From: an uncultured virus (IMG/VR IMGVR_UViG_3300020463_003402)
Lineage: Duplodnaviria; Heunggongvirae; Uroviricota; Caudoviricetes
DNA: 64,000 nucleotides
Virus record (IMG/VR): IMGVR_UViG_3300020463_003402
Direction: 5' to 3' (one strand)
A program made the position numbers and the translations under genes. This document shows positions 1-64,000 of this stretch, one piece after another (the first letter of the stretch is position 1; the number at the start of each line of letters is the position of its first letter). The notes under the pieces were generated by a model that had not been told where the DNA came from, searched no databases, and saw nothing but the letters and a program-made list of their open reading frames with translations.

Positions 1-321
1 TTACTTTTGTTTTGTTGGTTCTGGTGGTTCTGGGTTGGGGTCTGGTGTAGGGGTTGAGGGTTCACCAATCACCTCGCTTTCGGAAAGCTCCGCCTCTCGC
101 CTTTTCCTCAGTTCGATTTCAACCTCGTTTGATATTGCTTCGATATACCACTGCATAGATTCGATATCACTTTTGAACCCTGCGTTGATCAAACCAACAA
201 CATTGTCGTCGATTTTGTTTTCAGTAAATTTAGCCGCAAGCTTTAACAAGAACAAAACCATATGTCGTGTCAGCAATGCGGCACCAAAGTTTCTAAAAAG
301 AAGTATTAATGCGGCTTTCAT
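1..321 (-). CDS. Lysis-cassette protein (holin/spanin-like), Pro-rich C-terminus
   Basis: Directly after the endolysin; hydrophobic N-terminus; SD GGAG; preceded by the ATTGACGAT motif. Confidence 0.5.
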   Translation of the reverse strand: MKAALILLFRNFGAALLTRHMVLFLLKLAAKFTENKIDDNVVGLINAGFKSDIESMQWYIEAISNEVEIELRKRREAELSESEVIGEPSTPTPDPNPEPPEPTKQK

Positions 322-340
322 GTTGTAGCTCCAATTATCG

Positions 341-910
341 TCAATCTCTTAGCGCTATGCGCTTATTTATCCAACCAAAGACAAATGTTTCGTCTGTCTC
401 TCGGGATTCGGCCAGTTCTAAATAATAAGCACCTTGTAAACAATTGAGCGCTTTTAAAAGAACAGGTTCGGCCAAGGCTTTACGATGAGCAAAGTAAAGC
501 TGCATGGCCTTAAGGGTTTTGCTACCAAATATCCCATCCACCTTTATATCGATGTAGATGGTTTGCATCTTATTAAAGGCATTCAACGCACGCTGCAGGA
601 ACTTAATCCCTGTGCCGGTACCAAGATTTACCCCAGCTTCAAACACCTCCCACGCTACGTCAGGGCTTACCGAAGCCAGCTCCGAGATACGAGGGCCAAA
701 CCAATAGGTCTGTAAGTAGATTTCTCGGGCTTTGGATTGCGGCATATCTTTCATAGCGCCAGTGTAACCGTGAGCGCGTGCAACCTTTTCAGTAATTCCC
801 CAGTTCGTAGGCCCACCTTTATCGTGAGGGTTATCTACGTACCCCGCTTCTAGTTTCACAATTTGAGCGACGTAAGCTTGGACTCTTGGGTCTGCGGAGT
901 AGTTAGCCAT
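341..910 (-). CDS. Endolysin, glycoside hydrolase family 108 with C-terminal peptidoglycan-binding domain
   Basis: EAGYVDNPHDKGGPTNWGIT GH108 signature; LQRALN...VDGIFG; ATG at 910 with GAGG SD. Confidence 0.9.
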   Translation of the reverse strand: MANYSADPRVQAYVAQIVKLEAGYVDNPHDKGGPTNWGITEKVARAHGYTGAMKDMPQSKAREIYLQTYWFGPRISELASVSPDVAWEVFEAGVNLGTGTGIKFLQRALNAFNKMQTIYIDIKVDGIFGSKTLKAMQLYFAHRKALAEPVLLKALNCLQGAYYLELAESRETDETFVFGWINKRIALRD

Positions 911-1361
911 TTTTAGCCTCAAAATTTTTGTTTTTAACCAGTTCTTTTAAATAGGACATTGTTTGTGATTGCTGGTTACTGATCTGGGTCATATGCTGAA
1001 TGACGATACTTTGGTCAGATTCCAGTTTTGAAAGACGGTGATTTATACCTGAGAGGGCTTGGTCAATATGTTGCTTGTTGAATTCAAGCTTTTCGTTAAC
1101 GCGTTCTTCTCTAGGGTGAGCCAATGCAACGTGCTCTTTAAAGGCCGCGAGTTCTCCCGCGATTTTTGTGGCAGAAGCGTTTGCCGTGGCGTGGTTTTTA
1201 TTTACGGTTTCCCACAGGTTTTTATTACTTTGTGAAAAACTTTCATGTGCGCTTTTCATATCAGATTTTATTCCCGATATGATAAATAGCGCGATTGTTA
1301 CCGCTACACCACTAATAGTGGCCATCACCCCTAAGAGTGCTAGCAAGGTTGTTGAGTCCAT
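903..1361 (-). CDS. Membrane-anchored coiled-coil protein of the lysis cassette (holin/spanin candidate)
   Basis: One N-terminal TM helix then coiled coil; overlaps the endolysin start. Confidence 0.5.
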   Translation of the reverse strand: MDSTTLLALLGVMATISGVAVTIALFIISGIKSDMKSAHESFSQSNKNLWETVNKNHATANASATKIAGELAAFKEHVALAHPREERVNEKLEFNKQHIDQALSGINHRLSKLESDQSIVIQHMTQISNQQSQTMSYLKELVKNKNFEAKNG

Positions 1362-1362
1362 C

Positions 1363-1755
1363 TTAGTGCCCCAAATACTTCATTAAACCGAGATTAATAC
1401 CAAGTGAACTCAAGATAATTAGCACCCAGACGCCAAAGTATGAGAGCTTTAAGCGAAGGGTATTTATAGAAAAATAAGATACATCGGAGGACCGCGTTTT
1501 GAAGTTTAAGAACCTGCGATAATCCCCACTCTTTTCCGCAGCTAGAAATGAGTTGAGTATCTGGCAGACACTATCCTCATAACTAACGTCTAGAAGCACT
1601 GAAGTAAAAGTGTATCGGCCTTTCTTAACGGCCAGAGGCGAACAGATAAATAGAGCGACAAGTTTCTGTCGTTCATTGAAGATTTTAATAACTTCACTTT
1701 CGGTAGGAATTTGCTCAACTTTTATATTGAGCTTAGAGGGATCGAGTATGCCCAT
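1363..1755 (-). CDS. Hypothetical protein with C-terminal TM helix
   Basis: ORF; ATTGACGAT motif and SD-like AGGCGG upstream. Confidence 0.55.
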   Translation of the reverse strand: MGILDPSKLNIKVEQIPTESEVIKIFNERQKLVALFICSPLAVKKGRYTFTSVLLDVSYEDSVCQILNSFLAAEKSGDYRRFLNFKTRSSDVSYFSINTLRLKLSYFGVWVLIILSSLGINLGLMKYLGH

Positions 1756-1830
1756 CTTGCCGCCTAAGTATCGTCAATTAGCCTAATTTTCAATCAAGCA
1801 TACTACCCTTAAGCAAGACTGTAAATGAAC

Positions 1831-1850
1831 AATGGCCATCCTTGGCCATT
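1831..1850. terminator. Hairpin after the tail-fibre cluster
   Basis: AATGGCCA-tcct-TGGCCATT inverted repeat; weak U-tract. Confidence 0.35.
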
Positions 1851-1855
1851 GATAG

Positions 1856-3562
1856 TTATGCACCTAAGTTAGCTTGCACATAAGCGCTTATGGGTGAGGC
1901 TCCCTGCGTCGATAGCGCTTCACTGGTTGAGTACACCACAACCCCTCTGCCATCACCCTCAATGTAGAGAACTACAGCAACATCAAAAGGCTCTCTCGCG
2001 CTCTTAGGTTGGAAGTCTCCAAAGCGGCAATGGGCTTCTGAGCCTTCGAAAACAATAGCGGTGGTGTCTGAGTCAATCCGCGCTTTTTCAGAAGTGTTAT
2101 ATATGATTACTTCTAGCTTGCTAATGGTGTTAGCTGGGGCTTCGAAGTCTATACAACCATCCTCATCAACTACCAAACCTAACTCGCTACTAGGGCGAAG
2201 CTTGATAATCTCACGGTTCGCTCTGCCAGGGTAAATCATTAAGTTACCATCTGTGATCAACTCAAAAGCTACCGAGTCGATTAACTCCAAAATACTACCG
2301 TCGAAGTTGAACGCGGCCACGGCAATTGAAACCGTTTTAGCTGTGCTTCGGGTTCCCTCAGTGTCGATGGCCACGACACTAAACGTAATTGTTTGTGCGT
2401 CATTCTCGCTTGGCGCGATGAAGCTCGGGCTGGCCGTAGTCCCAGATACTAGCGTGACAGTATCCCCCGCGGTCTGAGTCCATTCATAGCTGGCAATCGG
2501 ATGAGAACCAGCAGTACTTTGCGATGCATCTAATTGTACGGTGTCCCCTGAAGAGACTGATTGATTAGGTCCTAGAACCACGGTGGGGGGTGTAATCACG
2601 GGTTCTTGAGCAGCTGCAAGAATTGAGTGAGTGAACGTCACAGGTGAAGAATTTAAACCATCGCTATCAGTTACAATTAATTGAAAAACCAAATCTTGTG
2701 CGAAAGACTCAGAGGGCGCGGTATATGAACGGGAATTGCCCGAACCCATTAATGTAACAGCATCGCCACTTACTTGCGTAACATTATACGAAGCAATAGT
2801 TGCAGGCGCTACGGCTGAAGAGCCGCTAAAATCCATTGTGACTGGTGAGCCTGCAACTAAGTCCTGTTTATCTCCGTCAGCTGCAGCTGTTGGTGGTGTT
2901 TGTTCCGTTCCACCGCCTTGTTCACTTGCATACCTAAACTCAGACACCCGATAACCTGTATAACCGAGCCGCATACCTGCCTTAGTCGCGGTCTGATTAA
3001 AAGTGTCGTTAATGTTAGCTACCAGTGTAAAACCTGAATCGGTTGGGTCTGTTATATCGGTAATGTTTCTCTCATCACCAATATAGCCTTTAATGTTTTG
3101 ACCATTCGCCACCACCAAAATAACTGGCTTAGCATTAGAGCCAGCAACAACGGCATCTACTGTGGTGTATGTTGAAGAGCCATTTACAAATTTGCCTATT
3201 CTGGCAATAGGGTTGTCTTTAGATTGCCACATCAAAATGTGGTAGTTGTCAGGGTCTGAAATACGAAACCTTACCCCGATAAACGAACTTGTCTGAGCGG
3301 CCGCAGAATCAGTAAACATTCTCGCGACAAATTTGCCATCAGCTAAGCTGTCAACTTCAAAGTAATCACCGCCACCAGAGCTTGTGTCTGTTGGTTTTAA
3401 ACCGCCGCCTAATATTTCACCACCGCCTGTGGTAAATGTTATTTCACTAGGAAGTGCTGCACCGTTTTCCAGTGTGCTAAAATCTAATATCTTCACGCCA
3501 TTTCCTCCACCACTATTTGAAGCGCCATTTGTGTTTAATTCACCTTCTGTGTTTAATTCCAT
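1856..3562 (-). CDS. Virion/tail-associated protein with a lectin-like domain and two PKD-like domains
   Basis: Two repeats of the type GPNQSVSSGDTVQLDASQS..YEWTQTAG..PSFIAP; beta-rich N-terminal domain. Confidence 0.65.
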   Translation of the reverse strand: MELNTEGELNTNGASNSGGGNGVKILDFSTLENGAALPSEITFTTGGGEILGGGLKPTDTSSGGGDYFEVDSLADGKFVARMFTDSAAAQTSSFIGVRFRISDPDNYHILMWQSKDNPIARIGKFVNGSSTYTTVDAVVAGSNAKPVILVVANGQNIKGYIGDERNITDITDPTDSGFTLVANINDTFNQTATKAGMRLGYTGYRVSEFRYASEQGGGTEQTPPTAAADGDKQDLVAGSPVTMDFSGSSAVAPATIASYNVTQVSGDAVTLMGSGNSRSYTAPSESFAQDLVFQLIVTDSDGLNSSPVTFTHSILAAAQEPVITPPTVVLGPNQSVSSGDTVQLDASQSTAGSHPIASYEWTQTAGDTVTLVSGTTASPSFIAPSENDAQTITFSVVAIDTEGTRSTAKTVSIAVAAFNFDGSILELIDSVAFELITDGNLMIYPGRANREIIKLRPSSELGLVVDEDGCIDFEAPANTISKLEVIIYNTSEKARIDSDTTAIVFEGSEAHCRFGDFQPKSAREPFDVAVVLYIEGDGRGVVVYSTSEALSTQGASPISAYVQANLGA

Positions 3563-4986
3563 TACGCCACCTCAGAAGCCGCTAGCGCGTGATAGAAAAC
3601 AGGGAACCAGTTGTAAAGTGTTTCACCATCTACAATTGATGGAATGCTTTGCGAGTCGCGAACATTCAGTGCAGGTGTGCCCAGTTGCGTGTCTGAATAT
3701 CCGAAGTCTAAAACACCACCCTCTTCAAGCTGCACACCAAACTCGACAATCAAATTATTGCCGCTGACGTTTACGCTTGTAGCTACGGTTTCAACGTTCG
3801 TCGGTGAAATGTATTTGAAACCCCAACCCGACAACTGTGGGATTGTTGTCGTATCAATGACTATAGGGGGAACGGGAACGTGCATAGCTATAGTTACGCT
3901 TGTCCCGCTGACAGAATAGCTTTCTGGCTGTAAGCATTTGGACACTGGGGGGTTATCACCTGCAGCAACACTTTGCATCAATCTGTGCGCCGCTAGTGCG
4001 TGGTATTCGCCTTGCATCATGTATCCCTGCGCTTTCATGTGCGTTGTATCACTGCTACTCGCTGGGTATTTGTGGCTGATGTACCATTTGCTGCCAGCGT
4101 AGTGTGCATCATCGTTTTCTAGCGCGTATTGATAAAGGGCATTGTTGATTTCTCTTCGGCCTATACCGCTACCAATGCCAGTTAAAATCATATCGAAACG
4201 GCTCTGCCCCGTCTTCGCATTTGCTAATGATGTAACATAGTCGTGACCTGCCCTGACCGTTGTTTTGTAAGTGTCGGGGTCTGTATTGGTGTCAGACTCG
4301 CCTTGGTCCCAAAGCCAGAAAGGTAGGCTTACACCAAGGCCAATATCTGCCGCTCTTAAATCTGAACGGGTGATAAATCGGCCAGCATTATTCATAGACG
4401 GGTTTGATGTATCAAATAGCCAATCTGCTGTTTTGCCACCAACACCCGTACTCGCCCATAAAACAGGATTATTTCTATTGTCGTTAGACTTCTCTAACGA
4501 TCTGAAAAGTTGAATGAATGAATAACCGTGAGATTCAACCAGCTCGTTTTGATATGGTCTTAAAGACTCCATTTCTGCGACTTGCGCAACGTTATCCCCT
4601 TTACCCTCTGCGCGAATGCCGTTGAACATAAACCCACCAAACGGAGATTCTGCGTTAACAGCGCTGGAAGCAACACCGACAGAAAGTGATTGGCCAGCCA
4701 CTAAAACAGTATGTAATACCGTAGGCTCTCCAACTCCCCAAGCTGCAGAAGCCTGTTCATTGACAACCGCTTTAATTGATGCGCCGAAAATATCTGATTC
4801 TGGCGAATAAACCAGTAGTTCGTCACCCTCGTCAATTAAAAAGCTCTCTATCTCTGCATAACCATTTGTGAACGAAACTGAGCGCTCTTCAATTAACGAT
4901 TTGCTTTGATAATCAATTAAAGAAACGCGTCTCGCACCACTTTCGGGCTTGCCGTCTTTAGTTTGAATGATGATCTTACTAGCCAT
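3562..4986 (-). CDS. SGNH-type carbohydrate esterase (sialate O-acetylesterase/CE6-like) tail-associated protein
   Basis: LVAGQSL, WDQGESD and DTTH (DxxH) motifs. Confidence 0.75.
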   Translation of the reverse strand: MASKIIIQTKDGKPESGARRVSLIDYQSKSLIEERSVSFTNGYAEIESFLIDEGDELLVYSPESDIFGASIKAVVNEQASAAWGVGEPTVLHTVLVAGQSLSVGVASSAVNAESPFGGFMFNGIRAEGKGDNVAQVAEMESLRPYQNELVESHGYSFIQLFRSLEKSNDNRNNPVLWASTGVGGKTADWLFDTSNPSMNNAGRFITRSDLRAADIGLGVSLPFWLWDQGESDTNTDPDTYKTTVRAGHDYVTSLANAKTGQSRFDMILTGIGSGIGRREINNALYQYALENDDAHYAGSKWYISHKYPASSSDTTHMKAQGYMMQGEYHALAAHRLMQSVAAGDNPPVSKCLQPESYSVSGTSVTIAMHVPVPPIVIDTTTIPQLSGWGFKYISPTNVETVATSVNVSGNNLIVEFGVQLEEGGVLDFGYSDTQLGTPALNVRDSQSIPSIVDGETLYNWFPVFYHALAASEVA

Positions 4987-4997
4987 GTTTTGACTCT

Positions 4998-7898
4998 CTA
5001 TACTGTAATTGAAATTGTGTTAGACCATGCGCCAACTAGCGCCCCGTTTAGGCAACGGCATCTGATCTGGTATGTGCCTGAAGAAAAATTAAGCGAGCGC
5101 CTAAAACACCCAACAACACCAGGTAACCCTGTGTTGGGAACGGAAAGAGTTTGCCAGTCTGCGCCAGCATTACTCGAAACTTGAAATTCCATATCGGTCA
5201 GTGCTGCACGGTTTAAATCGTCCAGCGTTGGATAGGTTTTAAGAACGTGAATGAGTCTTGGCCGAAGCCTTACAGGACTGTATGTGCTGTAAGTACCAAA
5301 TCCCTTAGGTTGGTTTTGTAACTGTTCTGTAGAGATGCAGCGAATGTCATCCACCACGCAGTTCCATAGCTCAATGTATGGACTAGAGTGATTGGGCGAA
5401 AATACTTCACGAACTCCTGAAGTTCTAACGAACTCGGTATTAGCTACCGTTGCAGAACCTTTAGCGTGAGTACGGAGCATTTTACAAGCACCTTCATAGC
5501 GCGAGTAGTTTATTTCAGTGCGCTTCTTTAAATCGGTAACTGAGTCTGAACCATTCCTTAAATCACAGCCGTAGATATGCGCAGAGTAAAGGAATGCAGG
5601 CTCTCCGTGATATTCGCCATTAACTACAACACAATCGGAATTACCAAATTGCGCTTCGTAATTGCCGTAGTTAGAGTCCAATAAAAGGTCGATGTCACAG
5701 AAGAGCAGCTGCTGCACTTCTGCGAAGTCATCGTATAAATCGCACTGAATGCCTACCTGCCATGTATCGCTTTGGCCTGTGTACCCTCCAATAATTTCTG
5801 CACCCATTACCTCAACGGATTTAGCGCCGTAGATGCTGATACCTTTTCTTTTTCCAGTGGCCCAAACATTTTCAAAAAGATAATGCTTTTCGGGGTCTTT
5901 CCTGTAATAGCCTGATTGAGCATTGTAATCCAACTGTTGATTGGTAACCGCTATATCGGCTGTGTAAGTATCTCGCAGGCGAGTAACCGGAAGAACGTTA
6001 AATTTGAGATTAACGTCATTTCCATCAACCGTTGCGCTTAGTTCGGGTACTGCTGGCGTTTCGGTTCTGAGTAGCTTGCGAACATAAATATTTAGCACAT
6101 CACCGGAGTAACTTTGCCCTGCAACTGTAATAGTTGTTGCGTTAGCTGGTGCTCGAATAAGCCAAACTTCTGTACCGTCTATATAGTGGCTGTACTGCCC
6201 TTGGGCGCTCCCTATAGAAGGTACAACTCCACCTGAAGTTCGCCCCTCTAGTTTTACTGATATTTGGTAAACCTCTCGCTCTTCAAAAGCGTAATTAGCA
6301 GTCAGTGAAGCACTAGAGTTACTTGCTGTGTACCTATCTCCATTTTTAGACCAGCCAGAGCCGCTAAACGCATCGGGTTGAACTACCTTTGCTCCCACTT
6401 CTGGTGAGGGTAGTATTTTGAATCGGTGCATATAGATAAAGTTTTCAGTGCTGTATCTGAAATAGTCTATTGCTTCTTCGCCCGGGTCTAAATGCAACCA
6501 AGCATCTAAAGGCATGTAACGTAACGAACCATCTTCAGTAGGTACTATTCTCGCCCCACTAGGCAAATCAATCTGGCTAGAGAAAGCATTCTCAGCACCT
6601 TGCACTGACACCGCATTATCTAGTTGCGGAATGTGCATGTAAGGCAGAGACAGTGTTTTATTTGCGTATACAGGTAATGCGTCATCGGTCACCGTAGCTT
6701 TTACGCCACGCCAGCTTTCACCTTCGCTCAAAACTACGGTTTCATTATACAGTTCACCATTTACGGTAACGTTGTTTAAAATAAACGTACAAGCGCCACG
6801 AGCGTACACAAAAGGTAAAGGTGCTAATGCTTTATAGTCTCCACCGTTTATTGTGATAGTAGAGCCAGCATGACCTAAGATTACGCCAAGACCGCTTGTT
6901 TCATCCAAGTTGCAACCGCAATTGTTTAGCTCACCGTCTTTTTCAAACTCATAGGCAAAACCATCGCCTTGTATTCTTCGCGTCCATGACACCATGCAAT
7001 CACGCGCCTTAGACGTTTCAGAAAAGTGAAAACCTTTACAGTCGTAGGTGGACGTTAAGCCCTTAACATCAACAGGACACTCAAACCGAAAACCTTCATC
7101 ACTGAAACCCTGCGTATCAACATAGCGAACAATCGCCTTGTTACCTTGCTCTAAGTGAACACCAATAAAAGGCGTAGATTTTTCAGCAAAAAGGTTGTTT
7201 TCGTTAATAACCTTTCCGCCTACGATTTCAATCTCAGAGTGCCCCGCTCTTACTGCAATACCTATATCGCCAGAACCGGTAATGTCAAAGCCCTGCAATG
7301 AGATGTTGCTAGAGGCTGATGGAATAATAAGCGCTTTAAGTGTTGTTTTAATCCACGTTAAGCTTCGTAAAACCCAGTCAAACATACGATATCCACCTGT
7401 GTTTATTAGACCTGCGTTACTCATAATCGCGCCATGTATCTCTGTGCCACGGTTGTCTTTGGTTAGAGTTAGAAAGTTTTGGGAGTCCTTAATTTTTACG
7501 CTATAAAAGCGGTGATAATTCGCGCTTAATAAGATGAAGTTCGTGGGGGCGTTGATAATCCAAGGAGAGTGATTATCCAACCGTGTGTCTATGTCGCTTT
7601 CACCAACTTGCAAGCCAAAGTAAAATGAGAACCAAGCCCCTTTAGTGGCCTCATCGACATCAAAATCCCAAGGCGCGGTTCTTGGCACCCAGTCGCGAAC
7701 TTCAGAAGGGTGTGAGCCAATATAAAAATTATCGCCTCGTTCTATTCGGTAGTTTGGGTTCTCCCCATCACTATCGTTGTAGATTCGGTGGTATATGCTA
7801 TTTATTTCTTGGGCAGGATTGCAGTCGTCCCATTCCTCGCCCTGCGTCCAACCCTCAGCGGTTTTTAAATTCACATCAAATAAACGATTAATACTCAC
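4998..7898 (-). CDS. Putative depolymerase/tailspike: beta-helix (pectate-lyase-like) domains plus Ig/FN3-like domains
   Basis: Beta-helix-like repeats; C-terminal FN3-like GTYQIRCRC..GAWSNTISITV; position in the fibre cluster. Confidence 0.55.
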   Translation of the reverse strand: MSINRLFDVNLKTAEGWTQGEEWDDCNPAQEINSIYHRIYNDSDGENPNYRIERGDNFYIGSHPSEVRDWVPRTAPWDFDVDEATKGAWFSFYFGLQVGESDIDTRLDNHSPWIINAPTNFILLSANYHRFYSVKIKDSQNFLTLTKDNRGTEIHGAIMSNAGLINTGGYRMFDWVLRSLTWIKTTLKALIIPSASSNISLQGFDITGSGDIGIAVRAGHSEIEIVGGKVINENNLFAEKSTPFIGVHLEQGNKAIVRYVDTQGFSDEGFRFECPVDVKGLTSTYDCKGFHFSETSKARDCMVSWTRRIQGDGFAYEFEKDGELNNCGCNLDETSGLGVILGHAGSTITINGGDYKALAPLPFVYARGACTFILNNVTVNGELYNETVVLSEGESWRGVKATVTDDALPVYANKTLSLPYMHIPQLDNAVSVQGAENAFSSQIDLPSGARIVPTEDGSLRYMPLDAWLHLDPGEEAIDYFRYSTENFIYMHRFKILPSPEVGAKVVQPDAFSGSGWSKNGDRYTASNSSASLTANYAFEEREVYQISVKLEGRTSGGVVPSIGSAQGQYSHYIDGTEVWLIRAPANATTITVAGQSYSGDVLNIYVRKLLRTETPAVPELSATVDGNDVNLKFNVLPVTRLRDTYTADIAVTNQQLDYNAQSGYYRKDPEKHYLFENVWATGKRKGISIYGAKSVEVMGAEIIGGYTGQSDTWQVGIQCDLYDDFAEVQQLLFCDIDLLLDSNYGNYEAQFGNSDCVVVNGEYHGEPAFLYSAHIYGCDLRNGSDSVTDLKKRTEINYSRYEGACKMLRTHAKGSATVANTEFVRTSGVREVFSPNHSSPYIELWNCVVDDIRCISTEQLQNQPKGFGTYSTYSPVRLRPRLIHVLKTYPTLDDLNRAALTDMEFQVSSNAGADWQTLSVPNTGLPGVVGCFRRSLNFSSGTYQIRCRCLNGALVGAWSNTISITV

Positions 7899-9174
7899 TG
7901 ACGGGTATCCTTATTTTTATTGATTCAACGGTTATACTTCCTGTAATCCCATTGTTTCTTCTTTTAAAATAAATACGCTCTGCGTCAGTAAGAAAACGAT
8001 AAGGCTCGGCTTCGTAGACAATATTAGGAGCGCTATTGGAAATAGTTACAGCCATGTGACGGTTCATGGCATGTACCACAAGAATGATTTCAAAGCTGTA
8101 TTCGTCATAGTCGTCCCCGAAGAACCTTAAGGCATCGGTAGAGCCTGAAGCGTCTTCAACGGAATAGTTACGGTAGTTGTCAGGGTCTTGTGTCCAACTA
8201 AGCCCCATGTGATTAGGTGTTTGAGGTGTTACGTCTTCGCTATACCAGTAACCATCCGCTTTTTGATAGAAAGTTCTAAACGGGCTTTTTAATGTGCCAA
8301 AGGCAACATCAAAATAACCATTCAATGAACGATAGTACGAACGGTCAGCATCTAACGTGGCCCACGAGTTATCGAGTTCAATATAATCAATAATTCCCTC
8401 AAAATATTCGCTGTTGAACTCCCCTATTTTGTATAGGTCCGTAACAGTCGTTTCATATTCTTGCCACTCGTGATCATTGATAAAGGGGGGGTTGTTAGGT
8501 AATCCTAATCCACCGGTACCCATCGGGTAAACTCTAAGCTTTATGCTCCCCGAGTAAGCCGAGTTGAGGCGAATGATGGTGCCTCGTTGGAAAATAGCGA
8601 ACTTCCTTGAACCGATAACTGTAGGGATAGTTATCCATCTATCGGTTAATGAAATATGTACTAATCCGCGCACATCGTCGTAACGAATTTGCGGTTCATT
8701 ATTAGGTGAGTCTTGTGGTAAAACCTCTGTCTTTTTTAGCGTTGGGTAATCACTCAGGATATGGGTGAGACTTTGACTTTGGCGAACCGGAGGACTCTGG
8801 GCAACTTGGGTATATAAATATTCCAGTGCGGCTTCTACTGCGGGTTGTAAGTCTCCTGCGGGGTTGTTTATAGCTTCAATAAGCGCATTATATGCTGCCC
8901 TATTAGCTTCAACCGCACTTAAATAAACGTCCGCGTCCCCTAAAGGAATTATCTTTGCCGGTTTTTCTACAACGTTAGCATTTGGCCACGGAACTGTAAG
9001 TGTTAGCGTTCTATCCTGAGTGTTAGAGCTCTCCACCGTAACCGGTAGGGAATACCCTTCTATAAATAACTGACTATTTGTTTTAATCGCAAAGTTTGAA
9101 ACGTTGTCATTAATTTGAACAACGTTTTCATTCGTATCTATAGAGACGGAGGTAAAATCTCTGAGGTAATTCAT
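7888..9174 (-). CDS. Tail fibre / receptor-binding protein
   Basis: Follows the gpJ-like gene; fibre-like N-terminus (TLTLTVPWP). Confidence 0.55.
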   Translation of the reverse strand: MNYLRDFTSVSIDTNENVVQINDNVSNFAIKTNSQLFIEGYSLPVTVESSNTQDRTLTLTVPWPNANVVEKPAKIIPLGDADVYLSAVEANRAAYNALIEAINNPAGDLQPAVEAALEYLYTQVAQSPPVRQSQSLTHILSDYPTLKKTEVLPQDSPNNEPQIRYDDVRGLVHISLTDRWITIPTVIGSRKFAIFQRGTIIRLNSAYSGSIKLRVYPMGTGGLGLPNNPPFINDHEWQEYETTVTDLYKIGEFNSEYFEGIIDYIELDNSWATLDADRSYYRSLNGYFDVAFGTLKSPFRTFYQKADGYWYSEDVTPQTPNHMGLSWTQDPDNYRNYSVEDASGSTDALRFFGDDYDEYSFEIILVVHAMNRHMAVTISNSAPNIVYEAEPYRFLTDAERIYFKRRNNGITGSITVESIKIRIPVSEY

Positions 9175-12100
9175 TAGGCTGGTCTCTCTTCTACACTAAC
9201 CAAACTCAGACGCTGGGTGTCAATAAATTGCTGCAGTAAACCGCGTTGCTGGTCTATTACGCGAAGCCGGTAGTAGAAGTTGTTTTGTGATGTGTTTGTG
9301 TCTGTAAAGGTGAAAGACCCACTGGTGATATCCCTTTGTATACAAGAGCTAGAGTCAGGGTCAGAATAATCATCCGCGTTAAAATCTATGTAAGTCATAG
9401 TCCCCGTGATATTCATTCTTTGAAGTTCAGACCAACCCGAACCGGTGAAGCTACGCTCAAGAATAAGGGTGGCGGAGGGAACGAAATCTTGATTAGTGGG
9501 ACAGGCATCACCTGAGGTAAATGTGCCTCGCCAACTTAAGCTACAGTTTACCGTTTTAGGGTTGCCGTTTGTAGTGAATGGACCAACCTCTACTGAAGGA
9601 TTTAGCGTCAGTAGTGTAGTGTCCCCACCATTTATCAACTGGCCAGTAGTTACAGACCCACCGAAATATTCGTTACCGTTAAGGTCTCGCCAACCTAAAG
9701 ATGCGTTCTGTTTTGTAAGCGCACTATAATTAGGCTCCGCGCCATTAAGGATAGGGGTCCCTTTCCAGATCCAAAGATTATCTGGACCAAAGCCATTAGG
9801 GTCTTCAATCTCCATAACATTTGGTGTAACAGTAACTTTTCTGGTTGAAACTAACGTTCCTCTAACCTCAACATCCGCGGTCATTACTAGCTTCTGAGAG
9901 GATGAGTCATAGGTAAAAAAGTCTTTCCCTGCTTTATTGGAGAACGTTAGGTTATCCATATAAAGCTTAATAGCGCTGACCCCGCTTCCCCCTGTTATCT
10001 CTAACCCTGTAAACGTTTGTTCTTCATCAACTACACCAAGGGTAAAGGTTGCTTCTAAGTTACCCATAGCGTTTTCTAACGCTTGCATGTAGCTGACGAC
10101 TGATACTGAATCACCATCTAGATTTTTTATTTTTAGCTCCGTGAAAGCACGGGCCAACGGTGCACCCATAACCCAATTACCTTCATCGTCTTCATAACCA
10201 ATCTGGACGATGTTATTTTCGACAATCTGGGTTTGAACAGTTTTATCGCCGACCTTACCCCTTAGCGCGATAATATCGAGGGAGTTAATCTTATTGGCAT
10301 CATCAAGACTTGACTGAGTTAGGATTAGGTTCTCATAGGTATCACCTAACGCGGTGGTTCTTTCATCCCAGATAGTCATATCCGCAAGCATTTGTGTAAT
10401 GCTGTCGCTTAAAGATTTACCCCAGTCGGCTCCTTCGTAATTAAGTACTTGGTCAACAACACTCCCAAGGTCTACTTGGAAGGCTTCTGTTGCCGTAATC
10501 TCTTTACGTACCCATGCGCCAAAACCTTCTTTAGAGGCTAAGCGGTACCAAATGTGGAAGACTTGCCCCTCCGCAGAGGAATAGAGCGTAATCGTGCTAC
10601 CGTTTGAATAGTCAGTAGCTTCGGTGATCACATTTTCACTATGATATTTGAACTCATAGTAACTAGAAGTCTTATCAACTTTCGGAGGCGTGAGCGTGAT
10701 AATGCCGCCTTCGTTAGTGATGGTTGGTTCTTCTGGTGGAGTTGGTGGTGCGGTAACCGTGAATGTTATCGTCTTAGGCTTGCCGTAGCTAAGTGTATTA
10801 GTAAAACCCTTAACTTTTACGACATAGCCTTCGGCTGCTCGTAAGAACCCGAATACTTGGCTACTGTCATATATCTTGTAACTAGAAATCGCGCTCTGGC
10901 CATCCGGCTTATAAAGCGTAATTTCATACCCATAGTTGTTATCATCCCACGTTACCAAATGGGGGTCTTCATCCGAGAAAACGTATTGATATCTTAAGTT
11001 CGTTATCTCTTGCGCTGGGTTACTTACTTGGAATGCTAGGGGACTTTGGAACAGGTCGGGGTAAAAGCCTCCGACAAGATCCACAACGCGTGCTGTAATA
11101 TATAAATCAGAAGGCAGTTCCTTACCTTCAACAGCAACCTCGAACTCGCTTTTAGGAATAATTAGCGAAGACTTTGCGGTCTTGGTCAAAAGGTGCACGC
11201 GGTTATCTGGGTCCACATCGTCGTATATCTTAAACTGAATACCCAACACACCATTTGTCTCAAGTAAGTTAACGCGGTTAACTTCTGTAGAGCCAAAGTC
11301 AAACATTACTTTACTGTCAATAGTTAAGGCGTAGTTCTCATAGCGAATAGCGATTTCTGGGGTTATACCCGCGTCTCTCAAATCCTCCGCAGAAACCATC
11401 GTTGTAGACCATTGCAGAACCGTCCAAGGGCTGGCGTTATCCCCTTGAGCACTGCGTACCTCTATTTGAATATCCCCAAGCTTTACGTTCTGAATTTCGA
11501 AATAAAGGTTGTTGGTTTTTGTGGTGTACTCTCGACCATTAACCGATTGTTCCGTAATGCGAACCTCAAAATAACCCCCAGGGGGTAATGGGGCCTCTAG
11601 CTCCCAACCAATCCATAAGTTTATCTGCTCTACACCACGAACCTGAATATGCTCTTCATCAACAACCCGAAGGTTTTTTACTTTGCGAACTTGCGGCCTC
11701 AGAAGAAACGAGTATTTAGGGGCTTCCGAAATAATAAGGTTGTCGGCATCCGTGTGTTTGTTGAGGTTTACTTCCTGACAAAAGAAGTCATAAAGCTCGG
11801 GGATGCTATCATTCTCATTTACCGAGATAATGCGCCATGGCTTGGGGAGACCTATAAGCTGGCCATTTCTTGAAGCTGAAACCACAACCGGCGCATATTT
11901 ATTAAATAGTGCAAGGTCCGGCATAGGTTGTTTTAGCTTCAACCTGTAAATAGGTTTACCAATGTCTGAAGAGAGCACATCCATTGTGAAATCGAAGTTT
12001 TCGTATTTCCCCATAACTTTTACGTTATAGGTCCCGCCCTCATCGAAATACACGGGGTCTCTAAGTGTGACCGCTTTGCTCTCTAACTTAACCGCTCTTC

Positions 12101-13745
12101 CCGAATACGCATGGCCTGTCTCGGGGTCCACAATATTGATAATATCCATAGGTTCAAATTCCATCCCTAATTGGGGTGCGGAAAAAGAAACCGTTCTAGT
12201 CTCTGTCGTTACGGAAGAGATATAAAACGTCATTCTACGTTTTACTTCCCAGATATCCGTCGCGCCTTTTGCATCAAACTCGTGGGTATTCAACCCATAT
12301 TTAAGGATAGAGTCCTCATCACGAATCTCGGCAACGTACTGTTGTTCATAATCTAGTGAGGCATCGATGTAGCTTGAAGTCACAGCATTGTGGCGCTCAG
12401 ATAGTGCCGAAAAATTATACGAGAATGGAGACCCGTCCGTTTCGGTCATGCACATTTCAGGTGTAACCCAAGCAACTGGTAGGCTTGGCAAATCGGCTAT
12501 AAATTTTATTTCGCCGGAGTCTTCTTCAATCGGCCTAGCGAAAGCACTACCTAAGACATAACGAAGAACGTCCCACCCATTTTGAGGCTCAGTCAATACC
12601 GCATTAAATGTATAACGAGGGCACTTTTCCTGTCCCGTAATAGGGTTGGTTAAGTTCTTTTCATTAGTCTGAAAGTCATAACCATCCGCGTACTTCGCCA
12701 TACGATAAACGGTATAACGATTAATCTTCACGCGGGGGTTTGCTTTTACTATGCCCCAAACAGGATTGGTAACCAGCTCATAAGCAATCCAAAATGGGTT
12801 GTCTGTAGTAGCCTTTTGAGCTTTAAACTGACCATCCCACGCCGAGCTCTCTTCATAAGTCTTGGCTTTAGGATCGTAATTGGAGGGTATTGAACACTTT
12901 ATCCCGTCATAATTGGCACTGACATTTGGGATATTTGTGAGCTGCTGGCCAAGAACCCCAACCACATGCATCATCGCAAGCCCAGGATGATACTCTAAAT
13001 CCGAGTCGCTATATTCCACACCGTTCTCGGTGTAGGCGTCACCAGATTTAGTTAACAGTTCATAGCTAGTCCAAGATATTGCCGCTATTTCTTCCTCATT
13101 AGAGTCTTCAGTCAAACGGGTAACTCTAATCTCAAACTGGTCATTAGGTTTAGTTCTGGGGAGGCGTATATTATGAACTTTTATAAAAGGACTGACCGTG
13201 GTTTTACCCGAAATAACCATAGAGCTAGAAACCCAGTTATCATCCAGTAGGTTTTTATACTCGATTCGAAAGTTAGCTCGGTGGGTTTTTGAACCATCAT
13301 CAGTGTAGCGAACTAACTGGGATACCGTAAAACGTAACTCAATCTCATCGAACCCCGACACTGTTGTAACCGTAGTTCGTGTCACCGGCGCGAGATACGC
13401 TAAGTTCGCAGAAACTTGCTGAATAATATTTTGTCCCCCTAAAGCAAACCATATAGGGGTTTGGCCTTCTTCAGGGTCGTCTTTTGCTGAAATCAAAGTA
13501 CCTTGCTCGAAACGCAGCATTAAGCTGGCGTTATCAAAGTTAGTTTGATTTAGGCTGTTGAATACTGGTGTATCGTCAATGAAGATATTGCGAAGCTTTT
13601 CTTCTGGGGTATCACCCACGACGCCGCCTATCGGTCCCTCGGATACTCCAAGGACGAATTCAAATGCGTCTGTAGAAAATAGGTTGTCCGCGTCATTAGA
13701 GGGTTTACTACCCCCTCCGCGGCCTTTGAACGTGTTATGCGCCAC
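9174..13745 (-). CDS. Central tail tip / host-specificity protein (lambda gpJ-like)
   Basis: GVSEGPIGG, TDNPFWIAYELVTNPVWG and PRYTFNAV gpJ motifs; 1523 aa. Confidence 0.9.
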   Translation of the reverse strand: MAHNTFKGRGGGSKPSNDADNLFSTDAFEFVLGVSEGPIGGVVGDTPEEKLRNIFIDDTPVFNSLNQTNFDNASLMLRFEQGTLISAKDDPEEGQTPIWFALGGQNIIQQVSANLAYLAPVTRTTVTTVSGFDEIELRFTVSQLVRYTDDGSKTHRANFRIEYKNLLDDNWVSSSMVISGKTTVSPFIKVHNIRLPRTKPNDQFEIRVTRLTEDSNEEEIAAISWTSYELLTKSGDAYTENGVEYSDSDLEYHPGLAMMHVVGVLGQQLTNIPNVSANYDGIKCSIPSNYDPKAKTYEESSAWDGQFKAQKATTDNPFWIAYELVTNPVWGIVKANPRVKINRYTVYRMAKYADGYDFQTNEKNLTNPITGQEKCPRYTFNAVLTEPQNGWDVLRYVLGSAFARPIEEDSGEIKFIADLPSLPVAWVTPEMCMTETDGSPFSYNFSALSERHNAVTSSYIDASLDYEQQYVAEIRDEDSILKYGLNTHEFDAKGATDIWEVKRRMTFYISSVTTETRTVSFSAPQLGMEFEPMDIINIVDPETGHAYSGRAVKLESKAVTLRDPVYFDEGGTYNVKVMGKYENFDFTMDVLSSDIGKPIYRLKLKQPMPDLALFNKYAPVVVSASRNGQLIGLPKPWRIISVNENDSIPELYDFFCQEVNLNKHTDADNLIISEAPKYSFLLRPQVRKVKNLRVVDEEHIQVRGVEQINLWIGWELEAPLPPGGYFEVRITEQSVNGREYTTKTNNLYFEIQNVKLGDIQIEVRSAQGDNASPWTVLQWSTTMVSAEDLRDAGITPEIAIRYENYALTIDSKVMFDFGSTEVNRVNLLETNGVLGIQFKIYDDVDPDNRVHLLTKTAKSSLIIPKSEFEVAVEGKELPSDLYITARVVDLVGGFYPDLFQSPLAFQVSNPAQEITNLRYQYVFSDEDPHLVTWDDNNYGYEITLYKPDGQSAISSYKIYDSSQVFGFLRAAEGYVVKVKGFTNTLSYGKPKTITFTVTAPPTPPEEPTITNEGGIITLTPPKVDKTSSYYEFKYHSENVITEATDYSNGSTITLYSSAEGQVFHIWYRLASKEGFGAWVRKEITATEAFQVDLGSVVDQVLNYEGADWGKSLSDSITQMLADMTIWDERTTALGDTYENLILTQSSLDDANKINSLDIIALRGKVGDKTVQTQIVENNIVQIGYEDDEGNWVMGAPLARAFTELKIKNLDGDSVSVVSYMQALENAMGNLEATFTLGVVDEEQTFTGLEITGGSGVSAIKLYMDNLTFSNKAGKDFFTYDSSSQKLVMTADVEVRGTLVSTRKVTVTPNVMEIEDPNGFGPDNLWIWKGTPILNGAEPNYSALTKQNASLGWRDLNGNEYFGGSVTTGQLINGGDTTLLTLNPSVEVGPFTTNGNPKTVNCSLSWRGTFTSGDACPTNQDFVPSATLILERSFTGSGWSELQRMNITGTMTYIDFNADDYSDPDSSSCIQRDITSGSFTFTDTNTSQNNFYYRLRVIDQQRGLLQQFIDTQRLSLVSVEERPA

Positions 13746-13777
13746 TTAAGCCCCAATATCGTCAATTTATCCAGATT

Positions 13778-14545
13778 TTAAAGTGTTCGTTGGTTTCTTA
13801 TACCATCAATCTCTCGACCCCCTCTTGGGGTCCAAGTAGTTTGGCCTACTTCCTGAGACTCACTATTGAAGTATAGAGTAGACCAAGAATCTCGTCGGTT
13901 GTCACTAACTTCATCCCAAACAACGTTAGTAAAATTTCTAATATCTGCAGAAGACCTACCGACACTTTCAATATTAAACTGGAACAAGTGGCCACCGAAC
14001 CTATGGCGCCCAAAAATCATCGCCACGGGGGTACCTGAACGTATGGTGTTAGGGTAAGACGTTGCGGTATTGCTGGTTTCTTCTGAAGTATTGTTCTCGG
14101 GGGTGGGCATGAGCTCCTGTGCTAGTCCCCCTACGATTAAGGCAAAACCAATATTAGCTAATAAAACATTAACACTTACCATACCCGCAGAGCCTAAAGC
14201 CGTAAATCCCACTGCAATTGGTGGGGCTATAATAGCTATCGATATTAAGATAATACCGACTACTATTTTTACCCACCCATTACTACCCCCACTACCTTGA
14301 AAACCTTTTAGTGTTTTAAGTGTTTGCTTGCGTCTTAGGGTCATTACCCCTTCATTAACGGCCTCATCTAAGTCTAACGTAGAGTTAATTCCCTCTATCT
14401 CACAAACATAGCGAACCTTAGCCTTACGCGGATTAAAAGGCTCTTGCAGTTTTAATGCTTCAAGGGCTTCCCTATAATTGGCCGCAACGGTTTTAATAAC
14501 CTTAGGGATAGTATCCCCAAACCCCACGAGATTAATTGTCACCAT
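13778..14545 (-). CDS. Tail assembly protein (lambda gpI-like)
   Basis: Hydrophobic Gly-rich middle; NTIRSGTPVAMIFGRHRFGG motif. Confidence 0.8.
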   Translation of the reverse strand: MVTINLVGFGDTIPKVIKTVAANYREALEALKLQEPFNPRKAKVRYVCEIEGINSTLDLDEAVNEGVMTLRRKQTLKTLKGFQGSGGSNGWVKIVVGIILISIAIIAPPIAVGFTALGSAGMVSVNVLLANIGFALIVGGLAQELMPTPENNTSEETSNTATSYPNTIRSGTPVAMIFGRHRFGGHLFQFNIESVGRSSADIRNFTNVVWDEVSDNRRDSWSTLYFNSESQEVGQTTWTPRGGREIDGIRNQRTL

Positions 14546-14867
14546 GAGGGACTACCTCCTCTAAAATTACACATTCAGACTTCACCGAGAATTTAACCAC
14601 TTTGTACTTCGACACTATCCAATGGTCCCATTCTGGAAGAGCTAAAAAGGTGTAGTAGTCTGATAAGCTAAGATTTGAAAAATCATCGGTATGTGAATGC
14701 CACGAGGCCACGGTGTCCTCGTAGTACTTTTCAAAATCTGACTCTGAGACTTCAAACTCATTCTTGGGATCTTCAGCTATGTTATCGACTTCAACAATTT
14801 CACCGGACTTTAGAATAAAGCCACAGCGCTCGGCTTTCTCATTCCATAAATCACTCAACTTTTTCAC
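14532..14867 (-). CDS. JAB/MPN-domain tail protein (gpK N-terminal half)
   Basis: ERCGFIL, WHSHT and SLSD JAB motifs; GTG start with GGAG SD. Confidence 0.8.
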   Translation of the reverse strand: MKKLSDLWNEKAERCGFILKSGEIVEVDNIAEDPKNEFEVSESDFEKYYEDTVASWHSHTDDFSNLSLSDYYTFLALPEWDHWIVSKYKVVKFSVKSECVILEEVVPHGDN

Positions 14868-15348
14868 TTTTAGCACTCCGTAATTTGGCACGCAGGTGAA
14901 TAGGTAAACCTTTATGCAGATTGTGAAGGGCTACAGCATCCGTGGTTTTTTGAATCTCTGGGTGTCGAACCACACGAACCACACGAAAACGCCATTTATC
15001 GTCATAGTCAACGATTTCACTTACGCGGCCTTGCAAATGATGAAGGATCTTTTGTCGTCCCACGTAGATAGCTACGTGGTTTACTACTTCACTTCCGACA
15101 ATTCGCATCATTAATACATCACCGAACCTCACTTTGTGCGGACAATTATTCGTGTCCTCAAAGCCCTCTCTTTCAAACAGCCTAGAAAAGAAATCTAAAT
15201 TCGGGTCTTGAATCCAGTTGTTCGGCCTCGCGTAATTCGTCAATTCCATCTGGTAACGAGTTTTATAAAAATCTCTAATTAGGGTGTAACAGTCTTGAAT
15301 ACCCTGTTCGTAGATATGGCCGCAAAAGGTGTTTAATTCTTTGATCAT
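14851..15348 (-). CDS. NlpC/P60 tail peptidase (gpK C-terminal half)
   Basis: QDCYTLIRDFY, NHVAIYVG, ILHH. Confidence 0.85.
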   Translation of the reverse strand: MIKELNTFCGHIYEQGIQDCYTLIRDFYKTRYQMELTNYARPNNWIQDPNLDFFSRLFEREGFEDTNNCPHKVRFGDVLMMRIVGSEVVNHVAIYVGRQKILHHLQGRVSEIVDYDDKWRFRVVRVVRHPEIQKTTDAVALHNLHKGLPIHLRAKLRSAKSEKVE

Positions 15349-15833
15349 ATTATTACCGTACTAAATTCGGGCTGGATATATCTGCGTGGGGGGAACTTAG
15401 TTTTATTACCGTCAGAAAGCCTTCTTAACTGAAGGGTGAGAATAGACGAGCTAATATTACTAGGGTGAGAAACATAAAAAACGTGGCGAGACGTTAGAGA
15501 GCCACCTTTTTCGTGAGGAAGTGCTTTGTAGCGTGTCACCACCGAATCTTCTAACAAGCCTTGGTTTAGATAATAACTGTATAGCCCCCCCTCGTTGGGG
15601 AGTGATAGGCTAGGACGGTTCTTCTCTCCGGTGGATTTATTGGATATACCAGAGACTTTAAAAGGTGAATGTACCCATGTGGAACCATTCCAGTCACGGG
15701 TTTCTCTATCCGTAAGACGAATAATAACCGGCTGACCATCGGTGTCTTCGATAATGATTTCTAAATAGGTGGTTAAGTCTTCAGGGGTCAGCGAATGCCG
15801 TTGAGACTGAATTTCTTGTGAAAGTTCTTTCAT
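15345..15833 (-). CDS. Minor tail protein (lambda gpL-like)
   Basis: PFKVSGIS..GEKNRPSLSL; synteny; ATG abuts GGAAATTGACG. Confidence 0.7.
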   Translation of the reverse strand: MKELSQEIQSQRHSLTPEDLTTYLEIIIEDTDGQPVIIRLTDRETRDWNGSTWVHSPFKVSGISNKSTGEKNRPSLSLPNEGGLYSYYLNQGLLEDSVVTRYKALPHEKGGSLTSRHVFYVSHPSNISSSILTLQLRRLSDGNKTKFPPRRYIQPEFSTVII

Positions 15834-15902
15834 CGTCAATTTCCCTCAATTTTCGCCTAGTATACCGAAAAGAGGAATAGATTGAATATTTTTCAAGCGC
15901 CC

Positions 15903-15935
15903 AAAAACAGAACACCCCAGCAAGGCTGAGGCGTT
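15903..15935 (-). terminator. Intrinsic terminator of the candidate sRNA
   Basis: AACGCCUCAGC-cuu-GCUGGGGUGUU stem followed by CUGUUUUU. Confidence 0.7.
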
Positions 15936-15981
15936 GATTTGGAAATTGACGATAATTAGGAGCCACATGGACTACTAACCG
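15903..15981 (-). ncRNA. Candidate ~80-nt trans-acting antisense sRNA complementary to the genome-wide start-associated motif
   Basis: Own promoter and terminator; contains CUCCUAAUUAUCGUCAAUUUCCAAAU, the reverse complement of ATTTGGAAATTGACGATAATTAGGAG. Confidence 0.7.
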
Positions 15982-15987
15982 AGGTCA

Positions 15988-16016
15988 ATACTACGGACTC
16001 ACAATTTTATTGTCAA
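15988..16016 (-). promoter_or_regulatory. Sigma70 promoter of the candidate sRNA
   Basis: TTGACA-17bp-TAGTAT with an AT-rich UP-like tract at 16017-16050. Confidence 0.75.
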
Positions 16017-16053
16017 TAATATTGTTTAAATTAATTAATAAATATTTTATCAA

Positions 16054-16440
16054 TTAAAGTCCTACCTCACGCAACGTAATAGTAAAAGGTTCAATAGCGC
16101 CATCCCCCCCTGTAATACCTTCCGGTAGCTCAAGGGGTTGGTCAAACCTTACCACGACATTCCCGAATTTGTGGTGTTGAAAAATAAACTCTTTCCAAGT
16201 TTCGTGACGTTGGTAAAACTCATCCAAATGATCAGCACTATACCGACGTTCCTTTGGACCTAGAAGTTGGGGATTTTCAAAATATTTCATTACTGAATAT
16301 TTCAATGTAAATATCCTGCTAACAGGGGCCGTAGGCTTAGTTACATAGTCCCATTGATTACCTAAGGTCAACTTAGTTGAGCGGTCCCTATAACGATGAG
16401 AGACCTTATGGTAAATAAAATTAAACTGTTCCAATGACAT
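16054..16440 (-). CDS. Distal/minor tail protein (lambda gpM-like)
   Basis: After the tape measure gene; LDEFYQRH..WKEFIF; size. Confidence 0.7.
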   Translation of the reverse strand: MSLEQFNFIYHKVSHRYRDRSTKLTLGNQWDYVTKPTAPVSRIFTLKYSVMKYFENPQLLGPKERRYSADHLDEFYQRHETWKEFIFQHHKFGNVVVRFDQPLELPEGITGGDGAIEPFTITLREVGL

Positions 16441-19400
16441 TATTTAGTCCTCATTGCTACCTGTGCTACCAGTGAAGCAAGTTCACCGTCTCTCGCGATA
16501 TCATCACCAATAATAGCTTTCACATCGTTTGGCCCCATAGGTGGTAATTGCTTCTCACTTACCACGTAAACATTAACAACGCCGCCGCCTTCACTATTTG
16601 ATGCCGACATAGCCTGGGTAGCATTGCTATTCATCATTTCTTTATCTTTGACACTATTAGGGTCTGCAGAGTTGAGTGCTTTGACCGTCTCTAGACCTAA
16701 AGCATCTACTGCCGCTTTGCGAAGAACAAACTCACCACGACTCACTTTGGCATAGGTTGAATCTCGAGTAGACATCCCACTGGTAATTAATCCCCCAGTC
16801 TTATAACTACCGGCTATTACTGGACCACCAGTAAACATCCCGCCACCAAAGAAACCACCCATTCCGCCGCCCATACCTCCACCCATCAGGCCGAGACCGG
16901 AGAAGAGTGACATTATTAACTGGTTAGCTAAAGCGCGGGTCGCGATATTGGCCATTTCCGTAAGTATGCTTACCCCTAATGACCTGAATGCGTCTTCTGA
17001 GTCACTGGCCCCTGTAATGATATCCGCGAACGTTGCTCCAAAAGCATCACCTAAACCTTTAGCAGCTTCCGTCGCTTCCATCGTCATTTGGGTTAAGACG
17101 TCAAAGTTTTCGTAACTACTATTAACTTCATCAACAATATAGGAACCCGCGTTAGCGAACTGAGAAGCTACACCTTTGCCTCCTCGACCTCCGTAGGTTT
17201 CATCAACCCCTTGCTCCCCCAGAGGAGAATACTGCGTGCCATAAATCGCGGCTTGAGTTTGGCGAAACTGGTCACTTTCATAAATACTCTGATTTATCTT
17301 TCGAACCGTGTCCCCCATCTGGTCTCTAAATTCCCGTAGGCCACGATCCGCTTCTTTAGAAGCTTGTGAAAGGTCCTCAAGATTAGAGTCAAGACTAATA
17401 TTTTGCCCTTCAATTCCTTCAATAGACTTTCTTGTTTTCGCTTTAGAGCGGCCATCCGTTAGCGCGGGGTTATCAACAATGGTTTCTTGAAGATAATTAG
17501 CAAAATCCATTAAGGCTTCTTTCGCTTGTCGAACGGCTTGTTCTTCTAAAGCGATCGCCTCTTTTTCTAGTTGTACTGCTTGGCTCTCAATATCGTTAGC
17601 AATACCCGCGGCACGCTCTCGGGTTTCGTCGGTGTAGCCTTCATTGTTTGAGATATCAATATAGCGCTGGGCTTCATAGCGGGTGTCTTCCGCTTGGGTT
17701 CTTAGTTTTTCAGCTTCTTGCCGTGCTTTGGCCAAAGCATTGTTTATCTCACCTTGTTCCGTACCAATAACATCAGTTAAGAGACGCGATAACTCATCAT
17801 CATCACCAAGCAATTTAAAATCACGAACGTCTAGGTCTTGTTGTTCACCAATAGAACGTTCGAGACGACTTCTTGCAAAGGTCTTTGCTTGTATCGTATC
17901 GAATTCTTGGTTCCCTAAGGTAACCCGAGCATTTAGCTCTCTGTCTCGCTGAGCAACAGAGACAGGAGAGTTACCATCAATGGCCGCAAAGAGAGTGTCT
18001 TGCTCATTGGCCACACGCTCTCGCTCAAGGTTTAGTTCTTGGAGCTTAGTTTTTATTTCATCTGAAGTTTCTCGGTCCGTAACTTGGCGAAGTTGATCAC
18101 GAAGTACATCCAGCTCTTTATCTAACTCCGCCAGTCGTGCGGGGTAATATAAATTAGCATCCGGCCTAGCATCCTTCGCAACCGATTGTAGTGAGCGCTC
18201 AAGCTTACCTCTCGCTTCCCCTGCGGCTTGGTAATAGCCTTGTTCCTGAAGCACAAGTCTAGGGTTAGAAACCCCTTGCGCTTCTAATTCCGCAATGGCC
18301 TCTTTCTCATCTTCTAGCAAGGCTTTTATCTGGTCACGAACCAGTGTATTTATGTCCTTGAATGTGCCTAAGTAGTCACTGGTCTCGTAGTCTTTGTTTT
18401 TCTCTGTTAACGCATTGATTTCCTCGCTGGTCTCAGCGATATCATTTAACAGTTCGCGACGATTCTTAATTACCACTTGGGCAATTTTTCGCTCTTCCTC
18501 TTTGATACTCGGGTCTAACGAATCGTATTGTTTCTGGTTGTTCTCCACTTCCAGCAACGTGTTCGCTCGATTAAGCATTTCTTGAGCAAGGTTGTTTATA
18601 TACTCTTCGGCTTTATCCCGTGCATCACCGGATAGGCCAAATTGCTGCATTAGGGAATCTAGTTCTTGCGGAGATTGATTTAGGATATTAAATAACTGGC
18701 TTTGCAATGCTTGTGTTTGCGTGCGTGCCTCTTGTGCACGGCCATAAGCACCGGCCTCTTGAGGGTTAATGTTGCGAATAAGCTCGTTGATACCCGCAAG
18801 ATCATCCCCAAAATTCGGCAGCGCTGTATCTATCAGACTTCTATAAACATTTCCTCGACTTGCAAAACGGCCACGTTGGGTCGCGGTTTTACCGCTACCA
18901 ACGCTAACATCCGTTCCCTTCTCTTCGGCTAGAAGTCTGCGTTCAGATGAATCGAAAAAGCCGATTGAAAACAACTCATTTAATTTAGCTTCCGAGTTGT
19001 CAACAAAGTTATTCCGGTTTTGGTTCTGAAGGTACCCCACTCCATCCCGAGTAGCGTCTTCAAACTCCTTCATCTTGGTAATAAGCTTGTCGTAGCTGTC
19101 TATCGAATCATCAATGTACAACCCTTGCTGGCGAAACTCATCGTTAAGACGACGTATCTCGCGCTGAAGAGACTCATTATTCGTAAGGTCATTTTGCTTT
19201 AAGATAAGCGTATCGATAGCCGACCCAACTTTTTTAAGCTGGTCTTCATAAACCTTAGTTTCAGAGGTACCACGGTTTAAGGCTGCTTGCGTGCTATCAA
19301 CACGGTCATTAGCTCGGGCTCGGCCATCGAGATACTGATATCCGTAAACCCCTGCGGTACCTACGGCAGTAGCAAGACCAACCCCAGGTATTGCACGAGC

Positions 19401-21761
19401 GGCGAACCCCGCCGCGGTACCTAATCCCCGACCAGTGGCAACCTTAGCAAGCCTAGAGATTGTGCTACCTTTACCTTTTCCTCCGGTCAGCATATCCACG
19501 CCGCCAAGTAACCCCGCGCCCAGACGAAGAACGCTCCTTGTGGCCAGCACGCCACCTAGTATCGAGGCCGGTACTGCTAAAGCGCTTAGAATGGGGCCGA
19601 GGTCTCTTACCACTGAAAGAAAGTCAGCGGTCTTTTCAGTAAGCTTGGTAATGGTGTCTAGTAGTGGCTCCATTGACTCGTAGACAATCGATTTACTGAT
19701 AGAGCCCAAACGGTCTAACTGGTTAGCTAATGCTTCCATCTGCGTGTCGTTCGCACGGGCCGCAGAACCACCAATACGCATTTGTTCGCTTAGGTCTTCC
19801 GCTACGCTAATGTTATTTGCAAAAGCTCCGTATGCAGATGCTGCACGCACTTCCATACTTTCCATAGCATCACGGACAGTAAAACCACTCTCGGCCAGCG
19901 TTTTCATTACTGGTATCAAACCGTGAGTCGTAATATCTAGGTCAGACATTGAGAGCCCGAGGTTGTGTACAATCTCGGTAAAAGACTCTGACGGTTTCTG
20001 CAGGGATATAATAATTTGTCGAAGGCCGGTACCAAGGGTCGAACCAGCTCGGATACCCGAGTTAGCCATTGCGCCCAGTGCGGAGACCGTTTCTTCAAAC
20101 GTCACATTAGACTGGGCCGCTAAGTTACCCGAGTACTGAAGACCTAAGGCAAGTTTATCAAGGTTCAATTTGGAGCTGTTCACAGCCGTAGTCATTTTGT
20201 CTACTATGTTGATCATCTGCGAACTGTCTTTATTAAATACCCCTAATGTTGATGTGGCGAGGTCAACGGCACTTTTTAAGTCAGAACCTACCGCGGTAGC
20301 AAAGAGCGTAACTCCCTCTATCGCATTCTGGATATCATTTTGACCTAAGCCAGCCTGACCAAGCGTTATGGCCGCATCTGCGACGTCCGTGGCTGTAAAC
20401 TTAGTTTTTTCAGAAACATCAATAAGGTTTTTAGACAGCTCTTCCATTTCCTCATTGGTGAGGTTCACAATGGATTGAAGTTGTTTGAACTGTCTATCTA
20501 GCTCAGTTGAGAACGTCGCGGACGTTGCAAGACCACCAACACCGGCGCCCATCACAGCGTAGTTACGAAGTAACTGCCCTTGGTTTCTGAATAGCTGGGC
20601 TCCGCCATCTAAGCGCTGATTGGTTTGCGATTGTCTAATCTGTTCAATACGACGAGCGACACGCTGTTGTTCGGTTACTTGTGTCGAGGGCCTCTGGGCT
20701 TTTTGTGCTGCTTTTTCAGCACGCTTGGCCTCGGCCGCAGCATCAGCGAATTCTTTTAATCGTGCTTTGGCAAGCTTGGTTGATTCTTCAAGTTCTCTTA
20801 GCGCTTTACCCGCGTTATTCTCTAGCGTTTTATTTCTCGTCTCCGGCGCGAGACTGGACTTCAGCGCTTTACGGGCGGCATTCTCGTAAACCTTATTCCG
20901 AGCAATAGCGTCCTCTAGTTGAGTTCTGTTCAACGTAGAGATTTGAGACGCTTTAACCTTCTGCCCTTTAGCTACGGTAGGGTTTAATCGAAACTCATCA
21001 TCATTGTAGGATTTAAGGGTTCGTCTTACAGTTCGAGCTTGCGTGTCTTGCGCTACTTCTGCTTTTTTAGAAGCGTCGGTAAATTTCTTTAGTCTTGCTT
21101 CCGCAGCGACTAAGCCTGACTCGAGCTTCTTAAGCGCATTTTGAGCTTTCTTCTCAAGACTGGTATCACCTAAGCGAATCGCATCGTTAAGCGCACTTTG
21201 TGCTCCACTACGTAAAAGCTTTTGCCTTTGAATCCCTGTGCGCAATTCACTTTCGTTTAACGTGTTTACTCGAGACTTATAGAGCTGGCTTCCTTTTGGA
21301 ACGGTAGGGTTCTTACGAAATTGAAGGTCGTAATAGTCAGCAAGGTCCTTTGCTTGTTTCTTGGCTTGCGCTTGGGCCTGTTTAGTGAAGCGGCCTGTAA
21401 TTTCCCCAAAGGCTTGATTCAGCCCTTTCACTAATTGCTGTTGCTGTTGAGGGTTGAGTCCCTTCCCAAGGGTTAAGGCAATTTGATCTAGTAACGCACG
21501 CGCATTCTTTTGGTTCTCACTTAAGATTTTGCGCTGAGTGTTAACTTCATTCTTAGCGTTCTGGGCGAGTTCAGAGCGCCCCTGTGGGGTGTCCTTAATG
21601 GCCTTAATGTTGGCTTGAAGTTGTTGACTAGCGGCTTGTGTGACCCGCTCTAGCTTTTCAAACTCGCGAGTTAGTTCCTCGATTACCTTTTTGGATTTAG
21701 GATCGACGGTAAAATTAAGTAAGGTATTTCTAATTGTATTGGATGCATTGCTGCCGGCCAT
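16440..21761 (-). CDS. Tape measure protein
   Basis: ~1770 aa helical; TMP core (KTKFTATDVADAAITLGQAG, MANSGIRAGSTLGTGLR). Confidence 0.95.
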   Translation of the reverse strand: MAGSNASNTIRNTLLNFTVDPKSKKVIEELTREFEKLERVTQAASQQLQANIKAIKDTPQGRSELAQNAKNEVNTQRKILSENQKNARALLDQIALTLGKGLNPQQQQQLVKGLNQAFGEITGRFTKQAQAQAKKQAKDLADYYDLQFRKNPTVPKGSQLYKSRVNTLNESELRTGIQRQKLLRSGAQSALNDAIRLGDTSLEKKAQNALKKLESGLVAAEARLKKFTDASKKAEVAQDTQARTVRRTLKSYNDDEFRLNPTVAKGQKVKASQISTLNRTQLEDAIARNKVYENAARKALKSSLAPETRNKTLENNAGKALRELEESTKLAKARLKEFADAAAEAKRAEKAAQKAQRPSTQVTEQQRVARRIEQIRQSQTNQRLDGGAQLFRNQGQLLRNYAVMGAGVGGLATSATFSTELDRQFKQLQSIVNLTNEEMEELSKNLIDVSEKTKFTATDVADAAITLGQAGLGQNDIQNAIEGVTLFATAVGSDLKSAVDLATSTLGVFNKDSSQMINIVDKMTTAVNSSKLNLDKLALGLQYSGNLAAQSNVTFEETVSALGAMANSGIRAGSTLGTGLRQIIISLQKPSESFTEIVHNLGLSMSDLDITTHGLIPVMKTLAESGFTVRDAMESMEVRAASAYGAFANNISVAEDLSEQMRIGGSAARANDTQMEALANQLDRLGSISKSIVYESMEPLLDTITKLTEKTADFLSVVRDLGPILSALAVPASILGGVLATRSVLRLGAGLLGGVDMLTGGKGKGSTISRLAKVATGRGLGTAAGFAARAIPGVGLATAVGTAGVYGYQYLDGRARANDRVDSTQAALNRGTSETKVYEDQLKKVGSAIDTLILKQNDLTNNESLQREIRRLNDEFRQQGLYIDDSIDSYDKLITKMKEFEDATRDGVGYLQNQNRNNFVDNSEAKLNELFSIGFFDSSERRLLAEEKGTDVSVGSGKTATQRGRFASRGNVYRSLIDTALPNFGDDLAGINELIRNINPQEAGAYGRAQEARTQTQALQSQLFNILNQSPQELDSLMQQFGLSGDARDKAEEYINNLAQEMLNRANTLLEVENNQKQYDSLDPSIKEEERKIAQVVIKNRRELLNDIAETSEEINALTEKNKDYETSDYLGTFKDINTLVRDQIKALLEDEKEAIAELEAQGVSNPRLVLQEQGYYQAAGEARGKLERSLQSVAKDARPDANLYYPARLAELDKELDVLRDQLRQVTDRETSDEIKTKLQELNLERERVANEQDTLFAAIDGNSPVSVAQRDRELNARVTLGNQEFDTIQAKTFARSRLERSIGEQQDLDVRDFKLLGDDDELSRLLTDVIGTEQGEINNALAKARQEAEKLRTQAEDTRYEAQRYIDISNNEGYTDETRERAAGIANDIESQAVQLEKEAIALEEQAVRQAKEALMDFANYLQETIVDNPALTDGRSKAKTRKSIEGIEGQNISLDSNLEDLSQASKEADRGLREFRDQMGDTVRKINQSIYESDQFRQTQAAIYGTQYSPLGEQGVDETYGGRGGKGVASQFANAGSYIVDEVNSSYENFDVLTQMTMEATEAAKGLGDAFGATFADIITGASDSEDAFRSLGVSILTEMANIATRALANQLIMSLFSGLGLMGGGMGGGMGGFFGGGMFTGGPVIAGSYKTGGLITSGMSTRDSTYAKVSRGEFVLRKAAVDALGLETVKALNSADPNSVKDKEMMNSNATQAMSASNSEGGGVVNVYVVSEKQLPPMGPNDVKAIIGDDIARDGELASLVAQVAMRTK

Positions 21762-21780
21762 CGTCAATTTCCCCTAATTG

Positions 21781-22152
21781 TTACCCAAAAACGGCTCTTG
21801 CTCGGGCCTCAGCTTCTATTTCATCTTTTGGTACCGTGCTCGTAGTTTTACGTCTGGGCTTGCCTGAACCACTTTCTTTTTTACCGAAGATAGTCCCTGC
21901 GGCATTCAATAACGTCACATACTCTTGGGTCATTGTGACAGTCTTTAATCCAAGTGTTAGCTTGGTTTTAACTTTGATATCTTGGTTGCTATGAGACCAA
22001 AATATCTTCTGTAGCTGGCTGGGTACAGTTTCGAAAACAAAACACAACTGCTCTTCAAACGACAGTTTTAGGTACCAAGAATTGAAGACCTCTAAGTGGT
22101 CTGCTTCTTCTTCATTCGTTGCTTGGCTCTTTGTAGAGCCTTCATAAAAAAA
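21781..22152 (-). CDS. C-terminal extension of the tail assembly chaperone (gpGT-like, -1 frameshift)
   Basis: T-TTT-TTT slippery heptamer at 22146-22152; -1 frame open to 21781. Confidence 0.75.
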   Translation of the reverse strand, partial: FFYEGSTKSQATNEEEADHLEVFNSWYLKLSFEEQLCFVFETVPSQLQKIFWSHSNQDIKVKTKLTLGLKTVTMTQEYVTLLNAAGTIFGKKESGSGKPRRKTTSTVPKDEIEAEARARAVFG

Positions 22153-22439
22153 GTCTCAACGTGCTCCGATACCCATTCCAGCAAGTCCAGTATTTGGTCT
22201 GGGTCTGCCTTCATTCTATTAATATCGAAATTCTGGGTTATTCGGCCAGTCTCATTTCTTTCAGATAGGAGTTCAGTAATTACACTCGCTCGAACGTCGG
22301 AATTTAAGAGGATTTGTTCGAGTTCTTCCGCATTTCTAAAGTACCCTGTGATGGTATTGAGTAGCGCAAAACTCATGAAAACTTCTTTATCTTCGCCGTT
22401 AACGCTGATGTTAAAGGTTACAGAAGGGTTATCACTCAT
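22092..22439 (-). CDS. Tail assembly chaperone (gpG-like)
   Basis: Between major tail and tape measure genes; contains the slippery site. Confidence 0.8.
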   Translation of the reverse strand: MSDNPSVTFNISVNGEDKEVFMSFALLNTITGYFRNAEELEQILLNSDVRASVITELLSERNETGRITQNFDINRMKADPDQILDLLEWVSEHVETFFMKALQRAKQRMKKKQTT

Positions 22440-22452
22440 CGTCAATTTCCTT

Positions 22453-22476
22453 AAAAAAGGCCTCCGAAGAGGCCTT
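22453..22476 (-). terminator. Intrinsic terminator after the major tail gene
   Basis: AAGGCCTC-TTCG-GAGGCCTTTTTT. Confidence 0.8.
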
Positions 22477-22501
22477 CTAAACAGTTTTTAAACCCAGGGT
22501 T

Positions 22502-23332
22502 TTACGACAATGCGTTTTGTACTGAGTCATGAACCAACTTACCAGAGGTACCTTTGAAAGGTGCATAGTAAGTATCGGAAGGTGTAACTTTAAGTGGCGT
22601 AAACTCAAATGGTGTATTACCAAAGTTGTCGGTACCAAATGCCATAGTAAGACCTGAAGAAACACGCATCTTAGGAATAAGAAGTGTGATCCACTTACCG
22701 TTAGCTAGCTGGCCTTGAACCTTAGCCGCAAAGTCTCGGTCAACATCCGTTGAGCCCACATCAAGTACCGTAACGATAGACACATACGAGCCTGCTGGGA
22801 CCGACCATGCCATAGTAGAGTCTGGGACTTCCACTTCGATAGTAGCGGTTGCTGCCGTGCCGGAGGTTAGTCCTGAAACATTTGTTACGGTTCCTAAAAC
22901 GATATTTTCTGAAATAGGATCGCGAACACTAACCACGCTACCAGCTTTAATATCCTGTCCCGTACCATCATTGAGTTCTAGAGATACCGTTCCACCTGAA
23001 AACGCCGCAGTGGTCTTAACTACGTGGGCATCACCTTCAGGAGATACCAACTCCCCACCGTCTAAACCCAACGCATACGCAAGGTTCTTTTCGGTGTATT
23101 CGTACATTTCGAATGTGCCTCGAGTCGTGGCACCCGTTGTTAGTGTGAAAACAACATCGTTAGTTCGGCCTTGGGTAAGGTCAGAACGTTCCTTGGTTGC
23201 TTCGATTGTGAAATTCTTAACTAGGCCCACAGAATGCTCTTCTGGGTTTAGTTTATAGAGGTCTTCTGGGTTACCAATCATTACAGTGGCAGTACCCAAC
23301 ATAAAATCAGTTGTTTTAGCTTCACCAGCCAT
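22502..23332 (-). CDS. Major tail protein
   Basis: Synteny; beta-rich tail-tube-like sequence; followed by terminator and chaperone. Confidence 0.8.
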   Translation of the reverse strand: MAGEAKTTDFMLGTATVMIGNPEDLYKLNPEEHSVGLVKNFTIEATKERSDLTQGRTNDVVFTLTTGATTRGTFEMYEYTEKNLAYALGLDGGELVSPEGDAHVVKTTAAFSGGTVSLELNDGTGQDIKAGSVVSVRDPISENIVLGTVTNVSGLTSGTAATATIEVEVPDSTMAWSVPAGSYVSIVTVLDVGSTDVDRDFAAKVQGQLANGKWITLLIPKMRVSSGLTMAFGTDNFGNTPFEFTPLKVTPSDTYYAPFKGTSGKLVHDSVQNALS

Positions 23333-23387
23333 CGTCAATCTCCAAATTTTAGGTTATTATTGATACCTTGCTGAAGGAGGATGAAAC

Positions 23388-23729
23388 ATGGCAAAACTTA
23401 CACCAATTTCAATCATCACACCCACGAACATTTTTGTGACCGCAGCCAGAGCACCTATTGAAGGTGAATCGGATGCGGACAAGTTGCGCGTCTTATTAGA
23501 CCACTTTTTACACAATAACTTAAGTCCAATCGATATGCGTGTTGTTCCTAAGTCGGCATCATCAAAAAGCTTTACCTTAAGACTACCCAAAAAAGTTTTG
23601 AATCGTCTTGATCAGTACTGCCAACGAACACTATACACCCGTCAACAAGCTTTTCAAATCGCTGTTTGCGCAAGCTTGAAGGACTTAGGACTTACTCATT
23701 TTGTCGATTCATCTAAAGCTGAGGCTTGA
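23388..23729 (+). CDS. Ribbon-helix-helix-like DNA-binding protein, antisense within the tail operon
   Basis: Strong SD GGAGG; SFTLRLPKKVLNRLDQYC..TRQQAFQIAV RHH pattern. Confidence 0.6.
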   Translation: MAKLTPISIITPTNIFVTAARAPIEGESDADKLRVLLDHFLHNNLSPIDMRVVPKSASSKSFTLRLPKKVLNRLDQYCQRTLYTRQQAFQIAVCASLKDLGLTHFVDSSKAEA

Positions 23730-24154
23730 AAAATTATCGACTGAATAACCCGAGAATTTTTTCCGTCTTGAACTGGAAGAATCTGGGTCATATTCATACA
23801 CGTAATATTTCCCCTTCTAGCCCCTGTAGTCTCATCAAAAAGCGTAAAGGTTTTCGTTGGCCTTAAACACTCAAAAATATGATCTACGACTTTGGTTAGT
23901 CGCATATTGTTAGTGTCCGATACCGTACTAATAGTTACTGCCGCAGAAAGCGTGTCTAGCGGAATATCGTCCGTGCCCGACTGTACTGCTAAATCCTCAA
24001 TACCAATAAAGTCCCCTTCTGGTAACTCATCTTCATTGGAAAAGGCATCGAGGTTGAGGCTCTTAAATTCAGTTCCGACAAGCGCACGCAATAGCTTTGC
24101 ATTATCACTGCAGAAGCGAAGTAGAGAGGCTTGGATATTTATATACTGGGCCAT
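23696..24154 (-). CDS. Tail terminator/completion protein
   Basis: Synteny upstream of the major tail gene; size. Confidence 0.55.
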   Translation of the reverse strand: MAQYINIQASLLRFCSDNAKLLRALVGTEFKSLNLDAFSNEDELPEGDFIGIEDLAVQSGTDDIPLDTLSAAVTISTVSDTNNMRLTKVVDHIFECLRPTKTFTLFDETTGARRGNITCMNMTQILPVQDGKNSRVIQSIIFQASALDESTK

Positions 24155-25063
24155 TTAAAGGACACCTTCTCGTTGTAGGTAAGAGGTTAAAGAATTTTTT
24201 CCTGTACTAGAAAGTAAGGCGCCAAAGTAAGGTAACAAAATAGCATGCTTGTACTTATGCAAATGACCTATCTTGTTTCGTTCCTTTTGGTCAATTAAGC
24301 CTAACGTTTCAAGTATATCGGCCAGTTCATCAAAGTCCGATTTAGCACCTAGAAAGCTGTTGAGTTTAGATAGAAAACTAACGTTGATACCTGCACTGGC
24401 CAACCCCTCGACCAAGGCACGTTGTGCGGATATCTGGCCTCGTCTTCCTTCAACCGAGACTCTAGAGTTGGGACCTAATCTTGCACCTGTATTGGTTCTA
24501 ACCGCGCCTTGTCTCAAGTAATGATTTACCGCAGGGATCACGGCATCTTTCCACGCCACATACTCTCGGGTTCTAGGGTTATAAGCTTTACCAGCCCATT
24601 TTGAAAACTTGAGCCCAGGCTTTAAAGCGGAGGAACCCGTAGCAACCGGAGACAAAGAAAGCCCCCCCAGTCCCGTATAAAGCTTTGCACCAACATCATT
24701 ATTGCTGCCTAATCGTCTTAGCAACTGAACTAGAGAAGTCTTACCTTTTTTCTCACTGAGCCCCCTAAACAACATCGGCTCTTGAGTTAAAGGCTTCTTA
24801 CCTAGGCCTATATTTTTGCGAATTTGCCATCGTGAGGTTATTCGTTTACTTGTTCCCTCATAGCCAAAAGCATTCGGCGCGTAGCCAATTACCTCCGCCT
24901 CCTTCGACATAGCGCTTATCATTGCAGCAAGAGAAGTAAAAACATTATTCAGAAAAGCAACGGTGGCCGACTCTATCTCACTTCGAACAAAAGCGGTTTC
25001 CCCTTCGGTTAAACCTGTAACTAGAGCTTCGAACTGGGCTTGAAAATCAGCGGTAACCGACAC
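24155..25063 (-). CDS. Neck/tail completion protein (putative)
   Basis: Basic protein in the head-tail joining block. Confidence 0.45.
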   Translation of the reverse strand: MSVTADFQAQFEALVTGLTEGETAFVRSEIESATVAFLNNVFTSLAAMISAMSKEAEVIGYAPNAFGYEGTSKRITSRWQIRKNIGLGKKPLTQEPMLFRGLSEKKGKTSLVQLLRRLGSNNDVGAKLYTGLGGLSLSPVATGSSALKPGLKFSKWAGKAYNPRTREYVAWKDAVIPAVNHYLRQGAVRTNTGARLGPNSRVSVEGRRGQISAQRALVEGLASAGINVSFLSKLNSFLGAKSDFDELADILETLGLIDQKERNKIGHLHKYKHAILLPYFGALLSSTGKNSLTSYLQREGVL

Positions 25064-25066
25064 GGC

Positions 25067-25549
25067 CTACACCTCTACGCGGTAAATTCCTGAAACAGGC
25101 ATAACCTTAGTTACGGTTCGGCCATTTATCTTGGCATCCTTGGGGATTTTAGAACCAAAGTAAAAGACCTCCTGTGAGACCGTAAGACCTTTTACCTCAG
25201 TGGGGGTTTCAATTTCCTGTACACAGGAAAGGGTTTCACTTTCAGTACTAAAGCCATTGGTCTCCAACCCCGTTACAGGATGGCGGACGCGAATAGAATA
25301 GGTAACATTAACCTCAGCGTTAATAGCCAATCCAAGGAAAACGTTATTTAGTCCGTAGGCATGGTGTTCGGCCAGTAGGAAGGCTGTGTGTTCATTCTTA
25401 CGAATAATATCCCCTGCTTTAACCCTGAAGCGCTTTGGTATATGCACCAAGGACCTAACGGGTACCAGACTTCTAAAACTCTCATTCGGCTGCGTAGTAC
25501 GTGCAACCAAATTAAGATTCCCCGAAGTATATCGGGTGAAGATATTCAT
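25067..25549 (-). CDS. Head closure protein (putative)
   Basis: Synteny; beta-rich. Confidence 0.45.
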   Translation of the reverse strand: MNIFTRYTSGNLNLVARTTQPNESFRSLVPVRSLVHIPKRFRVKAGDIIRKNEHTAFLLAEHHAYGLNNVFLGLAINAEVNVTYSIRVRHPVTGLETNGFSTESETLSCVQEIETPTEVKGLTVSQEVFYFGSKIPKDAKINGRTVTKVMPVSGIYRVEV

Positions 25550-26232
25550 GCGTCCTCACCTGTGAATGGGTCGGTTCGGCTCACAAACTCAAGTAGTGGG
25601 GCTTGAGGGAATTCAGCCACGGACTCAAACGTTAATTTGTGAGCCCAGTACTGAGAGGTAATAGAGTCCTGCACGGCTTTTATATCAATATTTGATAGTC
25701 GAGACTTCTTAGTGTCGTCAATTTCATTAGACTTTAGCGTTTTCAGTCCTAACGCAGGAAGGTGGCGCACAGCTTCATGTAGCAAAATTAACTTGTTGAT
25801 ACGAGCGTTTGTATCTTCAAGTAGGCCTTGGCCAAGTTCATTTACCAGCTCATTGAACGAGTAAATAAAATCAATCTCACTATCAGGGAGTTCTTCTTCG
25901 TATAGCCCGATAAGGGTTCTTAGATTCGAAGGTGTGGATGTAAACATAAAATCCATATGAACCCGAACAATATCCGTATAAATACGTTGGCGATTTTCGC
26001 TAGTGAACTTAACCGTCAACTTAAAAAAGCTCAAGATATCACTGCTGCTGACTTTCAGGATATCTTGAGGGATGCTGTAATCAGCATCAAAAGGTACATC
26101 CACCGAATGTACCTCAACGCCCTCTTGGTCCTTGAGGGAGACACTTACGGTCCCAAAGTCCGGCAAATAGGTGTAGTCACCTATTTGAAACTCGGTCAGC
26201 ATTAACATTTCGTTATTTGGGACGCTTAACAT
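25546..26232 (-). CDS. Head-tail adaptor (putative)
   Basis: Synteny; helical C-terminal half. Confidence 0.5.
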   Translation of the reverse strand: MLSVPNNEMLMLTEFQIGDYTYLPDFGTVSVSLKDQEGVEVHSVDVPFDADYSIPQDILKVSSSDILSFFKLTVKFTSENRQRIYTDIVRVHMDFMFTSTPSNLRTLIGLYEEELPDSEIDFIYSFNELVNELGQGLLEDTNARINKLILLHEAVRHLPALGLKTLKSNEIDDTKKSRLSNIDIKAVQDSITSQYWAHKLTFESVAEFPQAPLLEFVSRTDPFTGEDA

Positions 26233-26241
26233 GGTTGTTCC

Positions 26242-26655
26242 TTAAGACTTCGCTTTAGTTGTGCGAGTCGTGGTTTTCTTAGGGGCTGGTGCCGGTGCTG
26301 GTTCTGGTGAGTCTTCCTTATCACCTTCGCCAGAGTCTTCCTTATCACCTTCGCCAGAATCGTCCTTATCACCTTCACCCGAGTCTTCCTTACTCTCTTC
26401 AATGCCTTCAAGACTCAGCTTGAAATTTTCCAGTGCGGTTTCCCAGTCACCATCGTGATCGTCAAAGAACTTTTTGAACTCTTCATCCGTGGCGTTATCT
26501 GGCAAGTCGTTATCCAGCACCTTTATTTGCTGCTGTGAAACAAACTGGTCCACTTCCGTGCAATGGCCAATTACCGAAGGGCGGAACGCTTCAATAATTC
26601 CGAAACGCGTCATTAGCATAAAATTTTTAGTGGTTTTAGCTAAGATCATTTTCAT
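26242..26655 (-). CDS. Acidic low-complexity protein after the capsid gene
   Basis: SD GGAG before ATG 26655; EDSGEGDK repeats; basic tail. Confidence 0.65.
   Translation of the reverse strand: MKMILAKTTKNFMLMTRFGIIEAFRPSVIGHCTEVDQFVSQQQIKVLDNDLPDNATDEEFKKFFDDHDGDWETALENFKLSLEGIEESKEDSGEGDKDDSGEGDKEDSGEGDKEDSPEPAPAPAPKKTTTRTTKAKS
26311..26392. repeat. 24-bp tandem repeat (~3.4 copies), encodes EDSGEGDK
   Basis: gtcttccttatcaccttcgccaga units. Confidence 0.9.
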
Positions 26656-26702
26656 TAGTTGATTCTCCAAGTAGCCCCCTTAATTAAGGGGGCTATTGTT
26701 GG

Positions 26703-27908
26703 TTAGGTCGTGGTATCGAAGATTACGCGAGTATCACCGTAAACTAGGCGATAACCTGAGTTCTCAGTCTTCACGTAAGTAATCGACTGGTTCTTGATTG
26801 CTGTCTCAGACTCAGACAGTACAGAACCGGCTTCGATAAGTTCTTCCAGCGTGTCAGCCTTTGAATAACAAATCAGCTTACCAGTTGGGGCTGAGCTTGA
26901 AATATGGAAGTTAACACCGCTTAAGAAGTCCATGGCCAGAGCCACGCGAGGACCACCGTTCTCCTGAAGAATTTCAGAAGTAGACTTACCGTTAGGTTGA
27001 GTTGGTAAGAACATTAGGAACAGTTCTAACCACATATCGTAGTTACCTACGATAGTATCCACAGGAACACCTTTACGCGCACGCTGGGCCAAGAAGTCCG
27101 CTAATGCCACGTAGTTACCTTTAAGTCCTTTAGCAGCATCCCAATCTTTATAGGCTGAGGCTGCAACCACTTCTGCCGCTTCGTGAACACCATCACCATT
27201 GATCAATAGCGAGGTAGCCATCTTCACTTTGCTGATTTCTTTGTTACGCGCAATACGGGCCGCATATGGAGTCAGGATATCTAGGCTCACACGACGTTCA
27301 AATTCGTATGAGGTACGGATACCTGAACCATGCTTGAAGAACTTAACCGACTTCTCAGAGCTTTTGATAGTCTGCATCGGAATGTTCGCAAGTTCCGCGA
27401 TAGGCGAAGTATTTAGCTGGCCTTGATCGTCAAAAATTGCGGTGGTAATAAGCTCGTGGCCCGTGATAGTTCGGGTCTGTGCAACCATAGGTGCCGTTGA
27501 TTCGAACATATCTTGGCGCGTATTCCACTGAAGCATATCATCGATAACTTCTGGGAAAAGTGCGCGAGAGCCTGGGCGTGCACTGAAAGTATCCGCTGCA
27601 GCTTGAAGTGTAATGCCTTGCTCAAAAGCGTTTTTGAACGGAAGGTTCAACTCTACGATCGCCGCTTGATAGCCGGTCATAAAGTTACCATTATCCAAAC
27701 GGAAGTTTTTACCAGACTCAGCATCATTTGACGCACGAACGTCAACTGCTAGGTTTAGGTAATCACGAACGTTAATACCGTATTGTTTTGCTGCTTGTAC
27801 CAGCTTTACGCCAGCGCGAATAGATTCGTCGCTGTGCTCACTATTAATACCCGCTAAAACCACGTTAAGTGGGGCGCGTTTAATCTGACTAAGATTTGCT
27901 GCTTGCAT
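26703..27908 (-). CDS. Major capsid protein
   Basis: ~400 aa after protease and decoration genes; HK97-like features (LFPEVI, KHGSGIRTSYE, LLINGDG); followed by a hairpin at 26672-26695. Confidence 0.85.
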   Translation of the reverse strand: MQAANLSQIKRAPLNVVLAGINSEHSDESIRAGVKLVQAAKQYGINVRDYLNLAVDVRASNDAESGKNFRLDNGNFMTGYQAAIVELNLPFKNAFEQGITLQAAADTFSARPGSRALFPEVIDDMLQWNTRQDMFESTAPMVAQTRTITGHELITTAIFDDQGQLNTSPIAELANIPMQTIKSSEKSVKFFKHGSGIRTSYEFERRVSLDILTPYAARIARNKEISKVKMATSLLINGDGVHEAAEVVAASAYKDWDAAKGLKGNYVALADFLAQRARKGVPVDTIVGNYDMWLELFLMFLPTQPNGKSTSEILQENGGPRVALAMDFLSGVNFHISSSAPTGKLICYSKADTLEELIEAGSVLSESETAIKNQSITYVKTENSGYRLVYGDTRVIFDTTT

Positions 27909-27950
27909 CGTCAATCTCCAAATTTTTATTTGCGGTGAGAATCTTCCGAA

Positions 27951-28343
27951 TTAACGGAAGATTACCGATACCGTTTGGTTGGTGGTATCAACGGCGGCAA
28001 CAACCACGTTGCGACCCGCCCCAGCTCCGGCAACTTTTACCTTACCGTCACCGTTTGATACAACATTGCCACCTACGGTTGGGGCTGTACCGGCGTATTC
28101 AAAAACCGCGCACATATGCCAAGAAACCGCACCCATTTTTACTTTTTCTACATCACGGTCTTCATAAGACTCGAGATAACCTAGAATCTCATCGTCTGCT
28201 GATCCGAAACCCACCGTAAAATTACCGGTAATAGAAACAGGCTTACCAATGGCGTCGAAGCCTGTAATAGAGGTATCCAAATAGAATGACGCTGCCGCGG
28301 ATTCAGTGCGGATACCTTGATGTTGTAAATCGCCAATTTGCAT
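27951..28343 (-). CDS. Head decoration/cement protein
   Basis: Small Gly/Ala/Val-rich protein between scaffold and capsid genes. Confidence 0.65.
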   Translation of the reverse strand: MQIGDLQHQGIRTESAAASFYLDTSITGFDAIGKPVSITGNFTVGFGSADDEILGYLESYEDRDVEKVKMGAVSWHMCAVFEYAGTAPTVGGNVVSNGDGKVKVAGAGAGRNVVVAAVDTTNQTVSVIFR

Positions 28344-28354
28344 GACTCTTCCCC

Positions 28355-29521
28355 TTATCGATTAGAAACAAACGCACTGTTATGCGCGGCAGTAAGCACC
28401 AGAACGTCGTCAGCTACCGGTGTATCCGCACCTTTGCCAACACCACCCCGTGGGATTGCTGCCAGTTTAATTTGAGCTTGTTTTAATAGCTCAATTTTAT
28501 CGTCCGCGCTGGCGTCGTCTGCCAACGTTAAACCCGCTGCAACTACAGCTAGTTTTAGTTGTTCATCGAACACGCCGACAATTTTGTTCGCCGTTTCAAG
28601 TTGCGCTTGAGCGGCTGAAAGATCAGATTGAAGTTTGGTCTCAGAACCATTTTCAATCTTCGTATTTAGTTCTTCTACTTGTCCTTTCAGCGCGGCAACT
28701 TCCGACTGAGAAGCGGTAAGCGCTGCCTCTGCCGTTTCGAGTTTAACTTCTAGCTTGCCGTTAGCTGCGGACAACGTAGAAACTTGGTTTGTTAAAGCTG
28801 ATAAATCCATAGTTTCACCTGTTGTTTCACTTTGAGTGGGGGAGCAAGTCATATAACTGTACTGTACGGCTTCAGGAGAACTTGAAGCGGCAAGCTGGTT
28901 ATATGCGTCTTTGCCCAGACGTTGCTTGGCAGAGCCAAGTATCTTCGGTTTATTACTCGCGCCTTTGTTCACGAGTGATAATTCTTTCCAAGCACGGAGG
29001 TCGGTTAAGCGAAGGTGGGTTCCGTTCTCACCGATTCGATGGCCGTTATCACATTCACGAAACCAGAAACTCATTTCGTTGCCTTCGGCCATGTAGTCGA
29101 AACTACATTCAGAACAGTACGCGTGATTGGGAGCTGCCCCGACAGAAACCTCATCTAGAATAGAAAGGTCAATATCTCGGGCGTAAGGGCCTTCAGCATC
29201 GACATAGAAAAGAACGTTTAAGTCCGTGTGTCCTTCATCCGCGCTATAGGTATCTGCGGCAAACACCTTACCTACTGGTAGCATCTGACCATTGTGCATG
29301 ACCTGAATAGGGACACTTTCTTCTTTGTAGTACGCCGCCATCTGTGACAGAAAGCCTTCTGTCATTTGTGCGCCATGGTAGGCTGTGCTTGGTTGATTGA
29401 TTGGACGAGTAGATGCCGCAACGCTCTCATACGCTGCAATCTGCGAAAAGTCTATTTCATCACCCGCGGCTGCGGTGATAAGCGATTTGATACGCTCAGT
29501 GAGGGTTAGCCGTTTAGCCAT
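28355..29521 (-). CDS. Prohead protease with C-terminal scaffold
   Basis: MHN..LPVGKV, EVSVG, ELSLVNKGA; coiled-coil C-terminus. Confidence 0.8.
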   Translation of the reverse strand: MAKRLTLTERIKSLITAAAGDEIDFSQIAAYESVAASTRPINQPSTAYHGAQMTEGFLSQMAAYYKEESVPIQVMHNGQMLPVGKVFAADTYSADEGHTDLNVLFYVDAEGPYARDIDLSILDEVSVGAAPNHAYCSECSFDYMAEGNEMSFWFRECDNGHRIGENGTHLRLTDLRAWKELSLVNKGASNKPKILGSAKQRLGKDAYNQLAASSSPEAVQYSYMTCSPTQSETTGETMDLSALTNQVSTLSAANGKLEVKLETAEAALTASQSEVAALKGQVEELNTKIENGSETKLQSDLSAAQAQLETANKIVGVFDEQLKLAVVAAGLTLADDASADDKIELLKQAQIKLAAIPRGGVGKGADTPVADDVLVLTAAHNSAFVSNR

Positions 29522-29596
29522 CGTCAATTTCCATCCAAATTTTCGATTATCTTAGGGCTTTTCAATCGCGTTGCCAAGCCCGATTAAAAATTAACC

Positions 29597-31057
29597 TTAA
29601 GACTGGTTAGCGTTAGACTTTGCACTTTTGTCTGAAGCACGACTAACAGAACGTCCTTGTGGGTCAGAATTAGGGCTTACTTTTTCTGCTTCTACTTCCA
29701 TAGCGCCGCCAATAAACCCCGTTCCACTTAGCTCAGCTACGGAGTCCGGTCTAATGCGACGGTACATGGCAATATGGTAATCATCGTCGGTTATCAACCC
29801 ATCACTTAGGTCGGTTCGCAAGCGGTTTGACTTCAAGTTCAATTGGGCCTCTAGCTCAAGCTCCGAACGCAAATCAATATTAGGGAATCTGACAATAACT
29901 CGACTCTCGGAGCCTTGCATACGTAAAGCCATCGTAAGCATGCTGCCTAAGATTTCTCCGATAGGTTCATTCAAGCTATCGGCAGCTTTGGCAAACAAGT
30001 TCGCTTCAACTGTAGCGGTATTTACACCAGATTCACCCCGACCAAGTACAGTGGCCATCGTCTTTAACCCTGCTTGGTTTTGGGCGTTAAGCGTATCAAT
30101 CACTTCCTGAATTTTAATACCCGTCGCTGGGTTCTTTTCATTAAGCATTGAAACTTCAGCACTGTCGGTGTGAACCATCGCTTGGTCTGGGCGCAGCGAA
30201 GCAAACGCGCCTCCAATATCTTGGCGGCGTTGAGAAATATAGGTTCTTAGTTTTTGTGGATCGACCTTAACATCCGCAGGGGCATTTTTCACCAAGACTT
30301 CTTCAAGTACCTTGATAGCGATTCGCGGGAACCCTGTAACTTGCATGATTCGATACAAGTCATTAATCACCTGTTGCCTTGCTGCCATGGTATTAATTGC
30401 ACTAACGAAGGGGCTATGGCCGTAAGCTTCAATAGGTGATTTTCGGTACCAAGCTACGAAGAAAGAAGGGATATCCATTTTAATTGGGTCCCCGCCCCCT
30501 TGGTCTTGCCATGGCACCATTTTCCCAGGCTCTTTTTCTTGCCATCGAATACTGGCCATATCGATATTGCGAAGCTCAGTTAATTGAAGTTGATCCCCAA
30601 ATACCGTTTCACAGCCTATACCACCTCGGGCTAATAGCATGTAGCGGAATTCTTCTGATAGTTCTCGCAGAGTCTTAGGTCTTAAATAACCTTTAGAGTA
30701 GTCGCGGCGGGTCTCTAAGGCTTCAATAAGTTCATTAACTATCTTGGCGCCATCGCGGTCAATCGCCCCATCTGGGTCTTTTACAACAATATACGGGATA
30801 GAGCTCCCAGCCGTAGTTAGATATGCGCCTAATGCGGCTGACGCATCAGGGTCGGACTTAACAAGCTTCATAATGAGTGTTTGTGAATTATCCGAAACTC
30901 GACTTGAATAGATATCTTCTAGGTGTTCCCGATAATCTGGGAGCGATAGGACTTCTGTGTTGTTCTCTGCGTTATAGGTCGCAGTTTGTGTACTCCCTTT
31001 CGGCTTAAACCGATTAGGCACAATTACCTTGAGCTTGCTAAGTATTGTTACGGCCAT
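29597..31057 (-). CDS. Portal protein
   Basis: ~486 aa directly after the terminase; synteny. Confidence 0.8.
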   Translation of the reverse strand: MAVTILSKLKVIVPNRFKPKGSTQTATYNAENNTEVLSLPDYREHLEDIYSSRVSDNSQTLIMKLVKSDPDASAALGAYLTTAGSSIPYIVVKDPDGAIDRDGAKIVNELIEALETRRDYSKGYLRPKTLRELSEEFRYMLLARGGIGCETVFGDQLQLTELRNIDMASIRWQEKEPGKMVPWQDQGGGDPIKMDIPSFFVAWYRKSPIEAYGHSPFVSAINTMAARQQVINDLYRIMQVTGFPRIAIKVLEEVLVKNAPADVKVDPQKLRTYISQRRQDIGGAFASLRPDQAMVHTDSAEVSMLNEKNPATGIKIQEVIDTLNAQNQAGLKTMATVLGRGESGVNTATVEANLFAKAADSLNEPIGEILGSMLTMALRMQGSESRVIVRFPNIDLRSELELEAQLNLKSNRLRTDLSDGLITDDDYHIAMYRRIRPDSVAELSGTGFIGGAMEVEAEKVSPNSDPQGRSVSRASDKSAKSNANQS

Positions 31058-31075
31058 CGTCAATTTCCCAAATTG

Positions 31076-32857
31076 TTAGTACCGACGAATTATTTTTGTC
31101 GGGTTATTGCTGGAAGAATAACCGATTAAGTCGGTTGTGCCAAAGATATCATTATCTTGTTGGCCTAGAAGGATACCTCCGCCGTGGCCAGCGTTAGAGA
31201 AATCGGTATTCACATTCACCCAGCCCTCAAGACCGTCTTTTATAATTTTATACGAGACCCCTGCGGCGAGATAGGCCATTGCGTGGAAGAAGTGGTCTTT
31301 ACCCGAAAGCTTAACCCAAACGGCTTGTTCCTCTTCGACTTCTTCTCTGATCATATCCTGAAGATGAGACTCTATTTTGTCTTGGTTGCTGGTGTAACCT
31401 TCAATCGACCACGTTAAGTTTCTTATACCTGTGGCCACATGGTCTAGCATATCGGTACGGTTCACCTTGATATAGTCCACTTCTCCGAGTGCATTCTTCT
31501 CTTCAGCAACTTCCTTACTTTTCGTGTAGTGCACCGGCATAATTCGCCCGAGGCTACCGTTACGGATATCATTACTGGTAGGTGTATAAGGGTACCTATC
31601 CAAGCCTCCCCCAACAAAATGATATTGCTCATCTAGCTTATTAACCAACCCCCGTAATTGGTCTATATGGCAGTAAGTGGCTAAAATAATCCGCATCTTT
31701 CTAGGGTCGGTACCACAACCTACAACGATGTAGCACGTTACCCCCATATCAATACCAATGAAGTGTGGTTCACCTTGTCTTGGCTCTGGGATAGCTGGGC
31801 TTCCCATGGCTAGTTTTATCTGGCTTAACGAAAGCTTCTGGTCTTCGTTGTTGTAGGGCTCACCCTTAACCGTGTTGTAAAAGCCCTTCAGGTTATCATT
31901 CGATTTGTAATCAAATAACTGAGCGAAACAATATTGAGGGTCTAGTCTGTGGGTAGAGAACGTGCGGATACGGTACCCGCGGTTGAGCACCCGACTCGGG
32001 TATTTAGCCACCCATTCACGGTTTTCATAGTCAGCAAGGTTTAGGGGCTTCCGGCATTTTTCACAAACCACGCGTGCGGATTGAATATCGAGCTGGCCAG
32101 AGTCGATAAGGTTATCTGAGATATCTTCAAATTTTTCCAAATCATCGGGTAGGCCATCGACTTCGACGAACGCTCGGCTAAATACGGGTATTTGGTAATG
32201 GTTGCAGCAACGGCACTTAATCACGTACTCATGCTGGTCACTTCTTCGGTATCCTCTGTCTACGCCTACCCCTTCATAAGTTGGGGTACTGAAACGCTGG
32301 TTAACACGATGATCGGAACCTTGTAGACGAGAGTTAAAGAGTGACAACATTGACGGGTCTGTTAAGTCAATCTCATCGTTAAAAACAAAGTCCGCGTTGA
32401 TACTCGTGGCGTCGGCCTCTGCAGAGCCGGTAACGTAAAGGAAACTGGTACCAATCCTCATTAGGTCCATAGACTGCTTGGTCTTGTCCCCACTCTCTTG
32501 CCTAAAAGCTTTATCAAAATTAATCAACGGTTGGATACGCGCTTTTGAAATACGCTTAAACATCCGCTCATTCGGCATGGTGTAAATCAAAGAGGTGTTA
32601 GGGATTCGGCTTAATATCGCCAGCGCTTTACGAATCTGTATTTCGGTAAGACCAACCTGAGAGGGCTTTATACAATCGAGGCTGGGGTGCATATCATCGG
32701 CAATCTGTTTTTGGAAGGGATAGCGCTCGAAACTAAAAGGTCGCTTGTTAAGTGAAGTGTTCGCACACATCCAATCCCCATGCGTCATATCTTTCGAATC
32801 TTTGTTGTACCGGCCTTCTGCAGTCGAGTACAAATCCATTAAAAACTGATTAGCCAC
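31076..32857 (-). CDS. Terminase large subunit (lambda gpA-like)
   Basis: KPSQVGLTE, FNDEID, FSTP, CRCC..CEKC, GIDMG nuclease motif; GTG start with GAGG SD. Confidence 0.9.
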   Translation of the reverse strand: MANQFLMDLYSTAEGRYNKDSKDMTHGDWMCANTSLNKRPFSFERYPFQKQIADDMHPSLDCIKPSQVGLTEIQIRKALAILSRIPNTSLIYTMPNERMFKRISKARIQPLINFDKAFRQESGDKTKQSMDLMRIGTSFLYVTGSAEADATSINADFVFNDEIDLTDPSMLSLFNSRLQGSDHRVNQRFSTPTYEGVGVDRGYRRSDQHEYVIKCRCCNHYQIPVFSRAFVEVDGLPDDLEKFEDISDNLIDSGQLDIQSARVVCEKCRKPLNLADYENREWVAKYPSRVLNRGYRIRTFSTHRLDPQYCFAQLFDYKSNDNLKGFYNTVKGEPYNNEDQKLSLSQIKLAMGSPAIPEPRQGEPHFIGIDMGVTCYIVVGCGTDPRKMRIILATYCHIDQLRGLVNKLDEQYHFVGGGLDRYPYTPTSNDIRNGSLGRIMPVHYTKSKEVAEEKNALGEVDYIKVNRTDMLDHVATGIRNLTWSIEGYTSNQDKIESHLQDMIREEVEEEQAVWVKLSGKDHFFHAMAYLAAGVSYKIIKDGLEGWVNVNTDFSNAGHGGGILLGQQDNDIFGTTDLIGYSSSNNPTKIIRRY

Positions 32858-32969
32858 AGCTACCTCAATTATCGTCAATTAATCTATTTTCCGAATAGAT
32901 TACGCTTTACTGACTATACAGGCAATCTTGCGGTATGATATTTAACCTATAACAAAGCGGAGATTGACG

Positions 32970-33458
32970 ATGAAAACACCCAAGTTCTATCCTGAGTTCA
33001 CCCCGAACCTTTTCACAACGCTGAATACGTGGAAAAAACTAATTCAAGACGACCCAACCTACCTCGACGATGAAGACTGCCCTTACGAGCCCAACGAGAT
33101 AGAATTCCTTACTGCGCTTTTTAGCATTCAAACCGACGCTGGCATAACCGTTGCAGACTCAGAAATAGAGGATTTAGAGTCTATTCCAGATTTCGAGACG
33201 GAAGCGTTGCAACTGTATCGAGATATGAAAACCTTCAAAAACTCGCTCAACCACGGGGACACAAGCGAAATGACCAGTACGTTTCGTACCATGGTGTCAC
33301 TGATGGAAAAAATCCTCGATGTTCAAGAACGGGCCTCAGGTATAAAACAATTTGGTGTATTCAAAACGTTTATCCTCGATAGCATGGAGCGCTATCTAAC
33401 ACCGCAGCAAAAAACTGAGTTTATCGACGAAATGCAACTCGTACTTAATCAGGAGTAA
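32970..33458 (+). CDS. Hypothetical helical protein (possible terminase small subunit), divergent from terL
   Basis: ORF with GGAGATTGACG-ATG start; function inferred from position only. Confidence 0.5.
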   Translation: MKTPKFYPEFTPNLFTTLNTWKKLIQDDPTYLDDEDCPYEPNEIEFLTALFSIQTDAGITVADSEIEDLESIPDFETEALQLYRDMKTFKNSLNHGDTSEMTSTFRTMVSLMEKILDVQERASGIKQFGVFKTFILDSMERYLTPQQKTEFIDEMQLVLNQE

Positions 33459-33462
33459 CCGC

Positions 33463-35970
33463 ATGTATAGTTTATTATCGAAAGCCTTATTTGCTGTGGG
33501 TGTGCCAACGATTCCGTTGTTTAAAACTTCAAAGCTCCCCGCTATCCCCAGTGACAAAATCCAGCAAGCCACCCAGGAGTTACACCAAAAGAATTGGCAA
33601 GCGACACATGCGGATAAGCTTTGTGGCGTGGCTTTAGGTCAGGCCCTCAAAGACGAGAGTGAGTATTGTCTTGTTGCGGTAAGGCTCGATCATAAACAAT
33701 CCGATTTAAAGCTTTCACTTTCGCATAAGCTTCCTTCAAGCTTTTGGCTGGTCTCTGAATCAAATAGTCACTACATGATTTTTAAAGCGCCGGCACCTTC
33801 GCCTTGTAGTGAATCATTAAAATCATTCGCGGTTCTTGGCTCTGGCCTCGAGGGACGGTTGCTTTCATTCTTGGCGGAAGACGCGTTTGTGGTACTGAGC
33901 TCACCAACTCAGGTACCGACCAAAGACGTCGTAGATAACTTACCGGTATTTGAACCACACCACATCATGGATGTGTTGCAGGAGATTATGCCGGATGTGG
34001 AGTTTCAAAAAGAGCCATATCAGCACGAAGCAAGGACAAAATTACACACTCTCGGCCAATTGGACGTAACTATGCGCTCTTACCTGACGCATTTTTGCTA
34101 CGATTTTTTACTAAATTGCGACCAAAACACGTACCTTTTGCCCGTTTTGCAAGAAATTGACGCACTTTATGACAGTTTTTCGCAGAATTTTGCCGAAATA
34201 CCACCAAATCATCAAAAAGACGCCTATTTCCAGACCTTCTACTCACTTATCCACCAAGTGCGTATGTATTACAACCTTCGCCTTCCGCCCCACTGGGACG
34301 TCAATATTGGCTCTAATTTAAGGGACAGATACGCGATTCCGTTCACCTCTAAAGACGCGCAATACACCTATCAAGGCCTTCAGAAGTACGTTTACGATAA
34401 AATGTCCGATGCCATAGGCAACGAAACCCAAATGTTGAGTGCATGCCAGTCGGCCATGGAAGAAATCGCACGCTCATTCACGGTAACCAAACTTGAAGTA
34501 GACCAGCTCAAGCGATATATCTCGCGACAGTCTGGGATGAAGCTAAACATGACGAAGATGGATAGTCAGATAACCAACCTAAGGAAGCAAGCGCGAGGCG
34601 TGATAGACCTACCTGCCATCGTGTCTATCGTCACACAGTTTCTCTCAAGTCAAACCGAGCATCGCTATGATGCGGCCATCGACGCCCAGAGATTATGTCG
34701 CTGGATAGGCACGCATTGGGAACCAGTAGAAGACCATGAAATAAGCCATATCATCAACACCTACTTTCCCTCGAACTTCACAGACAAGGGTACGCGTAAC
34801 ACCAATACGATTATTACGGCCATCAAAAATAAACTGGCCCTGCCCCTTCGACGCGTCAATTCTGTAGGTGTGAACTTCAACAACGGGTTTGTAAATTCCC
34901 AACTTCAACTATTACCCCACGACCCAGATATGGGGCTAACGTATACGTTGCCATTTACATTCAACCCAGACCAAGTTTACCCACCGGAAAAGCTATATAA
35001 ATTTATCACCCAGATTTGGACCTCAGACGACGAGAGCGATAACATTATGGCTTTGCAAGAAGCGATGGCCGCGACGTTCTTCAACACCGGTACACTTTTC
35101 CAACGGGCCATCCTACTTCACGGCACGCCAAAATCAGGAAAGAGCCAGATACTCAATATCATTCGCGGTCTGGTACCACCACAAAAGCGCGTTTCACTCC
35201 CACCCAACAAGTGGGGAGATAACGACGCGCTGGCCGCGCTATCGAATAAACTACTAAACCTGTGTGGCGAACTCTCTGAAAACGAACCTATCAACAGCCA
35301 GCGCTTCAAAGATATTGTTGATGGCCAAGAAGTCACGCTTAAGCGAAACATCAACCAACATAACACCCTGCAACCGATGGCTACACATTGGTTCGCCTCA
35401 AACCATCTGCCAAAAACTAAAGATTTCTCCGAAGGATTTACTCGACGCTGGTTGATACTCAATACGGAAAGACCTATTCCCCCTGAAAATCGAGAGCTGG
35501 ATATTGGTAACAAAATTGTTGCCGAAGAAAAGGACAAGATTATCTCGTGGGCCTTACGCGCTTATCCGAGACTGGTCAACAATCGCGACTACACTTTACC
35601 CGACTCACATCATGAGCTCGTGCGCCAGCTCGGACAGATGAATAATAACGTTCGATACTTCTTCGAAGCCTCTGGGTATATTGAATTGTCTGATGATTCT
35701 ATGATAGCGGTGCTTAAATCCCTACCAAAAGACGAGTTGATTGATGAGCTTAAGTCGCTCCCCTCTATAGCGGGTAGGGATTTATATACACTCTACGCCG
35801 CATCTGTTCGCGAATTTAAAAACGGGGCTGTCGTGGATGAAGGTGAATTCTATCGTCGAACCAAAGAGCTCAGTACGCTTTATCAGTTTCTCCAAGTCGT
35901 GGGACGCGATTCGAAAAACCGATTAGTTATTCAGTATTATGGACTGAACATTCAATTAAACGCTCATTAA
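33463..35970 (+). CDS. D5/P4-family primase-helicase (SF3 helicase)
   Basis: NFNNG (D5_N), HGTPKSGKS Walker A, ASNHLP, GFTRRWLIL. Confidence 0.85.
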   Translation: MYSLLSKALFAVGVPTIPLFKTSKLPAIPSDKIQQATQELHQKNWQATHADKLCGVALGQALKDESEYCLVAVRLDHKQSDLKLSLSHKLPSSFWLVSESNSHYMIFKAPAPSPCSESLKSFAVLGSGLEGRLLSFLAEDAFVVLSSPTQVPTKDVVDNLPVFEPHHIMDVLQEIMPDVEFQKEPYQHEARTKLHTLGQLDVTMRSYLTHFCYDFLLNCDQNTYLLPVLQEIDALYDSFSQNFAEIPPNHQKDAYFQTFYSLIHQVRMYYNLRLPPHWDVNIGSNLRDRYAIPFTSKDAQYTYQGLQKYVYDKMSDAIGNETQMLSACQSAMEEIARSFTVTKLEVDQLKRYISRQSGMKLNMTKMDSQITNLRKQARGVIDLPAIVSIVTQFLSSQTEHRYDAAIDAQRLCRWIGTHWEPVEDHEISHIINTYFPSNFTDKGTRNTNTIITAIKNKLALPLRRVNSVGVNFNNGFVNSQLQLLPHDPDMGLTYTLPFTFNPDQVYPPEKLYKFITQIWTSDDESDNIMALQEAMAATFFNTGTLFQRAILLHGTPKSGKSQILNIIRGLVPPQKRVSLPPNKWGDNDALAALSNKLLNLCGELSENEPINSQRFKDIVDGQEVTLKRNINQHNTLQPMATHWFASNHLPKTKDFSEGFTRRWLILNTERPIPPENRELDIGNKIVAEEKDKIISWALRAYPRLVNNRDYTLPDSHHELVRQLGQMNNNVRYFFEASGYIELSDDSMIAVLKSLPKDELIDELKSLPSIAGRDLYTLYAASVREFKNGAVVDEGEFYRRTKELSTLYQFLQVVGRDSKNRLVIQYYGLNIQLNAH

Positions 35971-36089
35971 TCAATCAGGCATAACCTTAGGCGAAAAAAT
36001 TTTTAAAAATTTTTTCGCCTTTTTTACGTTTCTTTGCACACACTGACAATGTGTGTAAGTGCTTTCAAGTGACGAACTTTTCCAGCTAC

Positions 36090-36114
36090 AAAAACACAAT
36101 TTTATTGTGTCTTT
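36090..36114. promoter_or_regulatory. Operator-like palindrome AAAAACACAA-N5-TTGTGTCTTT
   Basis: Near-identical to the perfect palindrome at 53671-53695. Confidence 0.55.
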
Positions 36115-36229
36115 TATTTCAGAAATACGACAACAAAAGCCCTCGTGATTTAACACTTATATAACAGAATATAAGGTCTGCCACCGGTTTACTTACTTGA
36201 CCAATCAAGGAGATTTTTATACTTTAGTT

Positions 36230-36429
36230 GGCGTTGACAGCAAACAGCTTACATGCCTCAACCGCGGGAGCCAGCGCTCCTTACAATTTGGAAATTGACG
36301 ATAAAGCCTGTTCTAATCTTTGTGCCCGTCCGCATACCTAGTTTCAAGCTTATCCTACGAACAACGACCTCTGATTACGTTGAACGTCTCAAACCCCGAG
36401 TGGCTATAATCCCTCGGGGTTTTCTTTTT
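36230..36429 (+). ncRNA. Candidate ~200-nt non-coding (sponge-like) RNA carrying a 19-nt perfect target of the sRNA
   Basis: TTGACC..TATACT upstream (short 15-bp spacer); ATTTGGAAATTGACGATAA at 36286-36304 with no start codon after it; terminator at 36391-36429. Confidence 0.45.
36391..36429 (+). terminator. Intrinsic terminator
   Basis: AAACCCCGAG..CTCGGGGTTTTCTTTTT. Confidence 0.75.
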
Positions 36430-36431
36430 GG

Positions 36432-36537
36432 CCTAGGTTCTCGGGTCGAGGTTCTCGGGTAAAGTTTCTAGTTTCCCGGGTCGAGGTTCTAGGTTCTCGG
36501 GTCTAGGGTCGCGGTTCTATGTTTGAGGGTCGAGGGT
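36432..36537. repeat. Degenerate short direct repeats (GTTCTCGGGT / GGTCGAGG / CTAG units)
   Basis: Visible tandem degenerate units in non-coding DNA. Confidence 0.7.
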
Positions 36538-36734
36538 AGTATCTATAACCTTCCAAAATTCCAAAAATTTTTCATGTGGAGTGAGAGGGCCACCCCACTA
36601 TATCACCCCATTTTCTTGCATAAAATCCACCCCCCCTTTTATAGTGAATGCAACTCGGGACACGTACCACTTAACACGGCTCGAGGGGGGAACATTCCCC
36701 CACCAACAAATTAACTTTTAAGGAATTGACGATT

Positions 36735-37454
36735 ATGACTACTGCTACCACTTTCAATGCTTCTGTTTTTGCTTCTGCTCTTGTTACCGCTGATAAGAAT
36801 GATCTACGTGTGCCAGCCGTGAAAATGGCTATTGCGTGCTATGCCGTAGCGCACAACATGGAACAAGGTGCAAACATCGCGCTTTGTTGTGACTTGTACG
36901 GCGTGCCAGCTAACCAACGTACAAAAGCCAACCGCGACAGCTCACGCCTATACAACCAAGCAAAAGGTTACTGGAAAACATACGTGAAATTCGTAAATGA
37001 TAACCGTCAATATCTAACCAAGTTTTTCGACTCAATCAAAACGATCGAGTTAAATGGCACCTTTGCGCAAATCGGTGACAAGGTATTAAACGCGGATATT
37101 TACGGCGAAAACGGTGCTCCTCAAGGGCGCGTTGAATGGCTTAACTTTTTAGGTGAATACTTGCCTAAAGAAGCGAAAGAAGAAAAGCCAAGCAAAGACG
37201 CGAAAAGCACGCCTGTAAAGGGCAAAGATAAGGAAGGTGGCGCAGCAAAACGCGCGGCTGATGATAATGTATCTAGCGCGGTAATGGCTCTTGTTTCTAA
37301 GCTTGAGGATCACACACAAGCGCTAATCAATAACCAACTTGAAGCGCTAGACGCGGCCGGTTTACCTAAGGCTCACCGCGCCAAGGTTAGCAAAGCAATG
37401 CTTGCCCTATCGCTTGAGATTCAAAAGGATCTCGAAAAGCAACTTAATAAGTAA
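36735..37454 (+). CDS. Hypothetical early protein
   Basis: ORF after palindrome and start motif; followed by a terminator. Confidence 0.75.
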   Translation: MTTATTFNASVFASALVTADKNDLRVPAVKMAIACYAVAHNMEQGANIALCCDLYGVPANQRTKANRDSSRLYNQAKGYWKTYVKFVNDNRQYLTKFFDSIKTIELNGTFAQIGDKVLNADIYGENGAPQGRVEWLNFLGEYLPKEAKEEKPSKDAKSTPVKGKDKEGGAAKRAADDNVSSAVMALVSKLEDHTQALINNQLEALDAAGLPKAHRAKVSKAMLALSLEIQKDLEKQLNK

Positions 37455-37500
37455 GCCCAGCGGGACGGGGGGAACATTCCCCCCCTCAATTCGAGAAACG

Positions 37501-37538
37501 AAAAACCGATTAGCACGGCTAGTGCTAATCGGTTTTTT
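37501..37538 (+). terminator. Intrinsic terminator (bidirectional)
   Basis: AAAAACCGATTAGCAC-ggcta-GTGCTAATCGGTTTTTT. Confidence 0.85.
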
Positions 37539-37574
37539 ATTTTTCGCGAGGCTATTAAGCGCGTGCCTACCTAT

Positions 37575-37990
37575 GCTGGTGGTGTGTGCCAGTGCCTAGG
37601 CTCTCGTGTCTAGGGGCTTGGCTGGTGGATTGTGATAGCAATTCGCGTGAAGGGAATTTGGGCAACTACAGGGCCGTGACTGTCGCGGCGATTTTAGGGG
37701 GGAACATTCCCCCCCAGATACAAGGAAATTGATGATGATTACACGTACAGATATTGCTTTATTTATCGCGTTTATGGTGCATTTTATGCTGCTGGTGGCT
37801 GGGTTCACGGTACTCATTACGAGTGCCAATGGTCTGGGCTTAATTGAGGTATCGAGTTACGCCAGTGTGCCGTTGTTTTTGATCTCCGTAGCGACCCTCA
37901 AAGCAGAGACTCTAGACAGAAGAAGTAATTTTCGGCTGGTGGAAGTGCGCTTTCATTCTAAAAAATAGAATCTAGAATCGAGGCTGGTGG
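37575..37990 (+). other. Cluster of five Chi octamers GCTGGTGG
   Basis: At 37575, 37621, 37791, 37935 and 37983, all in the same orientation. Confidence 0.75.
37735..37968 (+). CDS. Small membrane protein
   Basis: Hydrophobic; start motif variant GGAAATTGATGATG. Confidence 0.5.
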   Translation: MITRTDIALFIAFMVHFMLLVAGFTVLITSANGLGLIEVSSYASVPLFLISVATLKAETLDRRSNFRLVEVRFHSKK

Positions 37991-38288
37991 TTTTTAGTTC
38001 GAGGAAAAAGGACAAAAAATTCGAATCGAGGGTTGACAGCGCGGAAATAGGAGCAGCGCCGATTCCGACCCTCAAGCCTCTCTTCAAGCTTCTCGCATGA
38101 GAATATAGGACCTCTACAAGGGTCGTGTAAAGTATTTTAAGGCCACAGGTATTCGCCTTAACCTCAAAACCGAGCCCAATTTAAGGGCTTCAAGGGGGAA
38201 CATTCTCCCCTATTTTAGGACAAATTAAGAGGCTTCAGGGGGGAACATTCTCCCCCATATTTGAGCACATTTTGACAGGAAATTGACG

Positions 38289-38597
38289 ATGGAATTTAAC
38301 AACGTTTCGATACGATTTGGCTGGCATAAGCCGGTGGTTGTCCTCCAATATGGCACGCTGCAATACGAGATTGGCACGCTAGAATTGAAAGGTGTGACAC
38401 TCATGGAATTGGGAAATTTAGACCCAGAACACGTAGCCAAGCATCACCAAATGTTGTTGATTTGTGAAATGAGCACAACAATTAGACTCGCGCAAAAGGA
38501 TATTCCAGAGCCAGTTAACACCTGTTCCCGTAAACTTTTTGACGAAACGGGTGTAGAACCCTCAAAAGTCACACACAAGCCCAACTTAAGTGCTTAA
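38289..38597 (+). CDS. Hypothetical protein
   Basis: GGAAATTGACG-ATG start. Confidence 0.6.
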   Translation: MEFNNVSIRFGWHKPVVVLQYGTLQYEIGTLELKGVTLMELGNLDPEHVAKHHQMLLICEMSTTIRLAQKDIPEPVNTCSRKLFDETGVEPSKVTHKPNLSA

Positions 38598-38834
38598 ATA
38601 CAATAACTTAAGTTTTGTGTTCCCATAAACTTTCTAGGCCATTTTTCGCAAATTGTGAAACGGTAGAATGCGGCCTGTAGCTGTGCGAATTTTGACCAGT
38701 TACGCGTAACTTCGGTGAGGGTAATTATTACTCGCAATGCCGTGGGTAACAAGGGCTTCAGAGCCGGTGACAAAAATGTTCCCACAAACTTTCGTTATTA
38801 AATGTACATTTATATATTTTACTGGGAACATTTT
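38523..38834. repeat. Iteron-like repeats TGTTCCCRYAAACTTT (3 direct, 1 partial inverted) beside an AT-rich tract
   Basis: 38523, 38618 and 38777 direct; TTTACTGGGAACA inverted at ~38818. Confidence 0.6.
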
Positions 38835-39094
38835 TTAAGAAGTATACTTTTAAAAACTTCGCTTTCGATTTAATTCGTACCTGAGGTTTATTTACACACA
38901 ATGTCCTCGTTACTCCTTGTGACTTGCTGCGAGTCGCAGTGATCTACCTAACGACCTTTGTGTGACGACCTGTTAGCTCTGCGTGATAAGAATTTGAATT
39001 CACTTGTGGTCTTCACTGTCGCAACGTGCAACAAACCACCGCGAAAGTGAATCACACCCAAATTGTGTTTTTGGTCGAAATAAGACCATTGCGA

Positions 39095-39123
39095 TTGACT
39101 CGGGCATTTTGCCCTTGTATAAC
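39095..39123 (+). promoter_or_regulatory. Sigma70 early promoter
   Basis: TTGACT-17bp-TATAAC. Confidence 0.75.
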
Positions 39124-39185
39124 TGAAATCCGCCCTTCGGGGTGTTACGGCGTGAGCCGATTAATTAACTTAGGAAATTGACGAT

Positions 39186-39572
39186 ATGACTACCACCATT
39201 CCCCAGCCTGTAAACCAGACTGCTCCCTCCCCTCACGAACTTATGCGCCAAACTCAGCGCGAGATTGCTGAAGCTGTCATGCAGATGAAAGCCAAACAAA
39301 TCGAATGTCTCATTGGTCTCTACCGAAAATCGGATGCACTGGAAGGTACCAACGACCTCGGTGAAATGCACCGTCGTACTCAAGCATTGTCTCGCGAACT
39401 CGAACTGGACTTTTCAGTGGTTGAAAAACTGGTCGATTTTGGCTTTAACTGTGGTGTTGAATGCGCGACCTCTATCGCATCCTCAGCGGGCGCAATGGAA
39501 AAGGTGCTAGGTAAGGACGAATTCACCGATAAGTCTTCGCGTGGTGACGCTGCGGCGCGAGAATCGGCATAG
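39186..39572 (+). CDS. Hypothetical protein
   Basis: Start motif; first gene after the promoter. Confidence 0.7.
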   Translation: MTTTIPQPVNQTAPSPHELMRQTQREIAEAVMQMKAKQIECLIGLYRKSDALEGTNDLGEMHRRTQALSRELELDFSVVEKLVDFGFNCGVECATSIASSAGAMEKVLGKDEFTDKSSRGDAAARESA

Positions 39573-39603
39573 TTTAACCCGACAATTAGTGAGATTGACG
39601 ATT

Positions 39604-39909
39604 ATGAGTAAAAAAGTGACTAATAGTACGATGTTAAATTCGAGACTTATGAAACATTGTGTGCGGGTTATGTATCTTTTGGATGAATTGAAAAGGTTGT
39701 GTGATTTACAAGGCACGGTTCACCTTGACGGAGATTATCCGTTGGCTATTCACGGGACAGATAAAATTTGTGTTGGTCCTTTCAATGTGAGTGGGGGCTG
39801 GTTTCAGGAGATTATCGCCCGTCGTAAAAGTGAAATTATCGACGAGCTCTACGATATGGGTTACGACCTTACCGCTTTTGAGGAGCCTAAGGACGAGGAC
39901 GATGAGTAA
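39604..39909 (+). CDS. Hypothetical protein
   Basis: GAGATTGACGATT-ATG start. Confidence 0.65.
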   Translation: MSKKVTNSTMLNSRLMKHCVRVMYLLDELKRLCDLQGTVHLDGDYPLAIHGTDKICVGPFNVSGGWFQEIIARRKSEIIDELYDMGYDLTAFEEPKDEDDE

Positions 39910-40396
39910 AAATATGCCTATTTTCCGGCGTATGATTGCGGTTGCGCATACGGCGAGAAACTGTGGTCGTTTGGCTATGATAATCGAGGGTGAAGACGAA
40001 GGTTCTCGAGCCTCGATTGATAACCTCAAGCCGATAACCAAAGACACGCCACACACCACAATCGAGGGTTACTGTGTCCGTGACGCGAAGATTCGAACCT
40101 TAATGGGCTGGGAGTATTCGCACTGGATGTTGATTGAGTCCGCGTTGATCTGTGCCTTGGTGGAAGAAGTTAGCCTTGTGCTGGATGATTTTGAAATGGG
40201 CTCGTTGATGATTGATTCGCTCTTGGGTGTCAATATCCACATTCGCCGGTATTCGGCTGAAGGTATAGGACTTGACCGCGATAAAATCAAAAGCTTTGCG
40301 TGGTTGTATCTGGGTAGTGAATACCTAGACGATTTTATCAGCTACGCCGATTATCTCCTGGCCATGCTCGAGGTAAGAGCGAAAGACGCCGCCTAA
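39902..40396 (+). CDS. Hypothetical protein
   Basis: Coupled ATG with GAGG SD. Confidence 0.65.
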   Translation: MSKNMPIFRRMIAVAHTARNCGRLAMIIEGEDEGSRASIDNLKPITKDTPHTTIEGYCVRDAKIRTLMGWEYSHWMLIESALICALVEEVSLVLDDFEMGSLMIDSLLGVNIHIRRYSAEGIGLDRDKIKSFAWLYLGSEYLDDFISYADYLLAMLEVRAKDAA

Positions 40397-40467
40397 GAGG
40401 GGGGAATGTTCCCCCCTGTGGTTCAAAAAATTTGGTAATTAACTTTTTAAATTGGAAATTGACGACT

Positions 40468-40956
40468 ATGACTAGCCTAACTGAATGTGGTCCTTACACC
40501 CCTACCGAGAAACGCGCTATCACTCGATCGCTAAACATCATTCGTGAGAAACAGCCTAATTTCTATGGCCGTTCTAAGATTACTAATCCTATCGCTTGTC
40601 AGCAATATTGTGCCTTGCAACTGGTCGATGGCTCTCGCGAACGATTTCTTTGCCTATTTCTAGACTCTCAACATGGTTTGATTAGCGGTGAAATCATGTT
40701 TGAAGGAACGATAAACGCGGCCTCGGTTTACCCTCGTGAGATTATTCGTCGTGTTTTAGAGCTCAATGCCGCGGCGTTGATAATCGCACATAACCATCCC
40801 TCGGGGCACCCTGAGCCAAGTCGAGCGGATATTAGTTTGACGCAAGACATTAAACAGGCGTTAGCGAGTATCGATGTGCCGTTACTCGATCACATTATCG
40901 TAGGTAACGGCCAAGGTTGCCCGACTATTTCTCTTTCACAACGAGGTGACTTATGA
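40468..40956 (+). CDS. radC: RadC-like JAB domain protein
   Basis: ERFLCLFLD, GTINAASVYPREI, AHNHPSG, PSRAD, LLDHIIVG. Confidence 0.9.
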   Translation: MTSLTECGPYTPTEKRAITRSLNIIREKQPNFYGRSKITNPIACQQYCALQLVDGSRERFLCLFLDSQHGLISGEIMFEGTINAASVYPREIIRRVLELNAAALIIAHNHPSGHPEPSRADISLTQDIKQALASIDVPLLDHIIVGNGQGCPTISLSQRGDL

Positions 40957-41438
40957 GTGCTGGTAATTTTCCGCTGTTAGAACTGTTAATCGAGACCATG
41001 GAACAAGTGGTTGCGTCTAACCTAGATTTTCGGATGGATGATTTCTATTTGGATAGGGATACCGCAGACCAAGCTACAGATATTCACACTTGTGGTACGG
41101 CAGCGTGTGTTGCTGGGTATGGTGCGGTTAACCCTAAAATTCAGAAATTCTTGGAAGTAGATATGCCCTACTTCCGAGCGGCAGAAACGGCTGAGGATAT
41201 TGCGGACTATTTGTTAGAAGAAATCGGCTATTTAGGCTACTCCGTTTTTGCAAGTAAAGCTTACGAAAGATATCAACATGCCGCTGATTATCTACCAGAA
41301 ACCGACCTTGAGTTTGAGCACCTACACAAAGATGAGCCCGAGGCTAAGGAAACCTTGAAGTACATGAAGTATGTGCTGGCCTTCAAAGAGCGTGAACTAA
41401 AACGCTGGGAACGTGAGGAAGCGGAAGATGAAAAATAA
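40953..41438 (+). CDS. Hypothetical protein, paralog of the N-terminus of 42905-43801
   Basis: DIHTCGTAACVAGYGAV motif. Confidence 0.75.
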   Translation: MSAGNFPLLELLIETMEQVVASNLDFRMDDFYLDRDTADQATDIHTCGTAACVAGYGAVNPKIQKFLEVDMPYFRAAETAEDIADYLLEEIGYLGYSVFASKAYERYQHAADYLPETDLEFEHLHKDEPEAKETLKYMKYVLAFKERELKRWEREEAEDEK

Positions 41439-41760
41439 GCATGGAATTGAAATTGAACTAGGTACCGTGATCCATGCTACCCACCGCACGCAGGATTTAA
41501 TTCCTGCGTTTCTAGAAGCGGTCCGTAGGTATGCGGATGCTGAGTATACCCAGATAATGGCCTCACCTTTCAGCTTTATCCCCGCATGGGTAACCGATGA
41601 AGGTGACGACTGCGAGTGGTGGAACAGTGAAGAGGCCGGTTACCGGCTTGATGAACTGTTCAATATCTTAGATAACCAAGCCCCTGAAGGTTATTACTTT
41701 GGGGCTCATGAAGGGGATGGGTCGGACTTTGGCTATTGGCCTATCCCTGAAGAGGACTAA
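41428..41760 (+). CDS. Acidic phage protein
   Basis: Ends in PEGYYFGAHEGDGSDFGYW. Confidence 0.7.
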   Translation: MKNKHGIEIELGTVIHATHRTQDLIPAFLEAVRRYADAEYTQIMASPFSFIPAWVTDEGDDCEWWNSEEAGYRLDELFNILDNQAPEGYYFGAHEGDGSDFGYWPIPEED

Positions 41761-41804
41761 ACGCTAACGGGTGGGAACATTCCCCCCTCTTTTGGAGATT
41801 GACG

Positions 41805-41960
41805 ATGCGCGAAGTGTGCAAAAAGTGTGGTGGCACCATGCTAGGTGATGGGTATAAAACGGTTGAGCACTGCGAGTTTGCTACCAACCCAGAAATTGAC
41901 TTTATGGCCCCTGATGAAGGGCCAGTTTATTGTGACTTTAAGGAAATTGACGATGAGTGA
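41805..41960 (+). CDS. 51-aa Cys-containing protein (not in the ORF track)
   Basis: MREVCKKCGG...HCE...YCDFKEIDDE; palindrome plus GGAGATTGACG-ATG start. Confidence 0.7.
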   Translation: MREVCKKCGGTMLGDGYKTVEHCEFATNPEIDFMAPDEGPVYCDFKEIDDE

Positions 41961-42420
41961 AATTAACAGAAAAAATTATTTACAATCACGCCCCCATTCG
42001 GAGCTTGTAGATCTGGTTTTGTCGTTGGAAAAGCTTTCTTTGAAGGGGGCGCAAGTGTGCCAGCAAATCTACGAAAGTGAACAGTTATTCTCTGGCATTG
42101 TGCATGGCGAGGTCAAAGATTTTAAGATTCAATGCGACGAAGGCAAAGCGTTCTTCGTTAAACCTCGAGTGATGTTTGATGTGTGCACCGACGATGAAAC
42201 TCACGTTCCCGACTGCACCACACTCGAGGAAGCGGAACGTTATTGCAAACAGCTCAATATTGAAGACCGCATGGGCAATGGCCGCGTAGACTTCGGCGGG
42301 GAAACACCCAACGACTTAACCGGCTTTATCGAAGCGAACGAGCAGATGATACGTAACATTCTTACGCTGTCAGATGATGTTCTAGCCTATCTTGCAACCC
42401 TACCGTTAGGGGACGAGTAA
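41953..42420 (+). CDS. Hypothetical protein
   Basis: GGAAATTGACG-ATG start. Confidence 0.7.
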   Translation: MSEINRKNYLQSRPHSELVDLVLSLEKLSLKGAQVCQQIYESEQLFSGIVHGEVKDFKIQCDEGKAFFVKPRVMFDVCTDDETHVPDCTTLEEAERYCKQLNIEDRMGNGRVDFGGETPNDLTGFIEANEQMIRNILTLSDDVLAYLATLPLGDE

Positions 42421-42908
42421 TGAGCGACTTAAAAGAATTCAAAATAGTGCTAGAAGAGAGCGATACCGGCCGACAGCTTGTTTTACCTAACGTTATGGCA
42501 AGCGATTATGACGTTGCTGAAGCTTATGGCAACCATGTTGCGGCGGACCTACCGGTTTCTGAAATTGACCGACAACAAGGCTTTGGCCTGAGTGAAACGT
42601 CGTGGTCTTGTTACCCTGAAGAAGTGAAACCAGAACCTGAAAAAATGCGCCGTATGGAGTGGAACACTGGGCGTCACTATGGTTCGGAGGGCCAAATTAT
42701 TCGAGCGGTTGAGTACAAAGAAGTTGTTGATGAAACCCTTACGTTATGTGGTGTGTTTTTGCTCGATATGACTCGAAATCTTTGCTATCAGATTGAGGAT
42801 TGTCCTTTCACACACTCAGGTATCCTTCACCGCTACGATCTAGGGGGAAATTTCAGCTATTCGACAGCCGAGTTCGAAAAAGCCTGGGCGGAGGCCGTAG
42901 ACGTATGA
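42420..42908 (+). CDS. Hypothetical acidic protein
   Basis: Coupled TAATG. Confidence 0.7.
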   Translation: MSDLKEFKIVLEESDTGRQLVLPNVMASDYDVAEAYGNHVAADLPVSEIDRQQGFGLSETSWSCYPEEVKPEPEKMRRMEWNTGRHYGSEGQIIRAVEYKEVVDETLTLCGVFLLDMTRNLCYQIEDCPFTHSGILHRYDLGGNFSYSTAEFEKAWAEAVDV

Positions 42909-43801
42909 ATAACCAACCACCAAAAGTAAACCCGCGTTTTCCCCTATTCCGCATGTTAATCGCAACGATGGAAGAAGTCGTTAAGGATGAGTTGCCTTTG
43001 AAAATGATTTCTTACTTTGAAAATGAGATGGTGGCTAACGAAGCGAAAGATATTCACACCTGTGGTACTCCTGCTTGTGTCGCTGGCTATGGGGCGGTAA
43101 CACCTGAAATTCAGAAATTCATAGCTATTGATACGGAGGATTTTCGAAGCTCTATCGCGGCCGAACAAGTTCTTTGGGCTTTACACCATGAAATAGGCAA
43201 TGTCGCGGAGGCAATTGTCTCAGGATCACTTTATCTTCGACGCCGAGCAGCCGAAGTTTATCTCCCGTGGGATTGCCTCCGATTCAAACATATTGAATCC
43301 GAGGAACCTACCGCTTCTGAAGCGTTGGAGTTTATGAAGCATGTGCTGGCTTTGTTATTAGAAGGCCGTGTGGGAGTGGAAGAAAGAAAACAACCACATC
43401 CACACCGATACACCTCAGAAGAGATTTTGGCGGATAAAGATATAGCGTTCTACAACATACCCGAAAGAGTCAGTTCGGGTATGCCTATTCACTATATCCT
43501 AGCGGATGAAGAATGGGTCTGGATGAACTTCATTGAAGGTAAGTACAGCATTCACGACTACATCATGGAAAACCTTGAGTGGGTTGACCCTGATGATCCT
43601 GAAGCGGAATACCAAGTTGCGGTTCTCACTATCTCGTGTGCCGATGAATTGAGTCGAGCGCTCGATGCCGATTGTGGGGGTGCGGGTAAAGCCGTTTGCT
43701 TGGCGGATGATACCGCACTACAGGCTATTTTCTTCTCGCTGTATCAAGAAGACTGGAACGAACGTTTGGAGGACTTTGAAGATGCCAAAGAAGAAGAATA
43801 A
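42905..43801 (+). CDS. Hypothetical two-domain protein (N-terminus paralogous to 40953-41438; acidic C-terminus)
   Basis: DIHTCGTPACVAGYGAV; ATGA coupling; GGAGG SD. Confidence 0.7.
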   Translation: MNNQPPKVNPRFPLFRMLIATMEEVVKDELPLKMISYFENEMVANEAKDIHTCGTPACVAGYGAVTPEIQKFIAIDTEDFRSSIAAEQVLWALHHEIGNVAEAIVSGSLYLRRRAAEVYLPWDCLRFKHIESEEPTASEALEFMKHVLALLLEGRVGVEERKQPHPHRYTSEEILADKDIAFYNIPERVSSGMPIHYILADEEWVWMNFIEGKYSIHDYIMENLEWVDPDDPEAEYQVAVLTISCADELSRALDADCGGAGKAVCLADDTALQAIFFSLYQEDWNERLEDFEDAKEEE

Positions 43802-44042
43802 AAACGTCCACATGATTGTTTGTCGTAAGCCTAATTCGGAGGACTTTAGTTTCTGGCCCCCGAAGATATTCCATGGCCGCGTTGAAGCTATTACTGAGTT
43901 CGACAAGACATTTATTAAGTGTGATTCCTTTGAGGAAACGCGTAGAAAAGAATACTGCGACCAAACAGGCCAGTTATTGTTTTTCGAAACCTCAGCCGGT
44001 TTTCGCTGGCAGTTGTATTTAGACCTAGAACCTAACGATTAA
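43782..44042 (+). CDS. Hypothetical protein
   Basis: GGAGG SD. Confidence 0.55.
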   Translation: MPKKKNKNVHMIVCRKPNSEDFSFWPPKIFHGRVEAITEFDKTFIKCDSFEETRRKEYCDQTGQLLFFETSAGFRWQLYLDLEPND

Positions 44043-44065
44043 AATTGACGATAAGGAGAAAAGCC

Positions 44066-44293
44066 GTGAGTAAGATTGGATTAATGACCGCGATGGTTGC
44101 TGGTATGGGGGCCTCGGTCTCTGGGGCGTGGGGTGAGAAAGTAAAAGCCTCACACCTCGAGTCTATCAACCTTGCTAAGAATCACGCACCTAAGGTTGAG
44201 CACTTAGGCCGAAAGAAGCCTAAAGGTAGCGCTGCGGTTCAGCGTCGTGAAGCGAAAAAGCGTAAAGCGCTTCGAGCGCGTTCGAAGAAATAG
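44066..44293 (+). CDS. Small basic protein
   Basis: ATTGACGAT-AAGGAG-GTG start; K/R-rich C-terminus. Confidence 0.65.
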   Translation: MSKIGLMTAMVAGMGASVSGAWGEKVKASHLESINLAKNHAPKVEHLGRKKPKGSAAVQRREAKKRKALRARSKK

Positions 44294-44302
44294 GAGGTTG
44301 GT

Positions 44303-44500
44303 ATGCAATATTTCACAACAGTCTTATTTGACCACCGACGCGGCAAGCGAGTGAACCACTGTGCCGCTGAGTGCTTAGCGGCTAATATTCACCAAGCGGC
44401 AAACTTTGGTAACTCTTTAGCGGAGAAGTTTGCGGTTACGGTAGAAGTTGAAATTCGCTTGGGACGCTTAAGCACTCATAGGGATTTACACGGTGAGTAG
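44303..44500 (+). CDS. Hypothetical protein
   Basis: AGGAGG SD. Confidence 0.6.
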   Translation: MQYFTTVLFDHRRGKRVNHCAAECLAANIHQAANFGNSLAEKFAVTVEVEIRLGRLSTHRDLHGE

Positions 44501-44684
44501 TATCCCCAACCTATTTAAGGGCCTTGTTCCGGCAAAGGCTGACGCGCACTGTTCAAAGTGCCAGTCAAAGATAAGTGACTCGAGACGCCGTGCAATAGAA
44601 ATGGAACTTGAGTTGATGGGTTCGAGCAAGAATATCTGCTCGGAATGTTTTAACCGTGAAGCAGTAATAATTAGCGTAATTTAG
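44493..44684 (+). CDS. Small zinc-finger protein (DksA/TraR C4-like spacing)
   Basis: CSKC..ISDSRRRA..CSEC. Confidence 0.5.
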   Translation: MSSIPNLFKGLVPAKADAHCSKCQSKISDSRRRAIEMELELMGSSKNICSECFNREAVIISVI

Positions 44685-44730
44685 GGGGGAATGTTCTCCC
44701 CCTTTGAAATTAACTTTTTGGAGATTGACG

Positions 44731-45558
44731 ATGAATAAAGGTTTGAAATTAGGTAACGGTGCCGTAGTACAGGCCCAAATGATTGTATGGAATAAAGATA
44801 AACTTGGTGACGCCATGAGTAACTTAACGGATTACGAGGAAAGGCAAGTTCACCTTAAGTTAGTCGAAAAGAAGACACCGGCTTCAACTAAAAATTACGA
44901 AACACTGATTGCCGTGGAAGAAATAACACAAAATAGTTTCTCTACGAAAATCCCCCTCACCTGTCCTGAGACCGCGAATGCAATCATTACGGCATTCACC
45001 AACGAGGCGGATGTTGAGCTGGGCTACTATGTTTACCACGCCCACCAAACACACGGGGGCTCTGAACCTGTAGCCTTTAGTGGTTATGATTTTGCCCAAT
45101 CGTATTCAGATATTCTTTCAATGGTACGTAGCGAGATATTTGTGATTAATGGTAAGGGCACGGGCTTTCACAAACGTAAGCCAGAACCAAGGCAATACCC
45201 TCAGGAAGTGGGGCTTCAACCTGAATTGCCAAAAAGAAGAGCCTATATTGATCACAGGGGTAAAACTCCAGATAGATTAAATCTTAATTGTAGTCTAAAA
45301 AAACAATTCATTGTTCCGCCGGAGTCCGGCTGGGAAGAACATACGTGGTATCTGGTTGATGTTTCTTTTAGAGGGGTCAACCCAATCCACCGTGTGCTCT
45401 TTTTCTCGGGATTCCTCAACGATAAAGATAATGGGCCTGGGGGTTATAACCAACTTTATTCGCCTAATTACGATAAAGATGCCTCATATAATATTAAGGA
45501 TGTTGTTTATCTCTCAGTAGCGAAAAAGCTGGCGTCTGAGGATGAATGGGGCGTTTAG
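44731..45558 (+). CDS. Hypothetical protein
   Basis: Palindrome plus start motif. Confidence 0.7.
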   Translation: MNKGLKLGNGAVVQAQMIVWNKDKLGDAMSNLTDYEERQVHLKLVEKKTPASTKNYETLIAVEEITQNSFSTKIPLTCPETANAIITAFTNEADVELGYYVYHAHQTHGGSEPVAFSGYDFAQSYSDILSMVRSEIFVINGKGTGFHKRKPEPRQYPQEVGLQPELPKRRAYIDHRGKTPDRLNLNCSLKKQFIVPPESGWEEHTWYLVDVSFRGVNPIHRVLFFSGFLNDKDNGPGGYNQLYSPNYDKDASYNIKDVVYLSVAKKLASEDEWGV

Positions 45559-45596
45559 CCCTCTTTGGAATTAACTTTTAAATTTGGAAATTGACG

Positions 45597-46496
45597 ATGC
45601 AAATAAACGTAAACAGTTATTTTTGTGGTGCTGGCCTGATGGATATTGGGCTGATAAATGCGGGATTAACTATTAACCAGTCTTTTGAAATTGATACCGA
45701 CGCGGTTAAGACGTATCGCGAGAATATTGGCCACCATGTTCAACAGTGCGATTTGACTGAAGAGCTCGTGTTAAACCAAGAAGAATGCGATGCGATGGTT
45801 TTTACCTACCCTTGCACCAAGTATTCCACGATAGGTGATATTCACGGCGTAAGAACTGGTGACGATTTATTCCTTCATGCTTTGCGTCACTTAGCCATTC
45901 GCAAGCCCGATGCCTACGTGGTGGAAAATGTGCCAGGAATGAGAGCGTTTCCGCTGGTAATGGAAGCTATGACAAAGTTGCCGGATTACTACGTTCACGT
46001 TTTTTGTCCGGTCCAATCTCAGCATTGGTTACCCCAGCGAAGAGATCGTCTGATTATTTTTGGTACCCGCCGACCTTTTGAAGTTCGCCCCCCTAAGAAC
46101 TGTCGTCCAGTGACGCTGGCTGAAATTGTCGAGCATGACCCAGAAGTAACCTTGCCCAGCGCTATTAAAGCGCGAATGTCGGGTAAGTACCGTGACCTCC
46201 CAATAATCAGCGACCCCAGCAAAGGAGATATCGCGCCGACTTGTGTTGCTCACTACGCCAAGGATAAATCGACACGCTTGGTTGCTGACAAGCGATTCCC
46301 AATGGGTGTTCGTCCTTACTCAGTGCGTGAGTATGCGAGGCTACAAGGAGTACCAGACTGGTTTACGTTCCCTGTCTCGGCTACGGCAGCATATCGCCAG
46401 ATTGGTAATGGTGTGTCAGTGCCGAAAGGTGAATGGGTAGGCGGCGAGTTGTTCCGCTATTTTCAACAAAGTAAAAAATTAGACAAGGTGGCTTAA
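45597..46496 (+). CDS. DNA cytosine-5 methyltransferase
   Basis: FCGAG, YPC, ENV, QRRDRL and YRQIGNGV motifs. Confidence 0.92.
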   Translation: MQINVNSYFCGAGLMDIGLINAGLTINQSFEIDTDAVKTYRENIGHHVQQCDLTEELVLNQEECDAMVFTYPCTKYSTIGDIHGVRTGDDLFLHALRHLAIRKPDAYVVENVPGMRAFPLVMEAMTKLPDYYVHVFCPVQSQHWLPQRRDRLIIFGTRRPFEVRPPKNCRPVTLAEIVEHDPEVTLPSAIKARMSGKYRDLPIISDPSKGDIAPTCVAHYAKDKSTRLVADKRFPMGVRPYSVREYARLQGVPDWFTFPVSATAAYRQIGNGVSVPKGEWVGGELFRYFQQSKKLDKVA

Positions 46497-46739
46497 GTGA
46501 AGTACGAACTGGTGTATCACGACAGGTTTACGCATGAGCGCCGTATGCAAGAGTTCTTTGCTCCGAATCCTGAGAAAGCAAAAGAGCACGCAGACAGCAT
46601 GTGTGAGCGACGTAAAGTGCCTTACTGTTTAGTAGATGCAAATGGCCGAACGTGGGAGCGAGATTATAGTCGAGAGACTATGAAGCTCTATGATTGGTAT
46701 GAAGTAACAACCCATAGCCCGATACGGGCTGCAAGCTAA
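46497..46739 (+). CDS. Hypothetical protein
   Basis: Adjacent ORF with GTG start. Confidence 0.55.
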   Translation: MKYELVYHDRFTHERRMQEFFAPNPEKAKEHADSMCERRKVPYCLVDANGRTWERDYSRETMKLYDWYEVTTHSPIRAAS

Positions 46740-46750
46740 GGAAATTGACG

Positions 46751-47029
46751 ATGTGTAATTGTTTTGAAGAAACGATGGAAAAAGTAACCGAGCATATTAA
46801 AGAGCAATTGCCGGACAACGTGGAAGAATTTAAAGCCGAATGGCAGGGCCGAGCTTATATGCTTGCGGAAGGTCAGTATGCTCCAACCAGTCCTAAAATT
46901 GACTACGAGTATCGGCCTATGAAGCGAGACGGTACCCCGCAAAAGAATCTTAAGAAAGATTCAATAACGATACTAGCAAGCCATTGCTGCTATTGTGGTG
47001 AGAAGTTCGAAAGACCTGAAAAGTCGTAA
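46751..47029 (+). CDS. Small Cys-rich protein
   Basis: MCNC...CCYCGEK; start motif. Confidence 0.7.
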   Translation: MCNCFEETMEKVTEHIKEQLPDNVEEFKAEWQGRAYMLAEGQYAPTSPKIDYEYRPMKRDGTPQKNLKKDSITILASHCCYCGEKFERPEKS

Positions 47030-47088
47030 CGCTCGGGGGAGAATATTCCCCCCTCTTAATTAACTTTTAAAATTGGAAATTGACGATC

Positions 47089-47892
47089 ATGACTGATGTT
47101 AAACGTATCAATAAACAGGCTATGGCCACGATGCTGTTTGTAATTGCTGACGCGATTACACAACCACGCTTCGTAAAGTTCTTAGAAGATAACACCTCTC
47201 GATTTGGCTCAGATGGTACCGGTACCGTTGAAGACCTTCACGACAAGTTACGCCAGTTATTTGATTTTCAGCTTAAGCAAGCGGTAAGTGTGTATTCCGA
47301 GCAGTATTCAGTTTTGAGCTGGGAAGAAAAGTTACAAATGATGAGTGAAAAACTTATCAACTTAGGCAACCGCACGGCTCACAAGTGGCGTGTAAAGCTA
47401 CACCAAAGCAGTAAGAAATTTATTGTCCCTCGCGGTGTGAGTTTATCGAAAGCTTTAACTGACTTGATGTTAAGTGCCCAGCCTCACCGAATAATTCTAA
47501 GTCAGTCTCGAGCCCCTACTCATCCAGACCATGACTGGCGTTGGGGTGGCGATATTGCCAATGCCGATATCTTTCTGGCCGCGCTATATAGTTTCGTTAT
47601 TGCCAAAGACACGCTGGCCTACGACACAGGCATGATGTTTTTTGAAGACGTATTAACCGAGTTCGGCAATAAAATCGAATGGTTCGTGAAGGGGTATCCA
47701 CACGACTTATTGGTTGTTGACCGAATGATAAATACGGGTGATCAGCGCAAAGACTATCAAGGTATCGGGCTACGCACTGAGTTCTGTTCTACGTGGTCTA
47801 TCACTTCCGAGACTAGAAATATCTTGAGCAGTCACGGTTATCGAGAACTACGCCATAAAACGTATGGCCGAACTAAACAGGTGGCCGCATGA
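47089..47892 (+). CDS. Hypothetical protein
   Basis: Palindrome plus start motif. Confidence 0.7.
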   Translation: MTDVKRINKQAMATMLFVIADAITQPRFVKFLEDNTSRFGSDGTGTVEDLHDKLRQLFDFQLKQAVSVYSEQYSVLSWEEKLQMMSEKLINLGNRTAHKWRVKLHQSSKKFIVPRGVSLSKALTDLMLSAQPHRIILSQSRAPTHPDHDWRWGGDIANADIFLAALYSFVIAKDTLAYDTGMMFFEDVLTEFGNKIEWFVKGYPHDLLVVDRMINTGDQRKDYQGIGLRTEFCSTWSITSETRNILSSHGYRELRHKTYGRTKQVAA

Positions 47893-48025
47893 AGAACTAG
47901 CAGAAGAAGAAATCGCGGAAGAAGAAAAAGTCCTGGCTGAAGCAAAAGCGATTGCTGCAGCCGTTTAACCTGGGGGGAATGTTCTCCCCCTTCAATTAAC
48001 TTTTACAATTTGGAAATTGACGATT

Positions 48026-49411
48026 ATGACTAATCAAACTATTGCTACAAAACACGAAGATATCGAACGCGCTACTTACTCACCAGAAGATAACAAGTTG
48101 CGTATCTACCCCCTAAATCGCCTAGATACAGACCTTTACAACGAGCTTAAGGAACTGGGCTTTGGTTGGGCACCAAAACAAGAACTTTTCGTGAAACCTT
48201 CTTGGTCGCCTCAAGCGGAAGATTTATGTATTCGCTTGGCCGGCACTATTGAACCTGAAGACACGACGATGGCCGAGCGTGCAGAAGCTAAGGCTGAGCG
48301 ATTAAGGGCTCTTGCTGAAAAGCGTGCTGACCAAGCACGAGGTTTTAGTGCTGCGGCTAACAATATGCAATTTGGTGATCAACCTATTCTAATGGGCCAT
48401 CACAGCCAGCGTAAAATGCAGAAAGCGCAAGAAGCCCAAGAGCGTAACGAAGAACGCGCCAAAGAAGCCAGCTCAGCGGTCCGATATTGGAACTGGCGCA
48501 TGATGGGCACCATTGCTCATGCTAACCACAAAAATCGCCCTGACGTTATTTATAGACGTATTAAAACGTTACTCACGGACTTGCGAAAGCAACAACGCTA
48601 TTTGCACGCTGCAGGGGATTGCTTATCTCTTTGGGAACGCTGCAAAGGGATGGAGGATGCCGATAAGCAAAAAGAGTTTGCTTTGATGATTGCGAATTAC
48701 CGTTGGGATATCTGTATCTCAGATAGTTACCGCGACATTAAGGAAGATAAGAAACCTTTATCGGAAATTATCGACGCCAATATTGAGCTAGGTACCAAGC
48801 GTAAGAACGACCAGAACTTACACCGCAAGATAAACCATATCTTGAACCGTCTTACTTACGAACGGGCTCAGTTGGGGGAAGTTGAATATTTTACCGGTAA
48901 GCTTACCGCCCCTGTATTGCAAACGTTCCTTAGAACACACGGCGCGGATAAACCTAAAGCGACCAAATCTGACGTTGGTTGGATTGTGGAGTGTGACAAC
49001 GACTTACCTATCCACATTGGTACAGGTTCGACACTGGAACTGGAAGAATTGGAATGGCGCGACCTGATGTATGAGGTGGGCTATGAAGTACCGGTCCCTA
49101 AGCCGAAGGCTCCCCCAATTGTTAACCTGTCACCGGAAGAAGTAAAAAGCGTGACGGTGAAAATGTGGGGCAGCGCACACAAGTACCCTATCGTCTCAAT
49201 GACGAAAGCGGAGTACAGCGCTATTTATAGTGATTACCGTGGGGTTAAGCCGAGTACCTGTGGTCTGTTCAGAGTCAAGGTATGTAAGCAGGTTCCTGCA
49301 GGAGGTGACCATTGGAACTCTAACTGGGCTGTGGTTTACCTAACGGACTCAAAGACGCACGCCGCGCCGAATTCAACGGCTCTTGAGTATGTGGAAGTGG
49401 AGACAGCCTAA
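48026..49411 (+). CDS. DUF3560-like protein of mobile elements
   Basis: ATYSPEDNKLRIYP, GFGWAPKQELFV, QPILMGHHSQR. Confidence 0.75.
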   Translation: MTNQTIATKHEDIERATYSPEDNKLRIYPLNRLDTDLYNELKELGFGWAPKQELFVKPSWSPQAEDLCIRLAGTIEPEDTTMAERAEAKAERLRALAEKRADQARGFSAAANNMQFGDQPILMGHHSQRKMQKAQEAQERNEERAKEASSAVRYWNWRMMGTIAHANHKNRPDVIYRRIKTLLTDLRKQQRYLHAAGDCLSLWERCKGMEDADKQKEFALMIANYRWDICISDSYRDIKEDKKPLSEIIDANIELGTKRKNDQNLHRKINHILNRLTYERAQLGEVEYFTGKLTAPVLQTFLRTHGADKPKATKSDVGWIVECDNDLPIHIGTGSTLELEELEWRDLMYEVGYEVPVPKPKAPPIVNLSPEEVKSVTVKMWGSAHKYPIVSMTKAEYSAIYSDYRGVKPSTCGLFRVKVCKQVPAGGDHWNSNWAVVYLTDSKTHAAPNSTALEYVEVETA

Positions 49412-50028
49412 TGGATTCATCAGTGTATGTAAGACCCAATAAACCCAAGCATGTTACGGCACCGGAAAAAGTAGAACTCGAGCCTATCGAGTTCTCCGAG
49501 GCCCCAAAGCCTGTCGTTGTTCATGCCTCAACGGAATGCCACGTTACGCCCTATGATGTGGCGGAGCGTATGGTCGAGCTGTTGGAGTTGGAATCCGACG
49601 ATCATGTTCTAGAACCTTCGGGGGGTACCGGTAATTTGGTTCAGGCTGTTAAAGCCGAGGGGCATGATGCTGACCTTATTACGATTGTTGAGCGTGAATA
49701 CTCGTTGGTTGAAGCTTTGTTACAGCGTTTTTGTAGTGCCGATTGCGAGGGGGCTGTCCCCTTGGTGCATCATGAAGACTTTCTTAGCTGGGCCGAGGCT
49801 CGTTACAACGCGGGGTATCGTTATGAAAAGATCATAATGAACCCCCCGTTCAAACAGGTAAAAAAGCATATGGAGGCCGCACGCAAGTTACTCCGCTTCA
49901 CGGGGGTACTTATTGCGGTGGTACCAACGTCGTTCGACCACCCCAGTTACGAGGAAGTCGAGACGTTACCCAGCGACACGTTTAGCACCTGTAAGGTGTT
50001 CACGAAAATCGTGCGGTATGAGGGTTAG
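49411..50028 (+). CDS. SAM-dependent (N6-adenine-type) methyltransferase
   Basis: VLEPSGGTG, IMNPPF. Confidence 0.85.
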   Translation: MDSSVYVRPNKPKHVTAPEKVELEPIEFSEAPKPVVVHASTECHVTPYDVAERMVELLELESDDHVLEPSGGTGNLVQAVKAEGHDADLITIVEREYSLVEALLQRFCSADCEGAVPLVHHEDFLSWAEARYNAGYRYEKIIMNPPFKQVKKHMEAARKLLRFTGVLIAVVPTSFDHPSYEEVETLPSDTFSTCKVFTKIVRYEG

Positions 50029-50030
50029 CC

Positions 50031-50222
50031 ATGGCTATTTTAAAAGTTGAGTGGCGGTATGTGTATAAGGCCAAAGGTAAAGTAGACCCCAACCTAGACC
50101 GGAAGCTAACAGCTCAAGTATTACCAATGATATCTAAGGCCCTAGAAGATAATCAAACCGAAGGGTTTCTGGATGCGGTATCTGAAGGAGACAAACTGAA
50201 AGGCCATTGGATGTTGGTCTAA
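50031..50222 (+). CDS. Hypothetical protein
   Basis: GAGG SD. Confidence 0.55.
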   Translation: MAILKVEWRYVYKAKGKVDPNLDRKLTAQVLPMISKALEDNQTEGFLDAVSEGDKLKGHWMLV

Positions 50223-50271
50223 CTACAGGGGGGAATTGCCCCCCCTATTTAATTAACTGAGGAAATTGACG

Positions 50272-50709
50272 ATGCGAGTATCAAACACAAAATTAGAAAT
50301 AAATATTGAAAGCGGGGACGACGCGCTATCTACCACCGAAGGGGCAGCGAGTGAAATAAAGAAAGCCCTACAGAAAGTAATAGATAGTATCGGTGATGAT
50401 GCGCCAATTGAAGGCTGCTCTGGAGCGTTTTTAGACTCTAACGGTAACGGTATGGGGGATTGGTGCCTCGATTTCGAAGAAATGGCCTGGATTTCAGACT
50501 GGGACGAATGGATTGAACACTGCAAAGAGTATATCTGTGAGAACGGTTTCTACCTCGAACAGGAAAGCACCACTGTCTATGAGTGGGACACGTTAGCCGA
50601 ACTCGACGAAACGGCGTTAGCTGAGTGGTTCAGTAATTACACGGACAGCGCGGTAACTCGCGAAGAAGTTTGCCCTGAAGCGCGTAACTGGGGATGGGAC
50701 AGCGAATGA
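50272..50709 (+). CDS. Highly acidic protein (DNA-mimic candidate)
   Basis: About one quarter D/E; Trp-rich; palindrome plus start motif. Confidence 0.7.
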   Translation: MRVSNTKLEINIESGDDALSTTEGAASEIKKALQKVIDSIGDDAPIEGCSGAFLDSNGNGMGDWCLDFEEMAWISDWDEWIEHCKEYICENGFYLEQESTTVYEWDTLAELDETALAEWFSNYTDSAVTREEVCPEARNWGWDSE

Positions 50710-50918
50710 GTAAAAAATCACTAGGTACCCTCCTCAGGGCAAAAGGTACCGTGGCGTCCTATTACACCCCTCGACCTAATGAATCTAAGGTTAAGACTTT
50801 CAAACGAGCAAAAGCGGATGCCACGCTAAATCTACTTTCTCACTTGCACGACGTTGAACAGTTGACAGAGGAAGAGTTCTTCACTTTTTCACAACAGGAA
50901 ATTGACGATGCAAATTAG
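50706..50918 (+). CDS. Hypothetical protein
   Basis: ATGA coupling. Confidence 0.55.
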   Translation: MSKKSLGTLLRAKGTVASYYTPRPNESKVKTFKRAKADATLNLLSHLHDVEQLTEEEFFTFSQQEIDDAN

Positions 50919-51258
50919 TAACGAAGACAAACAAGCAATCCTTGAAGAAATTAACGCGGCCTTTATAGGCCATTGTGTTCGAGCCTACATGAATTTGCTT
51001 AACCCAAGCCTTAAAGAGTTTATTGAAGCTCACCTCAACGAAATAGACCCCCAAGTGGTGTTTATCTATAACGATATTGATTTGAGGGGCGCGTATAGAG
51101 CTCGAAATTCTTTGAAGCCCACCTTGTTCGTGTTCACCGAAAACATGCTTCCCGACTCCTATATAACGAGCTGTGCGGACAAGGTAGAAATACCAGAACC
51201 TATTCGGTTACGAGTTGTTGAGGCTTGGTACGACGCCCAACCTGAAACTGAAATGTAA
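50908..51258 (+). CDS. Hypothetical protein
   Basis: Start motif. Confidence 0.65.
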   Translation: MQISNEDKQAILEEINAAFIGHCVRAYMNLLNPSLKEFIEAHLNEIDPQVVFIYNDIDLRGAYRARNSLKPTLFVFTENMLPDSYITSCADKVEIPEPIRLRVVEAWYDAQPETEM

Positions 51259-51312
51259 ACCTTACAGGGGGGAATTGCCCCTCTTATTTAATTAACTTGT
51301 TGGAGATTGACG

Positions 51313-52152
51313 ATGCACCCTGAATTAACAAAACAACTGAAAGTAAATTGCGCGAAACTCGGGCTTTCATTCTCAAGCCTCGACCTAATTGGCGAGTCTG
51401 AGACTCAGATAAAAGATATCACTATTAAAATAGAGCGCGATGCGGATGTTGAAAGCCCTCGTGAGTGGGATAACGTAGGTACTATGGTGTGTTGGCATAG
51501 TAGATACAATTTAGGTGATGAACAACCGTCAGCAAGCTACCAAGACTACCGCATTGGTATGGTAGAAGACGTTGAGCCAGGGTTTGAAGCGATGTTGGAA
51601 AGACTCGAACAGACTTGGCTTTCAAAACCTTGGGAGGCTGAATGGACTAAAGAATACGAAGAACTAGTAGAAGCGAAGATAGAAGCACGACTTGAGAAAT
51701 ACTATTTTATCCTGCCACTCTACTTATACGATCATTCAGGCATTACGATGAATACCGGCGGATTATCATGCTCTTGGGATTCGGGTCAAGTTGGGTTTAT
51801 TTATGTCACTAAAGAGAGAGCCCGTGAACAGTATGGTTTTAAGCGATTAACGAAAGAACGTGTTCAAAAGGTCTACGAATACTTAGATAGCGAAGTTAAG
51901 ACTTATGCCGCCTATCTTGAGGGTGATGTATATGGTTACATTATCGAAGGTGAAGATATCAACGATTCTTGCTGGGGCTATATTGGGCCGGATGGAGAAG
52001 GCTCAGCATTATCCGAAGCTTTATCTAATGTTGTAGCTCATAAAGAAAGTCGGGTAGATAGACGAATAGATAAGATTAAAACTTGGATCAAAAACCAAGT
52101 CCCACTCTTAAAACGTCGCGAACTGGCAACAGAGTTACCAATATTGTTATAG
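51313..52152 (+). CDS. Conserved phage/mobile-element protein of unknown function
   Basis: SPREWDNVGTM, LPLYLYDHSG, WDSGQVGFIY, DSCWGY. Confidence 0.75.
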   Translation: MHPELTKQLKVNCAKLGLSFSSLDLIGESETQIKDITIKIERDADVESPREWDNVGTMVCWHSRYNLGDEQPSASYQDYRIGMVEDVEPGFEAMLERLEQTWLSKPWEAEWTKEYEELVEAKIEARLEKYYFILPLYLYDHSGITMNTGGLSCSWDSGQVGFIYVTKERAREQYGFKRLTKERVQKVYEYLDSEVKTYAAYLEGDVYGYIIEGEDINDSCWGYIGPDGEGSALSEALSNVVAHKESRVDRRIDKIKTWIKNQVPLLKRRELATELPILL

Positions 52153-52304
52153 TGATTACGAAATCTTGCCACCCCGCGGCAACATTTCGCCTCTTATATC
52201 ACTCCTTATGGCTTGAAACGGTCTAAAACTCTTAGACTTTCGTTTAGGCACATGCTTTGCAATTAACTCCATAGAAACAACCAAACCTCTTATGGAGAAA
52301 CACA

Positions 52305-52457
52305 ATGAAAAAATTAGGATTCGCAATCGCGCTAGTACTTGGTATGGGTTCAACAATGGCTATGGCTGATGTTGGTAGTAATGTTGTTGTCCCAAAACCA
52401 GCGGACAACCCTAAAACCGAATCACTCAAGCCTAAAAAGCCTACGGTTGGTTTTTAA
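52305..52457 (+). CDS. 50-aa secreted peptide precursor (not in the ORF track)
   Basis: MKKLGFAIALVLGMGSTMAMA-DVGSNVVVPKPADNPKTESLKPKKPTVGF; GGAG SD; Sec signal with AMA cleavage site. Confidence 0.75.
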   Translation: MKKLGFAIALVLGMGSTMAMADVGSNVVVPKPADNPKTESLKPKKPTVGF

Positions 52458-52468
52458 GTCTAGAAATT

Positions 52469-52493
52469 AAAAGAGCGGCTAAGCCGCTCTTTT
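52469..52493. terminator. Bidirectional intrinsic terminator
   Basis: AAAAGAGCGGC-taa-GCCGCTCTTTT between convergent genes. Confidence 0.85.
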
Positions 52494-53237
52494 AAATAGT
52501 ACTTCCAATTTTCTAGGTATGGACCCTGCGAGGTCCTTGACGTAGAACTCTTGAATACTCGCGTGGAACAACAACATAAGAAACATAATAGTCTGGGTAA
52601 TAAACACGATATTAAACAGGAAATAGAAGCTCGGTAAGTGTAGCGCGTACTCAATATCAACGAGGCGATAATCATAAAGTAGTGGGCCTGTCTCATGAAT
52701 ACCAAAATGTATCGTGAATATGTGGTAGTAAACCGCAATAGCAAAACAGATAAACCAGCACAACTTATAAACCATACATAACCATGTACCTAGGTTTGTG
52801 TCTTCAGTTTTATCCAGCAATTTGAATCCAGCTTCTCTAAATCTTTCAGACCTAATAAGTTGGTTCGCTACCCAAAACTGGAATTTAACCCGATATTGGT
52901 ACATCACCATGGTTAGAATACCTGGCACATAAATCATGGCAATAGCCGTATGAAGTGTCGGGCTTAAGCTAAACATTAGGCTGGCAATTGCCTGTTCGGA
53001 TATTGAAGCAATTATGATCAAAGCCAAAACGATACGGTTATTGAAACCCTTAACCATTACGCCAGCTAAGATTATGCATGAGAACATCACCGCGTAGTAG
53101 CTGATAATATCGGACAAAGAATACAGTTGCCATTTCCCTTCCACAAGGAAGTTGTTTAAAACAGCCGTAAAGATAAGTAGGGCCGTAACGAAAAACGCGA
53201 ACCGTAAGCCGTAGGTTTTAAAGAAGTGACGGTACAT
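52479..53237 (-). CDS. Polytopic membrane protein (~6 TM)
   Basis: Multiple hydrophobic helices; 4 bp downstream of the XRE gene. Confidence 0.8.
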   Translation of the reverse strand: MYRHFFKTYGLRFAFFVTALLIFTAVLNNFLVEGKWQLYSLSDIISYYAVMFSCIILAGVMVKGFNNRIVLALIIIASISEQAIASLMFSLSPTLHTAIAMIYVPGILTMVMYQYRVKFQFWVANQLIRSERFREAGFKLLDKTEDTNLGTWLCMVYKLCWFICFAIAVYYHIFTIHFGIHETGPLLYDYRLVDIEYALHLPSFYFLFNIVFITQTIMFLMLLFHASIQEFYVKDLAGSIPRKLEVLFKRAA

Positions 53238-53241
53238 AAAA

Positions 53242-53562
53242 TTACTCCCAAAACGTCGCTAAGAATCTTTTAAAATCCGAGAATGGGATATCCGATAAGG
53301 TAATTTTACTCACTACCGCACCGAGTCCCTTCTTCATGTGAGCGCGTTTTGCAATTTGTTGGTATTTGTAGAATTCTTCTGTGGAAATTTTGCCGTATCG
53401 CTCGGCATTTGAAATAGTATTCTTGTGAACGTCCGCAGCAATAGCGAGTTCTTCTTGCGTCAATCGATAGTTCTGGCGCATGTTTTTAAACTTTCGAGCT
53501 ATTCGCCTACGACGCTCTAGCTCCCATTGTGGTTCTATATTATCGTCAATTTTCTTAGACAC
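53242..53562 (-). CDS. XRE-family HTH transcriptional regulator
   Basis: LTQEELAIAADVHKNTISNAERYG. Confidence 0.85.
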   Translation of the reverse strand: MSKKIDDNIEPQWELERRRRIARKFKNMRQNYRLTQEELAIAADVHKNTISNAERYGKISTEEFYKYQQIAKRAHMKKGLGAVVSKITLSDIPFSDFKRFLATFWE

Positions 53563-53670
53563 GGCAGTACTCCATCAAGGCCATAATGTAAATCTTTTAC
53601 TACAAAACAAAACGAACAAATTCTAACCAATTAAATAAATTAAAGAAAGCAGAATTTTTTAATAAATATT

Positions 53671-53695
53671 AAAAACACAAATAAATTGTGTTTTT
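53671..53695. promoter_or_regulatory. Perfect operator-like palindrome AAAAACACAA-ATAAA-TTGTGTTTTT
   Basis: In the divergent XRE/ligase intergenic region, near TTGATA-17-TAGTTT. Confidence 0.65.
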
Positions 53696-53791
53696 GCAGC
53701 GTAACTTCGTTTTTAACTTGATATACCAAAGTTGAAAGCGTAGTTTTAACTCCGCCTACGGGCTTAACTTTAAAATTTGGAAATTGACGAT

Positions 53792-54967
53792 ATGAATATC
53801 CCCGCTAATACCCCTAGCACCACCTCTTTAGATGCCGACGTTCGCTTTGAACAAACACTATACAAAGTCCATTCGGGCGGGAAAGTCGGTTCGTGGCATA
53901 TCAAGGTTACGCTTAACCCTGACGATACGGCCAGCACACTTGTTACCTCCCGTAAGGTCTTGGGTGGCAAAGGTGTCGAAACGCCTACTGATTACACCGA
54001 AGGTAAGAATATTGGTCGCAGCAATGAAACCACGCCAATTATGCAAGCCGTGTTTGAAGCTCAAAGCAAAGTCAAAAAACAACTGGATAAAGGCTATGTT
54101 GAAGACCAACCGGAGGAAGGTGCAGCGGTCACCAATGCCTTAGGTTTGGTTAAACCGATGTTGGCCCAGCCGATTGATAAAGTAAAAGACTGGGAATTCC
54201 CTGTATTTGTTCAGCCTAAGATGGATGGCCACCGTTGCTTAGCAACCATACAAGATGAAAAGGTGTTCCTTTACTCTCGTGGCGGAAAGCCAATCACGGT
54301 TGTTCACGTTATGGAACGTTTACAGTTTCTTTATGATAGAGGCATTTGGGATGGTACAACGTTGGATGGTGAGCTCTATGCACACGGTAAAGCCTTTGAA
54401 AATATTTCTAGTCTTATCAAGAAGCCACAAGAAGACAGTAAATACCTGTCGTACAATATTTATGACGTTGTTCTTAATCTTCCTTACGCTGATAGATTTG
54501 ATTACTTGGACTCTCGTATAACCGAAAGCTCTTACCCTACCCTATGCTTAACGGCGTGTTACAAAGTCGATGATCAAGCTGGTATCGACAAATATCATGA
54601 TTTTTGGACCTCTAACGGCTATGAAGGCACGATGGTTCGCCAAGGGGATGCCCCTTACGAAACGGATAAACGCAGTGCATCTTTGATGAAGCGTAAGGAC
54701 GAAGAAGACGCCGAGTTTGAAATTATTGGGGTCCGCAAAGGTAAGCCTAATAAGCGCCTAGGTACAGAAGTAGGTATTTATGTATGTCAGACAGAAGACG
54801 GTAAAACCTTTGATGTTACGGCGCCTGGGGATGCTCACGAAAAGCATGAACACGCCATGAACGGTCATAAGAATATCGGTAAGAAACTCACGGTGTTCTC
54901 GTTTGGCTACACCAAAGAAGGTAAGCCTTGTCATGTTACTAATTCCCGTATTCGTGAGGACCTGTAA
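53792..54967 (+). CDS. ATP-dependent DNA ligase
   Basis: QPKMDGHRC (KxDG), LDGELY, YEGTMVR, LMKRK. Confidence 0.92.
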   Translation: MNIPANTPSTTSLDADVRFEQTLYKVHSGGKVGSWHIKVTLNPDDTASTLVTSRKVLGGKGVETPTDYTEGKNIGRSNETTPIMQAVFEAQSKVKKQLDKGYVEDQPEEGAAVTNALGLVKPMLAQPIDKVKDWEFPVFVQPKMDGHRCLATIQDEKVFLYSRGGKPITVVHVMERLQFLYDRGIWDGTTLDGELYAHGKAFENISSLIKKPQEDSKYLSYNIYDVVLNLPYADRFDYLDSRITESSYPTLCLTACYKVDDQAGIDKYHDFWTSNGYEGTMVRQGDAPYETDKRSASLMKRKDEEDAEFEIIGVRKGKPNKRLGTEVGIYVCQTEDGKTFDVTAPGDAHEKHEHAMNGHKNIGKKLTVFSFGYTKEGKPCHVTNSRIREDL

Positions 54968-55602
54968 TGGCCCAGCTACGTCGTGATAATGTATTTCGAT
55001 TACAGCGTAGCTTGTTCTACTGGGATAAGTCTTTCGATGCGCCTTTCGTTCACCTTATTTACAAAAAGCTGAAAGCATATGTTGAAAATAAGTTCCCCGA
55101 TTTAGACTGGGATGAGGAACTTAAGTTAGCGCGAGAAGACTTCTGGCATGTGAAGACTTGGGGGAACCTAGAGACGGGACTTGAAAAGTCTCGTCTAGTT
55201 ATCGATGTAAAAGGGCAAAAGATAAATATTCAGGTCAGTAAAATGATGTGGTGTTTACTTTACCCCGATTACTTATTGATAACTTATCCACTCTGGCCCC
55301 CAGGAAAACAAAAGACGATGGATAGTGAAACGCTGAATTGGGCGAACCCTATGTTTCACTACCCCTCAAGATATTGGCATCTTCCGGCACACGTTTATAG
55401 TTACTTTGAAAGTGTCTATGGGGAGCGTAGGCCTGAAGAGATTAAAGGGGACCGTTACCAAAAGTACCTTGTTAAGCGTAGTGAATATTGCCAGTACTTT
55501 GCTAGGAAGTACCGTTTACCGTTAAACCATTTTGAAGCGGTAACAGGAACGAGAGTTCAGGCAAGACACCACGATTTAAAAACTATCCTAGCGCTTTATT
55601 GA
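54967..55602 (+). CDS. Hypothetical protein
   Basis: Coupled ORF. Confidence 0.65.
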   Translation: MAQLRRDNVFRLQRSLFYWDKSFDAPFVHLIYKKLKAYVENKFPDLDWDEELKLAREDFWHVKTWGNLETGLEKSRLVIDVKGQKINIQVSKMMWCLLYPDYLLITYPLWPPGKQKTMDSETLNWANPMFHYPSRYWHLPAHVYSYFESVYGERRPEEIKGDRYQKYLVKRSEYCQYFARKYRLPLNHFEAVTGTRVQARHHDLKTILALY

Positions 55603-55621
55603 CTTGGAGGACCTAAACAAT

Positions 55622-55891
55622 ATGCCACAAAACTTACAGGCGGATTACTTTGTAAAGCTAAGGAAAGTGCAAGCTGAGTTGTCCCAGCTACGTAACCTGG
55701 GTTCGAGCGCTAACTTTAAAGCTTTGCTGAAGGATATTGAGTCCGCTAACAAAATGGCCGATACGCTTGGGATCAAGCAACCTTATCCCGACTCATTAGT
55801 GAGTGAAATTGAGGCCATGCAAGACCGTTTAACGCGTTATCAGCAGACGGGGTTAGATATCCCGAATCTTTCTAATGTCGTTAAACACTAA
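55622..55891 (+). CDS. Hypothetical protein
   Basis: GGAGG SD. Confidence 0.6.
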   Translation: MPQNLQADYFVKLRKVQAELSQLRNLGSSANFKALLKDIESANKMADTLGIKQPYPDSLVSEIEAMQDRLTRYQQTGLDIPNLSNVVKH

Positions 55892-56153
55892 GTCCCAACC
55901 CAAGTTGGAGCCAGTATCGCTTCAACTTGAGGTTGTATCCCCCTTGCACAAGGCTATTGGGATGCGAATAGATTTCCACACAACGTTTACGTTTGATGAT
56001 GATGGCGAGGCGCTGAGGAAGAAACTCGGGATGGCTGGAAGTAGTTTCAGTCGCTTAAGACGAGGGACCAAAGAAATAACTTTGACAGACTTACAAAATC
56101 TGGCAGAATTCTTTAACACTGGGGTAATAAATATTATCAAATCTAATTTTTAA
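55875..56153 (+). CDS. HTH (XRE-like) protein
   Basis: LRKKLGMAGSSFSRLRRGTKEITLTDLQNLAEFF. Confidence 0.7.
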   Translation: MSLNTKSQPKLEPVSLQLEVVSPLHKAIGMRIDFHTTFTFDDDGEALRKKLGMAGSSFSRLRRGTKEITLTDLQNLAEFFNTGVINIIKSNF

Positions 56154-56179
56154 TTACTCAGACAATCAGGAAATTGACG

Positions 56180-56872
56180 ATGCAACTGCAAAAAGAACCC
56201 GCACCCCTCGGGCACTATGGTATTCACGAGGACGAAGGTGTTAACTATATCTACCAAGATACTTGTCCGCATGGCTGGAACTTTATCGGCCTAAGCACCA
56301 AATCAAATCTTACGGTTAAACAACTGAGAAACCAGTGCTCACATAATATCAATGTGAATTTAGCCACACGTAAGCTAAGCAAAATCCACTTAAGTAAGTT
56401 CAACAACATTGTAGCCGACCCACTGGTTCAAGCTATGTTACCGGTACCGAATGGAAAAACTTACTTCCTAGACGAAGAACAACTACCGGATGCTGCGGTA
56501 TGGCTTGCGTGCTTAGAACGGTTGAACTCTCCACTTTATACGTGGGTGAAGCCTTTGTTCGCTGTGAGCATGAACCACGCTATCAAACACATTGATAAAA
56601 CCAATATTCACCCAATGGTGTTTGTTGATTTGAAGAACACCGATAACGAATCTGTATTGAAGCTGGCCACGGCTGCAAAGACGTCTCCTAGAACGGTGAT
56701 CTTCTGCGGTGACTCCTCAATGGTGCTCCCAAAACACGTTCATCGTTTAGAAACGAAACTTAGTGAACTTATGCCACTACAAGATTTAATCAGCTTGCCC
56801 CTCGAACACTTGGGGAGTTACGTATTATCCGAGTACTGCAAAGGTACCCGTTCGTTTGACAAAGTAGCATAA
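56180..56872 (+). CDS. Hypothetical protein
   Basis: Start motif. Confidence 0.65.
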   Translation: MQLQKEPAPLGHYGIHEDEGVNYIYQDTCPHGWNFIGLSTKSNLTVKQLRNQCSHNINVNLATRKLSKIHLSKFNNIVADPLVQAMLPVPNGKTYFLDEEQLPDAAVWLACLERLNSPLYTWVKPLFAVSMNHAIKHIDKTNIHPMVFVDLKNTDNESVLKLATAAKTSPRTVIFCGDSSMVLPKHVHRLETKLSELMPLQDLISLPLEHLGSYVLSEYCKGTRSFDKVA

Positions 56873-56902
56873 GAATAATTGACGATAAGAGACACGATAG
56901 CC

Positions 56903-57244
56903 ATGTTGAAATTTTCAGAAAGACTCGCTCTTTTGAAGAATGCGATACGAGAAAAAGACCTTAAGCAGAAAGACCTTGCAGACGCGCTAGGCTGCAATCA
57001 AGCCAAAGTTTCTTTGGCTCTTTCTGGGACTAAAGAGGTCCCAATGGAATTTTTACTCGAGATACTTCTTAAATCTGAGTTCCCAATCGAGAGAGTGTTC
57101 CCAGACCTGAGAAACGATTTACAAGAAATTGTAACGTTACTTGAGAAGGGGGCTAGTCAACAGGCCACGACTAATTTACTTAATTTGATGAAATTAACTA
57201 ACCATTATGACCAGCATTCAAAAGATACCAAAGCAGCCAGCTAA
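56903..57244 (+). CDS. XRE/Cro-like HTH protein
   Basis: LKQKDLADALGCNQAKVSLALSG. Confidence 0.8.
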   Translation: MLKFSERLALLKNAIREKDLKQKDLADALGCNQAKVSLALSGTKEVPMEFLLEILLKSEFPIERVFPDLRNDLQEIVTLLEKGASQQATTNLLNLMKLTNHYDQHSKDTKAAS

Positions 57245-58685
57245 CGAAATCTGGTTCGATATGAATGATGTGTATGACAGAAGAGATTCACTGTCATTGC
57301 GCCCCTATCAAATCGAGCACTTAGGTTTTTCACTGGCGAACTCTCGTTCTATGGACTTATCCGAGGCCGGTACCGGTAAAACTCCGGCCGGTTGCCTCTG
57401 GGTTTACCATCACTCTAAAGATGGCCGCGTTATTTGGACGATGCCTAAATCTCTGCTCGTAAAGAACTACCATGAATTATTGTTGTGGTCAGACTTAGAG
57501 CCTCACCAAATTATGGTGATAGATGGTACGCCAGCTCAACGCGCTAAGCAGTTCGCGAACAAAGAAACCAAAGTATTTATGATGGGGTTCGATGCCTTTG
57601 CCAACAATCACAAAGAAATTGTTGAACGATACCCTGACACCTATCACCTCTGTGGTGATGAGTGGCATTTGGGTTTCAGCACTCACGGCGAACCGCATTA
57701 CAGAAAACCCAACACGTTCATTGGTCCCAAGCGCACCCACAAAATGTACCAGTACATGAAGCGCGGAGGTGACTTGTTGATCATGACGGGAACCTTTATC
57801 AATGGCCGGTTGTGTTCCGCGTATCCAGGCTTGAAGTTAATTAATCCCCTGTACTACCCAACGTACAACAACTTCATGATGTGGCACGCCATGTTAGATG
57901 AGTATGGGAAGCCCTTCATGTGGAAGAACCATGACCGACTTCAAGCGCTTATTGATAAGCACAGTCGTCGGGTTACATATGAACAAGCTTACGGCAAGGA
58001 AAAGAAAATTATCGTTGCCGAAATGTGCACCATGTCAAAGTCTCAGGCCAAAGCGTTTAACGATATTAAGCAAAAAGGTATCACTGAACTAGAAGATGAT
58101 TTCTTAGAAGCTGAAAACGAAGCGGTAACGCTACAGCGCTGCTTTAAGATCATGCAATGCCCAGAAGAGTATGGTTTAAAGCATAACGACTCTGATGGTA
58201 AAGACGCACACCTTATGCAGCACCTTGAGACGCACAAGTTTAACGAAGAACCTTTGATTATCTTCGAAACTGTTGTTGCGGCCCATGCACGCTATAAGAA
58301 GATATGCGAAAAAATGGGTCTACGTGCTGAGTATATAAACGGCAGCATAACCAGCCGACGCGGAGAAATAGACCACAAGTTTCGCCAAGGTGAAATTGAT
58401 GTGTTGATTTGTAGCCCTGAAGTAGCTGGTGTGGGTTTTAACTGGGGTCATGTAGACCACATGATATTTACCTCTTTCGACTGGCAAGACACGACATTCA
58501 TCCAGAACTATCGAAGAGCGCTTCGGGGTGTTCGAGAGAAAGCCGTGAGAATTACCTTGCTTGTCTATCGTGGTGGCCTAGAGCTTCACGTAGCTAAGAA
58601 ACTGCTGAATAAATCGAATGACCGTACACAAGTTGAAGAAGGTGTGACGGTTGACCTTGTAACCCCAATAATGCAAGCCGCTTAA
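57207..58685 (+). CDS. SNF2-like superfamily 2 helicase
   Basis: AGTGKT, DEWH, MTGT, AGVGFNW, QNYRRALR. Confidence 0.85.
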   Translation: MTSIQKIPKQPANEIWFDMNDVYDRRDSLSLRPYQIEHLGFSLANSRSMDLSEAGTGKTPAGCLWVYHHSKDGRVIWTMPKSLLVKNYHELLLWSDLEPHQIMVIDGTPAQRAKQFANKETKVFMMGFDAFANNHKEIVERYPDTYHLCGDEWHLGFSTHGEPHYRKPNTFIGPKRTHKMYQYMKRGGDLLIMTGTFINGRLCSAYPGLKLINPLYYPTYNNFMMWHAMLDEYGKPFMWKNHDRLQALIDKHSRRVTYEQAYGKEKKIIVAEMCTMSKSQAKAFNDIKQKGITELEDDFLEAENEAVTLQRCFKIMQCPEEYGLKHNDSDGKDAHLMQHLETHKFNEEPLIIFETVVAAHARYKKICEKMGLRAEYINGSITSRRGEIDHKFRQGEIDVLICSPEVAGVGFNWGHVDHMIFTSFDWQDTTFIQNYRRALRGVREKAVRITLLVYRGGLELHVAKKLLNKSNDRTQVEEGVTVDLVTPIMQAA

Positions 58686-58775
58686 GGACCATTATGAAAA
58701 TGACAAAAGTTGCACTCGCTGTACAACTCGCGCTGTATACAGACGAATTCCATCAAACCGTTATGGAGAATAGAA

Positions 58776-59045
58776 ATGCTGAAGTTTAAGCCGACTGAGG
58801 TTATGTTACTTCCCACGCTTCTGAAGTCCCAGTTAGATTTTTTATCTAAGTCGATGAAAAACCCTACGGACAAAGCAGAGCATCTAATGGAGTATGGGAT
58901 ACTAAAAATGCAAAACACGCTTCAAACTCTTGAAGGTGAGGAATTAGCAACGTTCCTTGCAGAAGCAAAGAATAATTTAGCGACAATAAGAATGGTCTTA
59001 GACGACGCTGAAAAAGAATTAGCAACATTAGTTGACGAAGGTTAA
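58776..59045 (+). CDS. Hypothetical protein
   Basis: GGAG SD before ATG 58776. Confidence 0.55.
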   Translation: MLKFKPTEVMLLPTLLKSQLDFLSKSMKNPTDKAEHLMEYGILKMQNTLQTLEGEELATFLAEAKNNLATIRMVLDDAEKELATLVDEG

Positions 59046-59178
59046 TTAATAAGCTAAGGTTACCATCTATACCGCATTAAACTGCGCTATAGCTGGACTT
59101 CGGAGAAAAGCGAAGGGCGAAAGCCGCACAAACAGTAATTAATCAAAATGTAATTAATCTACAATCAGGAAATTGACG

Positions 59179-60270
59179 ATGAACAATATCGAACAAATGA
59201 TCGCCGCTGCTCAAAATAACGCAGCTCAAGCCGCTACTGCTCAGCAAGAAACTCAAGTTACCCAGCAAGCCGTAGGTCAAGACTACCAGCAAGCTAACAC
59301 CGCTCAAGCCGATACTACGCAGCAGCAAGCTACACAGGCTCAAGCTAACCCTCAGGTTGTTAACCAGACTGAGACTTATACTCAGACTGCGGGAGCCACA
59401 CCACAACAAACCATGAACCAAGCTAACCCCCAAGTTGTTAACCAGCAAGCTAATACCACGCCGGTTAATACGCAGCAAACAAGTGCTATTCCACAGCACT
59501 TACAACAACAGTTACAAGCACAGCAAGCAGCGCAAGCCCAGCAAGCCCAGCAAGCCCAGCAAACGGCTCAGGCTCAGCAAACGCCTATGGCTGTGAACCC
59601 AGTTGGAAACACCGGCATGGACCTACCAGCGAACTTACCGCCAGAGTTGGCTAAGTTTATTGGTCAGCGCGAAATGTCGATGGATACCATGTCTAACTCT
59701 GACCTGTTGGTTCAAGATTGGCTGAAGCCAAGCTACCACGGTATGGTTTTAGGTAGTGCTCCGTCAACACTTCTTAACCCCTTCCAGGTTGAGATTGATA
59801 TGACTGAGAACGTGGGCTATATGTTGTGCCAAATGGTTCGCTGGACCGTAGCAGGGGCTACAGGTGACCAAACCAACTACGTTCACACATACGATGGTTT
59901 GATTGGCTCAGATGGCCAACCTTGGGCGAATGCGGTAATGACAGCCTACGGCACCACCACAGACCCGAAAAAGCCTAACGTACCGTTCCCCAGCGTTCAG
60001 TTACCAATGCGCTTAATCAACGACATTGCTAACCAACAAGGCGAGGTAATTGCTCAAGCAGGTATTATGATTGGTCATACTACGGCTAAGACGGGATGGC
60101 AGAACTGGCAGAACTTCCACAATGCGTGTAAGCAAGCTGGTTTATTAGGTCAGAAAGTGATTGTTGAAGTGTCTAACCAACCGGTTGCTCCTAAAGGTAT
60201 CACTTACAAGTGGGGTACCTTGGAATTCAAACTGATTGGTCCGGCACAAGGCCAAATCGCAGCACAATAA
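59179..60270 (+). CDS. Probable ssDNA-binding/recombination protein with a Gln/Ala-rich N-terminus
   Basis: Lies between helicase and exonuclease; low-complexity Q/A N-terminus; beta-rich C-terminus; own terminator. Confidence 0.45.
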   Translation: MNNIEQMIAAAQNNAAQAATAQQETQVTQQAVGQDYQQANTAQADTTQQQATQAQANPQVVNQTETYTQTAGATPQQTMNQANPQVVNQQANTTPVNTQQTSAIPQHLQQQLQAQQAAQAQQAQQAQQTAQAQQTPMAVNPVGNTGMDLPANLPPELAKFIGQREMSMDTMSNSDLLVQDWLKPSYHGMVLGSAPSTLLNPFQVEIDMTENVGYMLCQMVRWTVAGATGDQTNYVHTYDGLIGSDGQPWANAVMTAYGTTTDPKKPNVPFPSVQLPMRLINDIANQQGEVIAQAGIMIGHTTAKTGWQNWQNFHNACKQAGLLGQKVIVEVSNQPVAPKGITYKWGTLEFKLIGPAQGQIAAQ

Positions 60271-60285
60271 CCTTTTAATTAACTT

Positions 60286-60313
60286 AAAAAGGGTCGGCTA
60301 GTCCGGCCCTTTT
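60286..60313 (+). terminator. Intrinsic terminator
   Basis: AAAAAGGGTCGG-ctagt-CCGGCCCTTTT. Confidence 0.7.
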
Positions 60314-60332
60314 ACTCTCGGAAATTGACGAT

Positions 60333-61136
60333 ATGACAAAGCTAAAACTACACATTTGTGATGGTAATAACCTTCTTCGCCGCAAGTTTGAAAGCGATGG
60401 TCCTAGCTGGGCTATTCACGCCTATGTTCAGGCCTGTGCAAATAACTCACCTTATGGCTCATTAATATGGGTTTGGGATGGTGCGAACGCTAAGAAGCCT
60501 CGCCAAGATATCCACCCAGCCTATAAAGCCAGCTCCGATTCTACCGACGAATTTTACCTCTTCATGGATAAGTTTCGTGAATTACTTACACATTCAGGCT
60601 GCATTCAAATTCGATGTGAAGGCCGAGAAGCGGATGATGTTATTGCCGAGCTGGTAAATACCAAATCCCCTGAAACTGAAATCTTTATTGATAGTAACGA
60701 CCAAGACTATCGCCAGCTACTCAGCGACACGGTAACCATGGACTACGTTAGTGAGAAGCTTAAAGAATTCAAGCCTGATGATATGCGCCTTTACAAAACC
60801 CTGGTAGGTGATAAATCAGACGCCATTACCGGCCTTTCACGTTTTGGTCACGGCACGTATCAAAAGCTAAGTGACTTTGCCAAGTGCTTTTTAGAAGATG
60901 CTCTGCAGAGTGACGACCCTATCACAGCGGATCAAGTTGAAGCTGAAGCGGGTTTCACTAAAGCGATGGCTACTCGATTTGTTGAGAGTCGTGATGAGCT
61001 GAAGAAGTTCTGGAAGATCATCGGTTTCTTCCACGTACCACAAAGCGAAATTCACGCTGGTACGATTATCGGTAAGCAAGACACCGTAGCGGCCAAAGCT
61101 GTCTTCGACGCTTTAGCAATTCCTATCAACTTATAG
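60333..61136 (+). CDS. 5'-3' exonuclease / flap endonuclease (PolI N-terminal-like)
   Basis: DGNN, WDG, YKA, EADDVI, SNDQD, LVGDKSDAITG. Confidence 0.9.
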   Translation: MTKLKLHICDGNNLLRRKFESDGPSWAIHAYVQACANNSPYGSLIWVWDGANAKKPRQDIHPAYKASSDSTDEFYLFMDKFRELLTHSGCIQIRCEGREADDVIAELVNTKSPETEIFIDSNDQDYRQLLSDTVTMDYVSEKLKEFKPDDMRLYKTLVGDKSDAITGLSRFGHGTYQKLSDFAKCFLEDALQSDDPITADQVEAEAGFTKAMATRFVESRDELKKFWKIIGFFHVPQSEIHAGTIIGKQDTVAAKAVFDALAIPINL

Positions 61137-61167
61137 TGGTTGGGGCTTCGGCCCCTCGAGAACGATT

Positions 61168-61794
61168 ATGAGTAGCACAAATAAAAAGGTCGCTGAGTTC
61201 GAAGACTACCCTACCCCGCGAGAACTTGTCGAAGCCTTATTCAAGTATATTGACTGGGATGCACTTAGGCACTTTGCGTCCTACGACAACCGGCCAGCTA
61301 GGTTCCTAGAGCCGTGTCGTGGTCTGAAAAGAAATATCTACGACTTGGTACCACAGGACTTTGAAAAGTATTACTGCGAGATTCAGGAAGGTTTGAACTA
61401 CCTAGAGACAGACCTCAGCCCATTACACTTCGATATTATCGTAACTAATCCCCCATTCTCGCTTTTCGAAGAGTTTGTCACCAAAGCACGCAGTGAGGCC
61501 GCGGACCACGGGTTTGTATGCTTCTTAATGCGTATTAACGCTTTAGGGACAAAGAAGCGTGAGAAGTTCTGGGCTGATAATCCGCCCGATAAAATTATTG
61601 TCGCGGTACCTCGCCCTGACTTTAGTGGTGGGGGTGGTGATAGCTGCGAGTATGCGTGGTTCTGCTGGGACCCTACGGGGATCTTATTAGTAGACTCGAA
61701 CGTTGGGCGCCTTAACTGGGATAAGCCTAAAAAGCGTCGCAGCAAGAAGATAGACAACCGGAAATTGACTGATGAAAAAGAAAGCCAAGCGTAA
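61168..61794 (+). CDS. DNA N6-adenine methyltransferase
   Basis: DYPTP, FLEPCRG, IVTNPPFS, EYAWFCWD. Confidence 0.85.
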   Translation: MSSTNKKVAEFEDYPTPRELVEALFKYIDWDALRHFASYDNRPARFLEPCRGLKRNIYDLVPQDFEKYYCEIQEGLNYLETDLSPLHFDIIVTNPPFSLFEEFVTKARSEAADHGFVCFLMRINALGTKKREKFWADNPPDKIIVAVPRPDFSGGGGDSCEYAWFCWDPTGILLVDSNVGRLNWDKPKKRRSKKIDNRKLTDEKESQA

Positions 61795-62290
61795 TAAGAA
61801 ATACAACCCTAGAAAGTACCTAGACCTTGTGGTTCGCGACAAAGTGAAGAACTTTGCTATCGCGATGGTGTTGGGTGAAACGAAGTATTGCACGCTTATT
61901 GACTATAAGACGGGCGAGGAACTTAACGTAACGGTGGATGTGGCCGAGAGCGTTGAGAAGGGTTGCTTCAATTGGTACTACGAATGTTCTGTGGTTTGTC
62001 GTGACCAGACAGGCAAAGAGTACGTCGTAAGTGAACCGCATTATTTTCAATCGCGATACCGCCAGTCCGATGAACGTTTAAATAAATACCTTAACGATGT
62101 TCATGTAGCCTTCAAAGAAAAACAAAATCCACTCCATATTATCACGATGGCCTGGGTCGCTATTCCCGTTATGGACGAAACGGAAAACCTCGACCTCGAG
62201 ACCCTTGGCAAAATTTACGAAAACCTTGGTGCGTTCGATTATCTCTCAAAGTGGGAGAGCGACCAGCTTGAGAGGGAGAAAGTGGCGTGA
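61772..62290 (+). CDS. Hypothetical protein
   Basis: Variant motif GGAAATTGACTG-ATG. Confidence 0.65.
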   Translation: MKKKAKRNKKYNPRKYLDLVVRDKVKNFAIAMVLGETKYCTLIDYKTGEELNVTVDVAESVEKGCFNWYYECSVVCRDQTGKEYVVSEPHYFQSRYRQSDERLNKYLNDVHVAFKEKQNPLHIITMAWVAIPVMDETENLDLETLGKIYENLGAFDYLSKWESDQLEREKVA

Positions 62291-62934
62291 GCAAATACAA
62301 ATTTAACAATGGTTTCATTTATTGCAACGGTTTTAGGATGCCAATGACTAGAGTTGTAGAAGCTTTGAACGAAATGGACGGGGAGCTAAGCAAGGACGAA
62401 GAGGGTTATAAAAACTTATTTGAGGCATTTGAGGATTGTCAAAAGGTTTTAGGGGATGCGAATAAGCGTTTGGAAAATCTCTCTCGAGTAAACAAAGAAT
62501 ACAAAGAGGTTCTAACCCCTATCTGGGATTACTGTCGGAAGAACGTAAAGGTTGAGCTAGGGAAAAGTATTACTGAGGCCTTAATTGAATCACATAAGGA
62601 GTTAGTGACTAAAGTTTGGAGCCTAGAACCTCGATGTAAATTGCTTGAGGAAGATGCCGAGGATACCGCTAAGTATGTAGAAATTCAGCGGGGAGAACTA
62701 GCAAAGGCTAATGAACGTGTTGCGGGTTTGGAGAAAGAGATTTCCAGTAAAGAGCTATTGCATGTTGGCTTTACTAACGGAGACCAAGTTAAATACGCAA
62801 AAGTAGAGGAAGGTGCTTTTTACCCTGACACAGAAGGTGATTGCTACATACCTCTTTACATGCTTAAAAGTCACGAGCATAGAATTGAGACAACAAGCTT
62901 CGAACAACTACGCAAGGAGCAAGAAAATGGGTAA
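62287..62934 (+). CDS. Coiled-coil phage protein
   Basis: GTGA coupling; heptad pattern. Confidence 0.65.
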   Translation: MSKYKFNNGFIYCNGFRMPMTRVVEALNEMDGELSKDEEGYKNLFEAFEDCQKVLGDANKRLENLSRVNKEYKEVLTPIWDYCRKNVKVELGKSITEALIESHKELVTKVWSLEPRCKLLEEDAEDTAKYVEIQRGELAKANERVAGLEKEISSKELLHVGFTNGDQVKYAKVEEGAFYPDTEGDCYIPLYMLKSHEHRIETTSFEQLRKEQENG

Positions 62935-63361
62935 CGGTGTGACAGTAAGCAACACGGCATCAGTGATCCAGCAACAAATTATCGACTCGCTAACAGAAAA
63001 ACTAAAAAAGTCTAATGAGCGCGTGAGGGAACTTGAAGAGCGCTGTTCTTCGCATGAAAAAGATATGCTTCGCCAATGTGTATTTATGGAAAAGACAGCC
63101 GAAAAGATAGAAAGACACAGAGAGTGGCAAGCAACGGCAAATGTATTGCGCAGACCAACACGCGAAGCTAAGCAAGCACTAAACAAATTCGCCCTAGAGC
63201 GGAAGATTGAGGCGCTTGATGATTTGCTTGAAGAAATACAATGCAGTGTTGTAGTACCAAAGCGCTATGAACAGCTTCAGGAGCCTTATTTAGAAGGGAT
63301 AAAGCACTGTATTCAGTTTATTGAGTGCCAGTTAGAACAACTACGCAAGGGGCAACAGTGA
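62927..63361 (+). CDS. Coiled-coil phage protein, partly related to the preceding gene
   Basis: AGGAG SD; shares NERV..LE and EQLRK segments. Confidence 0.65.
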   Translation: MGNGVTVSNTASVIQQQIIDSLTEKLKKSNERVRELEERCSSHEKDMLRQCVFMEKTAEKIERHREWQATANVLRRPTREAKQALNKFALERKIEALDDLLEEIQCSVVVPKRYEQLQEPYLEGIKHCIQFIECQLEQLRKGQQ

Positions 63362-63558
63362 TGGATGATTTTTACAAAGACTTAGCGGAATTGCTAAAGA
63401 AACACAAAGTCGCAATAGTTTCAAAGCCTAATGATTTCAATGACTCTATTATAGGTTTTCAGTCTAATTACTGCGACAACTACTGGACCAACAGGCATCA
63501 TGTTACTGGCTACGACGTAGAGTGTGAAATAAAGAAACAAGACCATGAAAAAACTTAA
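63361..63558 (+). CDS. Hypothetical protein
   Basis: Coupled TGATG. Confidence 0.55.
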   Translation: MDDFYKDLAELLKKHKVAIVSKPNDFNDSIIGFQSNYCDNYWTNRHHVTGYDVECEIKKQDHEKT

Positions 63559-63751
63559 AGCTAAACAGCTAGGCCCGTGGTGTTCGTTCTGCGCTCCTAA
63601 GACGAACCGAGCGGTTTACCGAGAGAACGGCTTTGCCTATAAGTTCGCTTGTTCAGAGCATAAGAGCGCTTTAGTTGAACATGAGCGCCAGCAAGCAGAA
63701 CGAGAGAAGCATCTTACCGAAGCCGATTATCAAACTTGGATGAGGGTATAG
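63545..63751 (+). CDS. Small zinc-binding protein
   Basis: WCSFC..ACSEH. Confidence 0.55.
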   Translation: MKKLKAKQLGPWCSFCAPKTNRAVYRENGFAYKFACSEHKSALVEHERQQAEREKHLTEADYQTWMRV

Positions 63752-63753
63752 CA

Positions 63754-63948
63754 ATGTCATTAAGTGACAAGAGGCGACAAGCCAGGATTAACGCTCTCAC
63801 TACGGCTGCGGCTTATTTAGATACTTTTGATTGGTCGAACTTTGATAAGGCCAATACCGACGAAGAGACTTTCGCTATCTTTCTAGAGGAATGTAACACC
63901 GTTTATAAACGACTGGAAAACCAAGCCGAAAAGTTACGAAAGAAATAA
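63754..63948 (+). CDS. Hypothetical protein
   Basis: GAGG SD. Confidence 0.55.
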   Translation: MSLSDKRRQARINALTTAAAYLDTFDWSNFDKANTDEETFAIFLEECNTVYKRLENQAEKLRKK

Positions 63949-64000
63949 AGGATACGAGAACTGTGAAAAATATAATTTTAGAATTGTTATCTATGGTGTT

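Follow-up and report, generated by a model that had tools for sequence, protein, structure and literature searches.

A box shared by translation starts across an uncultured phage genome and a candidate phage small RNA complementary to it

Why should genes on both arms of a phage genome carry nearly the same letters at their translation starts, and what would read them? The question arises from a 64,000-nt stretch (hereafter the window) of an uncultured member of the Caudoviricetes (IMG/VR IMGVR_UViG_3300020463_003402), in which a sequence-only reading had described a recurrent start-associated motif. The motif is real: the core ATTGACGAT occurs in 36 exact copies in the window, 23 on the plus and 13 on the minus strand (Table 1), against a mean of 0.54 and a maximum of 4 in 100 dinucleotide-preserving shuffles, none of which reached 36, and GGARATTGACGAT at no more than one mismatch gave 31 matches against 0.16 expected. 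All 35 sites listed in that reading exist, each to within 1-5 nt, and 34 of them are exact cores; the one at 40454 is present, yet as the variant GGAAATTGACGAC. The variants reported at 37724 (GGAAATTGATGAT) and near 61760 (GGAAATTGACTGATG) were both found. The list was incomplete, however, in missing two exact cores, at 13572 (minus strand) and 15945 (plus strand), the latter being the reversed orphan copy treated below.

As had been claimed, the motif is bound to orientation and position, 34 of the 36 cores lying in the sense direction at a start codon or just 5′ of one. By crude gene calls, the core overlaps the start codon (GAT-G) at 19 genes, is followed by it after 0-1 nt at 8, and at 7 stands 12-19 nt before it, those genes having an SD of their own; the box holds GGAR at a spacing from the AUG that fits an SD. 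The proposed preference for genes that are not translationally coupled was borne out: among ORFs of at least 80 aa, a box stands at 28 of 36 uncoupled genes (upstream gap of at least 10 nt, or first in a block) and at 3 of 31 coupled ones (gap below 10 nt; Fisher p 2e-8). The 'MTM' N-termini likewise trace to the box, as TTG-ACG-ATG, and are artefactual because the ORFs were called from the TTG within it. The core at 53542..53550 lies either 14 nt 5′ of an ATG or, if the ORF starts at a GTG, within its codons 4-7, and the one at 13572..13580 is probably outside the system. Box units are cassette-like and bounded by G-rich hairpins. Many boxes also have flanks in common that are not complementary to the RNA described below, namely A-rich second codons and an upstream AATT. 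Host-family genomes are essentially without the box: 20 of the 21 searched have 0-1 copies, and the remaining one, with nine, is a MAG containing contigs of this phage.

Table 1. Start-site boxes and elements of the candidate sRNA locus in the window
Position	Strand	Feature	Basis
337..345	-	Class 2 box: core, AATTGGAG, ATG at 321; gene 1-321	Exact core; strongest predicted duplex, -37.9 kcal/mol
1770..1778	-	Class 2 box, ATG at 1755	Exact core
13572..13580	-	Core within tail J-like coding region, away from starts	Exact core
13758..13766	-	Class 2 box, GTG at 13745, tail J-like gene	Exact core; PHROGs
15832..15844	-	Box GGAAATTGACGAT, ATG at 15833, minor tail-region gene 15345-15833	Exact core
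15859..15864	-	-10-like TATACT upstream of tail-gene box	Coordinates hand-counted
15903..15935	-	Predicted intrinsic terminator and U-tail (hairpin 15911-15935)	11 pairs
15903..15981	-	Candidate trans-acting sRNA, ~80 nt	Between promoter and U-tail; 5′ end inferred
15941..15965	-	Putative seed, exact antisense of GGAAATTGACGATAATTAGGAGCC, minus-strand reading	Most conserved sRNA alignment block
15988..16016	-	Putative sigma70-type promoter of candidate sRNA (TTGACA, 17 nt, TAGTAT)	10/12 consensus matches
21760..21772	-	Box, ATG at 21761, tape measure protein	Exact core; PHROGs
22438..22450	-	Box, ATG at 22439, tape-measure chaperone	Exact core; PHROGs
23331..23343	-	Box, ATG at 23332, 278-aa structural-region gene	Exact core
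27907..27919	-	Box, ATG at 27908, major head protein	Exact core; PHROGs
29520..29532	-	Box, ATG at 29521, 390-aa head-region gene	Exact core
31056..31068	-	Box, ATG at 31057, portal	Exact core; PHROGs
32871..32879	-	Class 2 box, GTG at 32857, terminase large subunit	Exact core; PHROGs
32959..32971	+	Box, ATG at 32970, first plus-arm gene	Exact core
36290..36302	+	Box, then TAAA; downstream gene doubtful (46-aa GTG ORF)	Exact core
36725..36733	+	Box (GGAATTGACGAT), ATG at 36735	Exact core
37724..37736	+	Variant GGAAATTGATGAT at start of gene 37729-37968	Match at ≤1 mismatch
38278..38290	+	Box, ATG at 38289	Exact core
39173..39185	+	Box, ATG at 39186	Exact core
39590..39602	+	Box (TGAGATTGACGAT), ATG at 39604	Exact core
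40454..40466	+	Variant GGAAATTGACGAC, ATG at 40468, DNA repair-like gene	Match at ≤1 mismatch; PHROGs
41794..41806	+	Box, ATG at 41805	Exact core
41942..41954	+	Box, ATG at 41953	Exact core
44044..44052	+	Class 2 box, GTG at 44066	Exact core
44720..44732	+	Box, ATG at 44731	Exact core
45586..45598	+	Box, ATG at 45597, DNA methyltransferase	Exact core; PHROGs
46740..46752	+	Box, ATG at 46751	Exact core
47075..47087	+	Box, ATG at 47089	Exact core
48012..48024	+	Box, ATG at 48026, DUF3560 protein	Exact core; Pfam
50261..50273	+	Box, ATG at 50272	Exact core
50897..50909	+	Box, ATG at 50908	Exact core
51302..51314	+	Box, ATG at 51313	Exact core
53542..53550	-	Core in HTH_3-like gene, minus-strand island	Exact core; Pfam
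53779..53791	+	Box, ATG at 53792, DNA ligase	Exact core; PHROGs
56169..56181	+	Box, ATG at 56180	Exact core
56878..56886	+	Class 2 box, ATG at 56903, HTH regulator-like gene	Exact core; PHROGs
59168..59180	+	Box, ATG at 59179	Exact core
60320..60332	+	Box, ATG at 60333, exonuclease	Exact core; PHROGs
61758..61774 (approximate)	+	Variant GGAAATTGACTGATG at coupled gene starting 61772	Start-region listing

The sequence-only reading had further held that an RNA complementary to the box is identifiable, which agrees with what is found around the single reversed copy of the core (15941-15965), in a 214-nt non-coding gap between tail genes. Read on the minus strand, this copy would be the seed of a candidate sRNA of about 80 nt, and it is unpaired in the consensus fold; folding at the window's locus gave z = -3.3, and a comparison of the candidate with Rfam returned no match. 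Scans of 1 kb around the locus gave promoters (2 found, 2.5 expected) and likewise terminators at numbers not above those of shuffles, and it is conservation across lineages, not the scan counts, that makes the two signals credible. The locus is syntenic in 10 lineages; in the 8 inspected by eye, the -35 and -10 hexamers keep their place while the spacer sequence varies, and 6 of the 9 consensus pairs of the terminator show compensatory changes on both sides across the 10 lineages. The distant relative G004 has a terminase about 60% identical in protein, and of a 1.1-kb query it matches as DNA only positions 404-621, the sRNA stretch, so the candidate sRNA is the best-conserved DNA of its region there. 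Metatranscriptome contigs from four runs cover the locus with no excess over its flanks, such contigs showing neither strand nor ends. Its promoter is conserved, its terminator covaries and its seed changes in step with the box among relatives, which makes the sRNA a plausible independent gene. The -10-like hexamer before the neighbouring tail-gene box is invariant in all five sequences of alignment A1, and this box would therefore sit in a 5′ UTR.

Comparison of relatives revealed that box and seed change together. The box matching the genome's own sRNA is GGAAATTGACGAT in the window, ATCGACGAT in G002, GGATTGACGATATG in G007 and GGATTGACA in KB12-38, and in G008 it is GGATTAACAAAC / CCATTAGGATTAACAAAC, mirrored by G008's own sRNA, with 39 boxes of GGATTAAC against 2 of GGATTGAC. 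Where the sRNA of G002 has changed from A to G, its boxes are divided 21 to 19 between ATTGACGAT and ATCGACGAT, whereas the same ratio is 36:0, 43:0, 29:0, 27:0 and 41:2 in five genomes that keep the A. Opposite position +9, an sRNA U goes with A or G in the boxes (14/21 in the window, 14/25 in G002), and an sRNA C with G in 29 of 31 boxes (G004) and 28 of 30 (G005). Departures from the complement comprise 182 transitions, which keep a G-U pair, and 84 transversions at sRNA U/G positions, compared with 48 and 119 at A/C positions, an odds ratio of 5.4 that treats sites as independent, which they are not. This asymmetry comes largely from positions that can be explained otherwise (GGAA/GGAG SD strength, the placement of the AUG's G, an ancestral T in G002). 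In G008, an sRNA U would accept G, yet the boxes are 39:2 for A. Ranked by closeness to the box centroid, the orphan copy is about the median in five of seven genomes, first in G008 and third in KB12-38. Covariation alone cannot separate pairing between sRNA and box from an orphan that is an extra box for another factor, since it fits both.

We propose that the box owes its uniformity to a single trans-acting small RNA, encoded by the phage, that targets it. The box, GGA[A/G]ATTGACGAT(G), would be an mRNA ribosome-binding region (SD-like GGAR, a fixed 7-nt spacer and AUG) common to about 35 phage genes on both arms. This ~80-nt RNA, a minus-strand product of its own sigma70-type promoter, would run from ~15981 to ~15903, where an intrinsic terminator would stop it. 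Its seed would lie single-stranded between a 5′ hairpin and that terminator and is the Watson-Crick complement of the box and, at class 2 sites, of the downstream SD too. Pairing would cover the SD, spacer and start codon and so exclude 30S subunits. The predicted duplexes are consistent with this: the 34 box-bearing start regions average -25.7 kcal/mol against -10.4 for a reversed-seed control, and the other 52 starts give about -13 to -15 against -12 to -13.

The sRNA probably acts with the phage's own ProQ/FinO-domain protein, the gene for which lies outside the window and is known from relatives, in close ones just beyond the window edge. All 8 near-complete relatives, as well as KB12-38, have the domain at a score above the Pfam cut-off, so all nine box-bearing genomes searched encode such a protein, and the relatives' protein aligns to the N-terminal domain of E. 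coli ProQ (5nb9, E 1.6e-6). The related complete phage JWF has no ProQ, and its first 50 kb has neither an enriched box nor a gap at the syntenic place. We infer that the RNA is made, pairs in trans and represses, with ProQ rather than host Hfq as its helper. A phage sRNA that blocks shared start boxes in the manner of RocC/RocR, probably with the phage's ProQ, is the reading we lean towards as rather probable.

A protein might read the box instead, be it an RNA-binding translational regulator, as RegA is in phage T4, the ProQ-like protein or a DNA-binding factor; the orphan would be an extra site or decoy and the sRNA incidental. Box and orphan would be expected to covary in that case as well, the orphan is an average and not a master copy in five of the seven genomes, and the flanks shared by many boxes lie outside the sRNA's complement. 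We nevertheless consider it unlikely: on its antisense strand the orphan stands between a promoter that is conserved and a terminator whose pairs show compensatory changes, the G002 boxes are half C and half T where the lone orphan's base (G in the sRNA) pairs with both, GATATG-type boxes are seen solely with an sRNA that has U facing that position, and ProQ was the only sequence-specific RNA-binding candidate in a PHROGs scan and a Pfam scan of 16 selected proteins. That the box differs by lineage in step with the sRNA, instead of being fixed to a universal rRNA site, and that GGAA is a weak SD make it quite unlikely that it is a 'super' ribosome-binding site with ribosome or 16S contacts of its own, kept uniform by selection towards high expression or by cassette recombination, with the sRNA a minor modulator at most. 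Such a site would suit the SD-like placing of GGAR before the AUG, the cassette-like units between G-rich hairpins, and AATTAACTT, which often precedes the box and which we take to resemble a known phage translational enhancer. 16S pairing was tried as a candidate and rejected: for five box or upstream-element strings and the 16S rRNA of three host-family genomes, complementarity was no better than in 30 shuffles (G-U-tolerant runs of 7-10 nt; means 8.6-9.3, maximum 12).

A transcription signal, whether promoter, -35-like TTGAC element or activator site, appears very improbable. The core most conserved across lineages (TTGAC, TTAAC) is -35-like, and many genes are separated by terminator-like hairpins and might therefore need promoters of their own. 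However, at 27 genes the box runs into or directly adjoins the start codon, so that a TSS downstream of a -35 would fall inside the gene; the box-AUG distance varies (overlap, 0-1 nt, 12-19 nt), arguing against fixed-distance leaderless starts; and none of the 82 window ORFs was assigned by PHROGs to a phage RNA polymerase or a sigma factor, some 17 kb of the genome lying outside the window. When a role as a sigma70 -35 was checked in 33000-52900, it was rejected: only 2 box copies had a -10-like hexamer at 16-18 nt, and the same region gave 21 promoter-like hits against a shuffle mean of 28.5. The sequence evidence thus supports a translation-level, sense-oriented, start-associated box with a complementary candidate RNA.

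Small phage RNAs of this kind have precedents. In P1/P7 (c4) and P4 (CI), the lysogen's lytic functions are silenced by a small phage RNA carrying the complement of several sites in that phage's transcripts, and between heteroimmune relatives the RNA changes along with its targets. Those RNAs act on two or three targets within a single operon and are not known to use a genome-wide start-site box, whereas the present phage has dozens of candidate targets. In the portions of a review that describe it, RocR of Legionella pneumophila is a trans-encoded sRNA with a terminator hairpin that pairs with a start box shared by several mRNAs and represses them jointly with a dedicated FinO-domain protein, RocC (PMC9977716). 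The same excerpts describe FinO/FinP of F-like plasmids, in which a FinO-domain protein stabilises the antisense RNA FinP, which, by masking a master gene's ribosome-binding site, keeps the mobile element quiet (PMC9977716). Like RocC/RocR as described there, the phage combines a candidate sRNA that ends in a terminator with a box common to many start sites and, in every box-bearing relative, a FinO-domain ORF. Unlike RocR, with four mRNA targets on a bacterial chromosome, the candidate RNA would have ~35-45, roughly a third to two fifths of the phage genes; RNA, targets and chaperone would share one mobile genome, seed and box co-diversify, and binding and repression are predicted. FinP, in those excerpts, is cis-encoded with one target, whereas the candidate RNA is trans-encoded with dozens.

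The likeness in concept to mycobacteriophage start-associated sequences (SAS) also stands, as far as the sections cited here describe them: SAS in Cluster K phages are 13-nt asymmetric repeats in one orientation, a few nt before starts, that include an SD core; the host is without SAS, and K1 phages have one reversed copy away from gene starts (PMC3203893). The cited part of a later account has their function as still unverified (PMC12699233). In phage Anaya, which has 16 forward SAS and one reversed, the latter lies in a 385-nt non-coding gap; our scan found no sigma70-type promoter near it and no terminator-like hairpin beside it, the sole one in the scanned region being ~110 nt upstream. 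The box differs from SAS, as described in those sections, in its unrelated sequence and in its presence on both arms, SAS being confined to the non-structural arm.

A tyrosine integrase was found in 5 of 5 relatives searched and is annotated in KB12-38, so that a use for silencing is plausible. Its outcome would be a genome-wide translational brake, or threshold, on the lytic genes of a temperate phage. The box stands in front of structural genes, early genes and also a candidate repressor-region gene, so the logic of keeping lytic genes off is not obviously selective. If the proposal is true, translation across much of a marine temperate phage could probably be turned down at once by a single RNA.

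An exact count, which the sequence-only reading of this DNA had called for, gave 36 copies of the core ATTGACGAT in the window against 0.54 expected, and 31 copies of GGARATTGACGAT (at most one mismatch) against 0.16 expected. All of the start-associated sites listed in that reading were present, and the sense orientation it described at starts holds for 34 of the 36 cores. Of the start-associated boxes, 12 stand before minus-strand genes, and the structural and lysis arm holds 11 of these. Class 1 boxes have the form GGA[A/G]ATTGACGAT, in which the AUG shares the last T (GAT-G) or sits 2-3 nt on (GATATG, GATTATG and GATCATG). Class 2 boxes have no GGA in front; after the core come TA(A) and then an SD of its own, and the start codon lies 12-19 nt downstream. 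The proposed preference for genes without translational coupling was borne out, since among ORFs of at least 80 aa the box stands at 28 of 36 that are not tightly coupled versus 3 of 31 coupled ones, counts that rest on crude gene calls. The 'MTM' N-termini also trace back to the box as suggested, because ORF calling begins at its internal TTG. Among 21 host-family genomes searched, 20 have 0-1 core copies each, and the exception is a MAG containing phage contigs.

Many early-region genes have cassette-like borders, in which a G-rich hairpin (GGGGGGAAnnTTCCCCCC) is followed by TT..AATTAACTT and then by the box. Hairpins occupy equivalent places in the related virus records G004 (GGGGCATGTGCCCC) and G005 (GGGGACTCCCC) and in the Pseudoalteromonas phage KB12-38 (GGGGTAACGTTACCCC). 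Some of the G-rich hairpins score terminator-like; they could be terminators, 3′-end stabilisers or ProQ-binding sites.

The window's single reversed core that is not at a gene start, 15945(+), lies in a 214-nt gap between two minus-strand tail-region genes. There it forms the antisense seed of a candidate small RNA gene on the minus strand, which would give an RNA of about 80 nt (roughly 15981-15903) with a predicted intrinsic terminator hairpin and 3′ U-tail at its end. In the surrounding kilobase, promoter and terminator scan counts were not higher than in shuffles, so the argument for an sRNA gene must rest on conservation. The gap is syntenic in ten lineages, including relatives at 34-45% identity in the adjoining protein, and the -35 and -10 hexamers are kept while the spacer varies, according to alignments read by eye. 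At six of nine terminator pairs, both sides have changed and pairing is retained. Conservation within the sRNA is highest in the antisense block, which is unpaired in the consensus fold; when a 1.1-kb query was compared with G004 at the DNA level, nothing but the sRNA stretch matched. The earlier statement that a complementary RNA can be identified is thus upheld by a reversed copy with conserved promoter hexamers and a covarying predicted terminator. Downstream of the terminator and 14 nt before the tail-gene box stands a TATACT that does not vary among the five sequences aligned, which would place this box in a 5′ UTR. A 61-aa ORF overlapping the sRNA (15781-15966) is disrupted by 2-nt and 4-nt indels in relatives, and the sequence of a 3-codon mini-ORF on the plus strand of the gap is not conserved in relatives. 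An Rfam search with 15850-16050, taken up to E = 1, gave no match.

The locus is covered by metatranscriptome contigs at 15808-16168 (run X12), 15924-16086 (X1), 15596-15913 (X13) and 15696-15918 (X16), evidence that consists of contigs from four of 21 runs in which no strand, ends or level can be read. Contig coverage of the sRNA stretch in X1 is no better than that of the flanking genes. Contig ends from three different studies fall within 11 nt of each other in the sRNA terminator hairpin (15913-15924); they could mark the place where an RNA ends or where assembly broke off at the hairpin, two cases that contigs cannot distinguish.

Coordinates of the features described in the text (window positions unless another record is named)
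Feature	Location	Strand	Remarks
Class 2 boxes	337, 1770, 13758, 32871, 44044, 53542, 56878		
Orphan reversed core, listed with class 2	15945		
Promoter-like element	16016-15988	minus	TTGACA-17-TAGTAT
Predicted intrinsic terminator	15935-15911	minus	11-pair hairpin then T-run
Contig ends	15913 (X13), 15918 (X16), 15924 (X1)		
G-rich hairpins	38194-38209, 47035-47052, 50227-50246, 51266-51284		
Similar hairpin sites	upstream of boxes at 36725, 41798, 44724, 48016		
Lysis, tail, tape-measure, head, portal and terminase genes	1-32878	minus	PHROGs
Primase, ligase, helicase, exonuclease and several methyltransferase genes	32964-64000	plus	PHROGs
Two-gene island	52479-53562	minus	
ProQ/FinO-like gene	L052 1363-1866 (G001)		homologues in L053-L056, L086, L092
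Reversed SAS, Anaya	L097:34871-34883	minus	385-nt non-coding gap, gp96-gp97

The seed is complementary to the start region at 34 starts over 13-25 nt, and predicted seed-box duplexes average -25.7 kcal/mol versus -10.4 for a reversed-seed control. Seed and box also differ together between lineages. In G002 the sRNA reads ...AUCGUCGAU..., an A to G change, and the boxes comprise 21 ATTGACGAT and 19 ATCGACGAT; the corresponding ratios in five genomes whose sRNA has A are 36:0, 43:0, 29:0, 27:0 and 41:2. An sRNA G can pair with U as well as with C, whereas A does not pair with C, and from these sequences G002 appears to be midway in a seed-box change through a G-U intermediate. At the base after GAT, U in the sRNA of the window and of G002 goes with A or G in the boxes (A to G, 14 to 21 and 14 to 25), whereas C in the sRNA of G004 and of G005 goes with G in 29 of 31 and 28 of 30 boxes; starts of the GATATG type occur only in lineages with sRNA U. 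The GGA of G005 boxes is not mirrored by the sRNA, and its position drifts by one or two nt among boxes. More distant versions, GGATTGACGATATG in G007, GGATTGACA in KB12-38 (27 GGATTGAC) and CCATTAGGATTAACAAAC in G008 (39 GGATTAAC vs 2 GGATTGAC), are each mirrored by the genome's own sRNA. Such lineage-specific seed-box pairs are the sequence prerequisite for lineage-specific antisense-RNA immunity of the P1 c4/P4 CI type.

Seven genomes hold 24-48 start-linked sites each at up to three mismatches. Departures from the sRNA complement comprised 182 transitions vs 84 transversions at sRNA U/G positions and 48 vs 119 at A/C positions (odds ratio 5.4, over sites related by descent). We give this wobble test limited weight because of the shared descent and because its main contributors, GGAA/GGAG, the G of AUG and the ancestral T in G002, can be explained otherwise. 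Cleaner cases are C-to-T changes opposite sRNA G, with 7 transitions and no transversions in KB12-38 and 9 and 5 in G008. The orphan ranks near the median and is not the centroid in 5/7 genomes, so an argument for the sRNA from a 'master' copy fails.

Other readings of the box were weighed against pairing with the sRNA. A promoter role is contradicted by the 27 genes at which the start codon overlaps or abuts the box; within 33000-52900, promoter-like matches were fewer than in shuffles, and when the box was read as a sigma70 -35 element, a -10-like hexamer followed 16-18 nt downstream at only 2 copies. An autonomous super-RBS, in which the box would act on its own, is weakened by the lineage-specific nature of the box changes and by a test of pairing with the 16S rRNA of three host-family genomes, where four forms of the box and the AATTAACTT element upstream of it, five strings in all, did no better than shuffles. 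That a protein reads the box we consider improbable.

Antisense pairing by the sRNA may involve a protein partner. A ProQ-domain protein is annotated in KB12-38, and PF04352 scored over its cut-off there and in 8/8 near-complete relatives searched (G001, G002, G004-G008 and G010). The G001 ORF matches the Pfam domain at E 7e-13 and the FinO domain of E. coli ProQ (5nb9) at E 1.6e-6; its gene lies outside the window, about 6.5 kb past the left end. A ProQ subfamily profile scan of viral contigs returned 11 loci, all in this phage family and one on a new contig. No canonical box was seen at the start of the ProQ-like gene in the seven lineages inspected, and three carry degenerate versions (ATTGACGAG 9 nt before the ATG in G001 and G006, GGATTGATGATG in G007), so the presumed helper may escape the control it serves. 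The related Achromobacter phage JWF (L098), whose tail region is syntenic, serves as a natural negative control: no ProQ domain was found in its complete record, neither an enriched box nor a gap at the syntenic place was seen within its first 50 kb, and the two genes that border the sRNA gap in other genomes overlap each other in JWF (23099-23988). In this small sample, nine genomes have box, sRNA gap and ProQ together and one has none of them. A dedicated ProQ/FinO chaperone for the sRNA is plausible on these genomic grounds.

PHROGs matches identify the window as a siphophage. No tRNA was found in it and no Rfam family matched at gathering score across it. The nearest record is G001, a virus record of 81.4 kb that has direct terminal repeats and matches the window in blocks at about 91-99% identity. 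A tyrosine integrase was found in 5/5 relatives searched, and KB12-38, a distant relative available as an isolate, has an annotated integrase and excisionase, so the phage family is temperate. A MAG titled Alteromonadaceae contains a 3-kb contig whose terminase fragment is identical, and the phage's G+C of 45% fits such a host; from both we infer a host of the Alteromonadaceae type. The minus-strand island (52479-53776 with its gap) faces the ligase operon across 214 nt and comprises a 106-aa gene with a weak HTH_3 match and a 252-aa gene without family; a box core lies within or immediately before the HTH gene, and the island looks like a lysogeny switch region. The window contains at least three DNA methyltransferase-like genes (45591-46496, 49411-50028 and 61168-61794), and the same arm of KB12-38 carries DndB-like and PAPS-reductase genes, which together suggest a large investment in DNA modification.

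A likeness to mycobacteriophage start-associated sequences (SAS) had been noted, and it stands for position at starts, orientation and the single reversed copy. Cluster K SAS, like the box, are short asymmetric repeats in one orientation a few nt before starts, and a part of PMC3203893 describes, for each K1 genome, a single reversed SAS that is not placed at the start of a gene. The likeness fails for consensus, which differs, and for arm restriction, since SAS, unlike the box, are confined to the non-structural arm; the box is an analogue of SAS and not a member. Mycobacterium phage Anaya has 16 forward SAS and one reversed copy, whose gene-sense strand is anti-SAS. Around this copy the scan gave no sigma70-type promoter, and no terminator-like hairpin is adjacent; we treat it as a lead towards an antisense RNA parallel. 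By analogy, the closest described system is RocC/RocR, where, as set out in part of PMC9977716, four mRNAs are repressed at the translation start by a trans sRNA together with a FinO-domain protein. The features of that type encountered here are a FinO/ProQ-domain protein encoded by phage relatives and a predicted terminator-ended sRNA with a seed complementary to target starts. Phage-encoded FinO/ProQ homologues are mentioned in the same portion of PMC9977716, which gives no function for them.

The predicted seed-box duplex would cover SD, spacer and AUG, and in established sRNA biology a duplex there blocks 30S binding. If made constitutively, the sRNA would keep leaky lytic mRNAs silent, and perhaps also the mRNAs of superinfecting kin; a surge of transcription would titrate it out, giving a temperate phage a threshold device. 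We infer the direction of regulation, its timing and ProQ rather than Hfq as helper. Assembled into an RNA 'master lock', the model would have a FinO/ProQ-loaded sRNA use a private box on about 40% of genes to silence lysogen leak and superinfecting kin until titrated after induction, with seed-box pairs as immunity groups and the reversed copy as antisense partner also explaining Cluster K SAS; we advance this whole tentatively and think it unlikely to be right in full. The strongest predicted duplex, at -37.9 kcal/mol and spanning about 25 nt with the SD, would form at the class 2 box of a small gene, 1-321 (window 1-345), which adjoins the endolysin gene at the integrase-proximal end.

Literature searches on the box core, KB12-38, FinO/ProQ with phage sRNA and Alteromonas siphovirus motifs found no description of this box-sRNA system. 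We know of no larger self-directed phage sRNA regulon, and if the RNA works as proposed, this one would be the largest described for a phage and would provide the first function for a phage-encoded FinO/ProQ protein. One seed and some 40 targets that need to change jointly make a natural co-evolution experiment, and KB12-38, isolated on a Pseudoalteromonas host, is a relative open to bench work. The purpose of SAS, raised in 2011 (in part of PMC3203893), was still described as open in 2025 (in part of PMC12699233); the system provides a concrete, testable answer to what start-associated sequences are for.

Follow-up and report, generated by a model that had tools for sequence, protein, structure and literature searches.

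The window, the whole stretch of 64,000 nucleotides from an uncultured virus (IMGVR_UViG_3300020463_003402) that was analysed, carries a compact unit (15903–16016, minus strand) in a gap between tail genes. The gap lies between a gene for a 128-residue protein and a minor-tail-like gene, the homologue of which in the cultured Pseudoalteromonas phage KB12-38 is annotated as a minor tail protein. An earlier note on this DNA had placed the unit between 'gpM-like' and 'gpL-like' genes; its position between tail genes was confirmed, while the two names serve as positional labels and not as evidence of homology, because the flanking products are a phrog_34212 protein and a minor-tail-like protein. 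The features of the locus are as follows.

16054–16440, minus strand: gene 5' of the unit, 128 residues, phrog_34212, directly after the tape measure gene
16017–16053, minus strand: AT-rich tract resembling an UP element, directly 3' of the stop codon of the 128-residue gene
16011–16016, minus strand: −35 hexamer TTGACA of promoter P1 (promoter scan)
15988–15993, minus strand: −10 hexamer TAGTAT of P1, preceded by a 17-nt spacer (promoter scan)
15903–15981, minus strand: predicted sRNA of 79 nt, from 7 nt past the −10 hexamer through the end of the U tail
15954–15980, minus strand: 5' hairpin with 3' arm CUCCUAAUU (fold)
15936–15953, minus strand: unpaired seed AUCGUCAAUUUCCAAAUC of 18 nt, the complement of GAUUUGGAAAUUGACGAU (fold)
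15911–15935, minus strand: terminator hairpin of 11 pairs (terminator scan and fold)
15903–15910, minus strand: U-rich tail CUGUUUUU (terminator scan)
15859–15886, minus strand: candidate promoter P2, TTCAAT-16-TATACT, between the terminator and the next gene (read from the sequence)
15831–15846, minus strand: start site of the next gene, GGGAAATTGACGATG, a possible cis partner of the seed
15345–15833, minus strand: gene 3' of the unit, minor-tail-like, 164-residue product, 162 codons from the ATG at 15833

The minus-strand promoter that had been described, TTGACA-17-TAGTAT with an AT-rich tract upstream, was found as claimed at 16016–15988. P1 is a 10/12 match and joint best among the 17 promoter-like sites in a scan of 8000–27000; such sites are not enriched overall, since shuffled sequences gave 28.7. 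The intrinsic terminator of the unit ranks top of 28 in a 19-kb scan. The whole unit folds with −22.7 kcal/mol (z = −3.26; one of 200 shuffles folds equally well), and the weak 5' hairpin, open seed and terminator of the earlier description are present in this fold at 15981–15903, with a mean unpaired probability of 0.94 for the seed core. The unpaired stretch and the 3' arm of the hairpin together form the reverse complement of ATTTGGAAATTGACGATAATTAGGAG (plus strand, 15938–15963). The seed also complements the upstream AUUU typical of the consensus start site of the genome, and the arm CUCCUAAUU complements the AAUUAGGAG-type Shine–Dalgarno (SD) sequence of a second class of start sites (class 2, with the SD after the motif core). 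Covariance models run against the stretch gave no Rfam family at the unit; the sole match, a serC leader elsewhere, is at chance level (12.7 bits against a gathering cut-off of 35, E = 6.2). No conserved ORF was found on either strand of the unit in the lineages compared, and a small-protein reading was dropped because the 61-codon ORF across the unit (15966–15781) is not conserved, being cut short after 11 codons in L027.

RNA libraries from several marine and aquatic studies include parts of the locus; of the 20 runs listed, 17 are recorded as RNA and contain part of the stretch. This evidence consists of assembled contigs, which prove neither strand, ends nor level and may reflect DNA carry-over. 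The X2 contig ends at 15981 plus two letters, i.e. within 2 nt of the predicted start, has a depth of 127.8 compared with 3.6–24 for its neighbours and continues without interruption from 15981 to 15104, past the terminator into the next two genes. The X3 contig (15732–15967; depth 26.9 compared with about 3–7 for its neighbours) also crosses the terminator, and the X9 contig (15924–16086) spans the promoter at low depth. X2 is uncovered over 15982–16170 and X10 covers only 15592–15902; holes in contigs of this kind prove nothing.

The start motif and its complementarity to the seed

The start motif comprises an SD sequence (GGAA or GGAG), a spacer (ATTGACG) and ATG. The form GGA(A/G)ATTGACGATG is found in both genome arms, and about 40% of the phage genes bear the motif. 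The core, ATTGACGAT, has 36 exact copies in the window; with at most one mismatch there are 56 copies compared with 14.6 expected, a count that none of 100 shuffles reaches. All except three of the exact cores (33) precede a start codon within 6–44 nt that opens at least 40 codons. The ATG overlaps the final two core bases in 19 copies, and the start lies at offset 7, 9 or 10 from the core start in 27 of the 33 ORF-linked copies. These counts uphold the statement in the earlier note that the seed is the reverse complement of the start motif of about 35 genes. Its further statement, that a single copy opposes the local genes, also proved correct: 35 of the 36 copies are co-oriented with the genes around them, and the sole opposing copy (15945–15953) lies in the sRNA seed. 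The three copies without a following ORF start are this one, 13572–13580 and 53542–53550. Some copies of the motif carry an upstream inverted repeat. A reading of the motif as a −35 box was dropped because no conserved −10 hexamer can follow within the variable first codons. The cores at gene starts and the two co-oriented exceptions are given below.

337–345, minus strand: class 2, 106-residue gene adjoining the endolysin gene
1770–1778, minus strand: class 2, 130-residue gene (1363–1755), longest predicted sRNA duplex (about 42 nt)
13572–13580, co-oriented: inside the gpJ-like gene, exception with no ORF start
13758–13766, minus strand: class 2, gpJ-like gene of 1523 residues (GTG at 13745)
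21760–21768, minus strand: tape measure gene
22438–22446, minus strand: tape-measure chaperone gene
23331–23339, minus strand: 276-residue gene (phrog_28493), 19-nt contiguous seed match
27907–27915, minus strand: major head protein gene
29520–29528, minus strand: 388-residue head-region gene
31056–31064, minus strand: portal gene
32871–32879, minus strand: class 2, large terminase gene (terL)
32963–32971, plus strand: first gene of the plus-strand arm (162 residues)
36294–36302, plus strand: copy whose gene is doubtful (GTG 28 nt further on, 46 codons)
36725–36733, plus strand: 239-residue gene
38282–38290, plus strand: 102-residue gene
39177–39185, plus strand: 128-residue gene
39594–39602, plus strand: 101-residue gene
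41798–41806, plus strand: 51-residue gene
41946–41954, plus strand: 155-residue gene
44044–44052, plus strand: class 2, 75-residue gene
44724–44732, plus strand: 275-residue gene
45590–45598, plus strand: 299-residue gene
46744–46752, plus strand: 92-residue gene
47079–47087, plus strand: 267-residue gene
48016–48024, plus strand: 461-residue gene (DUF3560)
50265–50273, plus strand: 145-residue gene
50901–50909, plus strand: 116-residue gene
51306–51314, plus strand: 279-residue gene
53542–53550, minus strand: co-oriented exception, at codons 4–6 of an HTH repressor-like gene (53242–53562)
53783–53791, plus strand: ATP-dependent DNA ligase gene
56173–56181, plus strand: 230-residue gene
56878–56886, plus strand: class 2, 113-residue HTH regulator-like gene
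59172–59180, plus strand: 363-residue gene
60324–60332, plus strand: 5'–3' exonuclease-like gene

The three targets quoted previously as having the SD after the core are present, at 345 (a lysis-region gene), 32879 (terL) and 44044. For comparisons we used record G001, which is near-identical to the window. At least 13 contiguous seed pairs are possible at 34 of 106 gene-start windows of G001 compared with 21 of 1000 random windows. With a 35-nt probe, which has a high background, gene starts did not stand out at duplex-energy cut-offs of −15 or −18 kcal/mol, and contiguous pairing was used as the measure of reach instead. The argument that target variants are compatible with G:U wobble stands in two lineages (ten wobble-compatible and no transition mismatches in G001; 22 and four in G002) and fails in a third, G003, which shows no such bias (nine wobble, eight transition and 12 transversion mismatches). 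Much of the bias consists of GGAA-to-GGAG changes, which also improve the SD.

The unit and its putative chaperone in related phages

Relatives were found with the 128-residue protein as an anchor. The unit occupies the same tail-gene gap in every motif-bearing relative, including KB12-38, with neighbouring-protein identities in the unit-bearing relatives of 95, 90, 87, 66, 64, 47, 46, 41 and 36%; a relative that keeps the motif and lacks the antisense locus, which would have spoken against the proposal, was not encountered. In KB12-38 the unit lies on the complementary strand of MF098558.1, at about 13,770–13,930. The unit is absent from motif-less relatives (30–35% identity) and from phage Lumi, in which the motif is at background counts (2, 9 and 6 copies of ATYGACGAT in the motif-less relatives and 5 of TYGACGAT in Lumi). 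A megablast search of 14500–17500 against the phage collection gave no match, and the 128-residue protein had no relative among the genome contigs searched, so no host was assigned in that way. G001, G005 and G006 are closely related, and the counts are therefore not independent.

Sequence divergence leaves the promoter hexamers, the 5' hairpin, the open seed and the terminator in place. Unit and flanking coding DNA have identities of 95 versus 78/81, 84 versus 66/66, 89 versus 63/72 and 72 versus 59/57% in the four nearest lineages; the unit is better conserved than its flanks in these four of seven comparisons, and the other three are level at about 55–59%. The AT-rich tract before the −35 hexamer is seen in all lineages. 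The −35 hexamer in other lineages is TTGACA, TTGACC, TTGACG, TTTACA or TTGACT and the −10 hexamer is TAATAT, TAATCT or TACTAT, with diverged spacers of 16–18 nt. The promoter rule is passed by eight of ten lineage sequences (L027 and L049 fail), with the −10 hexamer ending 25–34 nt before the seed core. All 11 sequences that were folded are predicted to have a 5' hairpin, which in L030, L032 and KB12-38 is formed by unrelated sequence. The terminator shows compensatory double changes in five of its 11 pairs across lineages (RNAalifold consensus). In the ten-sequence alignment the invariant block coincides with the seed core, the unpaired probability of which is 0.84–0.94 in nine of 11 folds; part of the core is predicted to be paired in KB12-38 (0.41) and also in L049.

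The seed changes together with the motif, as the earlier note had suggested checking, and follows the version of each lineage (ATT or ATC; GGAAATTGACG versus GGATTGACA). Records with a seed ending in GUCAAUUU (G001, G003 and G005) have ATTGACGAT only, with no ATC among 115 copies of ATYGACGAT. Those with a seed ending in GUCGAUUU have ATC or both forms (19 ATC and 17 ATT in G002; eight and one in G004), a mixture that is expected with this seed because G pairs with either C or U. The motif of KB12-38 is GGATTGACA, with 27 copies of which 25 are at ORF starts, and its seed, AUUGUCAAUCCAAAU, tracks a 2-nt deletion and a G-to-A change. Seed and motif are both changed likewise in L049. Each of six genomes contains exactly one ORF-less copy against the local genes, always in this gap. 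The co-variation could alternatively arise if the reversed copy were one member of a motif family that is kept uniform by gene conversion.

Outside the window, at 11502–12014 of G001, lies a gene for a ProQ-like protein (PF04352, 48.9 bits with a cut-off of 27; match to ProQ, PDB 5nb9, E = 1.7e-6). A ProQ/FinO gene is present in all four complete motif-bearing records (G001, G003, G005 and G006) and in KB12-38, and in none of the three complete motif-less genomes (G008, G009 and Lumi); G002 and G004, which are 81% and 45% complete, yielded none. Searches with the ProQ-like protein, as a single sequence and in an alignment, led to no records outside the clade and therefore gave no independent sample. 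The unit has the predicted features of a FinO/ProQ-type RNA, namely a terminator stem-loop and a single-stranded 3' tail. From this co-occurrence, the likely helper of the RNA is the phage-encoded ProQ/FinO-domain protein and not necessarily Hfq.

Interpretation and comparison with known systems

These comparisons lend strong support to the core of the earlier interpretation, a putative RNA of about 80 nt, running from promoter to terminator, whose seed is antisense to a start motif common to some 35 genes. We favour, with moderate confidence, an interpretation of the unit at 15903–16016 as a trans-acting sRNA directed against start sites and probably assisted by the ProQ/FinO-domain protein. 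Host RNA polymerase would start at the sigma-70-type promoter at about 15981 on the minus strand, and a non-coding RNA of about 79 nt would end at the strong intrinsic terminator (15903). Its seed would recognize a start-site label made up of the upstream AUUU, the SD (GGAA or GGAG), the fixed spacer AUUGACG and the A of AUG. Pairing in trans with start regions would block binding of the 30S subunit, and long duplexes may also invite RNase III; at class 2 starts (terL, gpJ-like and lysis-region genes) pairing would extend further into the 3' arm of the 5' hairpin. The phage protein may bind the terminator end of the sRNA and speed pairing, a role modelled on that of FinO for FinP and of RocC for RocR. 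We infer pairing in vivo, repression and dependence on the chaperone from these features. The need for one sRNA to titrate about 40 mRNA species counts against action in trans.

This marine phage is temperate, as indicated by an integrase and by provirus records, which makes a threshold brake on its translation the most likely role: leaky prophage messages, or as a variant incoming relatives bearing the same label, would be silenced, with escape once transcription surges. This role is the least certain step of the explanation. The immunity, carrier-state and timing functions and the 'master switch' of the earlier note might likewise follow from such pairing, and the core in the HTH repressor-like gene makes a simple immunity model harder to uphold. 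No tRNA was found at the end of the G006 prophage, and a serine recombinase was seen in an island adjoining this provirus, not in the phage. An invertible tail-fibre segment, from the reversed motif to the copy at 1778, was rejected: all relatives have one orientation and the phage has no invertase.

A role in cis, which is compatible with action in trans and which we judge unlikely, would make the unit a leader or insulator. RNA from P1, or read-through from the tape-measure operon, would fold the anti-motif onto the start of the next gene about 100 nt downstream and shut its translation, transcripts from P2 without the anti-motif would be translated, and the outcome would be a low dose of distal tail proteins or their silence in lysogens. 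Consistent with this, the X2 and X3 contigs cross the terminator (15981–15104 and 15732–15967), although a contig cannot show one molecule spanning both partners, and in the fold of 15981–15815 (−50.5 kcal/mol, z = −3.85, equalled by none of 200 shuffles) the seed pairs with GGGAAAUUGACGAU around the terminator hairpin. P2 is conserved (TATACT in the window-like, L027, L045, L030 and L032 lineages, TATAGT in L049), and the L049 seed matches 15 nt of the adjacent start site without exception. Between the seed and the next start there is nevertheless a strong intrinsic terminator with covarying pairs; the open seed extends over the upstream AUUU that characterizes the genome consensus, and a cis device would require no promoter of its own and no ProQ/FinO protein from the phage. 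Moreover, the seed fits the genome consensus better than the adjacent start in G003, where GGAAACTGACG mismatches the seed and 27 other starts match, and in KB12-38, where the adjacent site shares only GGATTGAC with the seed and others match 16 nt. Since the contigs read through and the read-through RNA folds onto the next start, a cis role may coexist or compete with that in trans. An sRNA with few true targets is less probable still: the set would be the class 2 genes with 20–42 nt of complementarity (the 130-residue gene after the tail-fibre block, the 106-residue lysis-region gene, the gpJ-like gene and terL), and the 13–19-nt matches elsewhere would be a by-product of a motif kept, for example, for ribosome recruitment. 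The longest duplexes do fall at class 2 sites (130-residue gene, −40.6 kcal/mol over about 42 nt; gpJ-like gene, −39.0 kcal/mol), the 130-residue gene is the best of 40 with the 5' segment alone (−23.4 compared with a median of −11.6), and the gene at the same position in G003 is by far the best there (−20.0, next −12.3) despite a different 5' hairpin sequence. The predicted single-stranded part, however, complements the class 1 consensus including the upstream AUUU, whereas the 5' hairpin sequesters the complement of class 2; the ATT/ATC pattern extends to every start site; KB12-38 and G004 have no such outlier and the best target in G002 is the gpJ-like gene. The same-position proteins of the window and G003 are not homologous: their identification as orthologous holins (130 and 133 residues) was rejected, with no similarity in BLASTP, no hit in PHROGs and a hydrophobic segment in just one of the two.

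It is very unlikely that the reversed copy acts on the plus strand or as DNA (as the start of a mini-ORF, a decoy for a factor or a protein-binding site), with the minus-strand promoter and terminator belonging solely to the tail operons. TAGGAG-CCAC-ATG GAC TAC TAA follows the motif on the plus strand, and short ORFs occur at this place elsewhere (TTG or GTG starts; MIE* in L030; 9–25 codons in L049, KB12-38 and L032). Their lengths vary (3, 3, 3, 25, 10 and 9 codons) with no common peptide and L045 has no start codon there, and a conserved mini-ORF was rejected on these grounds. The promoter scan gave no promoter-like site nearby on that strand, on which a G:U pair of the terminator stem becomes a C-A mismatch; the T-rich tail follows the hairpin on the minus strand only, in all lineages, and the base that varies among the window-like lineages sits in the hairpin loop. 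The least credible reading is that the unit is an operon terminator with a restart promoter and that the reversed motif, left over from an inverted duplication long ago, has been carried along without function. Recombination is frequent at phage gene starts, chance alone could produce an inverted copy of such a region, and the 5' part of the sRNA does resemble an antisense of the start region of the 130-residue gene. Against this, no block of the gap is better conserved than the seed core, though the flanking genes fall to 56–59% nucleotide identity, the seed follows the motif changes in at least three directions, and it is kept unpaired between two hairpins of changing sequence.

Returning to the sRNA acting in trans, we suggest, as a tentative and rather doubtful extension, that a clade-wide start label and a two-part reader (the complementary sRNA and a dedicated ProQ/FinO protein) together form a global RNA brake or immunity system, in which one kind of molecule would silence protein synthesis of the phage itself and of its relatives. 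The phage regulatory RNAs known to date each have one or a few target genes, whereas here the genome looks organized around one RNA, with a start label on genes of every functional class, an RNA with a complementary seed and a phage FinO/ProQ chaperone. If the pairing is real, translation, in addition to transcription, would be a global control point of the lysis–lysogeny decision or of superinfection immunity, phage-encoded FinO/ProQ proteins would gain a concrete RNA partner, and the unit would offer a natural one-guide switch for translational control of a whole phage. KB12-38 is cultured and parts of the locus are in RNA libraries, and the hypothesis is therefore directly testable.

The sar RNA of P22 and the CI RNA of P4, both antisense, occlude the ribosome-binding site of one of the phage's genes and aid immunity. 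The c4 RNA of P1 and P7, in the section cited here, is likewise a phage antisense RNA that shuts off a ribosome-binding site in a phage message and contributes to immunity (PMC12197685). These RNAs differ from the present unit in having one or two targets each and in being cis-encoded or processed from an operon leader. We know of none that is matched to a genome-wide start motif or that has a co-encoded FinO-domain protein.

Other parallels involve FinO-domain chaperones, for phage-encoded members of which the part of a review cited here describes no RNA partner (PMC9977716). In F-like plasmids, as outlined there, one element codes for a chaperone with a FinO domain and for FinP, a small antisense RNA that has a terminator hairpin; FinP prevents translation by pairing with the target's ribosome-binding site (PMC9977716). 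The phage unit too would combine an antisense RNA carrying a terminator hairpin with a co-encoded FinO/ProQ-domain protein. FinP is cis-encoded with essentially one target, traJ, on a plasmid, whereas the phage RNA would act in trans on about 40 starts that share a motif, and its link to the chaperone is drawn from co-occurrence. The unit is 0.1–45 kb away from its putative targets and shares the strand of the local genes, unlike FinP-type cis encoding, and it is therefore RocR-like (trans) and not FinP-like. RocR of Legionella pneumophila, according to the same part of the review, is a trans sRNA with a terminator bound by the FinO-domain protein RocC, and pairs at the translation starts of several mRNAs, which it thereby represses (PMC9977716). 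It has four chromosomal targets in one pathway, whereas the putative targets of the phage RNA include early, replication, structural and lysis-region genes, and here one phage encodes targets, RNA and chaperone. Rfam gave no sequence relationship between the unit and RocR.

The start motif itself is an analogue, not a member, of the SAS/ESAS elements of Cluster K mycobacteriophages, a short asymmetric SD-containing motif located a few nucleotides before many starts (PMC3203893). In the passages cited, SAS occur in one orientation and are conserved beyond pairing with 16S rRNA, the proposed partner being 'RNA or protein' (PMC3203893), and their role was still called ill-defined in 2024 (PMC11373665). 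In this literature, as cited, an inverted repeat precedes about half of the SAS, and no antisense RNA is proposed for them. Here 33 of 36 copies precede an ORF start, 35 of 36 are co-oriented and some have an upstream inverted repeat. SAS differ in their consensus, GGGATAGGAGCCC, and are confined to the non-structural arm, whereas the present motif occupies both arms; their hosts are Actinobacteria. To our knowledge, FinO/ProQ proteins are not known in that phylum. Adephagia has a single reversed SAS copy, in a 432-nt gap, which is predicted to lie in a hairpin loop of a gene-sense RNA. This copy suggests, by analogy, that the same principle may have arisen independently, and real pairing in the present phage would supply a testable answer to the question of SAS function raised in 2011.

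Architecture of the unit and of the start-site motif

The candidate RNA gene lies in a gap (15840–16053) flanked by two minus-strand tail genes; on the minus strand this gap comprises, in order, an AT-rich tract, the promoter P1, 79 nt of predicted sRNA, a second promoter-like site and the start of the next gene.

Features of the gap and its flanks
16054–16440, minus strand: upstream gene, 128 aa, phrog_34212, placed after the 1775-aa tape measure gene
16016–16011 (TTGACA) and 15993–15988 (TAGTAT), minus strand: P1 promoter with a 17-nt spacer, 10/12 match
3′ end at 15903, minus strand: predicted sRNA, 79 nt, closing with an 11-pair G+C-rich hairpin and CUGUUUUU
15859–15886, minus strand: second promoter-like site, TTCAAT-16-TATACT, directly 3′ of the terminator and before the next tail gene
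After the second promoter-like site, minus strand: start of the next gene, GGGAAATTGACGATG, as read from the sequence
3′ of the gap, minus strand: downstream gene, 164 aa, minor-tail-like

The promoter, seed and terminator described in the earlier note were confirmed. P1 is joint best among 17 promoter-like sites in 8–27 kb, although the match by itself is weak proof because such sites are not enriched there (17 versus 28.7 in shuffles). The terminator ranks first of 28 terminator calls in the same scan. In its predicted fold (−22.7 kcal/mol, z −3.26) the 79-mer leaves 18 nt unpaired between a 5′ hairpin and the terminator, and an Rfam search returned no family resembling this RNA. The TATACT of the second promoter-like site is conserved in most lineages; this site may be a restart promoter for the distal tail genes.

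The motif core, ATTGACGAT, occurs in 36 exact copies in the window, 33 of which precede a start codon opening at least 40 codons, in agreement with the claim that the seed is antisense to the start motif of about 35 genes. With at most one mismatch there are 56 matches (14.6 expected), a number reached in none of 100 shuffles. The ATG overlaps the core in 19 copies, where GGA[A/G]-ATTGACG-ATG sets the SD apart from the start by a constant 7-nt spacer, and lies 2–3 nt farther downstream in eight; in six (class 2) the core is followed by a separate SD and a start 22–28 nt from the core start. Class 2 includes a gpJ-like gene as well as terL and lysis-region genes, for which this order had been claimed. 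The motif consensus reaches upstream to aAAUUUGGAA. Only the copy at 15945–15953 (plus strand) runs against the local genes, as the earlier note had observed, so that a minus-strand RNA bears the motif complement: the 18 unpaired nt are the complement of GAUUUGGAAAUUGACGAU, and the 3′ arm of the 5′ hairpin extends it into AAUUAGGAG, the class 2 form. The virus record G001 (81.4 kb with direct terminal repeats, 100% identical to the window over 1201 nt) has ∼106 crude gene calls and 43 copies of the core, of which 40 lie at ORF starts. Three adjacent small genes (window ∼62,700–63,400, plus strand; G001 22262–22937) share another context at their starts, (G)GAGCAAGA(C/G)(G/A)TG, possibly a second, local motif for start sites.

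Conservation of the unit and co-variation with the motif

The unit is very likely to be a real, selected RNA gene. Relatives were collected from virus and metagenome collections with the neighbouring 128-aa protein as anchor, which avoids bias towards the RNA. The unit is present at the same gap in every relative at 95, 90, 87, 66, 64, 47, 46 and 36% identity and in the cultured Pseudoalteromonas phage KB12-38 (41% identity; 50.6% in TerL). Relatives at 30–35% identity (G+C 54–57%) and Xylophilus phage Lumi have no unit, their flanking genes adjoin and their motif counts are at background level. No lineage examined keeps the motif while lacking the antisense locus, the case that the earlier note had set against its own reading.

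Changes among close lineages fall in the promoter spacer, start region, hairpin loop and terminator loop, with the seed unchanged. Seven comparisons were made with lineages farther away. In the four nearest, the unit exceeds the adjoining coding DNA in conservation (95 versus 78/81%, 84 versus 66/66%, 89 versus 63/72% and 72 versus 59/57%), and in the other three it is level with it (∼55–59%). The seed core is the invariant block in an alignment of ten sequences; the consensus terminator has 11 pairs, with compensatory double changes in five. Every lineage is predicted to fold as a 5′ hairpin, open seed and terminator, the 5′ hairpins of lineages L030, L032 and KB12-38 being unrelated in sequence to that of the window. 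A promoter-like site satisfying the scan rule is found in eight of ten lineage sequences, with the −10 ending 25–34 nt before the seed; the two sequences that fall outside the rule, L027 and L049, carry weaker hexamers. Two coding candidates were rejected: a small protein from a 61-codon ORF over the unit, which is not conserved, and a plus-strand mini-ORF after the reversed motif, which varies from three to 25 codons and has no start codon in L045.

The seed follows the motif in related phages, as the earlier note had proposed to check. Records with the seed ...GUCAAUUU carry only ATTGACGAT (ATYGACGAT copies: G001 43, G003 29 and G005 43, with no ATC), and those with ...GUCGAUUU have ATC or both (19 ATC and 17 ATT in G002, eight and one in G004). 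This asymmetry is expected from RNA pairing, since a G in the seed accepts C or U and an A only U. The mixed copies of G002 could also reflect a mosaic of two phage types, as the arms of this 65-kb record differ (structural mostly ATCGACGAT, ATC; early mostly ATTGACGAT, ATT); a G-containing seed could still address both types of such a mosaic. The KB12-38 motif is tttGGATTGACa(nn)ATG (27 copies, 25 at ORF starts) and its seed, AUUGUCAAUCCAAAU, tracks both the 2-nt shortening and the G-to-A change; in L049 seed and motif have changed together in the same way. An ORF-less copy against the local genes occurs exactly once per genome in six of six genomes, always in this gap.

Proposed pairing in trans or in cis, and a candidate helper protein

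At least 13 contiguous pairs to the seed are formed by 34 of 106 gene-start windows in G001 versus 21 of 1000 random windows, with similar ratios in the other genomes. Departures of start sites from the seed complement comprise 63 wobble-compatible changes, 15 transition mismatches and 25 transversions (173 copies in five genomes, three of them close kin). The argument from G:U wobble is thus only partly supported: the bias stands out in G001 (10, 0 and 2, respectively) and G002 (22, 4 and 3) but absent from G003 (9, 8 and 12), and a GGAA to GGAG change improves the SD too. The longest predicted duplexes are at class 2 sites. The 130-aa gene at 1363–1755, the first after the tail-fibre block, has ∼42 nt paired with the sRNA (−40.6 kcal/mol), and in G003, where the 5′ hairpin is a different one, this hairpin pairs best with a non-homologous gene at the same position. 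This first gene may be a main target or may hold a trace of an inverted duplication from which the RNA gene arose.

Site of longest sRNA complementarity, including the 5′ hairpin, at the gene immediately following the tail-fibre block
Window 1756–1790, minus strand
G003 76589–76640, plus strand

We lean towards pairing of the seed in trans with the shared start sites, which is the best-supported mechanism; the sRNA may serve as a translation brake or an immunity factor. An effect in cis, by which read-through RNA silences the next gene, is plausible and may coexist with it: in the predicted fold of a transcript 15981–15815 (−50.5 kcal/mol, z −3.85) the terminator hairpin is bracketed by pairing between the seed and the start of that gene, so that such RNA would be self-silenced. 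The cis effect leaves unexplained why, in G003 and KB12-38, the seed follows the consensus of the genome and not the site next to it, why the unit is equipped with a promoter of its own and a strong terminator and why the phage keeps a FinO-domain protein. Judged by sequence, the HTH repressor-like gene at 53242–53562 (minus strand), with a core at 53542–53550 (codons 4–6, after its own SD and GTG), would likewise be reachable by the sRNA, a complication for a simple model of immunity.

The ProQ/FinO-domain protein (170 aa; PF04352, 48.9 bits, cut-off 27; PDB 5nb9 ProQ match, E 1.7e-6) is encoded outside the window at G001 11502–12014 on the minus strand (L002:11502–12014). The family is present in all four complete motif-bearing records (G001, G003, G005 and G006) and in KB12-38; it was not found in the partial motif-bearing records G002 (81% complete) and G004 (45% complete), in the three complete motif-less genomes (G008, G009 and Lumi) or in the fragment G007. 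Pattern scans of IMG/VR place the protein in this clade only. Excerpts of PMC9977716 describe FinO-domain proteins, also known from phages, as binding terminator hairpins and 3′ tails and accelerating antisense pairing at ribosome-binding sites (FinP/traJ, Inc/repZ and RocR with four mRNAs). We infer that the phage ProQ-like protein is a helper of the sRNA.

Of 20 listed runs (20 rows, ten studies), 17 are recorded as RNA and contain part of 15300–16500, the evidence being assembled contigs, which do not prove strand, ends or levels and may include DNA carry-over. Run X2 yields an 880-nt contig of depth 127.8 (neighbouring contigs 3.6–24) that covers 15104–15981 and ends there with two spare letters, 5–7 nt past the −10; in this run 15982–16170 has no contig cover. 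The deepest contig of X3 (26.9; others ∼3–7) spans 15732–15967 and, like that of X2, runs across the terminator, and an X9 contig (15924–16086, depth 5.4) spans the promoter. These contigs fit an active start at ∼15981 with some read-through and do not demonstrate a discrete 79-nt species.

Life style, host and comparison with known systems

G001 encodes a tyrosine integrase, an HTH repressor-like gene and a GH108 endolysin; the integrase and repressor-like gene, together with the provirus record G006, indicate that the phage is temperate. The provirus is followed by a separate island, and no tRNA gene was found at their junction.

Island beside the provirus
L081 1736–10777 (G006 81.7–90.8 kb): P4-type integrase, helicase, Drt3a/Drt3b antiviral reverse transcriptases, serine recombinase and a further tyrosine recombinase-like gene

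The nearest cultured relative, KB12-38, has a Pseudoalteromonas host, and the listed RNA runs are labelled marine, seawater or aquatic metagenomes. A proteobacterial host fits the sigma-70-type promoter and the ProQ family, which is not known outside Proteobacteria. The unit is unusually testable because a cultured phage–host pair carries it; the only paper found for KB12-38 makes just passing mention of this phage.

Literature searches found no multi-target anti-start-site RNA by title or abstract, and the relevant portions of a 2025 phage sRNA review (PMC12197685) describe none from phages. The motif resembles the Start-Associated Sequences (SAS) of Cluster K mycobacteriophages, the partner of which was left open as 'RNA or protein' in passages of the 2011 paper (PMC3203893) and the role of which is still termed ill-defined in an excerpt from 2024 (PMC11373665). 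The same 2011 passages (PMC3203893) record a single reversed SAS copy, away from gene starts, in each of four K1 phages. In Adephagia the sole reversed copy (L083 38683–38695; record ∼58,682–58,694) lies in the 432-nt non-coding gp92–gp93 gap, downstream of a strong terminator. Folding of the gene-sense RNA predicts that CCUCCUAUCC is exposed in a 10-nt hairpin loop (126 nt, −68.4 kcal/mol, z −6.5). This modelled hairpin is possibly an anti-SAS RNA analogous to the sRNA of the window, a lead rather than a result.

About eight or nine early genes in the plus-strand arm have a C-rich hairpin end and a AATTAACTT(TT) box 10–20 nt before the start motif, and KB12-38 has CGGGGTAACGTTACCCCG (14–20 copies) and AATTAAACTAAAA ahead of GGATTGAC; both arrangements resemble the 'extended SAS' of Cluster K (inverted repeat and putative promoter).

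Examples of the hairpin end and AATTAACTT(TT) box in the window
36700–36733, plus strand
47050–47087, plus strand
47990–48024, plus strand
50240–50273, plus strand
51280–51314, plus strand

By analogy, the closest counterparts of the unit would be RocR/RocC and FinP/FinO, in which, too, a small RNA ending in a terminator pairs at ribosome-binding sites with the help of a FinO-domain protein. The unit described here stands apart from them in being encoded in trans, carried by a phage and matched to a label that is found on genes of all classes.

Follow-up and report, generated by a model that had tools for sequence, protein, structure and literature searches.

What is the function of a transcription unit that carries the sequence of a gene start and contains no gene? 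An earlier note on the DNA analysed here, a stretch of 64,000 nucleotides from an uncultured marine phage (the window), had proposed that such a unit at 36197-36429 makes a decoy RNA, which titrates a small RNA (sRNA) encoded by the same phage and thereby derepresses lytic genes. We asked whether the unit is an RNA gene in its own right, what its conserved elements are, and which reader of these elements best explains them.

The window covers most of one phage genome. The minus strand up to 32878 encodes structural and lysis proteins (terminase, portal, major head protein, tape measure, tail J-like protein, and endolysin), and the plus strand from 32964 encodes proteins of replication and DNA metabolism (primase with Prim-Pol and DUF5906 domains, RadC, methylases, ligase, helicase, and 5'-3' exonuclease). 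Relatives were gathered by way of the primase, which identified 10 viral loci with 72-98% amino acid identity, and by way of DNA patterns; together, these searches resulted in 12 distinct sequences that fall into six lineages, A to F. The scan with the promoter pattern of the unit contributed 17 viral loci, with 7 unrelated chance matches dropped, and the scan with a pattern composed of the box described below plus GTCTCAAACCC contributed 15 metagenome loci, with 4 unrelated ones dropped. The nearest relative, G001, comprises 81.4 kb with direct terminal repeats and is identical to the window at 95% of positions over 35950-36750 and at 100% over 15800-16100. A tyrosine integrase is encoded in all five relatives searched and the group is therefore temperate; the phage is a temperate marine siphovirus. 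The primases of cultured phages, for example Achromobacter phage JWF and Caulobacter phage Seuss, are only 28-36% identical. A metagenome-assembled genome (MAG) assigned to the Alteromonadaceae contains contigs that are 96-98% identical in primase, which is a weak hint at the host because it is based on MAG binning. A blastn search with 35900-36800 against 50,697 phage records returned no match, and the whole window gave 0 matches in Rfam 15 at gathering score. When Rfam was searched by E-value, the best matches of the decoy were to NsiR1 with 18.7 bits (gathering score 39; over the terminator) and to a frameshift site with 19.2 bits (gathering score 90).

The unit, which we call the decoy gene, has the following parts.

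36197-36223, plus strand: promoter with TTGACC (36197-36202), a 15-nt spacer and TATACT (36218-36223); its block TATACTTTAGT is invariant
about 36230-36429, plus strand: decoy RNA of about 200 nt, consisting of a variable 5' hairpin domain, the box, a middle region, the P3 hairpin and a terminator
36283-36287, plus strand: invariant ACAAT directly before the box, the same in 12 of 12 sequences
36286-36304, plus strand: ATTTGGAAATTGACGATAA, a perfect 19-nt complement of the sRNA seed, with the core GGAAATTGACGAT at 36290-36302
36357-36387, plus strand: P3 hairpin, in which ACGAACAACG pairs with CGTTGAACGT; two pairs are compensated in lineage E
36386-36429, plus strand: GTCTCAAACCC followed by an intrinsic terminator, with the stem 36391-36400 paired to 36413-36422 and a U-run to 36429

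The promoter and the clear terminator that had been read from the window are both present, and the promoter recurs with its exact 15-nt spacing in all six lineages. A simple scanner missed the former, since it allowed spacers of 16-18 nt, and the latter with its 12-nt loop. Besides promoter and terminator, the six lineages have kept the stretch ACAAU-NN-GGAAAUyGACGA, a few short blocks and GUCUCAAACCC. The element GTCTCAAACCC before the terminator (36386-36396) is invariant in 12 of 12 sequences and unique in the window. The inner stem of the terminator differs between lineages A, E, and F yet remains paired. The 5' domain has been swapped for different hairpins among the lineages, and lineages C and D have insertions of 27-34 nt. 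Each of the 12 sequences has one copy of the box. Neither ACAAT (36283-36287) nor GTCTCAAACCC is complementary to the sRNA.

We read about 36230-36429 on the plus strand as a stand-alone non-coding RNA gene. This agrees with the earlier note, which had set a non-coding unit against translation of a 69-amino-acid ORF. ORFs of 33, 37, and 69 amino acids do exist in the region, and a peptide could also be imagined to start from the AUA or AUU after the box. The longest of these ORFs (36253-36462) extends across the terminator; a 1-nt insertion shortens it to 29 amino acids in G001, which is 95% identical here, and the other lineages lack it. The 8 sequences compared from the six lineages have no ORF or peptide in common, and the box of lineage E is followed by GAACG. 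We therefore give the production of a small protein hardly any credence. It is also very improbable that the unit is a relic, that is, the functionless leader and ribosome-binding site of a gene that was lost. The box indeed looks just like a gene start and its flanks differ strongly between the lineages, but a relic would decay, and here six lineages, with primases as little as 72% identical, have all retained promoter, box and terminator and still lack a start codon.

We then considered the fold of the decoy RNA. The fold of the single sequence is no better than that of shuffled sequences (z -1.29; 23 of 200 shuffles equal), and RNAalifold predicted 13 pairs, 0 of them compensated. For the P3 helix together with the outer terminator, 85.6% of cells are paired, compared with 32-45% when the 3' partners are slid; two of these pairs change on both sides, both in lineage E, and the counts lean largely on this one divergent lineage. 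A pairing of 5' CGUUGA with UUGACG of the box, suggested by RNAalifold, was not adopted because it showed only one-sided changes. We also rejected a CsrA-type site, as there is one box only and lineage E disrupts a local CAAUU/AAUUG hairpin. The box has a predicted unpaired probability of 0.44-0.60, compared with 0.37-0.46 for the whole RNA, and is thus of about average openness. Two short stretches upstream of the box, GGCGTTGA (36230) and GGAGCCA (36267), had been taken for additional matches to the sRNA locus. Both are present but at chance level, with shuffles reaching a 7-mer match in 755 of 2000 cases (38%) and an 8-mer match in 215 of 2000 (11%), and neither has been kept in lineages C, E, and F, so we abandon this part of the earlier reading. 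As read from the sequence, in the lineage of the window the two stretches form the decoy's own P1 and P2 helices.

Is the unit transcribed? Four RNA-library runs were mapped as contigs onto 33000-39000. One contig in each of two runs from one study covers exactly 36233-36398, one of the two contigs representing the variant of the window and the other that of a relative, and a 438-nt contig in a run from another study spans 35991-36427. The -10 element predicts a start at about 36230, some 3 nt from the contig 5' end at 36233, and the 3' end at 36427 falls in the U-run of the terminator. The contigs match the predicted decoy transcript and are supportive, not conclusive, because they are strandless and carry-over of DNA is possible. 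Run X17 has no contig at 36000-36233 and 36398-36656, and such holes prove nothing. An apparent joint from 36303 to 38275 in the same run is not a real junction, as it reflects the box that the decoy has in common with another gene start, and the depth in the bin 36015-36215 is due to a contig from around 53.6 kb, where the operator repeat described below also occurs.

The element at the centre of the decoy recurs throughout the genome. The core 13-mer GGAAATTGACGAT has 37 copies in the window at up to 2 mismatches, compared with 1.9 expected; 100 shuffles gave at most 6. At 28 of the 37 copies an ATG abuts the box (offset -2 to +3) and opens an ORF of at least 40 amino acids on the coding strand. 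Some of the 37 positions are the following.

39173, 45586, 53779, 31068 and 21772: examples of box copies in the window

The box is found on the minus strand in the structural half of the window and on the plus strand in the early half. Its consensus is GGA(A/G)ATTGACGAT, with 8 positions invariant in all 28 gene starts, and it occurs in both the early and the structural module. Because the box adjoins the ATG of ORFs, we interpret it as a Shine-Dalgarno element (GGA[A/G]) with an invariant spacer. The decoy copy at 36290, unlike these 28, is followed by ATAAAG without an ATG at offsets -2 to +3, and the observation that no gene starts after the site thus stood up to a survey of all copies. 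Across the lineages the decoy box is followed by GAUAAAG, GAUUAC, or GAACG, and in none of the six by AUG. Eight further copies in the window are without an ATG; one of them lies at the sRNA locus, one in the first codons of an XRE gene (53554), and the other six are 2-mismatch copies. The Alteromonadaceae MAG (4.8 Mb), which holds phage contigs, contains 9 box copies only, 8 of which are on contigs that are phage or bear more than one box copy. The box is a real, phage-private gene-start tag. A literature search for its sequence matched only unrelated papers.

We next asked what could read this tag. The 19-mer of the decoy has 12 matches in the window at up to 3 mismatches, compared with 0.04 expected, and one other perfect copy, which lies at 15937-15955 on the plus strand and is therefore complementary to an RNA transcribed from the minus strand there. 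The perfect seed complement at 36286-36304 from which the earlier note had started is thus present as described. The locus around the second copy has these features.

15903-15981, minus strand: partner sRNA of about 79 nt with a 5' hairpin, the single-stranded seed UUAUCGUCAAUUUCCAAAU (15955-15937) and a terminator (15935-15911)
15988-16016, minus strand: promoter of the sRNA with TTGACA (16016), a 17-nt spacer and TAGTAT (15988); a palindrome lies between the hexamers

Together, these features make a minus-strand partner sRNA plausible. Its promoter is near-consensus with a score of 10/12. The predicted fold consists of the 5' hairpin, an open stretch of 18 nt with the anti-box (unpaired probability 0.955), and the terminator; overall, the seed has an unpaired probability of 0.93-0.96. 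The terminator stem contains a U-G pair, as read from the sequence, which on the other strand would be an A-C mismatch and thus fits transcription from the minus strand. Both stems of the sRNA are compensated in lineage E, where the locus is 82-83% identical; in G004-G006 the identity is 97-98%, and this is also where the decoy has large indels. The sRNA gene sits inside the tail-gene module and is much more conserved than its flanks. Each of the 7 genomes or long records that we examined (the window and G001-G006) carries both the decoy and the sRNA gene. Searches with two sRNA patterns gave an identical set of 13 viral loci and nothing in genome_contigs (0 loci); a lineage with a different seed was thus not among the matches. 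The sRNA locus had no match in Rfam, including none to c4.

How well does the decoy pair with this sRNA, compared with the gene starts? When the sRNA's own antisense is left out, the decoy ranks first of 36 possible sites in the window, with a 19-nt run and -25.7 kcal/mol. The next-best sites are real gene starts, with runs of 18 nt (53779) and 17 nt (45586, 48012) and -24.9 and -24.8 kcal/mol. The claim that the decoy has the longest target site is hence correct for the 37 copies of the window, but its margin is small and specific to the lineage: lineages A-C have a perfect run of 19 nt between decoy and seed, which falls to 16 nt in D and 12 nt in E. As the run shrinks in D and E and the gene starts are nearly equal, the conserved feature is the box of 12-13 nt and not the extra-long match. 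The predicted cofold gain of matched sRNA-decoy pairs was -17.7 to -22.1 kcal/mol in 6 of 6 cases, compared with means of -3.9 to -6.8 kcal/mol after shuffling of the box.

If the sRNA reads the box by base pairing, changes in the seed and in the boxes should be related. We scanned gene-start boxes in five genomes, which yielded 28, 34, 35, 34, and 21 instances. The seed of lineage E, AUCGUCGAUUUCC, has a G where the other lineages have an A, and the decoy of lineage E, GGAAAUCGACGA, has a C where lineages A-D have a U. Where the sRNA has an A (lineages A-D), 0 of 131 gene-start boxes have a C at position 7; where it has a G (lineage E), which pairs with both C and U, 9 of 21 do. The common box variant A4>G faces a U in the sRNA, and C10>U faces a G. 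Among internal substitutions in gene-start boxes of the five genomes, 50 of 59 keep Watson-Crick or G-U pairing with the cognate sRNA. The genomes do not provide independent counts, and the change at position 7 is one evolutionary event. Pairing between two RNAs would predict such a pattern, unlike a protein or a reader acting at the DNA level. In the lineage E genome G003, the C-variant of the box is mostly on structural-module genes (5 of 6 copies are on that strand) and the U-variant mostly on the early strand (12 of 14 copies, with the antisense of the sRNA locus and the decoy left out). With this division, the sRNA of lineage E would match late genes perfectly and early ones through a G-U wobble.

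The same data bear on the idea that a protein, such as a phage translational regulator, or the 30S subunit recognises the box, and that the decoy titrates this reader in the manner of CsrB and CsrA, with no role for the sRNA. With 8 positions constant in 28 of 28 gene starts and hardly any copies in the MAG of the presumed host, the tag needs a phage-specific reader, and the ACAAU that the decoy keeps before its box is left unpaired by the sRNA. On the other hand, the tolerated substitutions in the box obey pairing with the cognate sRNA, which would be unexpected for a protein, and the decoy has one site where sponges of the CsrB type have many. Moreover, no RNA-binding family was found by Pfam or PHROGs among 65 proteins scanned, most of which are without any family. 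We consider it unlikely that a protein or the ribosome is the reader.

The explanation to which we lean, with somewhat better than even confidence, is that the decoy acts as a sponge or target mimic of the sRNA and competes with about 30 gene starts. According to this model, the decoy RNA would display one copy of the private 13-nt translation-initiation box (GGAAAUUGACGAU), without a start codon, between structured domains, and the 79-nt sRNA would present the exact antisense of the box in its open seed. At about 30 phage genes, the sRNA most likely masks the Shine-Dalgarno element and the start, repressing translation. The decoy would compete with these gene starts for the sRNA and relieve the repression, so that the decoy level would determine the amount of sRNA free to act on them. 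Our analysis shows the anatomy of the sequence, its conservation, the joint change of box and seed, and the occurrence of the stretch in RNA libraries. From these we infer that the two RNAs pair in the cell, that the sRNA represses its targets and that the decoy relieves them, as well as the timing of these steps. Several properties count against a sponge. The decoy has a single site, its promoter has a poor 15-nt spacer, and its box is only average in predicted openness. With a single site and a poor spacer set against about 30 targets, titration would need a high level of decoy or a decay of the sRNA that is triggered by the decoy. In addition, pairing with the sRNA leaves the invariant ACAAU and GUCUCAAACCC unexplained.

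The surroundings of the decoy gene suggest another role for the RNA. Three features follow its terminator.

36433-36537: heptad repeat array (GGGTCGA / GGTTCTA) of about 14 units, directly 3' of the decoy terminator and outside the RNA
36540-36575: AT-rich stretch TTCCAAAATTCCAAAAATTTTTCA, directly beyond the heptad array
36616-36645: downstream promoter with TTGCAT (36616), an 18-nt spacer and TATAGT (36640)

The number of heptads differs between relatives and the array itself is kept. It lies downstream of the primase gene and is probably an iteron array or a replication origin. The decoy RNA could thus be a target with its own job at the adjacent repeats, for example in activating or priming an origin, and the sRNA would turn this job off by way of the box, similar to the antisense control of plasmid replication RNAs. 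The decoy gene lies between the primase gene and the array with its AT-rich stretch and is transcribed toward them, and it has conserved elements that are unrelated to the sRNA (ACAAU, the P3 hairpin, and GUCUCAAACCC). However, a strong intrinsic terminator precedes the array and ends the RNA before the repeats in every lineage, so that a run of the transcript into the origin as in ColE1 RNA II was not seen. Furthermore, nothing links the box to replication, and the assignment of the origin is itself an interpretation of the repeats. A function at the origin therefore seems improbable to us, and titration of the sRNA by the decoy remains our preferred explanation. We also considered an sRNA-controlled attenuator of the downstream operon and rejected it; no alternative partner for the terminator arm was seen, and the downstream gene has its own promoter.

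An operator-like palindrome had been reported upstream of the decoy gene. It is real, and it recurs at two other places in the window.

36095-36109: operator-like palindrome CACAATTTTATTGTG (CACAAT-N3-ATTGTG), about 95 bp upstream of the decoy -35 element; kept in relatives including lineage E
16000-16014: copy of the palindrome inside the sRNA promoter, between -35 and -10
53676-53690: copy of the palindrome in the divergent region next to the XRE gene
53245-53562, minus strand: XRE-type HTH regulator of 106 amino acids with a GTG start; Pfam HTH_3 with an E-value of 9e-5, just under the cut-off

The three palindrome sites share similar right flanks (TTGTG..G[T/C]AG). The copy at 36.1 kb faces the minus strand and could drive a short RNA that ends at the terminator hairpin of the primase gene. 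The XRE gene heads the sole minus-strand operon of the early region, together with 52479-53237 (minus strand). Within codons 3-8 it carries AAAATTGACGATAA, which is complementary to the sRNA seed over 14 nt and is kept in lineages A-D and absent in E. A wider scheme can be drawn from these elements, which we put forward tentatively and regard as rather doubtful: about 30 early and structural genes with one tag, one sRNA as its reader, and a decoy setting the free sRNA would form a global switch made of RNA only, and the shared operator palindrome with the XRE regulator would join them into a circuit of protein, sRNA and decoy that decides on translation of the whole genome.

Finally, we compared the decoy and its partner with known systems. 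In the literature available to us on sponges, phage decoys, and target mimics we found no system like this one, and the accessible parts of PMC12197685 describe no phage with box-tagged genes, an antisense sRNA, and a mimic that lacks a start codon; the sponges described there act on single host sRNAs. Known RNA antagonists that pair with a regulatory RNA, as the decoy would, are SroC, a sponge of GcvB (PMC4474525), SprY, a sponge of RNAIII (PMC12197685), and CJnc180, an antagonist of CJnc190 (PMC8687705). As far as the consulted sections of these sources go, they are derived from mRNAs, cis-antisense, or directed at the host, whereas the decoy is encoded in trans by a dedicated gene 20 kb away from that of the sRNA, with a separate promoter and terminator. 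The partner sRNA is similar to the c4 antisense RNA of phages P1 and P7, which, in the excerpt at hand, blocks translation by pairing around the ribosome-binding site of one operon, icd-ant (PMC12197685). Both are phage RNAs with a block of translation at a ribosome-binding site, which is a prediction for the sRNA of the window; according to the same excerpt c4 acts on one operon, and here the seed matches about 30 gene starts. A separate decoy gene is not known for c4. P1 presumably carries extra upstream copies of sites complementary to c4. CsrB and RsmZ are non-coding RNAs with many GGA hairpins that resemble ribosome-binding sites and draw a protein regulator off mRNAs. The decoy is like them in displaying a GGA element of this kind on a non-coding RNA, and unlike them it has a single 13-nt box, for which a complementary sRNA exists.

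If the model is true, tag, repressor RNA, and anti-repressor RNA would constitute a compact, portable three-part controller acting after transcription, and a new way for a temperate phage to gate translation across its entire genome. The tags, with their wobble-rule pattern, provide a direct, testable handle on such a system. The closest parallel is AgvB, a prophage-encoded anti-sRNA of enterohaemorrhagic E. coli that mimics mRNA targets of GcvB, as summarised in the available part of PMC12197685. There is no sequence relation between the two RNAs, and Rfam gave no match. Like AgvB in that account, the decoy is a phage-borne non-coding RNA that copies the mRNA site of an sRNA seed and would relieve repression by competition. 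AgvB, as presented there, is directed at an sRNA of the host core genome, whereas here the sRNA and its mimic are both phage genes, and the mimicked site is the gene-start tag shared across the phage's own genome.
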